The notes beneath the pieces are model-generated. The model was not told the DNA's origin, did no database searches, and was given only the letters and a program-made list of their open reading frames with translations. Both the position numbers and the translations under genes were made by a program. Below are positions 1 through 39,523 of a stretch of 39,523 bases of DNA, one piece after another (positions within the stretch are counted from its first letter, which is position 1; each line of letters opens with the position of its first letter). The stretch lies in NCBI GenBank assembly GCA_964575575.1, contig CAZNQQ010000005.1, positions 1 through 39,523 on the forward strand, written 5' to 3'. Origin of the DNA: an uncultured Candidatus Saccharibacteria bacterium (lineage in GTDB: Bacteria; Patescibacteriota; Minisyncoccia; Phycocordibacterales; UBA2163).

Positions 1-1413
1 TTCACCTGTGATGTTTAGGTCTGTTGTTTTGTCGATGTCAAAGATAACTGTTCGTGCTGAACCGCCGATAATGTCGGCTTTAACATAAATGTCAATAAGG
101 TTTCCTTTTCCAACTACGATTCCGTCACCCAATACTGAAGTGTAGAATTTACCGTCTGAAGAAACTGTTGTTGGGTACTCTGTACCATCAATCACAGTTA
201 CTACATTAGAAATGTCTGTGCTTCCGGCTGAACCTGTTTGGTTCCACCTTATGTTGTTGATTCGGATTTCTTCTGCTGAACCTGCTGTTACAGTAATACC
301 TGCAACTCGCACTCCTGTTGAACCAATCTCTTTTGATTGTGCTGAGTTTGGATCAAATGAAGAAATACCCATAGTCACTGTACCGATAGCAAGTGAAGCG
401 TTAATTGTTTGCGCTGTACCTGCGATTGGAAGTGAACCTGAGACAGTTGCTGACGTATTAACTCCTATAACTGAAAGTGTAGCAATTGTTCCGTCTCTTG
501 AAGAGTTGTCTGCTGCCATGTTTCCGGCAATTGTGAACACTTTTGATGTTCCTGCTGGAATTGTAACTTTCGCACCAACAGTTGCCTGATGGTTTGAATT
601 CAAAGTTTTTGATGTTCCTAGTTGTACGCCGTCTGAATCAAGAAGTACTATTCCTGAAAATACTGCGTCTGGTGCAAGACCAGTTCTTTCAACTGTTACA
701 TTATCCATAACAACGTCACCGTCTGAACCTGCTGTTACGATAAAGTTCGTAAACGGAACTCTAGCTGCTGAGTCAGGTGCAAGTGTTGCAGCTGGCTGTG
801 TGCCACCTACTACTGAAAGACCTGTTCCAGTTGCTGGAGTTGAAGGTGTGTCTGTTGGTGTTGTTGGTGTTGTTGGTGTTGAAGCTGTAGCACAAAGTGA
901 ATTTGCTTTTGCTCTTGATGAAGAACCAAAGTATCCAGTTCCTGCTGAAAGTCCAACTGGTGTTAGAACTTCAGAAGCATATTTGTTCTGGAATTTAACA
1001 ACAGCTGCTTTTGTAAGACCACCGAAGTAATCTGTTTCGCTTCCTGCTGAACCAACTCCTGATGAAGCGATCATTGTGTCGCTGTCAGAGTTCAAGAACT
1101 TCTGAAGAGCCATAACGTCTGCTCCTGAAGAACCTGAGTCAAGACTAACTGACCATGTGTATGGACATACGCTAGACGTTGACGGTGTTGATGGTACAGA
1201 AGGTGTACCGCCTGTCAAAGATGCTTGCACGTTAGCAATCGTCGTTGCGTCAGCCCCGAAAGACTGTAGCAATGAAATGATTGCGTCAACCTGACTTGTT
1301 GTCAGTGCCGCATTTGCTGGTGTTACTGATGCAAACATGAATCCGAAGATAAATGCTACTGCAATAACACCTATAGCTAATTTAGTAGCTATAGAACTAT
1401 TTGTAATACTCAT
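1..1413 (-). CDS. Large secreted cell-surface (S-layer-like) protein with N-terminal peptidoglycan-binding domain; runs off the window start
   Basis: Absent from the ORF track because it is truncated. Manual translation from the ATG at 1413: MSITNSSIATKLAIGVIAVAFIFGFMFASVTPANA (signal peptide)...GSSGADVMALQKFLN...ETDYFGGLTKAAVVKFQ...GYFGSSSRAKAN (PG_binding_1-like), followed by Thr/Ser/Val/Gly-rich sequence. Confidence 0.85.
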   Translation of the reverse strand, partial: MSITNSSIATKLAIGVIAVAFIFGFMFASVTPANAALTTSQVDAIISLLQSFGADATTIANVQASLTGGTPSVPSTPSTSSVCPYTWSVSLDSGSSGADVMALQKFLNSDSDTMIASSGVGSAGSETDYFGGLTKAAVVKFQNKYASEVLTPVGLSAGTGYFGSSSRAKANSLCATASTPTTPTTPTDTPSTPATGTGLSVVGGTQPAATLAPDSAARVPFTNFIVTAGSDGDVVMDNVTVERTGLAPDAVFSGIVLLDSDGVQLGTSKTLNSNHQATVGAKVTIPAGTSKVFTIAGNMAADNSSRDGTIATLSVIGVNTSATVSGSLPIAGTAQTINASLAIGTVTMGISSFDPNSAQSKEIGSTGVRVAGITVTAGSAEEIRINNIRWNQTGSAGSTDISNVVTVIDGTEYPTTVSSDGKFYTSVLGDGIVVGKGNLIDIYVKADIIGGSARTVIFDIDKTTDLNITGE

Positions 1414-1742
1414 AAGTTTATAATTTAAATTTAATTTAAGTTGTCTTTTAAATTTACTGTTAATTAATAAATTGTAAAAATAAAAAACATTGTACTACAC
1501 AAAACATTTTTATATTCGACAAAAAATATTTTGTGCATTGTGTTAATAATTTCTGATAGACACAAAGAAAAACTTTATGCATATCTACCATACTAATTTC
1601 AACAATCTTACTACACCTAGAATGTTCTTAATTGCATCGACGCAGAACATAAAAGATTAGTTGATGAATTTTAGACCGAATCTCAACCTTGTTGCATCCA
1701 TAACTGGACAATGTATTTCTGAAACTTTTTCTATTTATTAAA

Positions 1743-1755
1743 TTGTCAATGAGCG
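1743..1755 (-). promoter_or_regulatory. boxA-like antitermination motif in the long leader of the surface-protein gene
   Basis: Minus strand reads CGCTCATTGACAA, similar to boxA GCTCTTTAACAA, about 45-55 nt downstream of the predicted promoter. Confidence 0.35.
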
Positions 1756-1805
1756 CTCTGTTCCCCCATTTCTAACGCCTTATTACCCCTTTATCTGAAA
1801 CCGCT

Positions 1806-1834
1806 ATTATGCACGATTTCAAGCCAAAATGCAA
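1806..1834 (-). promoter_or_regulatory. sigma70-type promoter for the surface-protein gene
   Basis: Minus strand TTGCAT-N17-CATAAT. Confidence 0.55.
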
Positions 1835-1902
1835 GCGGAAAAGTCCTAGCAATAATTATATAATACAAGCGGTATAATAACCAATATTTACAAGCTCTAA
1901 AG

Positions 1903-1911
1903 TGTGGATAA
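1903..1911 (-). promoter_or_regulatory. Single perfect DnaA box
   Basis: TGTGGATAA is the reverse complement of TTATCCACA; intergenic. Confidence 0.4.
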
Positions 1912-1930
1912 CTCCTTAAGTAATAGCTAT

Positions 1931-2749
1931 TTAAGCTAAGCTATATGTACTCCATCTTCTCTCCCCCTCTTTTTTTAATATACCTTCATTTACTAACGAT
2001 AATAGTTCTCTTTGTAAGGTTTTTGAACTACAACCTTGTATTTCATTTATTACGTCCTTTACAGTGACGGATGGTTTGTCTTGTAACAACTCAAGTATAG
2101 TATTTCTCCTGTTGTTGTGCCGTATATCAGCAGTTTTTGGATGAATAGCATCTTTTGGTTTTATAATAGAATCTGAAGTGTCTTTTATAGGGATTTGTTT
2201 TTCTTTTTTTGTCTTATAGATTTTCTGCGTATGTTTTGTGTCCTTTATACTACTTTGCTTAAGGACACGTGTTTCGTATAGGTTAGGCACATCAAAAAAT
2301 TCTTTCGGTAACCGTACATTGTCAGGAGCAATATCTTCTCTTTTTGTTTTTATAAGTATACCTAGATCAATATACTCACGTTCTAATACTGAAAAATTCA
2401 TCTCGGATATGTGTCTAGATACACGAGCTATTTCAAGGAGAGATACGATTTCTGTAATACCAGATAGTAGTGTATCTGAAGAAACGTGTTCAACTTTTGC
2501 ATCTACATCTTTCTTAAGAGCGTTATGATTTGTTAAGGACATCTTCTGTAACTGCATAACCTCAGAGAAGATGTTTATAGATTTCTCTCGTAACAAACTT
2601 CTTAGGACCTCCTTATTATCTATCAGATTAGTAACAACATATAGAGCCGAGGCAAGCTTTTCAGCTTTTTTATATAAATAAATATAAAGATGGTTTCCCT
2701 CAAAGAAGTCGTCTTTATTAGTATTGTTACTTACTGGTTTTTCTTGCAT
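1931..2749 (-). CDS. Four-helix-bundle-like N-domain plus C-terminal winged HTH (DeoR-like) DNA-binding protein
   Basis: C-terminal RRNTILELL...VTVKDV...SSKTLQRELLSLVNEGILKKEGERRWSTY is a wHTH; N-terminal YKKAEKLASALYVVT...EIVSLLEIARVSRHISE resembles four-helix-bundle (23S-IVP/Avd-like) proteins. Confidence 0.7.
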   Translation of the reverse strand: MQEKPVSNNTNKDDFFEGNHLYIYLYKKAEKLASALYVVTNLIDNKEVLRSLLREKSINIFSEVMQLQKMSLTNHNALKKDVDAKVEHVSSDTLLSGITEIVSLLEIARVSRHISEMNFSVLEREYIDLGILIKTKREDIAPDNVRLPKEFFDVPNLYETRVLKQSSIKDTKHTQKIYKTKKEKQIPIKDTSDSIIKPKDAIHPKTADIRHNNRRNTILELLQDKPSVTVKDVINEIQGCSSKTLQRELLSLVNEGILKKEGERRWSTYSLA

Positions 2750-2756
2750 ATTAATA

Positions 2757-2860
2757 TGTCTTTTATAGCGTGTCTTTTATAAATATTTCTTAGTTAGGAT
2801 GTCTTTTATAAAAATTTTCAAACTAATCTCATATTTGATATGTCCATTATATAACGGACA
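2757..2860. repeat. TGTCTTTTATA direct-repeat array plus near-perfect palindrome between the wHTH gene and ftsK
   Basis: TGTCTTTTATA at 2757, 2771 and 2800; TGTCCATTAT-ATAACGGACA palindrome at 2841-2860. Confidence 0.85.
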
Positions 2861-2907
2861 CATATAAAAGCAACTTTGCTTCTCAAATATGTTATTATTT
2901 TCTTATC

Positions 2908-5196
2908 ATGTTCAAATTTTTAAATGAGAAAAATACAAAAAATAAAAAGAGGAAAGGTAAAGTAGATGACGACCAAGGAGGGTTGTTTGAAAACCTAAAA
3001 CAAGAAACTGTTCAGGGTATATATGCAATAATATTTTTTATACTTGGCGTGTTTTTAATCCTAGCTGCATTTGAAGGTGCAGGTGTGATCGGCAACACAA
3101 CATATAAACTATTGTCTTCACTGTTTGGAATAGGATATTTTATAATTCCTGTTTTGTTTTTCCTCATGTCTGCATCATACATTCGATATCTTAGCAGTTC
3201 GTTTGGTGTACTAAAAAAGATAAGCGCCGTTGTCTTCTTCTTAGCTGGTATAGGTCTCGTTGACGCAACAGTAAACGGTAAGGGTGGGCTGTTAGGTGGA
3301 GCAATCGCATCACCTCTAATAGGGCTTGTTGATATATTTGTAGCACTTCTTATTCTTTGGGGTCTTGTGATCGCATCTCTTTTGATACTACTTGATGCCA
3401 AACTACCTCCACTATCCTTCTTTACTAATATGTTCAAAAAGCCTGACCCAGACGATGAAGAAGAAGGATACGACGAATACGAAGAAGAGGAAGATGAGGA
3501 ATACGAAGAAAGTGAAGAAGAAGAGAGTGATGAAGAGGAAGACGAAGAGTATGAGGACGAAGAAGAGGAAGATGAAGAGGAGGAGGAAGCTAATCCCAAA
3601 ATGGTTGGTCTTGGATCAAAAAAGTCTGGTCAAGACGTCATACATATGAAACATGTCCATGTAGGCTCTTACACACCTCCCCCACTCTCTATACTTGAAA
3701 AAGATAAGGGTAAACCAGGTGTTGGCGACATAAAAGCAAATGCAAATATTATAAAAAGGACTCTGCAAAACTTCGGTGTTGATGTACAAGTAGATGAGAT
3801 TTCAATAGGTCCATCTGTCACACGTTACGCTCTTAAACCTGCTGAAGGTGTAAGGCTTTCAAAGATACTTGGACTTCAAAACAACCTGGAGCTAGCTTTG
3901 GCTGCCCACCCTGTAAGGATAGAAGCACCTATCCCTGGACGCTCACTCGTAGGAGTTGAAGTGCCGAACACCGCCAAAACAACAGTTGGTCTCTCTACCC
4001 TACTCTCCTCTTCTGAGTTCCAAACTTCAGAGAAACCTCTTCTGGTATCACTCGGTAAAGACATAACAGGCAAATCGCATTTTGGAAATTTAGCAAAAAT
4101 GCCACACGTGCTTATAGCAGGTGCTACAGGATCTGGAAAATCTGTTACTGTGCATACACTGATTACATCATTGCTGTTTAAAAACTCTGCGCAACAGCTT
4201 AGGTTCATAATGATTGATCCTAAACGAGTGGAGCTCACGCTTTACAACAGCATCCCTCACCTACTCACCCCTGTAATAACAGACCCTAAAAAGGCTATTT
4301 TGGCACTAAAGTGGGCTGCAAAAGAGATGGATAGACGATATGAAATACTTGAAAAAAACTCTGTAAGAGATATAGAGTCGTACCATAAGCATCTTGAAGA
4401 ATTAGACGAAGCCGAGCAAGGTGACGAATACGAAGAGGAGGAAGATGAAGAGATGGAAGCAATGCCGTACATTGCAATAGTAATAGATGAACTTGCTGAC
4501 ATTATGCAAATGTACCCGCGTGAACTAGAGTCAGTTATAGTGCGTCTTGCACAAATGAGCCGTGCTGTTGGGATCCACCTAACACTCTCAACACAACGAC
4601 CATCTGTAAACGTCATTACAGGACTCATTAAAGCAAACATACCTACAAGAATAGCGCTTCAAGTAGCGTCACAGATTGATTCACGAACAATCCTAGATGC
4701 AGCTGGGGCTGAAAAACTTCTTGGTTCTGGTGATATGCTCTACCTTTCTGGAGAGATGTCTAAGCCAAAACGACTACAAGCTGCATTTATATCAGAGGCA
4801 GAAGTAAAAAAGGTAGTAAAGTATTTAGTTAAAAATTATAGCGACGACATACATCCAGAGATCGATCTGTCTGTAAATGGTGTAAAAAATACAAACAACA
4901 GCGCTGTCTTTGAAGCAATTCTTGATGATGAAGATGAGGAAGAAGACGAACTATACGCAGAAGCAAAAGAGACTGTAATAGCTGCTGGTAAAGCATCTAC
5001 ATCTTACCTTCAAAGAAAACTGCGAATAGGTTACGCACGTGCCGCAAGACTTATGGATATATTAGAAGAAAGAGGAGTTATAGGCCCTGCAGATGGTTCA
5101 AAGCCACGAGAAGTACTTGAAGGATTAGACGAAGCAGGTGAAGAATACGAAGAGGAAGAAGAACAAGAAGAAAACGAATATGAGGATGAGGATTAG
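2908..5196 (+). CDS. ftsK: DNA translocase FtsK/SpoIIIE
   Basis: N-terminal TM helices; PHVLIAGATGSGKS Walker A; IVIDELAD Walker B; RAVGIHL..STQRPSVNVITGLIKAN; gamma domain STSYLQRKLRIGYARAARLMD. Confidence 0.97.
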   Translation: MFKFLNEKNTKNKKRKGKVDDDQGGLFENLKQETVQGIYAIIFFILGVFLILAAFEGAGVIGNTTYKLLSSLFGIGYFIIPVLFFLMSASYIRYLSSSFGVLKKISAVVFFLAGIGLVDATVNGKGGLLGGAIASPLIGLVDIFVALLILWGLVIASLLILLDAKLPPLSFFTNMFKKPDPDDEEEGYDEYEEEEDEEYEESEEEESDEEEDEEYEDEEEEDEEEEEANPKMVGLGSKKSGQDVIHMKHVHVGSYTPPPLSILEKDKGKPGVGDIKANANIIKRTLQNFGVDVQVDEISIGPSVTRYALKPAEGVRLSKILGLQNNLELALAAHPVRIEAPIPGRSLVGVEVPNTAKTTVGLSTLLSSSEFQTSEKPLLVSLGKDITGKSHFGNLAKMPHVLIAGATGSGKSVTVHTLITSLLFKNSAQQLRFIMIDPKRVELTLYNSIPHLLTPVITDPKKAILALKWAAKEMDRRYEILEKNSVRDIESYHKHLEELDEAEQGDEYEEEEDEEMEAMPYIAIVIDELADIMQMYPRELESVIVRLAQMSRAVGIHLTLSTQRPSVNVITGLIKANIPTRIALQVASQIDSRTILDAAGAEKLLGSGDMLYLSGEMSKPKRLQAAFISEAEVKKVVKYLVKNYSDDIHPEIDLSVNGVKNTNNSAVFEAILDDEDEEEDELYAEAKETVIAAGKASTSYLQRKLRIGYARAARLMDILEERGVIGPADGSKPREVLEGLDEAGEEYEEEEEQEENEYEDED

Positions 5197-5548
5197 AATT
5201 TTAAATAAAAGTTTAAGTTTTTATATAAAGTTCACATTGATTACCCTCTTTGTAATTATCATATTTGGCTACGCTTTCTTTCAAGCAAAGAATATCGTCT
5301 TAGGTCCTGTTGTAGAGATTACGCAACCCATAAACGGCTCTTCTTTGGAAAGTTCACTTATTGATGTAAGAGGGTTTGCGAAGAACATTTCTCACATTAG
5401 TATGAACGGCAGACAAATATTTACCGACGACAAAGGCTTGTTTAGTGAAAAATTGCTCCTGTCTTATGGGTATAATATAATAACTATAAAGGCACAGGAT
5501 AGATTTGATCGAGAAATAGAAAAAAAATTAGAATTAATATATAAATAA
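5180..5548 (+). CDS. Membrane-anchored small Ig-like (beta-sandwich) domain protein
   Basis: Single TM, then GPVVEITQP...[34 protein letters not shown]; likely start ATG 5180 overlapping the ftsK end. Confidence 0.7.
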
Positions 5549-5549
5549 T

Positions 5550-6569
5550 ATGGCAAAAGCAAAAGCATTGTCTGCGACTAAGCAGACAAAATCTAAGGGT
5601 TCAAGTATTGACGACACAATAAAAGAAATAAAAACAAAATTTGGCGATGAATCTATCATGAAGCTTGGCGAGCGACCCAAGGTAGATGTAGATGCGATTC
5701 CGACTGGTTCAATCGGTCTTGATTGGGCGCTTGGTATCGGTGGCCTTCCCCGCGGCAGGATAATAGAAATATTTGGACCGGAGTCTTCTGGTAAGACAAC
5801 TCTGGCATTACACGTAATAGCAGAGGCACAGAAAAAGGGTGGTGTGTGTGCATTCATAGATGCAGAACATGCAATGGACCCAGTGTATGCCAAAAAACTT
5901 GGTGTCAAAACAGAAGAGCTTCTACTCTCACAACCTGACACAGGAGAACAGTCTCTTGAGATCACAGAATCGCTTGTACGTTCAGGCAAACTCGATGTAA
6001 TAGTCGTAGACTCTGTCGCAGCGCTTACTCCTAAAGACGAAATAGAAGGTGACATGGGTGCGCACCACGTAGGTAAACAAGCGCGACTTATGTCACAAGC
6101 TTTAAGAAAACTTACTGCCATCGTTGCCAAATCAAAAACAGTTGTGATCTTCATAAACCAAATCAGAATGCAGATCGGTGTAATGTTTGGCAACCCTGAA
6201 ACAACTCCAGGTGGTAAAGCGCTTAAGTTCTACACATCAGTACGAATAGACATAAGAAGGATTGCGCAGATCAAAAAAGCAGATGAGGTAATGGGAGGGC
6301 GTGTGCGTGTGAAGGTTGTAAAGAACAAAGTCGCAGCGCCTTTCAAGGTAAGCGAGTTTGACCTAATGTACAACGAAGGCATATCAAGAGAGGGTGAGCT
6401 TCTAGCACTTGGCGAAAAGTACGACATAGTACAAAAGTCCGGTGCATCTTACTCATTTGGTGAAGAAAAGCTAGGTCGCGGATACGACGCAACAAGAAAC
6501 TACCTCAAAGAAAACAAAAAAATCGCAGACAAAATCCTCAAAGAAATTAGAAAAAAATTAGCAGAATAG
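5550..6569 (+). CDS. recA: Recombinase A
   Basis: [62 protein letters not shown]. Confidence 0.99.
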
Positions 6570-6572
6570 ACA

Positions 6573-6616
6573 AACAAAAAACCCGCGAGTCCTGAAGGAC
6601 TCGCGGGTTTTTTGTT
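6573..6616. terminator. Bidirectional intrinsic terminator
   Basis: AACAAAAAACCCGCGAGTCCT-GA-AGGACTCGCGGGTTTTTTGTT between convergent genes. Confidence 0.92.
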
Positions 6617-6636
6617 GAAATTAATATACCAGAATT

Positions 6637-6987
6637 TTAATGAGTACTTTGTACTGAATTATGATTATGCTTTATCATATCTTCAAAGATGTTTTTTATA
6701 GCATCGCGCATTACCCATGCTACAAGTGCCACAACACCAAACACTATAAACTGCACAGCGAGATCAGTATTTAAAGCAGCATTTGTCATAAAAGTATACA
6801 ATCCAGACAAATTATTAAAATCTGGCATATTGTTTGCAACCGCCTCTACGTGTACAAATATCTTTATACCGTATAGAAGTGCAAGAGTTGCATATACTTT
6901 AAGTGCAGCCTTGCTTAATACTTTACCAAGTACATAAAGCGCATACACTCTCCTCATTATTCTCTTCTTAAGCTGTGAATGATTCAT
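6637..6987 (-). CDS. Small membrane protein, possible anti-sigma factor
   Basis: 116 aa with two hydrophobic segments, directly downstream of the ECF sigma gene. Confidence 0.6.
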   Translation of the reverse strand: MNHSQLKKRIMRRVYALYVLGKVLSKAALKVYATLALLYGIKIFVHVEAVANNMPDFNNLSGLYTFMTNAALNTDLAVQFIVFGVVALVAWVMRDAIKNIFEDMIKHNHNSVQSTH

Positions 6988-7029
6988 ATTAATAAATAAA
7001 CTTAAACTTATGTATCTAGTACAACTCTC

Positions 7030-7626
7030 TTAAGCCCCAATGGTTACATTTATCTTTTTAAACTCTTTTTTAGCCCTATGTACCCTTGTTTTTATGGCTC
7101 CTACAGACACACCTTCCATCTTTGCTATTTCTTCTTGCGGTCTTCCTTCTATAAAATGAAGTTTAAGTACCCTACCTAGATGCTCGGGCATACGAGACAA
7201 AACAGAAGTAATATAATCTTCGGTCTCCCCTTTCTCAAACTGTTGTGTCTTAGTGTCTGCCATTACCTCATACCACTCTGGGTCAGGGTTAAACACCGCA
7301 CCTCTGTGCTTCTTCATCTTCTGATAACGTGTAAAAGCAGTGTTAAGAAGTATCTTATACCCCCACGACTTGAACGACGCACCCTCTTGTACTTGGAATT
7401 TATCTGCGTATCTATATATTTTAGTAAAAGCTTCTTGCACTATGTCTTCTGCGTCTTCACGACTGCCCAACACAGACTGCGCTTTACGCAAAAAAGCATC
7501 CTGATATCTATCAAGTAAAATACCAAAAAGGTATGGATGATTTATAGACAACGCCAAAATTTCTTCGTCGCTTTTATCCATATAATCTTCTTTTCCGCCA
7601 GCTGGCGGATTATCGTTTAGAAACAT
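7030..7626 (-). CDS. ECF-type RNA polymerase sigma factor
   Basis: Region 2 DAEDIVQEAFTKIY...FKSWGYKILLN; region 4 EEIAKMEGVSVGAIKTRVHRAKK. Confidence 0.93.
   Translation of the reverse strand: MFLNDNPPAGGKEDYMDKSDEEILALSINHPYLFGILLDRYQDAFLRKAQSVLGSREDAEDIVQEAFTKIYRYADKFQVQEGASFKSWGYKILLNTAFTRYQKMKKHRGAVFNPDPEWYEVMADTKTQQFEKGETEDYITSVLSRMPEHLGRVLKLHFIEGRPQEEIAKMEGVSVGAIKTRVHRAKKEFKKINVTIGA
7594..7611 (-). repeat. In-frame palindromic element (NPPAGG), copy 1
   Basis: TCCGCCAGCTGGCGGATT, identical at 25857 and 39042. Confidence 0.9.
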
Positions 7627-7755
7627 TAAATGTACTGTACAACATGCAGTGCATTTTGTCCACCTATTAAAACCGACCTCTCTATTTTTTAAAACGTCTA
7701 AGATATTCGAAAGTTACGATGAACTTTAATATAAAGATATAATGTTGTGAGATAT

Positions 7756-7953
7756 TTACTGTATAGTAAAAGGAAGTAGCGCCATAAATCTAGCTCTTTT
7801 GATAGCTGTGGCAAGTTTTCGCTGTTCTCTAGCAGTTGCACCTGTATTCATACGCTGTGTTATACGTCCGTGAGTTTTTAGGAAATTCTTAAGAAGCTCT
7901 ACATCTTTGTAGTCTACGTGTTTTATATTATTTTTTGTAAAAAAGTTTTGCAT
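7756..7953 (-). CDS. rpsR: 30S ribosomal protein S18
   Basis: VDYKDVELLKNF...GRI...TG...QRKLATAIKRARFMALLPF; rpsF-ssb-rpsR order. Confidence 0.96.
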   Translation of the reverse strand: MQNFFTKNNIKHVDYKDVELLKNFLKTHGRITQRMNTGATAREQRKLATAIKRARFMALLPFTIQ

Positions 7954-7974
7954 CTTTAAAATTATTATTGATAT

Positions 7975-8424
7975 TTAAAATGGTATGTCTTCTGGTTTAA
8001 TATCTTCTTCTGGATATTCTATATCCGCTGCTGGCGCCTGCGCCTGTGGTACATCTGCACCTCCTGTTGACACAGTTGCGCTTGGCGCACCTGCACCTCC
8101 TGCTCTTGGGCCAAACTGTACACGGTCTGCAACGATCTCTGTACGGTATTTCTTCACGCCGTCGCTCTCCCAACTTCTTGTTTGCATTCTACCTTCTACA
8201 AGTGCTGAGCTTCCCTTTTTCAGATACTGTGCGACAGTCTCTGCTTGTCTTCCAAAGACAACAATATTATGAAACTCCGGGCTTTCTTGCTTTGCTCCAT
8301 CTTTGTCTTTCCAAACACGGTTTGTCGCAATAGAAAAGCTGGTCACTTGAGTACCAGAAGGAAGAGATTTTAGCTCTGGGTCTCTGGTTAAATTTCCGTA
8401 TACTAATGCTTTGTTTAAATACAT
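7975..8424 (-). CDS. ssb: Single-stranded DNA-binding protein
   Basis: LNKALVYGNLTRDPELK, VEGRMQTRSW, C-terminal EDIPF. Confidence 0.98.
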   Translation of the reverse strand: MYLNKALVYGNLTRDPELKSLPSGTQVTSFSIATNRVWKDKDGAKQESPEFHNIVVFGRQAETVAQYLKKGSSALVEGRMQTRSWESDGVKKYRTEIVADRVQFGPRAGGAGAPSATVSTGGADVPQAQAPAADIEYPEEDIKPEDIPF

Positions 8425-8437
8425 ATGATTTATTATA

Positions 8438-8977
8438 TTATTCTACTACCAATTCCTCAATAGTTTTATCAAGCTCTTCTTCTGACACCGGGGCTTTAAT
8501 TTCTACTTCTGGTGCTTCCACAGACTTTTCCTGTCTGCCGGCAGGCAGAGGTTTGTCTTTCTTAGGTTCATCTTTTGCAAAGACAACTGTTTTAGGTGCA
8601 AGAGTTGATTCTTTAACTGTTTTTATTATCAAAAACCGTAGAACGTTTTTATTAAGATCTATTCCCTCTTTAACATTTACAATACTGTCAGTTTTCATCT
8701 CAAACTTTATCCAACCGAAAGAAGCTGTATCAAACTTTTTAATCTTTCCTTCAATGTTTTTTACAATAGTATATGCAAGAGTTATAGGCTTTGGGAATTC
8801 GTCAGCTATAAAAGTACCACCATTGCTCTCTATTAGAGATTTGATACTATCTACCTCTTTACCAAGATCTGCCTCCTCTACAGTAGGCACAATATGAAAA
8901 CCGACCTCATATACTTGAGTCTCGGCCTCTTCAGCACTATCTTGTGCAATATCTTCTTTTATAACGTCTTCTGCCAT
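8438..8977 (-). CDS. rpsF: 30S ribosomal protein S6 with acidic extensions
   Basis: YEVGFHIVP...LAYTI.K...VLRFLIIK; position upstream of ssb. Confidence 0.92.
   Translation of the reverse strand: MAEDVIKEDIAQDSAEEAETQVYEVGFHIVPTVEEADLGKEVDSIKSLIESNGGTFIADEFPKPITLAYTIVKNIEGKIKKFDTASFGWIKFEMKTDSIVNVKEGIDLNKNVLRFLIIKTVKESTLAPKTVVFAKDEPKKDKPLPAGRQEKSVEAPEVEIKAPVSEEELDKTIEELVVE
8531..8548 (-). repeat. In-frame palindromic element (LPAGRQ) in the rpsF tail
   Basis: CTGTCTGCCGGCAGGCAG, an 18-bp near-perfect GC-rich palindrome in AT-rich context. Confidence 0.7.
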
Positions 8978-9024
8978 GTAAAAAGCATATTAGCACAGAG
9001 GCTTTTATAAAGCAATAGAAAGCA

Positions 9025-9834
9025 CTATTTTAAGCCATTTAGGAACATCCTAAATGCATTGTTTACAAGCACATCTTGTACTTTCTCTATATTTTCACCT
9101 CTTATTTCAGCAATTCTCTTAACTACCTCTTTTACGTGTATTGGCTCGCACCTTCTACCTCTATGAGGCACCGGAGCAACAAACGGGCAATCAGTCTCTG
9201 ACATTATACTTTCAAGTGGAATCTCTCTTATTATCTCATCATAGCTGTCTGCAAACGTTATTACTCCTGTAAAAGAAAGCGTAAAGCCTATCTCTACGAA
9301 CCTCTTTGCAATCTCTAAATTACCCGCAAAGAAGTGTGAGTTGCCTCGGAGCTTGTCACCATGTTCTTTTTTGTACCCACTTAGTATCTCAAGCCCATCT
9401 TCATATGCATCCATGCTTTCCCCCGACGGCCTGAAATGCAACATGAGCGGAAGATTATTTTCTAAAGCAAACTCAATTTGTTTAATAAAATTACTCTTTT
9501 GTCTTTTTTTATCGTCTTCGTTACCATTTAATCTAAAGTAATCCAAACCACACTCGCCTACTGCAACCACTTTTTTATTTTTCACCAATTCTTTATAGTC
9601 ATCTTTATTAAAATTTTCTTTTTTATTGTCATCTGGATGAAGTCCTACAGTCGCATAAACATTTTCATTTTTTTCAGCTAGCTCTACAACTTCTTTTGAA
9701 GTTTTTAAATCAGTACCCACAACAATAGCCCACACATCTTCACTGCGCATTCTGTCTATAACCTCATCTCTGTCATTATCAAACTTAGAGAAATTAATAT
9801 GTGAATGTATATCAAAATATTTCGGTTTCATCAT
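9025..9834 (-). CDS. tatD: TatD family nuclease
   Basis: DIHSH, VGLHP, AVGECGLDY, LMLH.R, SETDCPFVAP; likely start MMKPKY at 9834. Confidence 0.95.
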   Translation of the reverse strand: MMKPKYFDIHSHINFSKFDNDRDEVIDRMRSEDVWAIVVGTDLKTSKEVVELAEKNENVYATVGLHPDDNKKENFNKDDYKELVKNKKVVAVGECGLDYFRLNGNEDDKKRQKSNFIKQIEFALENNLPLMLHFRPSGESMDAYEDGLEILSGYKKEHGDKLRGNSHFFAGNLEIAKRFVEIGFTLSFTGVITFADSYDEIIREIPLESIMSETDCPFVAPVPHRGRRCEPIHVKEVVKRIAEIRGENIEKVQDVLVNNAFRMFLNGLK

Positions 9835-9849
9835 AAACTCAATTGTAAC

Positions 9850-9890
9850 AAAAAACCCCCAATGTCCAACTTGAAATTGGATATGGGGGT
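9850..9890 (-). terminator. Intrinsic terminator after pyrC
   Basis: Minus-strand hairpin ACCCCCATATCCAA-loop-TTGGACATTGGGGG followed by a T-run. Confidence 0.75.
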
Positions 9891-9896
9891 GTACAT

Positions 9897-10961
9897 CTAA
9901 TTTTTTACTGCATTCTCTAATATCTTCCATTGCAACTTCTCTCCTGCCATAAATGGTCGGATTCCATTACAAAGCATTGGTACTGTCCAATCTTTTCGTA
10001 TGAGGGTTGTATAATCTTCTATAGGCTCAATATCATACACCTTTTCAAGAAGATTTACTGCCAAGAAGTCATTCAAGTGTCCAAGCTTTGCATTTTCTTC
10101 TATAAAGACCTGTGTATACAATTCTGTTTTATGAAGTCCTGTAAATATCCCTGGTTTACCTGCAAGCTTATCTTTTACATAATGAGCTGCTGAATCACTA
10201 CCTGCTCCAAAATTCTTTCTTATATTTTCATCCTCCGATGTCACAGCTCTCCTTATCGCCAAACGATCTTCTCTACTATTAAGAACTGGGAGGCAGAAGT
10301 AAAATGGATCAAACTCACCATCATAATTATCATGAACAGTCTCGTCTTTTATAAGATGGTGTGCAGTAACCGTTGCCCAAATATTTTCATTTTCTATCAC
10401 AAAGTCTACCGCCTCTTTTGTAGAAACATGTTCCATAACTATCTTTAGTCCCGGGAAATGATGCAGCAATAGTGGCAAAATTTTATCAACAAATATTCTC
10501 TCCCTATCGTAATAACCTATACCATCTCCGACCACTTCTCCATGTAATGAAAGCGGCATTCTGATCTCCTGCATTCTGTCAAAAACAGGGTACATTCTTT
10601 TAATATCAGTTACGCCATCTTCAGAATTATTTGTCGCACCTGCTGGATACAACTTCGCCAAGCCCCAAACACCCCTTCTGAACCCTTCTTCAAGTTTGTC
10701 TATATCTGTATTGTCTGTAAGATAATACGTCATATATGGATCAAACTTAATTTCTTCTCGTTGGGACAAAAAACTAATCTGTCCTTCATACTTTATTGCC
10801 CTCTCAATAGTATTAATTATCTCCTTGAGATTTGGCATTGCGATTGCCCCACTAGCCTGCAAGAATGTAAACAATGCAATAGCATGAAGCAAATCATCTT
10901 CTCTAAAATGCATATGTCTATCAAACAACCTTCTAACTTTCAGACTTTCTATCTTTTGCAT
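9897..10961 (-). CDS. pyrC: Dihydroorotase (type II, E. coli PyrC-like)
   Basis: DRHMHFR, AMPNL, AKLYPAGATNNSEDGV, LHGEV, VMEHVST, TAHHL, FCLPVL, GSDSAAH; SD AAGGAG before ATG 10961. Confidence 0.9.
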   Translation of the reverse strand: MQKIESLKVRRLFDRHMHFREDDLLHAIALFTFLQASGAIAMPNLKEIINTIERAIKYEGQISFLSQREEIKFDPYMTYYLTDNTDIDKLEEGFRRGVWGLAKLYPAGATNNSEDGVTDIKRMYPVFDRMQEIRMPLSLHGEVVGDGIGYYDRERIFVDKILPLLLHHFPGLKIVMEHVSTKEAVDFVIENENIWATVTAHHLIKDETVHDNYDGEFDPFYFCLPVLNSREDRLAIRRAVTSEDENIRKNFGAGSDSAAHYVKDKLAGKPGIFTGLHKTELYTQVFIEENAKLGHLNDFLAVNLLEKVYDIEPIEDYTTLIRKDWTVPMLCNGIRPFMAGEKLQWKILENAVKN

Positions 10962-10975
10962 TTTTTCTACTCCTT

Positions 10976-11932
10976 TCAAAATAATTCGTAAGATCTTTTA
11001 ATTGTTGCTGGCATCCTACGCCAGCGTAGAATTCTTATTGACCCTAAAGAGATCGAGTTACCACCTACTTTATGTATAACGTTTACATCATCTGGACGAA
11101 GTATACCTCCACCAACATTGATATGTTTTTTAATACCTGCATATCTTGCCTCTTTTATCCAATCACAAACAAGTGGTAAAAGTCCGGCACCAGAGTATCC
11201 TCCACCCCCAAAACGTGCAAGTGGAGATGTTTTACTTCCAAACAACCCTTCCCAATCAATACGTTCTGGGAGTTTGCCCCATGGAATTGTATTTGAAACA
11301 CACAATGCATCACAGTGCTCACTTTCTGAAATTTCTTTTGCAACCTCTATTGGGGTTAAAACATTTAATTTTGGTATAACTGGTATATTAAGTTCTCCAA
11401 TCATTTCTAGACCAACCTTAATTTCATAAATCATTTCACCCCAATTTGTTTCGCGTTTATTTACGTTTGGACATGTTTCGTTTTTCTGTAAACCTATAGA
11501 CGCTTTGAATAAAGGTAGGTATTTTTTAAGTAAAAACAAATAACCTTTTAACTCCTCCAATCTTTCTTCTACAGTCTCTTTGACAGACATAAACGATAGA
11601 AAAAAAGGTTCTATCCTTTCTTGCCACCGTCCATCTTCAAAAAGTGATTTTGCACCAGGACCACTTAAACTTACTGCATTTAATGCAATACCTTTCCGAA
11701 AATCGACATATACACACTTTGGAAATAATTCTTTCGGAGTAATACCGTCATCTTTCATTGGCATATTACCTATTTTTTTATCCAAAGTTGTCGTCTTTGC
11801 AGTAAACGTAACACCATTAAACAAACGGTTAAATGGATCTGTTACTTTGTGAAAAGCATAACCTTCCCCGAAAAATCCCTGTACTCCTGACGCACCTAAC
11901 ACTGGACCAAAATCAATTCCTCTTAATTTCAT
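10976..11932 (-). CDS. pyrD: Dihydroorotate dehydrogenase, family 1-like
   Basis: GPVLGASG, TAKTTT, TCPNV, IPKLN, VSNT, GGGYSG, VGGGI; SD AAGGAG before ATG 11932. Confidence 0.82.
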   Translation of the reverse strand: MKLRGIDFGPVLGASGVQGFFGEGYAFHKVTDPFNRLFNGVTFTAKTTTLDKKIGNMPMKDDGITPKELFPKCVYVDFRKGIALNAVSLSGPGAKSLFEDGRWQERIEPFFLSFMSVKETVEERLEELKGYLFLLKKYLPLFKASIGLQKNETCPNVNKRETNWGEMIYEIKVGLEMIGELNIPVIPKLNVLTPIEVAKEISESEHCDALCVSNTIPWGKLPERIDWEGLFGSKTSPLARFGGGGYSGAGLLPLVCDWIKEARYAGIKKHINVGGGILRPDDVNVIHKVGGNSISLGSIRILRWRRMPATIKRSYELF

Positions 11933-12004
11933 TAATATCTCCTTATATAAATTGTCAAAAAATCTATTGTTTATATCGCTCAAGCGATTTATTTATCTTG
12001 TAGA

Positions 12005-12033
12005 AGAATACCTATGTGACAGCTTAAAGTCAA
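12005..12033 (-). promoter_or_regulatory. sigma70 promoter of the pyrD-pyrC cassette
   Basis: TTGACT-N17-TATTCT immediately after the metG stop. Confidence 0.65.
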
Positions 12034-13452
12034 TTACTTTCTCTCAAACAAAGTCTCAGGCATTTTGTTTGCTTTTACTGCTTCTTTTATTTTTTCTGAT
12101 GTTTCTGGGAGAATTGGGTTTAACATCCTGCCGATTGTGTATAATTTTATCACTGTATTTTTTATAATCTCAATTCCTTTTTCTTTATCTTCTTTTATTA
12201 CATTAAAAGGCTTTTCTGTCTGTATGTAGCCATCCAAACCTCCTATATGTTCCCATACAAGATCGCACACTTTACTTACTTCAAAATTATCAAGCAAATC
12301 TTTAAACTCTTGAGGGATTGTATTGTCTGGGAGTTCTACCGGCTTATCTAAGTGCGTCTCTGCGAGTTTCATAATTCTCGCTGTTAGGTTGCCGATGCCA
12401 TTTGCCAAGTTTGCATTATAAGCTTCTTTGAACTTCTCCATACCAAAATCACTATCCTCAAATGGATGTATGTGACGCGCCAAGTAGTAACGTAGAGCAT
12501 CTACACCATATTCTTTTACAATATCTTCTGGGTTTATAACATTGCCAACGCTTTTACTCATCTTAGCGCCATCTATTGTTATAAAGCCATGTATTACTAT
12601 CTGTTCTGACGGTGGCAACCCCACAGACATAAGCATCGCTTGCCACATCGCCGCTTGCTGACGTACTTGATCTTTACCAGCAAACTGTGTCACTGGCCAC
12701 CAAGTTTTAAATTTATCTAAATCATTCGGCCAACCAATAGCAGAGATATAGTTCACAAGCGCGTCAAACCATACATACATTACATGTTCGTCATCATCTG
12801 GCACTTCTACTCCCCACGGCATTTTACTTTTGAGGCGTGAAATACTAAAATCTTCCAAACCTCGCTCTACAAATTTTATAATTTCATTAAATCTAAAATC
12901 TGGGATCACTAAGTCTGGTTTTTCTTTATAAAGTTTTAAAAGTTTGTCGCCATAGTTTGAAAACTTAAAGAAATAGTTTTCTTCTTCTGTTATTTCAAGT
13001 TCTTTATCAGGATGCTCAGGACAGCAACCATCCACAAGCTCGGAGTCTGTTCGTTCAAGCTCACAACTTACACAATACTTTGTTTTATATAATTTTTTAT
13101 AAATATCTCCATTTGCAAGACTCTGCTTCCAAAACTCTTGCGCTGCTTTTTTATGATTCTCGTCTGTGGTGCGTATAAAGTTGTCATAACTTAAGTTAAG
13201 TGTGTCTTTAAGTTTTCGAAATCTTTCTGCATATTCATCTGTATATTTTTGCGGATCTTGTTTTACTTCAAGTGCTTTTGTGTAAACTTTTTGTCCATGT
13301 TCGTCTACACCAGTATTAAAAAACACATTATCGCCAACTAGTCGTCTATGACGAGCGACAATGTCAGCCGTTACAAATTCATACGCCGCTCCTATGTGGG
13401 GATCGGCATTTACATATGGAAGTGTTGTCGTCAGATAAAAATTCTTACTCAT
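12034..13452 (-). CDS. metG: Methionine--tRNA ligase (short form)
   Basis: FYLTTTLPYVNADPHIG, TGVDEHGQK, YVWFDALVNY, KMSKS. Confidence 0.97.
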   Translation of the reverse strand: MSKNFYLTTTLPYVNADPHIGAAYEFVTADIVARHRRLVGDNVFFNTGVDEHGQKVYTKALEVKQDPQKYTDEYAERFRKLKDTLNLSYDNFIRTTDENHKKAAQEFWKQSLANGDIYKKLYKTKYCVSCELERTDSELVDGCCPEHPDKELEITEEENYFFKFSNYGDKLLKLYKEKPDLVIPDFRFNEIIKFVERGLEDFSISRLKSKMPWGVEVPDDDEHVMYVWFDALVNYISAIGWPNDLDKFKTWWPVTQFAGKDQVRQQAAMWQAMLMSVGLPPSEQIVIHGFITIDGAKMSKSVGNVINPEDIVKEYGVDALRYYLARHIHPFEDSDFGMEKFKEAYNANLANGIGNLTARIMKLAETHLDKPVELPDNTIPQEFKDLLDNFEVSKVCDLVWEHIGGLDGYIQTEKPFNVIKEDKEKGIEIIKNTVIKLYTIGRMLNPILPETSEKIKEAVKANKMPETLFERK

Positions 13453-13454
13453 AC

Positions 13455-14543
13455 CTACTCTACTGCTTTAATACGGCCATTTTGTGGATTCTTTTTCAAG
13501 AATGTTTCCTTTTCTTTTTGAACGTCTTTTATAAACTCCTGAACAATAGCAGCAACAGGTACCGCCAAAATAATACCAAGGAAACCAGCAAATTGCCCAC
13601 CAATAATAAGCGCGAGTATTACAAGCAGTGGTGGCACTCCTACCACCTTTGTTACCACAAGTGGATAAATAAGGTGGTTTTCAAACTGCTGAATAATCAC
13701 ATAAAGTCCTGTAACCATAAGCCCTAAAGTTACCCCACCATCAACAGACGCTATTACAACTCCAGGAATAGCTGCCAAAAACGCACCGAAAAGCGGTATA
13801 AGTTCAAATATACCAGCAAGCACTGCGAGAAGTAGTGCGTAGCGAACATCAAGTATTGTAAGACCCATATATACCAAGACCCCTACAATGATGGCGAGTA
13901 TCAGCTGTCCTTGCATCCACCTACCTATCTTTATCTGCGAACGCCTCCACAGATTAAGAACATAGTTTTGATGCTTCACAGGACTTACAACACGAAGAAA
14001 GTCATCAATCCCCGTCTCTTGTACTGCAAAATAAAAAGAGAACACTATTATAAGAACGAAACTAAACGCTCCACCAAAGATAACACTGATTGACTTTAAG
14101 AAACCTTCAGACAGATTGTTAAATGATTCTTGAATACTAGCCACGGCATCACGTACAGAAAAAGTTTTTACGATTGACTCTGGACCACTTAACAAATCTC
14201 CCCCGAAAGAACCTGGCAAATCAATAGAGTTTGTATACGTAGGCAAAAGTGTTAAAAAGTTTGAAGTTTCTTGAAGTAAAGTAGGTACGAAAAAATAAAA
14301 GATGCTAAGCAATCCTACAAGCATTAGTACGTACACTAAAAGCACAGCGACAACTCTTGGCACTTTGTATCCCACAAACCATTTGGTTATAGGTTCAATG
14401 GCAGACGCTATCACTATCGCAGTAAGTACGATAAGTACAAGATCTTTCAAGAAAAACAATGCCGCAACCAAAAGCAACAGTAAAATACCTTTTATAATAG
14501 TTCCGGAACTGATCGTAATATTCATGTTTTTTAGATGTTCCAT
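13455..14543 (-). CDS. AI-2E (PerM) family transporter
   Basis: Multi-TM; WMQGQL, FELIPLFGAFLA.IP, IQQFENHLIYP.V...VGVPP, GFLGIILAVP. Confidence 0.92.
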   Translation of the reverse strand: MEHLKNMNITISSGTIIKGILLLLLVAALFFLKDLVLIVLTAIVIASAIEPITKWFVGYKVPRVVAVLLVYVLMLVGLLSIFYFFVPTLLQETSNFLTLLPTYTNSIDLPGSFGGDLLSGPESIVKTFSVRDAVASIQESFNNLSEGFLKSISVIFGGAFSFVLIIVFSFYFAVQETGIDDFLRVVSPVKHQNYVLNLWRRSQIKIGRWMQGQLILAIIVGVLVYMGLTILDVRYALLLAVLAGIFELIPLFGAFLAAIPGVVIASVDGGVTLGLMVTGLYVIIQQFENHLIYPLVVTKVVGVPPLLVILALIIGGQFAGFLGIILAVPVAAIVQEFIKDVQKEKETFLKKNPQNGRIKAVE

Positions 14544-14561
14544 ATTATTAGTATGATAACA

Positions 14562-15851
14562 CTATATTCTAATAGATGAAATAATATCTTCTATTTTTAT
14601 GCGTTTTTGCTCTCCACTGTCGCGGTCGCGTAATGTTACTGTGCCGTCCTCAAGTGTGTCAAAATCTATTGTTATGCAGTTGGGTGTGCCTATTTCGTCT
14701 TGTCTTCTGTATCTTTTACCAATATTGCCATTGTCGTCAAACATAATCTGCGGTACTTCTTTTCTTATCATTTCAAACACTTCTCGTGCTTTTGTTACAA
14801 GATCTGGCTTATTCTTAAGGAGTGGGAATACTGCTACTTTTACTGGGGCAATATTTGCAGGCAAGCTAAGATAAGCCCTTTTTTCACCACCGAGTTCATC
14901 TTCTGTATAACTTTCTGAAAGCACCGCTAGCACTGTTCTGTCCAAACCAAAAGTTGGTTCTATGACATGTGGTATAAACTTCTCTCCTGCTACATCGTCT
15001 GTATAATCAAGTTTATGATTTTTCAAATCGTAATCAGTTCTGTAAGCAAGTCCATATAATTCTTTTCTACCAAATGGATAGTCATACTCAAAATCAATAG
15101 TTCTTTTTGAGTAATGCGCTAGATCATCTCCAGTTACTTCAAGTTCATGTACATTTTCTTTCTTCAACCCTATTTCTTCTATCCATTCCCACATTTGTTT
15201 TCGCCAATATTCAAAATATTTCTCCCAATCCTCTTCTTTTATAAAATACTCAAACTCCATGAGGTTAAATTCCCTCACACGAAACAAGAAATCACGTGGT
15301 GCTATTTCATTTCTAAAAGCTTTGCCACTCTGTGCAATACCAAACGGAAGTCGTGGATGAAATGAGTCAATTATATTTTTAAAATTAGTAAACATTCCTT
15401 GTGCTATCTCTCCACGAAGATATCCCTTATTTGTATCTCCTACCGTGCTTCCCATTTCGAGTGGAAAGAGTAGGCTAAAAGTTTTTTCTTCGCCTAATTT
15501 ACCTTTGCACTCAGGACAATTATCTTTATCTTCAAGATGATCTGCACGAAAGCGCTTTTTACATTTTGTACACTCAATCATCGGATCAGTAAAACCACTA
15601 AGATGCCCACTTGCCTGCCATACACTCTCTGGCATGATAATACTTGAATCAAGTTTATACATATCTTCACGTTCTCTTATAAATTTCTTCTTCCACAAAT
15701 CTTCGATATTATCTTTAAGTGCCACACCAAGCGGACCATAATCCCAAGTGCCAGCAAGTCCTCCGTATATTTCAGAACCCTGATACACAAAACCTCGGCG
15801 CTTCGCTAGTGACACTATTTTCTCCATTTTGTTTTCTTCTTTTTGTTTCAT
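14562..15851 (-). CDS. glyQS: Glycine--tRNA ligase (alpha2 homodimer type)
   Basis: LAKRRGF..GSEIYGG, LRGEIAQG, GKAFRNEI.PR.FLFRVREF, IEPTFGLDR, IGKRYRRQDEIGTP. Confidence 0.97.
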   Translation of the reverse strand: MKQKEENKMEKIVSLAKRRGFVYQGSEIYGGLAGTWDYGPLGVALKDNIEDLWKKKFIREREDMYKLDSSIIMPESVWQASGHLSGFTDPMIECTKCKKRFRADHLEDKDNCPECKGKLGEEKTFSLLFPLEMGSTVGDTNKGYLRGEIAQGMFTNFKNIIDSFHPRLPFGIAQSGKAFRNEIAPRDFLFRVREFNLMEFEYFIKEEDWEKYFEYWRKQMWEWIEEIGLKKENVHELEVTGDDLAHYSKRTIDFEYDYPFGRKELYGLAYRTDYDLKNHKLDYTDDVAGEKFIPHVIEPTFGLDRTVLAVLSESYTEDELGGEKRAYLSLPANIAPVKVAVFPLLKNKPDLVTKAREVFEMIRKEVPQIMFDDNGNIGKRYRRQDEIGTPNCITIDFDTLEDGTVTLRDRDSGEQKRIKIEDIISSIRI

Positions 15852-15864
15852 ATTTTTATAAATT

Positions 15865-17787
15865 TTATTCTACTACACGTGCATCTTCAGATGAATACTG
15901 AGGATCTGTGAAGAGTCTTGTAGTCAACTCCTTCTTTACAGCGTTTATTTGAGTCTCAGAAAAACGGTCAAACCCTGTTATTGTCTGCTCATTTACGATT
16001 ATCGGCATCTCACCAATCTGACTCAAACTCGGCAGAAATGCAACCTGAAACGCCACCTCTCTCTGCCCTGTACTTGAAACGTCTGATTTAGGTTTAATAC
16101 TGCCAACGTTCCAGGTTATTCTACCACCATCAGGATTAAATGATATCTTCTCACTTGCCGGGCTTGTATTGCCAGTCCAGCGTACATATGAAGGCAATGT
16201 TGCTGTGACAGTTGTGTTGTCCACTACATTTGAAGAATTAGTAATAGTCCAAACAACAGTATATGTTGTTTCGCTCTCTACTTTAGGAGGTACTGGCCCA
16301 GTGTTTGTAAACGGTCCTGTAGAATAAACTGCACGTGGTGCAAGCAGAAGATCTGACGCAAGTTTTACTGTTCTGTTTATAGACGAGTCTATTGTCTGTG
16401 GTACCTGAGACTCTGAAATACGTTTACCTCTTACATTGATATCAAGAAATATTTCAGGATTACCAAACACATTGCCAGAAGACTGCCCAAAAGATGCAAA
16501 CGAGAATTTCGCTCTTCCAGATTCCCCAGGACTTAGAGATGCCATGTCTGCATTTGTCTCTCTGCTAAACGTAAGTGTGTTTGTAGACGAATTATAGAAG
16601 CCTTTGTCCGCTGATATTGATAATTTATCAAGTGACGCACCTGAAAACTTAATTTCAATCTCAACATCTGACACATTGACCGGCATGTTGTTCATCCATG
16701 TTATGTCTGCACGTATGTCGCCCCCTAGTGTAGAGACATACTCTGTAGATTTGTCTCCGTTTAGAGCAAGATCAACTTCTATAAATGATTTTTTAACAAC
16801 TATTGATTCTATTGATGTGATAAACGCAACACCGATTTCTTTTTCATCTCTTTCGTCTTGTACACCACTTGAAAACCTAAACACTCTTTCTTCTTCATTC
16901 TCTCCGACGATAATTCCTCGCAGTTTTATTTTTCTATTACTTTCAGGTTGTATGTCTCCCAAATCCCACACACTATCTGTAAATGCTGGCTCTGGAGTAG
17001 CTGAAGCAAACTCAAAACCAAACGGATACTCAACAGAAAGCAGTGCGTCTTTTATAATAGTATTTGAATTTGAAGTAACCACTACATCAAACTCAACCTC
17101 CTGACCTGACGTTATCTCGTTTACGTTGGACACCGAAAGGCTAAGTGGTGCAGAAACCAGAGTAACTTCGTACATCTTTTCTGTGAAAAAGATAGCGTTT
17201 GAGCCGTCTATTCTGTATTCAACAGTAACTTTTATGTTCTGTTGTGAGTCCTCAGAGCCAAGAAGTATTGCTTTGACAGTACGCTGTACTAACTCACCTG
17301 ATGATAGTGTGCCAAGTGTCTCACGGTGCCTAGGAAGTGCTTTGGAGATATCGGTTGCGCTTCTAGTACCGTCTGGGTATTCCACAAGAAGATCTGCGAG
17401 TTCTATTGCAACATTGTTTTCATTTGTAATAGCAATCTGCAAAGAAAGCTCCTCCCCACCGCTTATGGTCACAGGTCCTTCTATCTGAATATCGATATTT
17501 TGAGACGAGACAACGTTTGAACCGCCAAATATAAAAAACGAAGAAATAGCTATAGCTATAAGGAAGAACCCAACAGATGCAAAGAGAAGTAAAGAAAGTG
17601 CTGAATACTTTTTCTTCTTTTTCTCTTTAAAAACGGGTTTTTCACCTTGGTCGGACCACTTAGATCTTGCCCCGTAATCAATAGGGTTAAGCTGTCTGCG
17701 TTTCTTCTGTTCAATATTCCCGCCACTACGCGCATAAAGACGCCTTCGCATTTCTTCTATTTTACTTCTATCTGCTTCTTTTGACAT
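15865..17787 (-). CDS. Single-TM exported protein with tandem beta-sandwich (DUF11/Ig-like) domains
   Basis: Basic N-terminus, TM at about aa 62-87, repeated V.YP.GF.F..A.P...WDLGDI and LPSYVRW-type motifs. Confidence 0.7.
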   Translation of the reverse strand: MSKEADRSKIEEMRRRLYARSGGNIEQKKRRQLNPIDYGARSKWSDQGEKPVFKEKKKKKYSALSLLLFASVGFFLIAIAISSFFIFGGSNVVSSQNIDIQIEGPVTISGGEELSLQIAITNENNVAIELADLLVEYPDGTRSATDISKALPRHRETLGTLSSGELVQRTVKAILLGSEDSQQNIKVTVEYRIDGSNAIFFTEKMYEVTLVSAPLSLSVSNVNEITSGQEVEFDVVVTSNSNTIIKDALLSVEYPFGFEFASATPEPAFTDSVWDLGDIQPESNRKIKLRGIIVGENEEERVFRFSSGVQDERDEKEIGVAFITSIESIVVKKSFIEVDLALNGDKSTEYVSTLGGDIRADITWMNNMPVNVSDVEIEIKFSGASLDKLSISADKGFYNSSTNTLTFSRETNADMASLSPGESGRAKFSFASFGQSSGNVFGNPEIFLDINVRGKRISESQVPQTIDSSINRTVKLASDLLLAPRAVYSTGPFTNTGPVPPKVESETTYTVVWTITNSSNVVDNTTVTATLPSYVRWTGNTSPASEKISFNPDGGRITWNVGSIKPKSDVSSTGQREVAFQVAFLPSLSQIGEMPIIVNEQTITGFDRFSETQINAVKKELTTRLFTDPQYSSEDARVVE

Positions 17788-17814
17788 ATGTTTAAGTATA
17801 TCACAATGTATTGT

Positions 17815-18408
17815 CTACAAATGTGCTTCTTTGAGAGCCCTGTTTATAGCCGATACTATATTTTTTCTCTCTTTTTGAGTCTGTTCTAGTATATCTCTGT
17901 CTACGAAAGTCTTCTGTAGTACTTCGCCTAGTTTGTCTTTCTTTGCAATGTATCCAAGTGAGTAAAGAATGCGTAGCACCACAAGATGCTCAAAATTTTT
18001 AAGCGCTTTTTTGTCTATATTGTTGCCACGCAAGTATTCCAAACCATCTGAAAGAGTGTTAAACAAATATTCGTTCTTTTCTTCCCCGTGCACAAGCCTG
18101 TTTAGAAGATTTAATATTTGTGTAATCACAAATAGTTTATCTTCATCATCTTTGAGTTCCTGATGTAAGCTGTACCGCACCTGCGCCCCTGTTATCCTCC
18201 ACACTTCCTTCCCACGTACAAGTGTCGCATTTGTAAACGAAAGATTCTGCAAAGAATACCGAAGTTTTGATTTCTCTTCTCGTACACTTTTGGCAACTGC
18301 GCGCACTAAGCCGATCTCTTTTGTAAATAAAGATATATATCTATTGGCTTCTCCAGAATCATAACTCCCTAAAACTATACATTCTGTACTGTATAAAGTA
18401 TGGGACAT
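17815..18408 (-). CDS. recO: DNA repair protein RecO
   Basis: IVLGSYDSGEANRYISLFTKEIGLVRAVAKSVR..KSKLR OB-fold; LRILYSLGY. Confidence 0.9.
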   Translation of the reverse strand: MSHTLYSTECIVLGSYDSGEANRYISLFTKEIGLVRAVAKSVREEKSKLRYSLQNLSFTNATLVRGKEVWRITGAQVRYSLHQELKDDEDKLFVITQILNLLNRLVHGEEKNEYLFNTLSDGLEYLRGNNIDKKALKNFEHLVVLRILYSLGYIAKKDKLGEVLQKTFVDRDILEQTQKERKNIVSAINRALKEAHL

Positions 18409-18444
18409 AGATTAAGTATAAAGTTAAAAGTAGAAAGTAAGCCA

Positions 18445-18473
18445 TTGACAACATATATGATTTATGTTAAGGT
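18445..18473 (+). promoter_or_regulatory. sigma70 promoter of the metalloprotease cassette
   Basis: TTGACA-N17-TAAGGT with an extended -10 TG. Confidence 0.6.
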
Positions 18474-18518
18474 GTTGGTCGATACTGTACCTTTTTAATT
18501 TATTTTGGGAGATTTAAA

Positions 18519-19205
18519 ATGACAAGAGACGAATGGCTTAGATCCTCATCTTACTGGGCAATACAAACAATGAATGGAAAACGTACTCCAATAATTAATG
18601 GGGACAGATTTACACCATTATGGTGGACTGGGAAACAACCATTGATTCGTATATTTAGAGAGTCAAGTATCTCTCAAGAAACCATATCATTTGCTGGAAA
18701 CACAATCTTGGAAATAATGGGAAATATAGATAATAATATTATTCCTTCCCCAGAGATTGAGTTACGGGAACTTGATCAATCTGCAATTGGACAAATCAAT
18801 GATGCATGTATTCTTGGTAAAATAGACGACAATAAGCTTGCCGATATAGCTTTAGCAGAAAATTGTCGCAAATCACAACAACATGGAGATGTCTACATCA
18901 CGACAAAACAATTCGTTGATGATTCAGCATCTTGGGGCGCTGCAAGTTTTGAGCACGGAATGATGGTTTTAGCTTTACATGGAGACAGACAAAGAAATAT
19001 AAATTTCTTAAAAAACGTAATACACCATGAACTAGGACATATGTTGGGATCAAGATTACATTGCAACAAATATACTAACATAGATTCCTATATCTATGAC
19101 CCAAGCTGTGTAATGCATTACAGTTGCGCATCAAATAGAATGTGTGATAAATGCAAAGATTGGATTCGCCAATGGTGGATCCAAATAAAACACGAAGTGA
19201 GTTGA
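18519..19205 (+). CDS. Zn metalloprotease, archaemetzincin (M54)-like
   Basis: HELGHMLG...HC...CVMHYS...MCDKC: metzincin motif, Met-turn and Cys-rich second Zn site. Confidence 0.8.
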   Translation: MTRDEWLRSSSYWAIQTMNGKRTPIINGDRFTPLWWTGKQPLIRIFRESSISQETISFAGNTILEIMGNIDNNIIPSPEIELRELDQSAIGQINDACILGKIDDNKLADIALAENCRKSQQHGDVYITTKQFVDDSASWGAASFEHGMMVLALHGDRQRNINFLKNVIHHELGHMLGSRLHCNKYTNIDSYIYDPSCVMHYSCASNRMCDKCKDWIRQWWIQIKHEVS

Positions 19206-19226
19206 ATAGATAGCTAGCTAAACATT

Positions 19227-19258
19227 CTGCGGAAAGATTTTATCATCCGCAGTTTTTT
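19227..19258 (+). terminator. Intrinsic terminator
   Basis: CTGCGGA-N12-TCCGCAG-TTTTTT. Confidence 0.75.
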
Positions 19259-19288
19259 GTTTTTAACTTATCTTATATAATCTTGCTT

Positions 19289-19322
19289 TATACACTTACC
19301 CGCGATAGTAAGTAAATGTATA
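19289..19322. repeat. Quasi-palindromic site downstream of the PaaX/Cas2-like gene
   Basis: TATACACTTAC-CCGCGATAGTAA-GTAAATGTATA; inverted copy at 19902-19931. Confidence 0.8.
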
Positions 19323-19324
19323 AA

Positions 19325-19879
19325 TTATTTCAATCCGAAAATCTGTTTGAGATGTAGCTCGTTGTCAACTGACTCTGCAACAATAAATCGAACATGTTTT
19401 CTTATTTTAAAGAATTCTACTACATACTCTATCTCATTTATACACTCAAACGGATTAACAAAAACAGATTTTTGTAATTCGTAGAAATGCATTTGTCGCA
19501 AATGCATTCTCAGTGCATCACGAACTTTTTTCTTTTTTTCAGGAATATCAAAAATTACGATGCGCCATCTCTTATCCCATTTTATTTGTCTTTCAATTTT
19601 TATGTTTTCTAAATCATATGTAAGTGCAAATTTTTTGCCTTGTTTTGTTAAATTCAAAGTTACTGTTCCATCTTTATTATATTTTTCCGATACAAGTTTT
19701 TCCTTATATAAGGCATTTATAGATCTTTGTAGTGATTGTTTGTCTATATCTTTCCATTCTTTCATCATAGTATCTATGATTTTAAAAGATCTCTTAGGTG
19801 AACCAGATAAACCTAGAGCTAGTCCGCCAAGCATTAGTAATAATATCTTCTTTTGTGTCTTTCCATGACCTCTAGACAT
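19325..19879 (-). CDS. PaaX-like wHTH plus Cas2-like ferredoxin-fold protein
   Basis: SLQRSINALYKEKLV...LNLTKQGK (wHTH), then WDKRWRIVIFDIPEKKKKVRDALR..L....FYELQKSVFV.PF. Confidence 0.85.
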   Translation of the reverse strand: MSRGHGKTQKKILLLMLGGLALGLSGSPKRSFKIIDTMMKEWKDIDKQSLQRSINALYKEKLVSEKYNKDGTVTLNLTKQGKKFALTYDLENIKIERQIKWDKRWRIVIFDIPEKKKKVRDALRMHLRQMHFYELQKSVFVNPFECINEIEYVVEFFKIRKHVRFIVAESVDNELHLKQIFGLK

Positions 19880-19901
19880 ACTTTTATATTAACAAATTTA
19901 G

Positions 19902-19931
19902 CATTTACTTGCTATCGTTAGTAAATGTATA
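19902..19931. repeat. Quasi-palindromic site upstream of the PaaX/Cas2-like gene
   Basis: CATTTAC-TTGCTATCGTTA-GTAAATGTATA. Confidence 0.8.
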
Positions 19932-19955
19932 TTATTGATTAAATCAACACCCATC

Positions 19956-19998
19956 AAGGTCTCACCTCTCTACACTTCGTTCCGCGAGGAAAGACCTT
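19956..19998. repeat. 43-bp hairpin element, intergenic copy
   Basis: AAGGTCTCACCTC-N17(CTTCG)-GAGGAAAGACCTT; second copy at 20305-20347. Confidence 0.85.
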
Positions 19999-20006
19999 TT
20001 CCCGCA

Positions 20007-23000
20007 TTAGTTTGTTACTACTTCAAATTTAAAGCTATACGGGTCAATTTTTATTTCCTCGGCATCAACTTTAGTGAAATTGATTTCTTTTATTAAGGCT
20101 CCTGCTTTTATAGTGTCTGCAAACTTCTCAATAAAGGTCTGACCTTTATTGTCTGTCTCGATGTCTAAGTTTATGAAATCTTGTGGAGTTAGCTGTGCGT
20201 CTTTTCTCTTGCCTTGAATTGCGCGAGTGAGTTCCCGCACCGCGCCTTCGTCTTTAAGTTCTTGAGTAAGGTTTGTATCAAGCTCTACAACAGTATCGCT
20301 CCTCAATGTCTCACCTCCGTCCGCTTCGCTACCCGAGGAAAGACCTTCTTCCGCGACAAATACAACCTCCTTCACATTAACCTCGTCTTTTATCAATTGC
20401 AGTAGTTCATCTTGATTCTTTATTCTTGATTCTTGATTCGCAACACGCAGTGTTGCCAGTGGCTGACGTACTTTTATATTTACACTTGAGCGCGCTTCAA
20501 GCCCTAACGACACAACACTGCGCACTTCTTTCATATCTTCTAGTATTTTTTCATCATATTTATCTGACTTCGGCCATTGTGTTAAGTGTACACTCTCTTC
20601 CATATCTATACTTCTTGTCTTTTGATACACCTGCTCTGCAATAAACGGAGTAAACGGTGCCATAAGTTTTGAAAGTTCTAGAAGCACATACCTAGTTGTC
20701 GCAAGAGCGTACTCTTTGTCCTCTCCGTCTACTTTGAATCTGTCTCTGGATCTGCGGATGTACCACGTAGAGAAATCCCCTATGAACTCTCTTATGTCGC
20801 GAGCTGGTTCAAACAAACTATACTCGTCTATACTTTTTGTACTATCTGTAATTAATTTATTAAGACGCGCAAGTATCCATTTGTCTAAAACATTTTCACT
20901 TTCCAAATGTTTGTCGTCCATAACCTGCTCTTTTGTACTGTAAAGTTCGTAAAACTTAACAATATTGTTAAGTAAGTTAAATACTTTCTTTACTACCTCG
21001 TCTACACTTCTCTCGTCAAAGTTTTTAGAATCCCCTGGTTGGTTTACTGTATACATCCAAAAGCGTAATGCATCTACTCCATACTTGTCTGTCATCTCCC
21101 ACGGATCTACTACATTACCTACTGATTTACTCATTTTCTTGCCCTTACTATCTAGAATATGCCCTAGAGATATAACGTTTTTATACGCTTTACCTTTACC
21201 CATTAGAGTTCCTATGGCATGCAGTGTATAGAACCATCCACGAGTTTGGTCTATAGCTTCTGATATAAAGTCGGCCGGATATCCACTCCCTTCTATAAGT
21301 TCTTTGTTCTCAAACGGGTAGTGGTCTTGCGCAAATGGCATACTGCCTGAGTCAAACCACACGTCCATCACTTCTTTTACTCTTGTTAGTTTATTACCCT
21401 TTGCGTCTACAAGTTCTACTTCATCAATGTATGGTCTATGCAAATCAAGTTCGTAGTTTTCGTTGTGTGGGAGTGGTGTATAAAATAATTCCTCCACACC
21501 AGCTGTTGCCAAGTTACCATCTATCTCTTTATGAGAGTCGTGCATATTTACTGATGTGTCTATGTCAGCACCACGGCTTCCTGCAAACAAAAGCCACGCT
21601 GGATGTTCATGCGTTACGATTAAAATGTTTTTATTTTCATGTTTTTTATCAATTTCTGAAAGAAAATCCATCATTCTGTTTTTTACTTGCAAGATATTTT
21701 CACCGTTTGGAGCTGACACGGTAAATTTATCTTTTAATGACGATACCATCTGACTGTATGTCTTATGATCTTTGCCATCTAAATCACCAAAGTCATGTTC
21801 TTTGATTCTTTCATCGTAAATTATATTTTCTTTTTCTATTTTTAATTCATCTGCGACAATCTCCGCTGTTTCTTTTGTTCGTACAAGTGGAGATGCAAAA
21901 ATCAAGTCAATTTTTTTATTTTTTAATTCTTTTGTAGCTTTTTTTGTATCTTCCACCCCCTTTTCTGTCACATGATGTGGGTTATCAACCTTTGAACTTA
22001 AAATATTTTTTACATTGTGCTCTGCTTCGCCGTGCCGCATTACAAAATATTTGTTTCCAGATTTCTTTATGTGTTTTTTTAAATCTTCTACTGAACCTAT
22101 GACAGTATTCTCACCTGTATCGCTCTGCCAGACAGGTAATGGCGTCGCCCAATACCGCTCACGAGAGATTGCCCAGTCTTTGACCTCACGAAGCCACTCT
22201 CCAAACCGCCCCTCTTTTATATGTTCTGGCTCCCAGTTTATAGTGCTGTTTTCTTTAATCAATTTGTCGCGCAAGTCTGACATCCTTATATACCAAGAAT
22301 CCCTAGCGTAGTAGAGTAAAGCCGTATTACAGCGCCAACAATGCGGATATGTATGCTTTATGCGCTCTTTACTAAATATAACCTTTTTCTTTTCCAAGTC
22401 TTCTATTACCTCGTCGTTAGATGCTCTTACCTTTTTACCCTCCAGAAAGTCAGTGCCTTCTATAAACCTGCCCTCTTCATTAACCAAATGGTGCTTTGGT
22501 AAATCTTTCTCTGTACCAAGCACAAAGTCGTCCGCTCCGTACATCACAGCGGTGTGAACTATACCTGTACCGTCTTCTGTATTTACAAAATCTGCTTCAT
22601 ATACTTTGTATGTATTCTTAAGTTTCTTTTGTTCACTTTCTGGAAGTGTGTCTTTTAAGTATAAGTAAAGTGGTTCGTACTCTAGCTTCGTTAAATCTTT
22701 ACTACTTAAATCTTCTACAACTTCGTACTCTTTGTCTTTCATTAGACTTTCTACCTTGTCTTCAGCTAAAATCAGACTCTCACCGTCTACTTTTAATGTT
22801 TTGTATTTAATTTTTTTCCCTACAGCGAGAGCAACGTTGCCCGGAAGTGTCCACGGAGTTGTAGTCCATGCAAGTAGGTATGTATTGTCTTTACCAATCA
22901 CTTTGAACTTTGCAGTTACAGACATGTCGTGCACGTCTTTATACCCTTGCGCAAGCTCATGGCTTGAAAGCCCAGTTCCACAACGCGGACACCAGTTTAC

Positions 23001-23519
23001 TATCCTATAGTCTTTATATAAAAGTTTTTGATCATTAACTTTTTTTATAATACTCCACACCGATTCCATATACTCTGGCTTGTATGTCACATACTGATCT
23101 TTGTAATCAAGCCAAAAGCCAATCCTCTCTGTAAATTTAGTCCACTCGTCTACATGCTTCCAAACACTTTCTTTACACTTTTTATTAAACTCTGCGATGC
23201 CATACTCTTCTATGTCTTTCTTTGAGTGAAGTTTAAGTTCTTTCTCAACTGTTATCTCTACTGGTAGTCCATGTGTATCCCAACCGGCTTTTCTGCGCAC
23301 GTGGAAGCCTTGCATGGTTTTATACCGAGGTATAGCATCCTTAAAAGCTCGCGCTTCCATGTGGTGAATACCTGGTTTACCATTTGCAGTAGGCGGTCCT
23401 TCATAGAAAATATACTCGCCGTTTGGGGCTTCTTTTTCGTCAGATTTCTCGAAAATCTTATTCTCAACCCAGAATTTTAATACTTCCTCTTCATTTTTAG
23501 CTATCTCATTTTTCTCCAT
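20007..23519 (-). CDS. ileS: Isoleucine--tRNA ligase (type 2-like) with an inserted histidine-phosphatase domain
   Basis: FYEGPPTANGKPGIHH, GWDTHGLPVE, WTTTPWTLP, GTGIVH, DWAISRERYW, DQTRGWFY, KMSKS; insert VMRHGEA...ASPLVRTKETA...VTH. Confidence 0.96.
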   Translation of the reverse strand: MEKNEIAKNEEEVLKFWVENKIFEKSDEKEAPNGEYIFYEGPPTANGKPGIHHMEARAFKDAIPRYKTMQGFHVRRKAGWDTHGLPVEITVEKELKLHSKKDIEEYGIAEFNKKCKESVWKHVDEWTKFTERIGFWLDYKDQYVTYKPEYMESVWSIIKKVNDQKLLYKDYRIVNWCPRCGTGLSSHELAQGYKDVHDMSVTAKFKVIGKDNTYLLAWTTTPWTLPGNVALAVGKKIKYKTLKVDGESLILAEDKVESLMKDKEYEVVEDLSSKDLTKLEYEPLYLYLKDTLPESEQKKLKNTYKVYEADFVNTEDGTGIVHTAVMYGADDFVLGTEKDLPKHHLVNEEGRFIEGTDFLEGKKVRASNDEVIEDLEKKKVIFSKERIKHTYPHCWRCNTALLYYARDSWYIRMSDLRDKLIKENSTINWEPEHIKEGRFGEWLREVKDWAISRERYWATPLPVWQSDTGENTVIGSVEDLKKHIKKSGNKYFVMRHGEAEHNVKNILSSKVDNPHHVTEKGVEDTKKATKELKNKKIDLIFASPLVRTKETAEIVADELKIEKENIIYDERIKEHDFGDLDGKDHKTYSQMVSSLKDKFTVSAPNGENILQVKNRMMDFLSEIDKKHENKNILIVTHEHPAWLLFAGSRGADIDTSVNMHDSHKEIDGNLATAGVEELFYTPLPHNENYELDLHRPYIDEVELVDAKGNKLTRVKEVMDVWFDSGSMPFAQDHYPFENKELIEGSGYPADFISEAIDQTRGWFYTLHAIGTLMGKGKAYKNVISLGHILDSKGKKMSKSVGNVVDPWEMTDKYGVDALRFWMYTVNQPGDSKNFDERSVDEVVKKVFNLLNNIVKFYELYSTKEQVMDDKHLESENVLDKWILARLNKLITDSTKSIDEYSLFEPARDIREFIGDFSTWYIRRSRDRFKVDGEDKEYALATTRYVLLELSKLMAPFTPFIAEQVYQKTRSIDMEESVHLTQWPKSDKYDEKILEDMKEVRSVVSLGLEARSSVNIKVRQPLATLRVANQESRIKNQDELLQLIKDEVNVKEVVFVAEEGLSSGSEADGGETLRSDTVVELDTNLTQELKDEGAVRELTRAIQGKRKDAQLTPQDFINLDIETDNKGQTFIEKFADTIKAGALIKEINFTKVDAEEIKIDPYSFKFEVVTN
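20305..20347. repeat. 43-bp hairpin element, in-frame copy inside ileS
   Basis: AATGTCTCACCTC-N17(CTTCG)-GAGGAAAGACCTT, encoding part of EEGLSSGSEADGGETLRS. Confidence 0.85.
20411..20438. repeat. 7-bp tandem repeat (CTTGATT x4) inside ileS
   Basis: CTTGATT CTTTATT CTTGATT CTTGATT, encoding NQESRIKNQ. Confidence 0.8.
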
Positions 23520-23666
23520 AATTATCCTTTAAATATAGCACTTTTGAGGCTGTTTCCAAAAAGTTGACATAATACTGCACTATGATAACCTATCTTCAGC
23601 ACTAAAAATTTAAAATTTGTTGTTTACATAGAAACATAAACTTTATTGAAATGAAAGGAGCATATC

Positions 23667-24335
23667 ATGCGAAAGTTTGAATTTAATGGAAAGCTACCAA
23701 AAAAAATAAATGGTGCAGATATTATATTTCACAAAGATGAAAAAAGATGTTTTGTTGAGGAATCTCATATTGGATATGAAATACAAGGTAATTGTATAAA
23801 TCTTCCTTATTTTAGACACAATGCTGAATTTTTCTTTTTACAAAACAAAACACAATTTATATTTTACGTACCAGAATACATAGAAAGAATTTGTGCAACA
23901 GATGTAACTCGCACTGCTTCTTGCTGGTTTGGTGGAAAAGATGATGATGGTATTTTCTTAGTAAGATTAAACGATAAACCTTACAAAGCTTACAACCATG
24001 GAGACGAAGAAGCTTTCCTTGCCAGCTTAAAACCAGATGTAATAAAGGTGGCAGAGGAAAAATTCAAAATTAAATGTAGTGAGCAGTTAGGTATGTTTGT
24101 CGTATCGCTACCTTTTACATTGAAAGACTTAGATAAAGTAGGTATTTTGTTTAAAATACCAAAAAAATCAACGTATGAGAGAATCTTTGAAGAGATAACA
24201 GTATTCGGCAATATGAAAGGATATGTTAGCAATGGTTTACCAGGACAATATATTGTACCAGGACAGCAGTCTGTAGAGTATAATAAACTATACTTACTTG
24301 CTGGAATCGCTCATCGTATAGAAAACCGTGGATAA
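23667..24335 (+). CDS. Hypothetical protein (orphan cassette)
   Basis: 222-aa ORF with SD AAGGAG, TTGACA at 23564 and a downstream hairpin; no family recognised. Confidence 0.7.
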   Translation: MRKFEFNGKLPKKINGADIIFHKDEKRCFVEESHIGYEIQGNCINLPYFRHNAEFFFLQNKTQFIFYVPEYIERICATDVTRTASCWFGGKDDDGIFLVRLNDKPYKAYNHGDEEAFLASLKPDVIKVAEEKFKIKCSEQLGMFVVSLPFTLKDLDKVGILFKIPKKSTYERIFEEITVFGNMKGYVSNGLPGQYIVPGQQSVEYNKLYLLAGIAHRIENRG

Positions 24336-24360
24336 CATAACTCTTACGTCTTATATAATC

Positions 24361-24401
24361 AAAATCTCATTCACCGAGAGATATCAGGTGAGTGAGATTT
24401 T
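24361..24401. terminator. Bidirectional terminator
   Basis: AAAATCTCATTCACC-loop-GGTGAGTGAGATTTT between convergent genes. Confidence 0.8.
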
Positions 24402-26075
24402 TTACATCCTCTCTGGTGTTTTTATTCCTAGGAGCCAGAGACCGTTTTTGATTGTTGTTTTGAATGCTTCAGTTAAAGCAACTTTGTACGGTGCACTTTC
24501 ACTTTCTTCTACTATCTTTGTATTAGCATAAAAACTATTAAACGCTCCTGCAAGTTCTGTCAGATACGTTGTCACATAATGCGGTTCATACTCTGCATTT
24601 GCACGTTCTACAACTTCTGGGAATCTATACAAAAGCTTCTCAAGCTCTATCACTTCTGTCCAAGGACCGTCCTTGGACAAGTCTGATTTTATATTTTCAG
24701 CTTTTGCTTTTTCTAATACAGCATTTGCACGTACTAGAGAATACTGCAAATACGGCCCAGAATCCCCCTCAAATGAGAGTGATTTGTCATAATCAAATAT
24801 TATATCCTTCCCAGCAGACTGCTTTAATATTGAATACTTTATAGCCCCCACGGCTACCTGTTCTGCTATTTCTGCTTTGTTTTCGAGCTCTGAATCTTTC
24901 ATTTTCTCAAGTACTTTTTCATTTACTTCGTCAATTAACGATTCGCCTGTTATCACATCCCCAGTTCTAGACGACATCTTACCACTCGGAAGGCGCAACA
25001 TACCGTGTGTAATATGTTTCGTATTTTCTGACAGATCCGGAAAGATTTCTTTCATAGAAGCAAGTACAACTTTGTAATATTCTTTCTGTTCGCTTGCTGT
25101 TATTACTATGGATTTGTCATGACCATACCTGTCTGCTTTTACTTTAGCCAGTGCCAAATCCTTTGCTTCGTATGTTGGTAGTCCTTCAGAGTTTATGAAC
25201 ACTCTAGTATGCAAACCTACGTCCTCACCTTTGAAGATCACAGCGCCGTCACTTTCATTAAAAACTTTCCCGACGTTTTCTTCTACTAACTTTTTACCTA
25301 TAGGCCCTGTCTCACTTTCAAAAAAGTATTCGTCAAACTTAGTACCGAGTTTTTTGTAAATCTCTTCAAAGTGCTCTAGCGACACTTTTCTACCTTCATC
25401 ATATAGTTTATTTACCTCATCGTCACTTTTGTCATAAACTTTCTTATTTATTTCTTTTATTTCTTCTTTTGCATTTTCATCTTCTTCATACGCACTGTTA
25501 CCTTTTGCATAAGCAGTACCAAATGCCATTTCCGGATTATTCTGTTTACCAAAAATCGCTTTGGCCACATGCAGGCCGACGTCACCTTGATAATTGGCAC
25601 GCTTCGTCTGCGCACCTGAAAATTCTACAAGCCTTGAGATAGACTCGCCAATGCTATTTGCCATCAGGTGTCCAATGTGGAATTCTTTGAAAGGGTTTGG
25701 ATCGGTATATTCAACAATAGTTTTTTGTTTTTTTAGAGAATCATTACTTCCCCACTTATCACCAGCTTTCAAAATCTCTTCAACGCTTTCTTTAAAAAAT
25801 TCTTGTGACAAATAAAAGTTTATAAAACCAGCTCCAGCAACCTCTGCCTTCTCCACTCCGCCAGCTGGCGGATTATTTTCAGAGATCTTGTCTACAATCT
25901 CTTGTGCTAGTTCTTTCGGATTCTTACCAACTTTCTTTCCAAGCACCATAGCGACATTTGTGGAATAATCGCCATTAGTCAAATCTGCCGGATGTTCTAG
26001 GTGAACATCCTCTATTTCAAGCCCAAGCTCTGAAACTGCCGTCTTTATTGCTTCTTTTAGATTATCTCTAATCAT
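24402..26075 (-). CDS. argS: Arginine--tRNA ligase
   Basis: GDYSTNVAM, AGAGFINF, VEYTDPNPFKEFHIGH, KMSSRTG, GDSGPYLQY, LLGIKTPERM. Confidence 0.98.
   Translation of the reverse strand: MIRDNLKEAIKTAVSELGLEIEDVHLEHPADLTNGDYSTNVAMVLGKKVGKNPKELAQEIVDKISENNPPAGGVEKAEVAGAGFINFYLSQEFFKESVEEILKAGDKWGSNDSLKKQKTIVEYTDPNPFKEFHIGHLMANSIGESISRLVEFSGAQTKRANYQGDVGLHVAKAIFGKQNNPEMAFGTAYAKGNSAYEEDENAKEEIKEINKKVYDKSDDEVNKLYDEGRKVSLEHFEEIYKKLGTKFDEYFFESETGPIGKKLVEENVGKVFNESDGAVIFKGEDVGLHTRVFINSEGLPTYEAKDLALAKVKADRYGHDKSIVITASEQKEYYKVVLASMKEIFPDLSENTKHITHGMLRLPSGKMSSRTGDVITGESLIDEVNEKVLEKMKDSELENKAEIAEQVAVGAIKYSILKQSAGKDIIFDYDKSLSFEGDSGPYLQYSLVRANAVLEKAKAENIKSDLSKDGPWTEVIELEKLLYRFPEVVERANAEYEPHYVTTYLTELAGAFNSFYANTKIVEESESAPYKVALTEAFKTTIKNGLWLLGIKTPERM
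25857..25874 (-). repeat. In-frame palindromic element (NPPAGG), copy 2
   Basis: TCCGCCAGCTGGCGGATT inside the argS N-domain. Confidence 0.9.
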
Positions 26076-26089
26076 TCCATTTAGTATAC

Positions 26090-26126
26090 AAATAAACGCC
26101 TAAAATAGCTATTTAGGCGTTTATTT
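26090..26126 (-). terminator. Terminator-like hairpin after the MazG-like gene
   Basis: AAATAAACGCCTAAA-N7-TTTAGGCGTTTATTT. Confidence 0.75.
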
Positions 26127-26135
26127 GGCTTAAAT

Positions 26136-26465
26136 TTACCTATTATCTCCGTCTGCATGTAATACACCTCTGTCATTACGAGATGCTAATTTCTCTATGT
26201 TGTTTGTTGCAACATCGTCTAATTCTAAATCAAGCTCTGTCGACATTTGGGCTATATACCACAAGACATCTCCCAATTCTTTTTTAATTTCCTGTACCTG
26301 ATCAGCAGTTAATTTTGTTTGACCACTACGTAACACTTTTTTGATCTTATTAGCTACTTCTCCCGCTTCTCCAGCTAAGCCAAGTGTTGGGTAAATAAAG
26401 TTGTTTCCACTATCTTTATATATAGCTGTCTTTTTAGCTTCTTTTTGATATTCATTAAAATTCAT
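26136..26465 (-). CDS. MazG-like all-alpha NTP pyrophosphohydrolase
   Basis: MNFNEYQ...YPTLGLAGEAGEVANKIKK...KKELGDVLWY...NIEKLASR. Confidence 0.92.
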   Translation of the reverse strand: MNFNEYQKEAKKTAIYKDSGNNFIYPTLGLAGEAGEVANKIKKVLRSGQTKLTADQVQEIKKELGDVLWYIAQMSTELDLELDDVATNNIEKLASRNDRGVLHADGDNR

Positions 26466-26550
26466 ATGTATATTATACCATTAAAATTAAGCTGATATTG
26501 TACAGTATAGTCAACTTACTCTATATACATATACATTGTATACTTTTATT

Positions 26551-27450
26551 ATGAAACACAAACTGACTCTCAAAAAGACAGTTGGCCTTAACGATTTACG
26601 TAAAGTATTAAGAAAAGTTAAGTTCAGAGGGCTTTATAACAAAAAAGGTGGGGAGCTGTATCCATACAAGAACGCAAAAATCTCAATTGCAACACTTTAC
26701 CCTCAAAAAGAAATGGGTGGCTCACCCGCCATTAAAGTAAATGGGAAAAACGAACCCCTCTTCTCTCCACAGCCGACAATATACGAAAACCAATTAGACA
26801 TTATAAAAACTTTGCATAAATTTCTAGAGAGTGAGGGACTTTCAATAAACGAACTAAAAGAAGCTGTGGAATATGAATGGAAAGGAAGAGGAGACTTTCA
26901 TGTACTGCCACCAATTATTGAAACTCACACGTATGATCTAAAAGATGGATTTTTTGATTTAGATAAACTAACCAACAGATTTAAAAATCGTTTTGTAAAA
27001 GATGCAGCAGGAAACTTGCACGATCTTTCAAAACGATACTTGAGCTCGTTCCATATAGATGAAGTAAGCAAACTTAACCACTTAGATATTTTTCATTCAA
27101 ACGCACCGCTTATTAACTACGGACTTCAGTACAACGGGAAGCATACGTTTCATATAGTGTGTGATGGTATGCACAGGATAGACTACGCCATAGAAACGCT
27201 TAACAAACCCATAAAAGTATTGCTTATAGAGACCGGTAACAAAACACCTCTTATGCCGTATTATGCCTTTCCTGTGCCGTTTAGACCAACTATACGACTC
27301 TCAAGTAAGCGCTCTGAGAAAATGTACCCACGCATTGAAAGAGATAAGATACATCTTTTCAATAACTTCATAAAAAAAGTAATGCACTACGACTGGACAG
27401 AAGGCGGTCTCAATGTAAGCAGCCTTCGCACTAAAACAGAGATTAACTAA
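26551..27450 (+). CDS. Hypothetical protein with a ParB/sulfiredoxin-like motif
   Basis: LPPIIE...IVCDGMHRIDYA....KPIKVLLI resembles the ParB/Srx PI.V...DG.HR signature; likely start ATG 26551. Confidence 0.55.
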   Translation: MKHKLTLKKTVGLNDLRKVLRKVKFRGLYNKKGGELYPYKNAKISIATLYPQKEMGGSPAIKVNGKNEPLFSPQPTIYENQLDIIKTLHKFLESEGLSINELKEAVEYEWKGRGDFHVLPPIIETHTYDLKDGFFDLDKLTNRFKNRFVKDAAGNLHDLSKRYLSSFHIDEVSKLNHLDIFHSNAPLINYGLQYNGKHTFHIVCDGMHRIDYAIETLNKPIKVLLIETGNKTPLMPYYAFPVPFRPTIRLSSKRSEKMYPRIERDKIHLFNNFIKKVMHYDWTEGGLNVSSLRTKTEIN

Positions 27451-27452
27451 AT

Positions 27453-28331
27453 ATGGATTTTGATACACAAAGACTAAAAGATGCACTAAACTTGTGTATC
27501 ATAAAAAAAGAAGAGGACAAAAGGATCGCTTCTATCGCATACTCAAAAAGTGGTAAGAGTTATAGTGGAGCACACATAGGTTCTGACACAAACTTGTTGA
27601 GTATATTTTCTGAACAAGTTGCGCTTTTGGGCGCAATGCAGAACAATGACTTTCAAATAGAAAGTGTCGTCACTATGTTAGAGACACCTAACGAAAAAGA
27701 AATTATTTCTCCCATAATAATAAAATTACTTATAGACTTCGCTAGGAGAACTGGTCAAGACATAAAATATACAGTTATAGATCGGGAAGGAAACATGCTT
27801 TTCAACATAGACAATATATCTTCCATTCTTCCATTCTACAAACCTGAGCGTGTTTTTTTAAAAAAGGTTGAGAACACAGAAATACAATCCAACAAAGCAA
27901 AACTTCCTAAAGATTCTGAAATAAAAGATGTGTTAAAAAAATACGCTGTTATAGGTGTAGACAGAAACTTTCCAAGATACGACTGTGCAAGTGGTTACGG
28001 AACTGCAGTAATAACAAAAAGTGGTAATGTTTATTTTAGTGGACAGTATTCAAGTTTTGACAAAGGAATGAATGTTCACTCCGAAATGGCAGCTGTAATA
28101 TCTGCAATTATGGAAAAAGACACAGAGATAACACACATAGGAGTTGTTTCTACAAAATACACAGACAGCCCAGCTCATATGTGCGGATGTTGTAGACAGT
28201 TTTTAGCAGAGATGATGAGTAGGTTTAATATAAATCCAGAACTGTTTCTTTTTGCAAAAGATACTGATGTTTATGAAAAAAGAAATATGAATGAATATTT
28301 ACCAGACATTTGGACAAGTAAAAAATGGTAA
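27453..28331 (+). CDS. Tandem cytidine-deaminase-fold protein (N-domain degenerate, C-domain with Zn motif)
   Basis: C-domain YGTAVITKSGNVYFSG...VHSEMAAV...HMCGCCRQFLAE...EYLPD.W; N-domain SKSGKSYSG...FSEQVAL lacks the CxxC. Confidence 0.85.
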   Translation: MDFDTQRLKDALNLCIIKKEEDKRIASIAYSKSGKSYSGAHIGSDTNLLSIFSEQVALLGAMQNNDFQIESVVTMLETPNEKEIISPIIIKLLIDFARRTGQDIKYTVIDREGNMLFNIDNISSILPFYKPERVFLKKVENTEIQSNKAKLPKDSEIKDVLKKYAVIGVDRNFPRYDCASGYGTAVITKSGNVYFSGQYSSFDKGMNVHSEMAAVISAIMEKDTEITHIGVVSTKYTDSPAHMCGCCRQFLAEMMSRFNINPELFLFAKDTDVYEKRNMNEYLPDIWTSKKW

Positions 28332-30733
28332 ATATGAAGACAAACTTCCCAGTAATAGACGCTCTACTTTTAACCCCCAATGAAGGCCGTGGTGGCGAAA
28401 TAGGTATATGTACCAACACCACTGCTTCAGGGCAAGTTTTAAACGAAATAGACAACAAGTACAGAAAGCAGGTCTCTGTACTTGGTTCCCTTATAGTAAG
28501 CCGTGATGGCACAGAAAGGATGATCATAAACTCCCTAGCCCACCCTACCGTTACTTATCTGATACTGTTCTCAGAAGAATCTATAACCTTCTCTCCAAGC
28601 ACAAACTTGCTACAGGCAATACAAAAAGGATTCGAGAAAAATGTTTCGGGTAATTATATAAGAGACGGAGTAGCTGCAAGTGCGCAGTACCCAAATATAT
28701 CCGAGCAGATATTTGACGCTTTTAAAGACAGTATAGTAGTACTTCCTGTTTTTGTGTCTAAAAACAAAGAAAGTAAAAAAATAGTAAACTCATACTTGAA
28801 AATATTAAAGCCAAAAGTTCCAAAAGAAGTTTATGAAACTATCGTAAAGATAAACAATAAGAAAAAAATCTACTACGACTCTTTAAACGAACTTTTAGAA
28901 AGTTTACAAAAAGTAAAACACAAAAAGAAAACTGTTCCATATCTTAATGCAAAAGACTTTCAGCATTTGCAACCACCAAGGATAGTGCTTAAAGAAAGCA
29001 AAACAAAAAAGAAAGTTCCTTTCAAAGTAACAGCAGAAGATGGAATGGTACGTGTTGATATTCAAATACATGATAAAGTGTATTATATTAAAGCAAAGAC
29101 AGAGTTTCATTTGGAGTATTCTCTTATGAAATTTTTAGGAAAAGACAAATCTATATTGTCTATAGAAGAACAAATACTTCTTGGTGCAGAAATCGGACGT
29201 GTCGGTACAGAAATAGCAAACAATATCTCTATCCCCTCTCTTGTACAAAAGAACAACATAGTAGGCAAAAAAGAAATCCACCTTGAGTCTAGTATGAACC
29301 TAAAAGTAGACAAAAAGTATTATTACAAAATCAGTACAAAAGACAAAAAGGTTTCTTGTATGTGTATGGCTTTTGATATATGCGAAGAAGTATTTGAATT
29401 ACAATCAAAAAGTATTTCTTCAATAATAAAAAGGTTGGCAGAGCTAAATAGATTTGAAAACTATGAGATGGATATACTACACAGGATGGACATAGGAACA
29501 CAACTTGGAAGAGCGTATGTTGCGTCAAGTAAAAACTATTCTTTCATACAAGACTTTTCAAATATCTTCCAGATAAACACAAGTGACTTACCGTTTGTTA
29601 TAGCAGATGGTGACAACTTCCTAGATGTACACAAATCAGTACTTCAGCAAATATATACCAAAGGCATCACTGAAGAACATGGCGATGTATGGAAAGGACC
29701 AGCTAGAACAGCCTCTGTTTTAGCCATTTATAGAGATTCCCAGAACGCTCTTAAGACAATGCCTATGCTATACAAGCAAGGCGATGATTCTACCAAAGTA
29801 ATGCGTGAGTCATATAAGAAACAGCTTTTGCGTTTTGACAGCGACGGTTCATATAGCTATGGAGAGCGAACTAGATCTTTCTTTGATTTTGACCAACTTA
29901 AAAATACTATAAAAGTCTTAAAGAAAAACAAAAACAAAGCTACCGTAGTCCAAAGGTTTGACCCAACACGAGATATGGGTACATATGTTGAAAAAGAGAC
30001 TGGTATAACAAAATTCACACACGACCCATGCCTTACACACGATATATTTTTTATAAAAAACAATAAATTATATTCGTTCCATATAGCACGTGCACACAAT
30101 ACAGTAAACGCATACCCTGAAAATATATTTGGTCTTTATGATGCATATGCAACAACTATTAGAAAATCATTGAAAATAAAAGGTGGTGATATGTTTATGC
30201 TTTCAAACAGAGCAAATATTCTCCTCCTTACAGAAGAACAAAAAACAAAAAGAATACTTGGTGAACCTTCAAAACCACTTGATCATAAGAGTGACAAATC
30301 TATAGGGCCACACCTGGTTGGTAAAAATGTAAAAACACCGAAAAAGTCAGGTGGAATAGTATATGAACATCTTAATTTGAAAATAATTACTAAAAGACCG
30401 AAAAATAAAATACTTGATGCTCTTGAAAACCTAAAAGGTGTGAATACTATCGCGCGAGCGATAACATATTTGAAAGAAAAGGGTGTGATGCACAACAACA
30501 CAGTACTTTCAGACTATGTGGCCGGTGAGTCTGACCCACAAGATGATGTACTTGCATTCTTCCAAGCAAATATATTTGGAGACAAGCTTCATGCTACTGC
30601 AGTGTTTACAAACAGAGCGCTTTCAAACAAAACCAAAGACATAGAGATGTGTAACTATATTGCAAGCAAACATGCAAAAGAGTTGAAAAGTAAACTCGGA
30701 ACACTTACACTGTTCTACATAGCATACAAATAA
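28325..30733 (+). CDS. Multidomain MtrA-like + DUF4346-like + thymidylate-synthase-like protein
   Basis: GTERMIINSLAHPTVTYLILFSEE (MtrA-like); DKKYYYKI...LHRMDIGTQLGRA...FIQD (DUF4346-like); YSYGERTR...DQL...DPCL...RAHN...YPEN (TS fold). Confidence 0.75.
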   Translation: MVNMKTNFPVIDALLLTPNEGRGGEIGICTNTTASGQVLNEIDNKYRKQVSVLGSLIVSRDGTERMIINSLAHPTVTYLILFSEESITFSPSTNLLQAIQKGFEKNVSGNYIRDGVAASAQYPNISEQIFDAFKDSIVVLPVFVSKNKESKKIVNSYLKILKPKVPKEVYETIVKINNKKKIYYDSLNELLESLQKVKHKKKTVPYLNAKDFQHLQPPRIVLKESKTKKKVPFKVTAEDGMVRVDIQIHDKVYYIKAKTEFHLEYSLMKFLGKDKSILSIEEQILLGAEIGRVGTEIANNISIPSLVQKNNIVGKKEIHLESSMNLKVDKKYYYKISTKDKKVSCMCMAFDICEEVFELQSKSISSIIKRLAELNRFENYEMDILHRMDIGTQLGRAYVASSKNYSFIQDFSNIFQINTSDLPFVIADGDNFLDVHKSVLQQIYTKGITEEHGDVWKGPARTASVLAIYRDSQNALKTMPMLYKQGDDSTKVMRESYKKQLLRFDSDGSYSYGERTRSFFDFDQLKNTIKVLKKNKNKATVVQRFDPTRDMGTYVEKETGITKFTHDPCLTHDIFFIKNNKLYSFHIARAHNTVNAYPENIFGLYDAYATTIRKSLKIKGGDMFMLSNRANILLLTEEQKTKRILGEPSKPLDHKSDKSIGPHLVGKNVKTPKKSGGIVYEHLNLKIITKRPKNKILDALENLKGVNTIARAITYLKEKGVMHNNTVLSDYVAGESDPQDDVLAFFQANIFGDKLHATAVFTNRALSNKTKDIEMCNYIASKHAKELKSKLGTLTLFYIAYK

Positions 30734-30734
30734 A

Positions 30735-31403
30735 ATGATTGATTATAAAAACAAAATTAAAGTTATTGGTTTTGATTTAGACCAGACACTATACCCCAAA
30801 TCCCCAAAGATAGACGAGGCTATACAGGGCTATATATATGAAAAGATAGCTAAGCATAGGGGGTGCACTCTAGAGGAGGCGGAAAAGCTGTTTAAAGACC
30901 TGTACAAAGAGGGTTCTGGGCTTTCTGGGACAAGTACACTGAAAGAACTTGAGATACCAGGTGCAACAGATATAGTGCAAGAAGCGTTAGAAAATGCTGA
31001 CATAGCGGAGTTTTTAGCTCCTAATAACGAAGTATTTGAGCTTTTAAATAAATTGAAAGAACGGTATAAAAATATAGATTTAATAACTGGCTCTGATCAA
31101 CAAAACGCATTTCAAAAAATGGAGCATATGAATATCTCAAAGGAAATGTTCTCAAACATAATTACAGGGGATGTAGCGTCCAAGTCAGACGGAAGTGCAT
31201 TTGAGCTTTGGATGTCATATTATAATGACATATCTCCAGAAGAATTTTTATATATCGGCGACAGACCTTCTTCTGACTATTTCGCTCCAAAAGAATTAAA
31301 TATAAATGCAATCCTAGTAAATGTACCAAAGGAAAAAGCGGACACTGATATACAGTGCCCGCAACTCTCTTCCCTAAAAGATTTGAAGGATTATTTACTA
31401 TAA
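30735..31403 (+). CDS. HAD-superfamily hydrolase (nucleotidase/phosphatase-like)
   Basis: Motif I FDLDQTLY, motif II ITGS, motif III K, motif IV YIGDRPSSD. Confidence 0.92.
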   Translation: MIDYKNKIKVIGFDLDQTLYPKSPKIDEAIQGYIYEKIAKHRGCTLEEAEKLFKDLYKEGSGLSGTSTLKELEIPGATDIVQEALENADIAEFLAPNNEVFELLNKLKERYKNIDLITGSDQQNAFQKMEHMNISKEMFSNIITGDVASKSDGSAFELWMSYYNDISPEEFLYIGDRPSSDYFAPKELNINAILVNVPKEKADTDIQCPQLSSLKDLKDYLL

Positions 31404-31976
31404 AAATAATTTATTTTTTGTTTCATCATCTAGTGATATCCATACAAAATAAGTAGTAATACCTGTCTTTTTATTATACTCAGTATATCCATCTTCTTTA
31501 AACTGATCGTATGTGAGAAAAACTATTCTGTCACTGAAAATAGGTTTTCTTTCAAGACCAGGGTAACTAATGGTATCTAAAGTATCTAGACTAAGGCTAT
31601 CGCGAGTTTCTTGCTTGATTTTACTTTCGATTCCGAGTTCCTCAGCAACAGCTCTTTCCGCAACTTTTTCAAACTCTTCCTCTATAGAAAACTTTTCGCT
31701 TATATGTAAAAGATTTCTTTTCCTTCCACGCCCATCATCAAACACCTGCTTTGACTCTTTAAGAATGAGTGATTTATTGTTTTTGTAATAAATTACATGC
31801 ACCCTCATTATAGATACCTCTCTATGAATACCCTTTTTTGAAATTACAAGTCTACAATCTCCATTACTTGTTTCATCTAATAGGTTTTGCATAGTTTTTG
31901 CTTCACCTTTACCAAATTTCTCAATTGGGATATTAAATGAATCAAGTAATTTCGCTAAATTATTAACATCAAACAC
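31398..31976 (-). CDS. Hypothetical protein with a Nudix-like box
   Basis: SEKFSIEEEFEKVAERAVAEELGI resembles a degenerate Nudix motif; SYPGL. Confidence 0.55.
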   Translation of the reverse strand: MFDVNNLAKLLDSFNIPIEKFGKGEAKTMQNLLDETSNGDCRLVISKKGIHREVSIMRVHVIYYKNNKSLILKESKQVFDDGRGRKRNLLHISEKFSIEEEFEKVAERAVAEELGIESKIKQETRDSLSLDTLDTISYPGLERKPIFSDRIVFLTYDQFKEDGYTEYNKKTGITTYFVWISLDDETKNKLFL

Positions 31977-32020
31977 TCTGCATCCACCTTTCTTTCAATA
32001 AATTTTAATTTTTAAACACC

Positions 32021-32053
32021 AAAAAACTCCCCATACATTACTGTATGAGGAGC
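32021..32053 (-). terminator. Terminator after rplK
   Basis: Minus strand GCTCCTCATACA-GTAA-TGTATGGGGAG-TTTTTT. Confidence 0.8.
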
Positions 32054-32082
32054 TTAAAGTCAATCAATAATTGAGTTTTATA

Positions 32083-32508
32083 TTAAAGGTCAGTTTCGAT
32101 CCCCATGCTTCTTGCAGTTCCTGCTATGATCTTTGCGCCTTGTTCTGGGTCGTTTGTGTTTAGATCTGGAAGTTTTTTATTAGCTATGTCTACAAGCTGC
32201 TGTTTTGTAGCTTTCCCAACTTTACTTGTTACATTCTTACCTGAACCTTTCTTGATACCAAGTGCTTTAAGAAGCAGTCTTGATGCAGGCGGAGTCTTAA
32301 GTACAAAATCAAAGCTTCTGTCTTCATACACTGAAATCACAACCGGGATCACGTCTCCCATCATATCTTTCGTAGCGTCGTTGAAGCGAGTTACGAACTC
32401 ACCAATGTTGATCCCAGCTTGTCCAAGTGCTGGTCCTACAGGTGGAGCAGGGTTTGCTTTACCTGCTTCTATCTGAAGTTTTAATTTTTTTTCTGCTTTC
32501 TTTGCCAT
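32083..32508 (-). CDS. rplK: 50S ribosomal protein L11
   Basis: [37 protein letters not shown]. Confidence 0.99.
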
Positions 32509-32546
32509 AATGTTTTAAAATTTTGTAATTTTTAATTTTGTAATTT

Positions 32547-33092
32547 TTAAATCTTTTTAACCTGAAGGAAGTCTAGCTCTACAGGTGTCTCTCGTCCAAA
32601 CATTGATACAAGAACCTTAATCTTGCCCTTGTCATTATCAACCTCTGCAACCTTTCCGTCCATCTCTTTAAACGGTCCGTCTATTATAGTCACTGCGTCA
32701 GATACTGCAAGCTCTATCTTATGTTTTACATCGTCAGATTCCATTCTCTTTAGAAGTGAGTCTAGCTCTCCTTTTGAAAGTGGTACTGGGTGAACTCCTG
32801 AACCTACAAACCCTGTAACACGAGGAGTGTTACGTACTACATACCAAGAGTCGTCGTCTACTATCATATCTACCAATATGTACCCTGGGTATATCTTTTC
32901 CTCTTCTTCTACCCTTTTCCCTCCCTTTATCTTGATCTGCTTTTCAGTTGGTACGATAACATCAAATATTTTGTCTTCCATACCTAAAGACTCAATACGC
33001 TGACGCAAGTTGCGCTTCACCGCATTTTCATAACCTGAATATGTATGGATCGCATACCAATTTCTATTTTGTGCTGTGTCTTGTTTTGCCAT
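32547..33092 (-). CDS. nusG: Transcription termination/antitermination factor NusG
   Basis: WYAIHTYSGYE, YPGYILVDM, VRNTPRVTGF, KOW motif IIDGPF, MFGRETPVELDF. Confidence 0.99.
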   Translation of the reverse strand: MAKQDTAQNRNWYAIHTYSGYENAVKRNLRQRIESLGMEDKIFDVIVPTEKQIKIKGGKRVEEEEKIYPGYILVDMIVDDDSWYVVRNTPRVTGFVGSGVHPVPLSKGELDSLLKRMESDDVKHKIELAVSDAVTIIDGPFKEMDGKVAEVDNDKGKIKVLVSMFGRETPVELDFLQVKKI

Positions 33093-33101
33093 AGTTATTT
33101 T

Positions 33102-33281
33102 TTAGATAACAAACGTTTCTAGTAAATACGAAAAGATAAAGTCAAAGAACCCTAAAAGCGCTGCTGTGAAAAGCGAGATTATGATAACAAGCGCTGTAAA
33201 CACTATAGCTTGCCGTCTTGTTGGCCAGCTTACGTGCTTTAATTCTCCCCTTGTATCCTTGATATAATTGATTAATTTCAT
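33102..33281 (-). CDS. secE: Preprotein translocase subunit SecE (59 aa; not in the ORF track)
   Basis: Manual translation MKLINYIKDTRGELKHVSWPTRRQAIVFTALVIIISLFTAALLGFFDFIFSYLLETFVI; upstream of nusG. Confidence 0.96.
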   Translation of the reverse strand: MKLINYIKDTRGELKHVSWPTRRQAIVFTALVIIISLFTAALLGFFDFIFSYLLETFVI

Positions 33282-33343
33282 AATTTTGTATTAAAAAACA
33301 CCCCTCGGGCGTTATATATATACTACTTATTTTGAGGAAATAG

Positions 33344-33382
33344 TCAACCCTGCTAGAAATCGATGATTTCTAGCAGGGTTGA
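33344..33382. terminator. Perfect 18-bp-stem hairpin
   Basis: TCAACCCTGCTAGAAATC-GAT-GATTTCTAGCAGGGTTGA, downstream of the small ORF. Confidence 0.7.
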
Positions 33383-33396
33383 TATTATGTAGATGA

Positions 33397-33621
33397 TTAT
33401 TCTTCTTCTTTCTCTACTTTATACAGCAATCTTCTAACATAATCCTCAATCTTTGCCTCACAAATTAAACAATCTTTATTTGCAAAATATGAAAATATTC
33501 TACTGGAAAGTCTTTGGCGTTTTATGTTTAACTTTGTAGCGCACTTATTAATACAATTAAACAATTCATTTTTTATCTCAACACTCTTTATCTCTGCATC
33601 AACAGTTCCAGTCAAAAGCAT
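33397..33621 (-). CDS. Small hypothetical protein (two CxxC-like pairs)
   Basis: 74 aa with SD AAGGAG; CINKC and CLIC. Confidence 0.55.
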   Translation of the reverse strand: MLLTGTVDAEIKSVEIKNELFNCINKCATKLNIKRQRLSSRIFSYFANKDCLICEAKIEDYVRRLLYKVEKEEE

Positions 33622-33692
33622 AACACACTCCTTCCTTAAAAGATTAGTACTAAGAAATTGTGAACAATTTATTATCTCTATTTATTATATCA

Positions 33693-34508
33693 CTATCTTA
33701 TCTCGTAAGTAATACTTACATTAGAAGTGATCTTATTCTCTCCAACTGGGATTTCAGGAATCCCACCACCTACTGAGTCCATCACCGCCATCTCTGGCAC
33801 TGCAAATGTTTTGAACCTTGGACTGTTGCCAAACTCTGAGAAGCTTACCACTCGCACAAGCTTAACATCTAAATCTTTTGCAAGTTGTTTTGCTTTTACT
33901 TGCGCATCTTCTATAGCGATCTTTCGTGCTTCTTCTTGTAGATCGTCTTCATCGTCAATAGTGAAGCTAAGACCACTTACATTGGTCGCACCACGCTCAC
34001 CAATACCAGAGAGCACAGTACCTGCATCTTCTGTGTCACGAACCTTTACAGAAATACTCTGACTAACTTCAAATCCTTTGAGTACTCGCTCCCCACCTGG
34101 CGGACAAATACCACCCGAACAATTTTCTCTCACAAATTCATAACGTGGGTACACATTATAATTTGTAGTTTTTATATCTGTCTCTTTGACATCACTCTTT
34201 TTAAGAAAATCTAAAATACTATTTACTCTTTGTGCTGCGATCTCTTGCGCCTCTGTTACAGTCTCTTTCTCCTCAACTACAGAGAATGAAAACTCTGCAA
34301 TGTCAGCTACCGCAAACACCTCCCCCTCACCTGACACATTGATAGTGTTTGTCGCAGAGATCCCTCCGCCGATAAATCTATACTCTTTTATAGTATTAAG
34401 TGTCTTAAATACAAGAAATACTGCAAGTACTAGAAGTACAAGTACGAGCATCTTTTTTGCTCTTCTTCCCCCAAAAGAACAGCAATTATTGTTTGTTTCG
34501 TTATGCAT
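33693..34508 (-). CDS. SIMPL (DUF541) domain protein
   Basis: TINVSGEGEVFAVADIA, DIKTTNYNVYPRY, GATNVSGLSF, ARKIAIEDAQVKAKQLA, VSITYEI. Confidence 0.92.
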   Translation of the reverse strand: MHNETNNNCCSFGGRRAKKMLVLVLLVLAVFLVFKTLNTIKEYRFIGGGISATNTINVSGEGEVFAVADIAEFSFSVVEEKETVTEAQEIAAQRVNSILDFLKKSDVKETDIKTTNYNVYPRYEFVRENCSGGICPPGGERVLKGFEVSQSISVKVRDTEDAGTVLSGIGERGATNVSGLSFTIDDEDDLQEEARKIAIEDAQVKAKQLAKDLDVKLVRVVSFSEFGNSPRFKTFAVPEMAVMDSVGGGIPEIPVGENKITSNVSITYEIR

Positions 34509-34587
34509 AGTTTATAAATTTAGCTTGATAATATACATATAATATATACCCCTCTATTATAAAAGGCAATTATGCTATTATCTATAT

Positions 34588-35367
34588 ATGAGCACTATAG
34601 CTATATACGCATTTTCAAGTGTAATAATAGTAAGCCTTATCTCTCTGGTGGGCTTATTTTCACTTGGCTTAAAGCAAGCATTCTTAAAGAGAATAACATT
34701 CCTACTTGTTAGTTTGTCAGTGGGTGCGCTTTTTGGCGACGCTATAATCCACCTTATACCTGAAGCTTTAGACAAAATAGGGAATACATCTACAGCATCA
34801 CTTGCAATACTTGTCGGTATAATGCTTTTCTTCGTACTTGAAAAGTTTATACGTTGGAATCATTCACACGAACACAACTGCGAGACAGATGAATGCAAAA
34901 AAAGACAAGGCGACAAAATCCACCCCATGGGACCACTTATACTTACGTCAGATGCACTGCACAATATGATAGACGGTATAATTATAGGTGTTAGTTATTT
35001 TATAAGTATTGAAGTTGGTATTGCGACAACTATTGCTATAGTCTTACACGAGATACCACAAGAGATCGGGCACTTCGCAGTTCTTATTCATTCTGGGTAT
35101 AGTAAAGCAAAAGCGATTTTGTTTAATTTCCTTTCATCTCTTTCTGCAATACTTGGTACTGCTTTAGTTTTCATATTTGGACAAACGATTGAAGCTCACA
35201 TACCACTACTTATCGCTTTTGCTGCAGGTGGCTTCCTATACATCGCAGGTTCTGACCTCGTACCAGAGCTTCATAAGACATCTAAGACAAAGCACTCCCT
35301 CCTACAGTTCATCGCTATCATAATCGGCATCGGCATAATGTTCGCACTTTTAGGGTTTGAGATATAA
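34588..35367 (+). CDS. ZIP family zinc/metal transporter
   Basis: GALFGDAIIHLIPE, His-rich loop, DALHNMIDG, LHEIPQEIGHF, AAGGFLYIA.SDLVPEL. Confidence 0.95.
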   Translation: MSTIAIYAFSSVIIVSLISLVGLFSLGLKQAFLKRITFLLVSLSVGALFGDAIIHLIPEALDKIGNTSTASLAILVGIMLFFVLEKFIRWNHSHEHNCETDECKKRQGDKIHPMGPLILTSDALHNMIDGIIIGVSYFISIEVGIATTIAIVLHEIPQEIGHFAVLIHSGYSKAKAILFNFLSSLSAILGTALVFIFGQTIEAHIPLLIAFAAGGFLYIAGSDLVPELHKTSKTKHSLLQFIAIIIGIGIMFALLGFEI

Positions 35368-35411
35368 AACAAAAAATCCCTAGGGTTAACCCTAGGGATT
35401 TTTTGTTTTAT
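35364..35411. terminator. Perfect 48-bp palindrome, bidirectional terminator
   Basis: ATAAAACAAAAAATCCCTAGGGTT|AACCCTAGGGATTTTTTGTTTTAT between convergent genes. Confidence 0.85.
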
Positions 35412-35810
35412 TTAAGCTCCGAAACCAAAACCGTTGTAAGCCATATATGCACCTAAGATTATATAGATAATCCCAAATGTTTTATAGAGCTTCATATTGT
35501 TCATCTTCCTAACCCATGAGACCCATGTATTGTGCGGTAGCAAGAAGTAAGTCGCACCCTTTACTAAGATCAACCACCCTACTATCGTTGCAATAATAGT
35601 AGGCGTACCACCTGTCCATACGTTGTGATTTAACACAACTATAAGACCCATAATAAGAGTTAGGATACCAGCAAGATACGCTATAGCTACATGTTCATGC
35701 TCCATAAGGTGCTTTACCACATGTTGCCACTCTTTTGTCTTAATCAGTGCAGATATACCGACTACTAGAAAGTAGATACCGACAATCTGCACAAGAAATA
35801 TTGATTCCAT
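35412..35810 (-). CDS. Small integral membrane protein
   Basis: Four hydrophobic segments; GLIVVLNHNVW...GWLILVKG. Confidence 0.75.
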   Translation of the reverse strand: MESIFLVQIVGIYFLVVGISALIKTKEWQHVVKHLMEHEHVAIAYLAGILTLIMGLIVVLNHNVWTGGTPTIIATIVGWLILVKGATYFLLPHNTWVSWVRKMNNMKLYKTFGIIYIILGAYMAYNGFGFGA

Positions 35811-35842
35811 ATTATTAAAAGTTAGCTATTAATACTTATATT

Positions 35843-36934
35843 TTATAATGTTTGTATTTCTAAATCCACTTCTCTATCCACCTCTACTGCCTCAAACTTA
35901 ACCCTACCTAGAAGCTGGTTGCGTTTAGTTACTACATCCACACGCCACTGCCCCACAGGGACATTAGACTTCACAGTATACCCACGGTAACCGCCGTCAC
36001 GCCCACCTGAAATACCAAACCCTATCTTATTACTCTCTATCCATTCTTTTTGTTCTTCATCATAATACTGCCATTTGTGGTAAATCTCCGTATTGAGTCT
36101 TGTCGGTGCAAAGACAGAACTAAAAACATACACTGGCTCACCTGAAGAAACATAAACTGTATTGTTTGGTATCAAAAAGTCATACCATTTTTCTACTTCA
36201 CTTATTGCAAGATAATTATTGTCCACTGTTCGTTCTATATAGTAGTGCGCACTCGCCTCTTTAAGTGACAACGGTATAGGAGGAATAATATTTGTAAAAT
36301 AAAAAACGTTTATCAAAATAAAAATACTACCAACACTCCACGTTAGTGCGTTTTTACTTTTCTTTATACGAGTTGGTATAAAAAATTTAAGAAATTTAAC
36401 CAACAGAACCATTAACGCAATACTTATGATCCCACTTAGTATAAAAATAGGAACACCGATAGATTTAGTTATAACAGGTATATAGAAAATCAGAAATGAA
36501 AATAACGCTGTAAAGAAAATACTCATCCTAAAAGTAAATCTTGCGTACTTTTTCTTAAAAAATTCATTGCCTATAAGAAGCGCCACTAGTAAAAGTATAA
36601 ATGGCCAACTTGACGCAAGAGTTGCACTTCGTGAATAGAAAATCACAAAACCAGAGAACAAAGCTCCAAATGCAAATTGCATTGCAATAGGTGCTATAAA
36701 TCTAACTTTTTCAAAAAATCTAGTTTTTAATATCCCTTCTTCATAGAAATTAATGAAGATGATAGAAAGGAGCGCTATAACTAGATACACACCAAGTACT
36801 ATGTTTTCAAACAAGAGATCGATCCTTGTTAATGTAAAGTTATCTATTATAAAACCAAACAAAAGAGCTCCACCGATAATATACCGCTCATTGCGTTTGT
36901 AAAACTCTTTATATTTTTGAAACAGGGACTTCAT
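35843..36934 (-). CDS. DUF2914-domain membrane protein
   Basis: Multi-TM N-terminus, YFTNIIPPIPLSL, VFAPTRL...YHKW, ISGGRDGGYRGY, GQWRVDV. Confidence 0.8.
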   Translation of the reverse strand: MKSLFQKYKEFYKRNERYIIGGALLFGFIIDNFTLTRIDLLFENIVLGVYLVIALLSIIFINFYEEGILKTRFFEKVRFIAPIAMQFAFGALFSGFVIFYSRSATLASSWPFILLLVALLIGNEFFKKKYARFTFRMSIFFTALFSFLIFYIPVITKSIGVPIFILSGIISIALMVLLVKFLKFFIPTRIKKSKNALTWSVGSIFILINVFYFTNIIPPIPLSLKEASAHYYIERTVDNNYLAISEVEKWYDFLIPNNTVYVSSGEPVYVFSSVFAPTRLNTEIYHKWQYYDEEQKEWIESNKIGFGISGGRDGGYRGYTVKSNVPVGQWRVDVVTKRNQLLGRVKFEAVEVDREVDLEIQTL

Positions 36935-36935
36935 T

Positions 36936-37012
36936 TGGGGTGATCGATGGGATTCGAACCCACGACAACCGGTTCCACAAACCGGGGCTCTACCAGCTGA
37001 GCTACGACCACC
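36936..37012 (-). tRNA. tRNA-His(GUG) with encoded G-1 and CCA
   Basis: GGTGGTCGTAGCTCAGCTGGTAGAGC-CCGGT TTGTGGA ACCGG-...GGTTCGAATCC...CACCCCA. Confidence 0.97.
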
Positions 37013-37015
37013 ATA

Positions 37016-37552
37016 TTATTTATAGTCCGGAGACTCTTCAGTTATACCAGATAAATGGCTAGTTAGTCTAGCGAGTGCATACAAGACACTTGAAAGACGG
37101 TTTAGATACTGAAGCGTATATGTACCTATTCCTACATCGCCAGCTTCATATACTGCAACAACCCTTCTCTCTGCTCTTCTTGAAAGTGTGCGCGAAAAGT
37201 CAAACAATGCTCCAAGTTCTGTACTACCAGAGATGAAAAAGCTATTAATCTCTGGTAATTCGTTTTCTATGTCATCAATTATACCCTCCACTTCTTTAAC
37301 CTTGTCTTCTGTAACAGATCCTGTACTACCTGCAAGCTCTGCTTGCACTATGAAAAGATTTTTCTGAATATCGTGGATTATTTCTTCAAAGTTAAACCCC
37401 TGTTCTTTTGATTTAACTTTGCATAACCCCAAATACGAATTTACTTCGTCCATGCTACCAAGCGCTTCTGATACAGCAGAGCTTTTTGATATTCTTTGGT
37501 CACAACCAAAAGTTTTGGTAGTGCCGTCATCACCTTTGCGAGTATATAACAT
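37016..37552 (-). CDS. Cob(I)alamin adenosyltransferase, PduO-type
   Basis: LYTRKGDDGTT, ALGSMDEVNSYLG, SRTLSRRAERR, YLNRLSSVLYALAR; start ATG 37552. Confidence 0.92.
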   Translation of the reverse strand: MLYTRKGDDGTTKTFGCDQRISKSSAVSEALGSMDEVNSYLGLCKVKSKEQGFNFEEIIHDIQKNLFIVQAELAGSTGSVTEDKVKEVEGIIDDIENELPEINSFFISGSTELGALFDFSRTLSRRAERRVVAVYEAGDVGIGTYTLQYLNRLSSVLYALARLTSHLSGITEESPDYK

Positions 37553-37576
37553 CAGTTCATTATAGCAGAAAAGATA

Positions 37577-37614
37577 AAAGGCTTGTATGTGACTACGAAA
37601 TACACACAAGCCTT
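37577..37614 (-). terminator. Hairpin after the small orphan ORF
   Basis: AAAGGCTTGTATGT-loop-ACACACAAGCCTTT. Confidence 0.6.
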
Positions 37615-37636
37615 TAATTTGTAAAATACCTATTTA

Positions 37637-37852
37637 TTATTTCTCAGTTGGTCGTTCAAGCTCTTCTGACATAATTTCTTTAATTGTACCCATTGATACT
37701 GAATCCTTAAAAGAGTCTCCGCGAATAGTTTTACCTATATCATTTGAAAGCTTTAAAGATTCAGTAGTGTCTGGATTCGAAACGCCGTCTTCTGCCGTCT
37801 TTTTAGCATTTTTTTCAGAAGCAGTATCTGTTTTATCTCCTGCCCAAACCAT
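37637..37852 (-). CDS. Small hypothetical protein
   Basis: 71 aa with a strong SD AAGGAGGT and a downstream hairpin. Confidence 0.6.
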   Translation of the reverse strand: MVWAGDKTDTASEKNAKKTAEDGVSNPDTTESLKLSNDIGKTIRGDSFKDSVSMGTIKEIMSEELERPTEK

Positions 37853-37957
37853 ACATAACCTCCTTCAATAAATTAGTATTATTTAAAATTCTCTTTATTT
37901 TTGAGAATACAACTATCTAAATAAATACTAACACATATTAAAGTGTCTGTAAATATG

Positions 37958-38041
37958 TGCCCAGGACTGGAGTCGAACCAGCACAGGATTGCTCCCACTA
38001 CCCCCTCAAGGTAGCGCGTCTACCAGTTTCGCCACCTGGGC
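37958..38041 (-). tRNA. tRNA-Leu(GAG), CCA not encoded
   Basis: GCCCAGGTGGCGAAACTGGTAGACGCG-CTACC TTGAGGG GGTAG-long variable arm-GGTTCGACTCC..CCTGGGCA. Confidence 0.96.
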
Positions 38042-38614
38042 TTATTTAGCTTCTTCTTTAGGTTCCTCTGGCTTTTCTTCTACCTTCTCTTCAACTTTTT
38101 CTTCTACTACCTCTTCTTTCTTTTCCTCTTTAGTTTCTTTTACCTCTGCTTCTTTAGCTTTTTCTTCCTCAGCTTTTTTGGCAGCCTCTTCGTCCGCTAC
38201 TTTTTTATTAGCTTCTTCTGTATCACTCACTGTCTGCATATCTACTATCATAGTATTTCTCATTTGTCGTCTTATTTCTTTCGCTGCTTTTTCACGAATA
38301 TGATAAAGTTTCGCTCTTCGCACCTTTGAACGTTTTACAATTTCTATTTTATCTATAATTGGAGAATATAGTGGGAAGATCTTCTCTACACCTACACCAC
38401 TTGCAACCTTTCTTACTGTGAAAGTTGCTCCAGCTTCGTTGCCATGTTTATGTGCAAGCACAAGTCCTTCAAATGCCTGAAGTCTTGTCTTGCCTTTTTC
38501 TTGGATCTTCTGCCACACACGCACAGTATCTCCAGCTCTTATGCCGAGTTTCTGCCTGCTCTCCATATTTACTGGAGAAACCTTTCTTATTGATGTAGCT
38601 TCTGTTGTAGCCAT
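38042..38614 (-). CDS. rplS: 50S ribosomal protein L19 with an acidic C-terminal tail
   Basis: [48 protein letters not shown]. Confidence 0.97.
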
Positions 38615-38666
38615 AATGATAGACACTTTAACACAATGAACTCAAATTAGCAATAATTAGCCCTTT

Positions 38667-39386
38667 TTAAAGCGTTTCGACTGCTTTTTTAAAGTCTTCT
38701 GGTAAATCAGCCTCTATTATCGTCTTTTCACCATCTAGCATAGAAAGCGTAATAAGCCTTGCATGGAGCGCTAATCGCTCAAAACCAAGCGCACAGTCAC
38801 GCTTTGGGGCATATAGCTTGTCACATACTACTGGGTAATTTATTGCCTTTAGGTGCACCCTGATCTGGTGAGTCCTACCTGTTTTTGGTGACACTTCTAG
38901 ATATGAGAAATCTTTATTCTTATTTAATACTTTGTAGTCTGTTACAGCTTCACGCATCTCTCCACGCGCTCCTCGTTGTGCTGACCATCTTCTGAAATCA
39001 CTTTTGCTCTTTCCTATTGGTCTATCTATCGTTCCTTTCTCTCCGCCAGCTGGCGGATTGAGTGCACCATAGACAAATGCGTTGTAAGTTTTTTCTATTT
39101 CTCTTCCTTGAAATTGTTTTTTCAAATTCTCAAACGACTCCTGCGTCTTCGCAAGCACTATTACCCCTGAAGTCTCTCTGTCTAACCTATGTACTATCCC
39201 TGGACGTGCTATTTCTTTGCCATCGTACATTGCCGGTTCACCTACACTTTCCATCTCTGGATAATTTTCAACCACCCAGTCAGCCAAACTCGGTTCTTTG
39301 GTCTTGCCGTCAGAATGCACGACAAGACCAGCTGGTTTATCAACCGCTAATACTTCGTCGTTTTCAAATAGTATTGGAATTTCCAT
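38667..39386 (-). CDS. RluA/RluD-family pseudouridine synthase
   Basis: VDKPAGLVVH, GIVHRLDRETSG, TGRTHQIRVHL, LALHA. Confidence 0.96.
   Translation of the reverse strand: MEIPILFENDEVLAVDKPAGLVVHSDGKTKEPSLADWVVENYPEMESVGEPAMYDGKEIARPGIVHRLDRETSGVIVLAKTQESFENLKKQFQGREIEKTYNAFVYGALNPPAGGEKGTIDRPIGKSKSDFRRWSAQRGARGEMREAVTDYKVLNKNKDFSYLEVSPKTGRTHQIRVHLKAINYPVVCDKLYAPKRDCALGFERLALHARLITLSMLDGEKTIIEADLPEDFKKAVETL
39042..39059 (-). repeat. In-frame palindromic element (NPPAGG), copy 3
   Basis: TCCGCCAGCTGGCGGATT inside the RluA-family gene. Confidence 0.9.
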
Positions 39387-39389
39387 TTT

Positions 39390-39465
39390 TGGTGGGCGAT
39401 GAGGGATTTGAACCCCCGACCTTTTCGGTGTAAACGAACTGCTCTACCAACTGAGCTAATCGCCC
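39390..39465 (-). tRNA. tRNA-Val(UAC)
   Basis: GGGCGATTAGCTCAGTTGGTAGAGC-TTCG TTTACAC CGAA-...GGTTCAAATCC..TCGCCCACCA. Confidence 0.97.
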
Positions 39466-39523
39466 CTTATAAAAGCAAGTATATAGAAAAAATATAAATT
39501 ATCAACTTGTTTGCTCGTTGTGC

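Follow-up and report, generated by a model that had tools for sequence, protein, structure and literature searches.

The window, a stretch of 39,523 nucleotides from the 615-kb metagenome-assembled genome (MAG) of a member of the Patescibacteria (G000), contains three genes for unrelated proteins that carry the same short insertion (Table 1). A search of the window located the exact 18-mer AATCCGCCAGCTGGCGGA three times, always on the minus strand, and each copy lies inside a minus-strand ORF in which it is read as NPPAGG. The core is TCCGCCAGCTGGCGGA, a perfect palindrome of 16 bp with G or C at 12 of its 16 positions; the G+C content of the genome is 37%. Allowing up to three mismatches, 0.01 matches are expected by chance in the window, and the observed count was reached in none of 100 shuffles. 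Three identical, GC-rich copies in a single frame, beyond chance expectation, had been described in an earlier note on this DNA, and the description was found to be accurate.

Table 1. Copies of the palindromic element in the window and the genes that contain them.
Feature	Position	Strand	Description
Element copy 1	7594..7611	-	Exact match; AAT plus 15 nt of the 16-bp palindrome; N6-PPAGG11 of the sigma-70-family protein
Element copy 2	25857..25874	-	Exact match; N68-PPAGG73 in the N-terminal add-on domain of arginyl-tRNA synthetase (ArgRS)
Element copy 3	39042..39059	-	Exact match; N110-PPAGG115 of the RluA-family pseudouridine synthase
Sigma-70-family (ECF-like) factor, 198 aa	7030..7626	-	ORF; Pfam Sigma70_r2, Sigma70_r4_2
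Arginyl-tRNA synthetase, 557 aa	24402..26075	-	ORF; Pfam Arg_tRNA_synt_N, tRNA-synt_1d, DALR_1
RluA-family pseudouridine synthase, 239 aa	38667..39386	-	ORF; Pfam PseudoU_synth_2

The sigma factor gene of the closest congener (G007) lacks the motif and has GAT AAA AAA GAC GAA AAT TTA at the corresponding place. Codons 6–11, which hold the copy in the window, belong to an N-terminal extension that is found in congeners too, and the copy is therefore probably translated. None of eight congener ArgRS genes contains the motif; two or four codons starting with AAA or AAG are present there instead. The same applies to the seven full-length congener RluA genes, all with two codons at this place (AAA followed by GAA, GAG, AAT, GAC or AAA), which corresponds to a net gain of 12 nt in the window. 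In an AlphaFold2 model of the RluA-family protein, the NPPAGG residues form the loop between strands 98–106 and 117–121, and the motif coincides with indel-prone positions in all alignments. The check proposed in the earlier note, whether NPPAGG is a lineage-specific indel, has a positive outcome for ArgRS and RluA. Positions 20000–39418, which take in the ArgRS and RluA copies and leave out the sigma factor copy, are covered without a single difference by Logan contigs from four runs belonging to two studies; since the source sample may be among the runs, this agreement is not independent evidence. No presence/absence polymorphism within the population was seen in the contigs of these four runs.

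Across the whole genome of G000, ten perfect copies, two with one mismatch, none with two and three with three mismatches were detected (shuffles: 0.8 three-mismatch copies), about 1 element per 60 kb. TCCGCCAGCTGGCGGA is the commonest palindrome of at least 12 nt and the commonest 12-mer that is not A-rich. The frame count listed 11 copies, a second one-mismatch copy bringing the total to 12; ten of the 11 are located in long ORFs, and all ten are read as PPAGG. One non-coding copy, common to G000 and G007, is located in the 5' leader of rplJ (contig C3), so that the absence of intergenic copies reported in the earlier note holds for the window but not genome-wide. The palindrome is flanked by AA(T) on one side only, and GTAG or CGTC tags are absent. 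As RNA, the 16 nt alone would form a hairpin of about -11 kcal/mol. The half-site TCCGCCAG occurs 31 times on both strands, about 20 of these within the palindromes themselves, which is barely above chance as roughly estimated.

Even close relatives differ greatly in how many copies they carry. In ten congeners, G000 included, the exact 14-mer was counted 10, 0, 1, 9, 0, 0, 0, 7, 1 and 27 times, with the maximum in G009. Exact copies are missing from four of the nine other congeners, namely G001, G005 and G006 (96–100% complete) and G004 (59% complete). In a sample of 401 Patescibacteria genomes, the motif was found in 75 and the reversed control in one. Carriers harbor 1 to 33 copies, a number unrelated to genome size, and families differ, some being mostly positive and others entirely negative (0/23 and 0/11). 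A scan of GTDB genomes yielded at least 120 motif-bearing stretches, and 69 of those listed are named as Patescibacteria groups. The identical 16 nt are present in distant classes of this phylum and in some other phyla, in MAGs stemming from many unrelated projects, and the proteins containing them are unrelated (among others aminoacyl-tRNA synthetases, SecA, DnaK and polymerases).

In G009, G003 and G007, 36 of 40 copies located in ORFs of at least 100 aa are read as xPPAGG, x being mostly N, or as a form decayed by one residue; three of the remaining four are in the RQLA frame and one is in a probably spurious ORF. The bias is weaker outside the genus, with PPAGG in 27 of 42 copies within ORFs of at least 150 aa at Patescibacteria loci. 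No ORF of this length encloses 35 of the 77 Patescibacteria copies outside the genus. Non-coding copies are found in the rplJ leader, at the tips of longer hairpins and in pseudo-tRNA fragments; in G068, the palindrome is the apex of a hairpin repeat of about 44 nt adjoining a gene for a four-helix-bundle (23S IVS-type) protein. Viral contigs served as background control. There, the 16-mer is mostly found in genes rich in GC and is read in the RQLA frame (27 RQLA, 17 PPAGG and 8 SASWR in ORFs of at least 80 aa, with 4 further copies in short ORFs), and the AA/TT tag accompanies only 8 of 56.

Comparison of filled and empty sites was informative about the target. Orthologues without the element usually have two codons, often an A-run, in place of six (net +12 nt), and 25 distinct sites filled in G009, G003 or G007 but empty in G000 differ by four additional codons at 15 sites, five at 5 and other numbers at 5. 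The empty LeuRS site, for example, reads TCT AAA AAA GAA compared to TCT AAT CCG CCA GCT GGC GGA GAA when filled, and the empty CysRS site TCA AAA CCT compared to TCT CCG..GGA CCT. An AAA run was counted by manual reading in 18 of 31 empty sites, compared to 15.9% of the dicodons in G000 ORFs (binomial p = 1e-7). In these alignments, new copies take the place of a few bases, often an A-run, in the relatives. Target-site duplications were absent at the filled and empty sites compared; target bases are lost instead. We know of no described transposition chemistry that fits a loss of bases without duplication.

Older copies have decayed, through point mutations or through internal deletions. In LeuRS of G000, CCG has changed to TCG, and in CysRS of G009, the genome with most copies, GCT has changed to ACT. 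The CysRS copy of G008 is shortened symmetrically to TCT CCA GCT GGA, relics in G006 and G004 start with TCT CCG CC, and DnaK carries GCC in G002 and ACC in G003. Decay is concentrated in genomes that have few perfect copies or none (G008, G006, G004 and G002). Inside orthologous copies, four-fold degenerate sites differ in only 2 of 88 pairwise comparisons, compared to 356 of 634 in flanking codons; part of this contrast reflects ascertainment, as exact matching was how many of the copies were found. The outcome that the earlier note had named as fatal to its proposal, a conserved NPPAGG with synonymous variation, was not seen; it is the nucleotides that are kept. So low a divergence is not what neutrally decaying insertions inherited from a common ancestor would show; it calls either for repeated insertion at identical hot spots or for a constraint acting on the nucleotides.

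No RAYT/HUH transposase or other co-occurring protein, such as the DNA-binding partner proposed earlier, was found to be tied to the motif in G000, its congeners or the 401-genome sample. G000 encodes five RAYT-like Y1 ORFs with HUH and Tyr motifs (REP_Tyr_transpos E about 1e-10, below the model cut-off), and none of the five genes is flanked by the motif. G005 encodes five RAYT-like genes and has no motif. A PF01797 match is present in 45 of 75 motif-positive and 145 of 326 motif-negative genomes (cross-tabulated by hand), and five genomes with 6–12 copies match neither the PF01797 model nor the RAYT-like protein of G000. Gene counts of GIY-YIG and 23S-IVS proteins do not track motif counts in the genus either: G009, with 27 motifs, has only the UvrC-type match, and G006, with none, has three small genes or fragments.

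The motif is a dispersed, nucleotide-identical repeat at the DNA level and not a protein motif; its copy number varies between close relatives, its copies decay, and it occupies coding and non-coding places across the Patescibacteria. We consider it reasonably probable that it is a selfish palindromic repeat, non-autonomous and very short, of the same kind as REPs and Rickettsia palindromic elements (RPEs) and copied at the DNA level. The palindrome would land after AA in A-tracts, which would create the AAT "tag", with the loss of a few target bases, most often four (net +12). As coding strands carry A-runs (Lys codons), most genic copies would come to share one orientation. Purifying selection may then retain chiefly the N-P-P-A-G-G phase, a flexible hydrophilic turn, in protein loops and termini, and the other phases (SASWR, IRQLAE) would mostly be lost. 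Because gene-dense genomes of 0.4–1 Mb leave little intergenic room, a repeat that is extragenic in bigger genomes might here become largely intragenic. Copying could be performed by a sequence-specific enzyme acting in trans or by enzyme-independent template switching between A-tracts, aided by the hairpin. Several points weigh against the proposal: no mobilising enzyme was found, target-site duplications are absent, four-fold sites are nearly invariant, the frame bias is weaker outside the genus, and the contigs of the four runs showed no presence/absence polymorphism; moreover, that lineages very far apart share the same 16 nt speaks for some factor that recognises the sequence specifically. 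The tiny, mobile, REP-like motif analogous to RPEs and tolerated in loops and termini, as proposed in the earlier note, is hence supported by patchy copy numbers, lineage-specific indels, decay and loop location, whereas the segregation site, the uptake signal and the RAYT link proposed with it are not.

A more far-reaching version is tentative and, in our estimation, doubtful: the 16-nt perfect palindrome might be the smallest bacterial mobile element yet seen, written actively and sequence-specifically into A-tracts (about 4 nt swapped for 16) by unrecognised machinery, or it might multiply by template switching that its hairpin drives. Identical loops in essential proteins (SecA, MiaA, CysRS) would have been hit repeatedly in distant lineages, from Saccharibacteria to Parcubacteria, core proteins in much of the Patescibacteria would have gained a Pro/Gly turn in this way, and the near-absence of synonymous change would reflect continual re-writing of, or homing to, the same sites.

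Alternatively, the palindrome may be a functional cis-acting site, either bound by a dimeric DNA-binding protein (with a role in nucleoid organisation, replication or repair, or defence self-marking) or recognised as an RNA hairpin in mRNAs. Selection on the nucleotides would keep it where the cognate protein is present, and it would decay after the loss of that protein, NPPAGG being the least harmful way of hosting it with almost no spacer DNA. Near-invariant four-fold sites, identity across distant classes, consistency at the family level, a size and symmetry typical of dimeric operator-like sites, the stable RNA hairpin and the clustering of decayed copies where perfect ones are few or none are all in favor of this reading. 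We nevertheless regard it as unlikely, considering that three nearly complete congeners, along with the less complete G004, lack any exact copy, that most sites are species-specific (at least 25 are filled in G009, G003 or G007 but empty in G000), that even the richest genome, G009, contains a decayed copy, that copies sit in junk such as pseudo-tRNA fragments, that copy number ranges so widely regardless of genome size, and that no candidate binding protein was found. A canonical ParB-parS system is moreover separately present: a perfect canonical parS is located at C14:14688, three near copies lie within 2 kb of it, and a ParB gene is on C11. Identity with parS is rejected, the sequences being unrelated and the motif missing in four of nine congeners, and the segregation site of the earlier note is unlikely.

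It is quite improbable, by our assessment, that no dedicated element exists and that the palindrome is a by-product left behind when breaks introduced by small nucleases of the homing type (GIY-YIG or similar) are repaired, or is the terminal module of small gene cassettes, solitary copies being scars. In G035 and a Cyclobacteriaceae MAG, a small GIY-YIG gene is flanked by duplicated tRNA fragments whose sequence is partly replaced by the palindrome; the G068 hairpin repeat stands beside its IVS-type gene; and G000 has two tRNA-adjacent GIY-YIG genes whose pseudo-tRNA fragments bear other GC-rich hairpins. However, a GIY-YIG-like ORF was found within 1.5 kb of the motif in only 1 of 120 GTDB stretches among those listed, and neither GIY-YIG nor IVS-protein counts follow motif counts, as G009 and G006 illustrate. 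Selection of NPPAGG for protein function and an assembly or adapter artefact are effectively refuted. An identical peptide in many proteins would suit the one, and chimeric reads can yield palindromes, as the other requires; against them stand the lack of codon variation at five four-fold sites, copies in non-coding DNA and in other frames, unrelated hosts with loop positions missing from orthologues, identical assembly of the ArgRS and RluA copies in the contigs of four other runs (possibly including the source sample), the many unrelated projects and the decayed versions at orthologous positions.

If the motif is a selfish repeat, selfish DNA can persist in the most streamlined bacterial genomes once shrunk to six codons hidden in protein loops, and core proteins would have been edited repeatedly across a major bacterial phylum. 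Any mechanism must explain why target bases are lost and not duplicated, why A-tracts are targeted, why the sequence is identical across phyla and why no transposase is linked to it. In organisms that are mostly beyond cultivation, the element also offers a sharp marker by which recent insertion and decay can be counted. Its 18 nt create lineage-specific indels in marker genes as well as palindromes capable of disturbing assembly, primer design and alignment.

Among known systems, RPEs are likewise palindromic repeats inserted in-frame in unrelated housekeeping ORFs of a small genome and tolerated by the host, the added peptide being thought compatible with the fold of the host protein according to PMC10969869. 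They differ in that RPEs are about 100–150 bp long, form ten families and are confined to Rickettsia, whereas the element described here consists of 16–18 nt of one sequence, adds 4–5 residues net and is spread over a whole phylum and some others. REPs associated with RAYTs (REPtrons) share the short GC-rich stem-loop, an asymmetric tag at one end and an abundance varying between relatives. Intragenic REPs in several species, CGTC-type REPs without a dedicated transposase and no obvious correlation of tyrosine-transposase genes with repeat families are reported by PMC3733652. However, REPs are imperfect palindromes of 20–40 bp with a GTAG or CGTC tag, mostly extragenic and often present in hundreds of copies. 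The element is perfect, 16 nt long, AA(T)-tagged, present in 1–33 copies per genome and, in this genus, mostly intragenic in one frame, and does not adjoin RAYT-like genes. MITEs that fuse in-frame with ORFs, such as Coxiella QMITEs, ERIC and BOX, are non-autonomous as well and can sit within genes (PMC10969869), but comprise 70–300 bp with terminal inverted repeats of 15–30 bp around internal sequence and target-site duplications; here the 16-nt palindrome is the whole element, internal sequence and duplication are both absent, and a few target bases are lost. With parS and other palindromic chromosome sites of 14–16 bp, the element shares its size and symmetry, its intragenic location and a copy number between a few and some tens; the canonical parS cluster of G000 and the congeners devoid of the motif set it apart from them. 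DNA uptake sequences (DUS/USS), 9–12-mers over-represented genome-wide at about one per kb, are far denser than the element, and together with half-sites barely above chance this makes the uptake signal unlikely. GC-rich palindromic clusters of fungal mitochondria are short palindromes that also spread in AT-rich, compact genomes, sometimes in coding regions, but they are organellar, longer, of several classes and mostly non-coding.

The 18-mer AATCCGCCAGCTGGCGGA was found in three exact copies in the window, all on the minus strand (see table), with matches of up to three mismatches amounting to 0.01 in shuffles of the window. At its core, TCCGCCAGCTGGCGGA forms a perfect 16-bp palindrome in which 12 bases are G or C; G+C makes up approximately 37% of both the window and the genome. 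The claim of the earlier note, identical in-frame copies in three proteins, was confirmed: all three read N-P-P-A-G-G in minus-strand ORFs. Folded as RNA, the 16 nt are predicted to form a stem of 6 bp closed by an AGCU loop (about -11 kcal/mol). Since Logan contigs from four runs of two marine or seawater studies match positions 20000-39418 without any difference, the ArgRS and RluA copies were rebuilt by another assembler; the sigma factor copy lies outside this stretch, and the source sample may be among the runs. No empty allele (the orthologous position without the palindrome, as opposed to a filled one with it) was found at the motif sites in these contigs over the same stretch, an absence which carries no weight on polymorphism, since Logan contigs lose rare variants. 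The window also encodes three tRNAs, and contig depth climbs sharply over two intervals (see table), probably due to mapping of foreign organisms' tRNA sequences.

Location of the palindrome copies and of other features discussed in the text (C, contigs of the source genome G000; L, sequence stretches from other genomes)
Feature	Location	Strand	Remarks
Motif copy 1	window 7594-7611	minus	sigma-70-family factor (regions 2 and 4, Pfam), NPPAGG = residues 6-11
Motif copy 2	window 25857-25874	minus	arginyl-tRNA synthetase (ArgRS; Pfam), NPPAGG = residues 68-73
Motif copy 3	window 39042-39059	minus	RluA-type pseudouridine synthase (Pfam), NPPAGG = residues 110-115
tRNA-His	window 36936-37011	minus	
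tRNA-Leu(GAG)	window 37957-38041	minus	
tRNA-Val(TAC)	window 39390-39465	minus	
Raised contig depth	window 37577-38227, 38879-39523		
RAYT-like ORF	C1:48937-49602		
RAYT-like ORF	C9:12773-13474		
RAYT-like ORF	C26:812-1513		
RAYT-like ORF	C19:12093-12785		
RAYT-like ORF	C2:5756-6403		
21-bp palindrome	C26:781-801, C26:1515-1535		
GIY-YIG gene	C1:23257-23700		adjoins tRNA-Tyr
GIY-YIG gene	C11:11321-11800		adjoins tRNA-Gln
GIY-YIG gene of G035	L034:3680-4205		in tRNA-Lys
parS cluster	C14:12960-14953		one perfect, one one-mismatch, two two-mismatch sites, within 2 kb
ParB gene	C11:22412-22732		
Composite repeat of G068	L261:1406-1692, L262:1406-1694, L263:1056-1260		
GTTAAC-centred palindrome	C3:13641, C3:37786, C3:38311, C4:20077		
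~26-bp palindrome group	C1:56804, C6:35425, C7:16504, C9:25633, C26:3577		

The source genome (615 kb, 31 contigs, 97.7% complete), in which the window corresponds to contig C5, harbors ten perfect 16-mers, two with one mismatch, none with two and three with three (shuffles: 0.8 three-mismatch copies); these repeat counts are lower bounds, as approximately 1.2 kb of it is withheld or masked as N. The palindrome is the commonest one of at least 12 nt in this genome and the commonest 12-mer outside A-rich low complexity. Ten of the eleven copies first listed are located in long ORFs, always in the PPAGG and never in the SASWR or RQLA frame, which bears out the frame bias that the earlier note proposed to count genome-wide. 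The putative host proteins, named by our reading of conserved flanking peptides, are ArgRS, CysRS, LeuRS (copy decayed to NSPAGG), DnaK (C-terminal tail), a ComM-like protein, a metallo-beta-lactamase-fold protein and an acetate-kinase-like protein, besides the sigma factor, RluA and one 579-residue ORF. The eleventh copy lies inside a 229-nt spacer upstream of rplJ and is kept in the congener G007; the statement that no copy is intergenic thus holds within the window and fails genome-wide. At five loci with non-coding copies, the rplJ spacer included, no Rfam family was identified at gathering thresholds.

In the congeners G009, G003 and G007, 40 copies fall within ORFs 100 aa or longer, and 36 of these read xPPAGG or a form decayed at one residue, x being mostly Asn (AAT), with H, Y, S, D, G, C, V, P and K found as well. 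IRQLAE is read at one locus orthologous in G009 and G007, one more RQLA-frame ORF has no counterpart in G000, and one ORF is probably spurious; seven additional copies are non-coding or in short ORFs. Coding or not, almost every copy has AA(T) on exactly one side, so that the repeat unit is polar despite being a palindrome. Beyond the genus the frame bias is less extreme: the 77 Patescibacteria copies listed from GTDB stretches include 27 in the PPAGG, 8 in the RQLA and 7 in the SASWR frame, and 35 have no covering ORF of at least 150 aa. Several non-coding copies cap a longer, perfect hairpin, and some of these hairpins resemble terminators.

Comparison of filled and empty sites indicates that the motif is an insertion, more exactly a replacement of target bases. 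It is present in none of eight congener ArgRS genes and none of seven full-length congener RluA genes, where two codons (in some ArgRS four), starting with AAA or AAG, correspond to six in G000. NPPAGG is therefore a lineage-specific indel in both proteins, a point that the earlier note had proposed to check, and an AlphaFold2 model of RluA (eight-sequence alignment; mean pLDDT 79.9) places residues 110-115 in a turn between strands 98-106 and 117-121. The sigma factor orthologue of G007 reads AAA AAA GAC GAA AAT TTA at the motif position. By hand count, 25 distinct sites lack the motif in G000 but have it in G009, G003 or G007; the filled sites are longer by 4 codons in 15 cases and by 5 codons in five cases, with other values in the remaining five. 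In LeuRS, TCT AAA AAA GAA (G007, G003, G005) faces TCT AAT CCG CCA GCT GGC GGA GAA (G009), and in CysRS, TCA AAA CCT (G005) faces TCT CCG CCA GCT GGC GGA CCT (G000); in both, the 16-nt palindrome stands for four A's and target duplication is absent. Neither hidden target-site duplications nor flanking homology were seen by eye at the copies of G000, G009, G003 and G007. By our own reading, 18 of 31 empty sites include an AAA run, compared to a background of 15.9% among in-frame dicodons of long ORFs in G000 (p = 1e-7), with the reservation that surface loops are rich in Lys in any case. A 16-nt insert placed after the second base of a codon would stay in frame only when 1, 4 or 7 target bases go; the length changes of +15, +12 and +9 that were observed fit this. 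If the palindrome lands behind 'AA' on the sense strand, which is rich in purines, both the AAT tag and the single genic orientation would be accounted for.

Exact 14-mers were counted 10, 0, 1, 9, 0, 0, 0, 7, 1 and 27 times in G000 to G009 (one genus), respectively, and 0-6 times in each of 31 genomes from other families within the order; in neither set did the reversed control occur. A tree of ArgRS and RluA separates G000, G007, G009 and G005 from G001, G003, G008, G002, G004 and G006 with 98% support (only 42-47% for the branching inside the former group), and both sides hold motif-rich and motif-free genomes; G005, 100% complete and grouped with G000, has zero copies. In an even sample of the phylum, the 16-mer was found in 75 of 401 genomes with up to 33 copies (control: 1 of 401), strongly depending on the family: some are mostly positive, others 0 of 23 or 0 of 11. 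A GTDB scan with one genome per species gave at least 120 stretches with the motif. By hand count of record titles, at least 69 belong to Patescibacteria (Saccharibacteria, many Parcubacteria and Microgenomates lineages, Berkelbacteria, Kerfeldbacteria, WWE3) and at least 43 to other groups, mostly Bacteroidota (at least 22), Gammaproteobacteria MAGs (at least 10) and Bdellovibrionales MAGs (at least 5). A phage reservoir was rejected, since 55 IMG/VR stretches look like background: the motif mostly lies in genes rich in G+C and in the RQLA frame (ORFs 80 aa or longer: 27 RQLA, 17 PPAGG, 8 SASWR; short ORFs: 4 more copies), and AA or TT flanks only 8 of 56 viral copies.

PF01797 matches in G000 and all five high-copy genomes first tested made RAYT/Y1 transposases a promising driver at first. 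Five paralogous RAYT-like ORFs (215-233 aa) with HUH and Tyr motifs are encoded in G000, matching NCBIfam REP_Tyr_transpos with E about 1e-10, under its cut-off; the motif flanks none of them. Since the RAYT-like gene beside secA is syntenic in G009 and G007, domestication and vertical maintenance of these genes are suggested. The gene on C26 has a different 21-bp palindrome on both sides, a REPtron/TIRtron-like layout. G005 has five RAYT-like genes and zero motifs, PF01797 was matched in 45 of 75 motif-positive and 145 of 326 motif-negative genomes of the phylum sample (hand cross-tabulation), and neither the PF01797 model nor the G000 protein has a match in five genomes (two being single contigs) that carry 6-12 copies. 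Such transposases, for which the earlier note had suggested looking, are thus not required and track the motif poorly.

GIY-YIG nucleases were rejected as well, as their counts in the genus do not follow the motif counts; a GIY-YIG-like ORF was located within 1.5 kb of the motif in 1 of the 120 GTDB stretches listed. In another motif-bearing genome, G035, two tRNA-Lys fragments with the palindrome replacing eight bases flank a small GIY-YIG gene inserted in a tRNA-Lys T-loop, and in a Cyclobacteriaceae MAG repeated tRNA-Met 3' halves with the palindrome lie beside a GIY-YIG gene. Two small GIY-YIG genes of G000 directly adjoin tRNA genes; in front of each lies an incomplete 5' copy of the adjoining tRNA, its D-arm region broken by a different GC-rich hairpin. 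This layout, shared with G035, looks like a putative tRNA-targeting homing cassette. Origin of the 18-mer from a tRNA, mimicking T-arm and acceptor 3' end, was dismissed, since no tRNA of G000 contains the motif, and ARAGORN predictions for 12 multi-copy loci placed no tRNA on the motif. A 23S-IVS four-helix-bundle protein is encoded beside a triple copy in G068, a further motif-bearing genome, yet does not track the motif. The composite repeat concerned (~290 bp, 91% identity between two contigs) contains three palindrome copies, of which at least two, like both in L263, form the apex of a ~44-nt hairpin; its L262 copy adjoins the four-helix-bundle (23S rRNA IVS-type) gene. The segregation site considered in the earlier note was discarded in the form of parS, as G000 has a separate canonical parS cluster on C14 and a ParB gene on C11. 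The C14 cluster probably marks the origin region.

Decay was followed in orthologues fetched by protein similarity and hence without bias to perfect copies. CCG is changed to TCG in LeuRS of G000; in CysRS, GCT is changed to ACT in G009, the motif is shortened symmetrically to TCT CCA GCT GGA in G008, and just TCT CCG CC is left in G006 and G004. In DnaK, GCT became GCC in G002 and ACC in G003. NPPAGG kept with synonymous variation, which would have spoken against the earlier note, was not seen: when filled orthologous sites are compared in pairs, third positions within the motif (five four-fold codons) differ in 2 of 88 cases, compared to 356 of 634 for four-fold sites in flanking codons, a contrast that is partly ascertainment, many copies having come from exact matches, and that persists in four groups fetched by protein similarity. 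Some nucleotide-level constraint may act on the motif. For CysRS, G000, G002 and G003 have a perfect motif, four genomes a decayed one, and G005, G007 and G001 an empty site (TCA AAA). This pattern might reflect either roughly four separate insertions into a single hot spot or one ancient insertion that stayed perfect in some lineages and was swapped for A's in three. In SecA, KERL|NPPAGG|GE is found at the same position in G009, G007 and a Saccharibacteria MAG, G000 being empty; import of a gene patch was ruled out here, since flanking synonymous sites differ. In MiaA, G009 and a MAG named Humimicrobiaceae both have the motif immediately ahead of GLSW. That very distant lineages share these exact positions speaks for repeated hits on a restricted number of A-rich sites that tolerate the motif.

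Of the readings considered, that of a selfish, DNA-level element has the best support and is, in our judgement, fairly probable; a constrained cis-acting site, the main rival, seems unlikely. The nearest known kinds are Rickettsia palindromic elements, described in PMC10969869 as in-frame inserts of about 150 bp in ORFs, and REPs, for which PMC3733652 reports that some species have intragenic copies, that one class has no transposase of its own and that tyrosine-transposase genes correlate poorly with the repeats. The palindrome behaves like these, as the earlier note proposed, but differs from their defining features in length, tag, extragenic location and RAYT linkage, and it lacks the terminal repeats and target duplication of MITEs. 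It is a 16-nt, AA-tagged, perfect-palindrome repeat living mainly inside genes of ultra-small genomes. In the main texts of the papers searched, the 14-mer was not found, nor was such an element in Patescibacteria.

Two further palindrome families were observed in G000. A second perfect 16-bp palindrome, AT-rich and with a GTTAAC centre, occurs four times with symmetry out to about 26 bp and may be a regulon operator; the other family consists of palindromes of ~26 bp (see table).

Follow-up and report, generated by a model that had tools for sequence, protein, structure and literature searches.

A four-gene cassette encoding a five-module fusion

The window, the whole 39,523-nt stretch of DNA analysed here, carries a cassette of four genes in the order ParB-CE, double cytidine deaminase, fusion protein and HAD phosphatase (Table 1). 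This order is kept in 47 of 48 loci, and the cassette occurs in CPR bacteria as well as in DPANN archaea; all 45 loci having enough upstream flank carry ParB-CE and the deaminase, and 46 of the 47 having enough flank carry the HAD phosphatase. Its distribution is patchy (2/301 sampled Patescibacteria). Catalytic motifs are conserved in every cassette partner protein. ParB-CE features a conserved C-D-G-x-H-R motif; no family or structure match assigns a function to it, and phage proteins occur within ParB-CE clusters. The deaminase matches nucleoside-type cytidine deaminases and not dCMP deaminase; its second half keeps His209-x-Glu211 and Cys244-x-x-Cys247, and its first half has no zinc ligands.

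The cassette occupies a conserved chromosomal place, adjoined by L11, NusG and ArgRS in 22–31 of 52 loci. Among the extra neighbours over the same 52 loci, dUTPase is the commonest (19), followed by SHMT (14) and NUDIX-like proteins (13), and in one locus (G326/L038) the gene immediately upstream of the cassette encodes dTMP kinase. The window has a MazG gene at the position of dUTPase in 19 of 52 related loci; a MazG relative occurs in 1/52. A PADLOC search with six proteins returned no families (E ≤ 0.001), and PHROG matches were of the thymidylate synthase (TS) type only.

Table 1. Features of the cassette and the fusion protein in window coordinates
Feature	Position	Strand	Basis
MazG-type nucleotide pyrophosphohydrolase, divergent from cassette	26136..26465	-	family match
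ParB-CE (ParB/Srx-type) gene, first of cassette	26536..27450	+	PF24392, E 1.5e-8
Double cytidine-deaminase-fold gene	27453..28331	+	family matches, conservation
Fusion gene	28325..30733	+	ORF, 802 aa; alternative start 28334
MtrA-fold domain, aa ~20-204	28382..28936	+	profile and structure matches; Phe89 for His84, Ser59 for Glu54
First β3-α2 module, aa ~215-300	28967..29224	+	predicted secondary structure; no family match
Second β3-α2 module, aa 329-410	29309..29554	+	weak PterinBD-DUF4346 (PF14251) match
Live archaeal-type thymidylate-synthase domain, aa 430-652	29612..30280	+	TIGR03283, Foldseek, profile alignment
Catalytic Cys569 codon	30029..30031	+	invariant in 42/42 aligned homologues
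Dead TS copy, aa 653-802	30281..30730	+	HMM and hhalign; His723-Asn724-Asn725 at Arg126/Arg127 loop
HAD phosphatase, pyrimidine-5'-nucleotidase-like	30735..31403	+	family matches; Asp14-x-Asp16 conserved

The fusion protein is a single chain of five modules: an MtrA-fold domain, two β3-α2 modules, a live TS domain and a dead TS copy. The ATG of Met4 is an equally possible start, as the closest homologue has 799 residues and the sequence of the start region permits it; the 5' end runs into, or lies right behind, the stop of the deaminase gene, and 1 nt separates the fusion stop from the HAD phosphatase start. A search at E ≤ 1e-3 collected 182 homologues, the best 120 of which span 777–836 residues. 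Residue invariance was counted in an alignment of 42 family members. No paper on the fusion was found in a literature search.

The N-terminal modules

The N-terminus resembles MtrA, the corrinoid subunit of the methanogen methyltransferase, as had been suspected from the sequence in an earlier note. NCBIfam NF002126 matches residues 43–148 (E 6.8e-4), Pfam MtrA (PF04208) is matched by 26 of the 42 family members (E ≤ 0.01), and a PDB search with the family profile returned MtrA chains only (E 0.0017–0.36). Foldseek, the kind of structure search that the note had called for, recovered MtrA chains at a probability of 1.00, and the Rossmann-type MtrA fold is present. The cobalt ligand of MtrA is His84, with a relay through Glu54, as described in an excerpt of PMC4915002. 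In the PDB profile alignment the position of His84 is taken by Phe89, invariant in 42/42, which bears out the predicted loss of the corrinoid-ligating histidine; its relay partner Glu54 is missing too, with Ser59 at the aligned position. Compared with MtrA (PDB 5LAA, 5L8X and 8Q3V), the fusion further has no membrane anchor and its domain is joined to a TS. The former cobalamin-site region is the best conserved stretch of the fusion N-terminus.

Two DUF4346-like segments had been proposed to follow. For the second there is a weak match: residues 329–410 align with positions 2–86 of the 86-position PF14251 profile with an E value of 0.02 and 16.1 bits, below the cut-off of 29.6. One short MtrA-TS protein is matched in its C-terminal tail by an HMM of this module (E 8.8e-6). 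For the first there is no match: residues 205–310 hit neither PF14251 nor any other Pfam family. None of the 42 family members scanned whole matched PF14251, and an Atlas search for a DUF4346-type match gave no usable hit. A predicted β3-α2 pattern is common to both segments, with hhalign between them reaching only P 0.028.

The live thymidylate synthase domain and its dead copy

The best family match of the live domain is TIGR03283, the methanogen-type (short archaeal) TS, MJ0757-like. The match (E 3.9e-16) scores 59.2 bits, below the cut-off of 174.55, which speaks against reading the protein as a dTMP synthase. Pfam PF00303 does not match the window protein and matches 4 of the 42 members at E ≤ 0.01. 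Foldseek on the TS domain (E 6e-11) shows the TS α/β fold. In the profile alignment to E. coli ThyA, Tyr94 corresponds to Tyr512, Arg166 to Arg589 and Asn177 to Asn600, and the catalytic Pro-Cys is kept as Pro568-Cys569; Cys569, Tyr512, Arg589 and Asn600 are all invariant (42/42). The Pro-Cys and the Asn177 equivalent had both been picked out by eye, as had a change of RSCD to RAHN and of H-x-Y to N-x-L. The same alignment confirms all of these as Arg589-Ala-His-Asn592 and as Asn631/Leu633 (N-Ile-L) for His207/Tyr209, and adds Lys538/Ala539 for Arg126-Arg127.

The opening of the cofactor ring needs ThyA Asp169, according to the title of PDB 1bjg. Its replacement by Asn592 is found in 42/42 members and, among the aligned TS forms, is confined to the fusion family. 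Three of the five phosphate ligands are altered: Ser167 is Ala590, and Arg126' and Arg127' are replaced by His723/Asn724/Asn725 of the dead copy. The invariant Arg461 may by eye stand for Arg21; the profile alignment places Glu there. The changes at Asp169, at the 3'-OH ligands His207/Tyr209 and at three of the five phosphate ligands all count against a dTMP synthase.

Like the methanogen-type TS, the live domain has a compact TS fold with Tyr94, Cys146, Arg166 and Asn177, has Leu/Met for His147 and misses the Trp80/Trp83 segment. Stand-alone methanogen-type TS are ∼203–221 residues long, whereas the window fusion has four extra domains. Alignment with stand-alone archaeal-type TS, a check set in the earlier note, showed that the RAHN, KA and NxL substitutions are not shared: seven such enzymes keep Arg126-Arg127 (6/7), Arg-Ser (6/7), Asp169 (7/7), His207 (7/7) and Tyr209 (4/7), in contrast to Lys-Ala, Arg-Ala-His-Asn and Asn-Ile-Leu in the window protein. 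The cofactor use of methanogen-type TS is called unsettled in an excerpt of PMC9012536. Relative to ThyA (EC 2.1.1.45; E. coli, L. casei), the fusion is changed at Asp169, Ser167, His147, His207, Tyr209 and Arg127, the C-terminal lid (E. coli 228–264) is unaligned, and an internal pseudo-dimer takes the place of the homodimer.

Other uncultured microbes and Patescibacteria have short MtrA-TS fusions (∼420–600 residues) which, like the window protein, join an MtrA-fold N-terminus to an archaeal-type TS, mostly miss the MtrA histidine and are found in genomes that lack DHFR (0 of 22 have it); a DUF4346-like tail motif is present in at least one. They share 25–38% identity with the fusion and differ in having a single TS domain with ordinary Ser-Arg-Arg, Arg-Ser-x-Asp and Ala-His-Ile-Tyr motifs and no dead copy, from which they are presumably homodimers; at the one locus inspected, the ParB-CE, double deaminase and HAD cassette is missing.

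Cytosine-specific enzymes of the TS fold have Asp in place of Asn177. MilA (5JP9) and phage AfhB (9IQU) are among the top fold matches to the fusion TS, at 15–17% identity; these enzymes and dCMP hydroxymethylase act on cytosine nucleotides, whereas the fusion keeps the invariant, uracil-selecting Asn600. The TS fold allows other C5 chemistry, even with a flavin cofactor, in enzymes of the MilA and AfhB type (excerpt of PMC13326640).

The chain ends in a second TS-like domain devoid of the catalytic Cys, as had been predicted, though its length is about 150 residues and not about 100. An HMM of residues 653–802, searched against ten sequences (eight distinct), finds three short MtrA-TS proteins, in each of which it aligns in register with the TS domain (E 2.2e-7, 4.8e-6 and 1.3e-5). 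hhalign kept this register when it paired the dead copy with ThyA and with the live TS domain of the same protein (P 0.011–0.035); of the controls with unrelated domains, most scored P 0.14–0.47, one 0.049 and one 0.011, the last of these over 21 other columns in the TS N-half. The copy has no Pro-Cys, no RSxD motif and no Asn177. In real TS dimers the Ser-Arg-Arg loop extends into the active site of the partner subunit; aligned to this loop is the invariant His723-Asn724-Asn725 of the dead copy. The predicted structure places the live domain and the dead copy in one compact unit (pLDDT 90.6, pTM 0.91). The homology of the C-terminal 150 residues and the compact predicted fold support the proposed single-chain pseudo-dimer, and the two copies probably pack like a dimer.

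Thymidylate supply in cassette carriers and the role of the fusion

Thymidylate synthesis is held to depend on two families, ThyA (with DHFR) and ThyX. The window genome is 97.7% complete, and ThyA, ThyX (PF02511), DHFR (PF00186), SHMT, FolD and dNK were not found in it; nor were MTHFR or a pterin-binding protein, methyltransferases included. Thymidine kinase reached only 14.9 bits, below the cut-off. The sole ribonucleotide reductase belongs to the adenosylcobalamin-dependent class (TIGR02505, E 5e-86). The missing SHMT, FolD, MTHFR and pterin-binding protein argue against dTMP synthesis by the fusion.

Among 50 cassette genomes, which are related rather than independent samples and come without completeness values, another ThyA/ThyX-type gene over the cut-off was found in 3. 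PF00303 matched in 4/50 (the fusion itself twice, a 130-residue ThyA fragment and another TS-like ORF of 418 residues), and ThyX in 2/50, one of them below the cut-off. FolA-type DHFR over the cut-off was present in 1/50, thymidine kinase in 4/50 and SHMT in 28/50. The 301 background Patescibacteria contain ThyA-type genes in 144 genomes, ThyX in 123, either in 260 and DHFR in 130. DHFR accompanies ordinary ThyA in 113 of 122 background genomes and was found in none of the 22 whose sole TS match is a fusion-like frame of 470–600 residues. Cassette carriers thus almost never have ThyA, ThyX, DHFR or thymidine kinase. dTMP kinase is present in just 12/50 carriers as compared with 208/301 background genomes, which runs counter to a dTMP-synthase reading, as does the conserved 5'-nucleotidase, for which a plain dTMP pathway offers no evident use; 11 carriers have dTMP kinase without ThyA or ThyX.

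Judging from these sequence comparisons, the fusion is probably (at roughly 0.6) a DHFR-independent thymidylate synthase of cells that have none of the known ones. In favour of this, a simpler MtrA-TS fusion lies between dCMP deaminase and dTMP kinase in a genome without ThyA and ThyX (G024). The dUMP would come from dUTP, through a dUTPase or MazG encoded beside the cassette, and, through the cassette deaminase, from cytosine compounds. Cys569 would attack C6 of the uracil selected by Asn600, with Tyr512 and Arg589 retained, and C5 would take up a one-carbon unit, most simply from methylene-tetrahydrofolate made by SHMT, to give dTMP. The TS homodimer is normally obligate; here the dead copy may substitute for the second subunit, offering His723-Asn724-Asn725 instead of the two arginines of the partner. 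In the least certain step, the MtrA-like and DUF4346-like modules would handle the cofactor so that FolA-type DHFR becomes dispensable: possible tasks are binding the pterin, reducing it again, or providing reducing or one-carbon equivalents. The altered one-carbon or pterin handling put forward in the earlier note is supported indirectly, by the family-only Asn592 and by DHFR in 1/50 carriers against 113/122. Its other suggestion, an altered substrate such as a ribonucleotide or nucleoside, may hold: the change of three of five phosphate ligands speaks for it, and the neighbours, with dUTPase in 19/52 loci and dTMP kinase directly upstream in one, indicate dUMP and dTMP instead. In the bifunctional DHFR-TS of protozoa and plants, TS is likewise fused to a module that treats the spent cofactor. 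The likeness to DHFR-TS and ThyX is one of functional analogy only, the fusion having no DHFR or ThyX fold or homology. ThyX is described in an excerpt of PMC9012536 as a flavin-dependent thymidylate synthase with no need for DHFR.

A sizeable set of ultrasmall symbiotic bacteria and archaea is thus almost devoid of ThyA, ThyX, DHFR and thymidine kinase, yet carries a cassette with a rebuilt TS. If the fusion does make dTMP, it would represent a third working solution to an essential step of DNA synthesis, in which one chain combines a live/dead pseudo-dimer with cofactor modules. Such an enzyme would close a gap in CPR and DPANN metabolic reconstructions and offer enzymologists a natural experiment on the uncoupling of TS from DHFR.

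An unlikely alternative, and the best surviving one, is that thymidylate is made but the fusion acts on a substrate without the normal 5'-phosphate, converting for instance deoxyuridine to thymidine. The HAD phosphatase would yield deoxycytidine, the deaminase deoxyuridine, the fusion would methylate it, and the ParB/Srx-fold protein would be the missing kinase. The altered phosphate ligands (Ala590; His723/Asn724/Asn725) and 3'-OH ligands, the nucleoside type of the deaminase and the presence of the nucleotidase-like HAD in 46/47 loci are consistent with this route; so is the absence of dTMP kinase from 38/50 and of thymidine kinase from 46/50 carriers, which makes a kinase role for ParB-CE possible. 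However, we know of no kinase activity in the ParB family of the cassette and ParB-CE matches nothing of assigned function, Arg589 (Arg166) is invariant, with Arg461 as a by-eye candidate for Arg21 at odds with the alignment, and the commonest extra neighbour, dUTPase, makes dUMP, with dTMP kinase directly upstream once.

Also improbable, and ranked next, is a different C5 modification by the fusion, as a dUMP hydroxymethylase or some other member of the TS superfamily, to give a non-thymine 5-substituted deoxyuridine nucleotide, as in phages. Hydroxymethylases need no DHFR, consistent with the 49/50 carriers lacking it. Thymine-replacing phages carry a comparable gene set, which the deaminase, TS-like enzyme, 5'-nucleotidase, dUTPase/MazG and possible kinase resemble; the phage proteins in ParB-CE clusters and the rarity of dTMP kinase (absent from 38/50) point the same way. 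But carriers would be left with no source of thymidylate, 11 retain dTMP kinase without ThyA/ThyX, one of them directly upstream of the cassette, the place beside L11, NusG and ArgRS is conserved, and the PADLOC and PHROG results give no such indication. Its boldest form is a long shot: the cassette would make no thymidylate, and a hydroxymethyl deoxyuridine nucleotide, for example, would replace thymine chromosome-wide in CPR/DPANN carriers through a phage-like enzyme set including a new ParB-fold kinase. Full replacement of a canonical base would then be seen for the first time in cellular organisms.

Also a long shot is that the MtrA-fold domain binds a corrinoid and passes the methyl group of methyl-cobalamin to Cys-activated dUMP with no folate oxidised. 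This would explain the absence of DHFR and fits the conservation of the former cobalamin site, a Gly-His motif retained in one short-form relative and the adenosylcobalamin-dependent ribonucleotide reductase, from which the cell uses corrinoids. Against it stand the substitution of both His84 and Glu54, a deletion at the His position in 7 of 8 short forms examined, the lack in the window genome of a pterin-binding methyltransferase or MTHFR for loading, and the identity of the linked folate enzyme, SHMT, a source of the methylene donor. Least credible is a cassette product outside DNA precursor supply, a modified pyrimidine serving phage defence or secondary metabolism: MilA and other TS-fold enzymes act in nucleoside-antibiotic pathways (structure title) and the cassette is patchy, but its strong complementarity to ThyA and ThyX, the empty PADLOC search, the core-gene synteny and the little space that genomes of 0.4–1.4 Mb leave for such pathways all disfavour it.

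Conservation and active site of the long fusion

The long fusion is a real, strongly conserved and unstudied thymidylate synthase (TS) variant. It combines an MtrA-fold domain (residues ~20–204), two β3-α2 modules, a live TS domain (residues 430–652, including Cys569) and a dead TS copy (residues 653–802), and it is the third gene of a four-gene cassette that also encodes ParB-CE, a double cytidine deaminase and an HAD phosphatase. At its start ATG the frame overlaps the stop of the gene before it (an alternative ATG at 28334 is equally possible), and its own stop lies 1 nt ahead of the start of the next gene. A search in which 7999 candidates were scored recovered 182 homologues at E ≤ 1e-3; the best 120 of these are 777–836 aa long and 51–89% identical to the query at a coverage of at least 95%, the closest being a protein of 799 aa with 89% identity. 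The mean column identity in an alignment of 42 long-fusion sequences is 57%, with invariant residues found throughout the chain.

Features of the window and distant relatives of the long fusion
Feature	Position or cluster	Strand	Description
Long fusion ORF	28325–30733	+	open frame, 802 aa
MazG-type pyrophosphohydrolase	26136–26465	-	109 aa; PHROG 229, E 1.8e-37
192-aa ORF	31398–31976	-	no own Pfam match
Distant long forms	P0162, P0165, P0166, P0169, P0170, P0183		786–877 aa, 27–29% identity

A Pfam scan of the entire long fusion returned nothing useful (top match PFOR_II, E = 0.082), phmmer against PDB sequences gave chance-level matches alone (E = 0.09–0.6), and looking for shorter proteins related to the TS domain yielded 18 matches, all of them same-family fragments on short contigs. 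Automatic JGI annotation names some members 'thymidylate synthase' or 'thymidylate synthase/tetrahydromethanopterin S-methyltransferase subunit A'. We found no paper on the MtrA-TS fusion, the cassette or DUF4346, and supplementary gene lists might include the family; in the accessible portions of two Patescibacteria papers, thyA and folA of the ordinary kind are the sole mention.

The C-terminal half (residues 425–802) was modeled with a pLDDT of 90.6 and a pTM of 0.91, and a profile alignment to E. coli ThyA scored an hhalign probability of 75.7 (E = 2.4e-5). The long fusion was then aligned jointly with seven stand-alone archaeal-type TS, five short fusions (MtrA-TS proteins lacking the dead copy) and two distant long forms. 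Tyr94, Cys146, Arg166 and Asn177 (ThyA numbering) are conserved in every sequence. His147 is replaced by Leu or Met and the Trp80/Trp83 segment is absent in all archaeal-type sequences aligned; these changes are therefore common to archaeal-type TS and not special to the long fusion. Confined to the long forms are the replacement of Arg126-Arg127 by Lys/Arg-Ala and of His207/Tyr209 by Asn/Leu or Asn/Arg. The replacement of Asp169 by Asn592 is unique, in this alignment, to the long-fusion family; according to the title of PDB entry 1bjg, Asp169 of ThyA is required for opening the cofactor ring. The earlier note had described a TS domain that keeps the catalytic Cys and the Asn177 equivalent within an otherwise rewired active site, and this description is confirmed; among the sequences fetched, all known by sequence only, no ordinary TS carries the same substitutions.

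The dead TS copy and the N-terminal modules

In hhalign comparisons, residues 653–802 aligned in a constant register both with ThyA and with the live TS domain of the same protein (P = 0.011–0.035), against P = 0.14–0.47 for most unrelated-domain controls, with one control at 0.049 and one at 0.011; hhalign by itself is too weak as proof of a dead TS copy. The matter is settled by an HMM of residues 653–802, which was run against ten sequences (eight distinct) and matched the TS domain in three short MtrA-TS proteins (E = 2.2e-7, 4.8e-6 and 1.3e-5). In the HMM alignment, the Pro-Cys of live enzymes becomes Gln/Asp-Leu, Arg-Ser-Asn-Asp becomes Ala-x-Asn-Arg and Pro-Glu-Asn becomes Leu-Glu-Glu-Asp. 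The Ser-Arg-Arg loop is replaced by His723-Asn724-Asn725, which is invariant across the family. In ThyA, both arginines of this loop complete the phosphate site of the partner subunit, so the dead copy most likely occupies the second subunit's place, in a geometry that we infer. The single-chain pseudo-dimer proposed in the earlier note is thus supported by the homology of the dead copy to TS domains.

Structure models were made per half (residues 1–434 and 425–802), the N-terminal one with a pLDDT of 82.8 and a pTM of 0.76, and the fold searches spanned positions 11–201 of the N-half model (the MtrA part) and 6–228 of the C-half model (the live TS part). The MtrA match of the window protein itself is weak (E = 6.8e-4). 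At the family level the relationship is clear: Pfam MtrA is matched by 26 of the 42 members, and MtrA chains are the sole PDB matches of the family profile. MtrA has a conserved meander, a cobalt ligand, His84, and its partner Glu54, as given by Wagner et al. (2016; PMC4915002); in the HMM alignment, His84 corresponds to an invariant Phe89 and Glu54 to Ser59. The MtrA domain is followed in the model by the two β3-α2 modules. The second (residues 329–410) aligns with PterinBD-DUF4346 over the full profile length at a weak E of 0.02; the first has no profile match, and residues 205–425 gave no usable match in the ESM Atlas.

The cassette and the distribution of thymidylate genes

Scanning a single genome from each species identified 52 cassette loci, 40 labelled as CPR (Nomura-, Kaiser-, Zambryski-, Vogel-, Sungii-, Peri- and Gracilibacteria, Paceibacterota and 'Saccharibacteria' among others), 10 as archaea and 2 as Gammaproteobacteria. 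The archaeal loci, 40–46% identical, comprise Woesearchaeota, Nanoarchaeia, Iainarchaeum, one 'Methanosarcinales' and others unlabelled. In the Gammaproteobacteria-labelled bins (L037 and L052) the cassette lies on short contigs. These two loci and that in the Methanosarcinales-labelled bin (L046), which are 45–55% identical to CPR/DPANN versions, seem to reflect mis-binned contigs and not genuine hosts.

ParB-CE and the double cytidine deaminase are found upstream at all 45 loci where the flank spans 1900 nt or more, and the HAD phosphatase downstream at 46 of the 47 where it spans 750 nt or more. The exception, L017, gave no HAD match, and a 201-aa opposite-strand ORF (L017:9422-10027) lies in that place. 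Gene order is constant in 47 of 48 loci; L056 is permuted, and there the HAD gene precedes those for ParB-CE and the deaminase. The catalytic motifs of the partners are conserved in at least 95% of about 46–49 sequences, namely His-x-Glu and Cys-x-x-Cys in the second half of the deaminase, Asp-x-Asp in the HAD phosphatase and Cys-Asp-Gly-x-His-Arg in ParB-CE. ParB-CE has no PHROG match, matches PDB sequences at chance level, and its ESM Atlas matches are all clusters of its own, unnamed family.

Additional neighbours are dUTPase (19 of the 52 loci), SHMT (14) and a NUDIX-like gene (13); in one genome, G326, SHMT and dTMP kinase, in this order, precede the cassette. The MazG gene of the window occupies the exact place that dUTPase holds in the 19 related loci and may stand in functionally for that enzyme; a MazG relative occurs at just 1 of the 52 loci. 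Relatives of the 192-aa ORF at four of its five matching loci belong to the neighbour family of 13 loci, the representative of which matches NUDIX weakly (E = 6e-7); the ORF itself has no Pfam match.

Of 301 Patescibacteria genomes sampled evenly, which serve as background, just 2 have the full-length long-fusion gene. Among 50 cassette genomes, of unstated completeness and with L037 and L052 left out, PF00303 (ThyA) was matched in four (by the fusion itself in two, a 130-aa ThyA fragment and another, 418-aa TS-like frame), ThyX in two (one below cut-off), DHFR in one over cut-off plus three weak, thymidine kinase in four, dTMP kinase (E ≤ 1e-10) in 12 and SHMT in 28. The corresponding background counts are 144 for PF00303, 123 for ThyX, 260 for either, 208 for dTMP kinase and 130 for DHFR; one background genome, G154, is unpublished and contributes a single count to the ThyA and DHFR totals. 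A Fisher test on the presence of ThyA/ThyX gave p = 4e-29, a value that overstates the case because related genomes are not independent. DHFR presence tracks the TS type: DHFR occurs in 113 of the 122 genomes that have an ordinary ThyA, in none of the 22 whose sole TS match is a fusion-like frame of 470–600 aa, and in none of the 41 that have neither ThyA nor ThyX.

In 93 of the 301 Patescibacteria, no dTMP kinase was detected with TIGR00041 at E ≤ 1e-10. Entire families are among them (for example 0 of 14 in f31 and 0 of 5 in f15), which suggests that a divergent or replaced dTMP kinase extends well past the cassette carriers. Many Patescibacteria also have 460–620-aa frames with two ThyX stretches in tandem, and some frames of 737–790 aa join a dTMP kinase to two ThyX stretches (examples from this group are G218:C1:260935-263040, G063:C1:331399-333612 and G340:C58:700-2865).

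The genome to which the window belongs (615 kb, 97.7% complete) was searched and gave no match to ThyA, ThyX, SHMT, DHFR, FolD, dNK, a pterin-binding protein or MTHFR, and only a sub-threshold one to thymidine kinase (14.9 bits). An apparent dTMP kinase match proved to be adenylate kinase. The sole ribonucleotide reductase found (L072:49-2424, contig C18) matches TIGR02505, the adenosylcobalamin-dependent triphosphate reductase type, with an E of 5e-86 and a score below cut-off, so this organism would rely on imported corrinoid and make dNTPs directly.

Proposed function and related proteins

With its architecture, conserved catalytic residues, cassette and distribution established, the long fusion is probably (about 0.6) the enzyme with which CPR and DPANN organisms that carry the cassette make dTMP independently of DHFR. 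The dUMP would be derived from dUTP, via dUTPase or MazG, with a further supply through the cassette deaminase. Cys569 would attack C6 and a one-carbon unit would be accepted at C5, the simplest donor being methylene-tetrahydrofolate from the often-linked SHMT, to yield dTMP. The dead copy would replace the second subunit, and the N-terminal modules would take care of the cofactor and so make FolA dispensable. The altered cofactor suggested in the earlier note gains indirect support; the enzyme may also act on an altered substrate, the other suggestion of that note.

Several features fit poorly with a dTMP synthase. The ring-opening Asp of ThyA is replaced by Asn592, sugar and phosphate ligands are altered, no SHMT match was obtained for the window's own genome or for 22 of the 50 cassette genomes, 38 of those 50 lack a dTMP kinase, and such a pathway offers no evident function for the conserved 5'-nucleotidase. 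Because of these problems, three rival readings stay alive. A route at the nucleoside level, with ParB-CE acting as the kinase, is doubtful; a product of the hydroxymethylase type is slightly less probable still. A corrinoid as the methyl donor is the least expected of the three and improbable.

Simpler relatives of the proposed dTMP synthase occur in other Patescibacteria as a short MtrA-TS family of about 480–560 aa (L007 and L074–L080). The short form of genome G024 (L007:1234-2907; 558 aa) matches MtrA at E = 7e-33 and TIGR03283 at E = 4e-5, and its gene is flanked by dCMP deaminase and dTMP kinase in an operon; ThyA, ThyX and DHFR were not found in G024. Seven further short forms were identified by BLAST among 62 genomes and one more via Pfam MtrA (PF04208) among 5 further genomes; the MtrA part was verified in 8 of the 22 fusion-like 470–600-aa TS frames, plus G024. 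The MtrA Gly-His is kept by the G024 short form alone, and seven others have a two-residue deletion there.

HMMER against 1.84 billion representatives recovered 90 relatives at E ≤ 1e-3: eight full-length clusters (803–1111 aa), the six distant long forms (Table), several dozen proteins of 391–592 aa, about ten stand-alone proteins of 203–221 aa, and fragments. By eye, the dead TS copy seems present in P0162 and P0165; both retain Asp169, and the dead copy of P0165 retains an Arg-rich loop. Two of the full-length clusters, P0144 (1111 aa) and P0146 (981 aa), have about 180–310 extra residues, as an N-terminal extension of about 300 aa in P0144 and a C-terminal extension in P0146.
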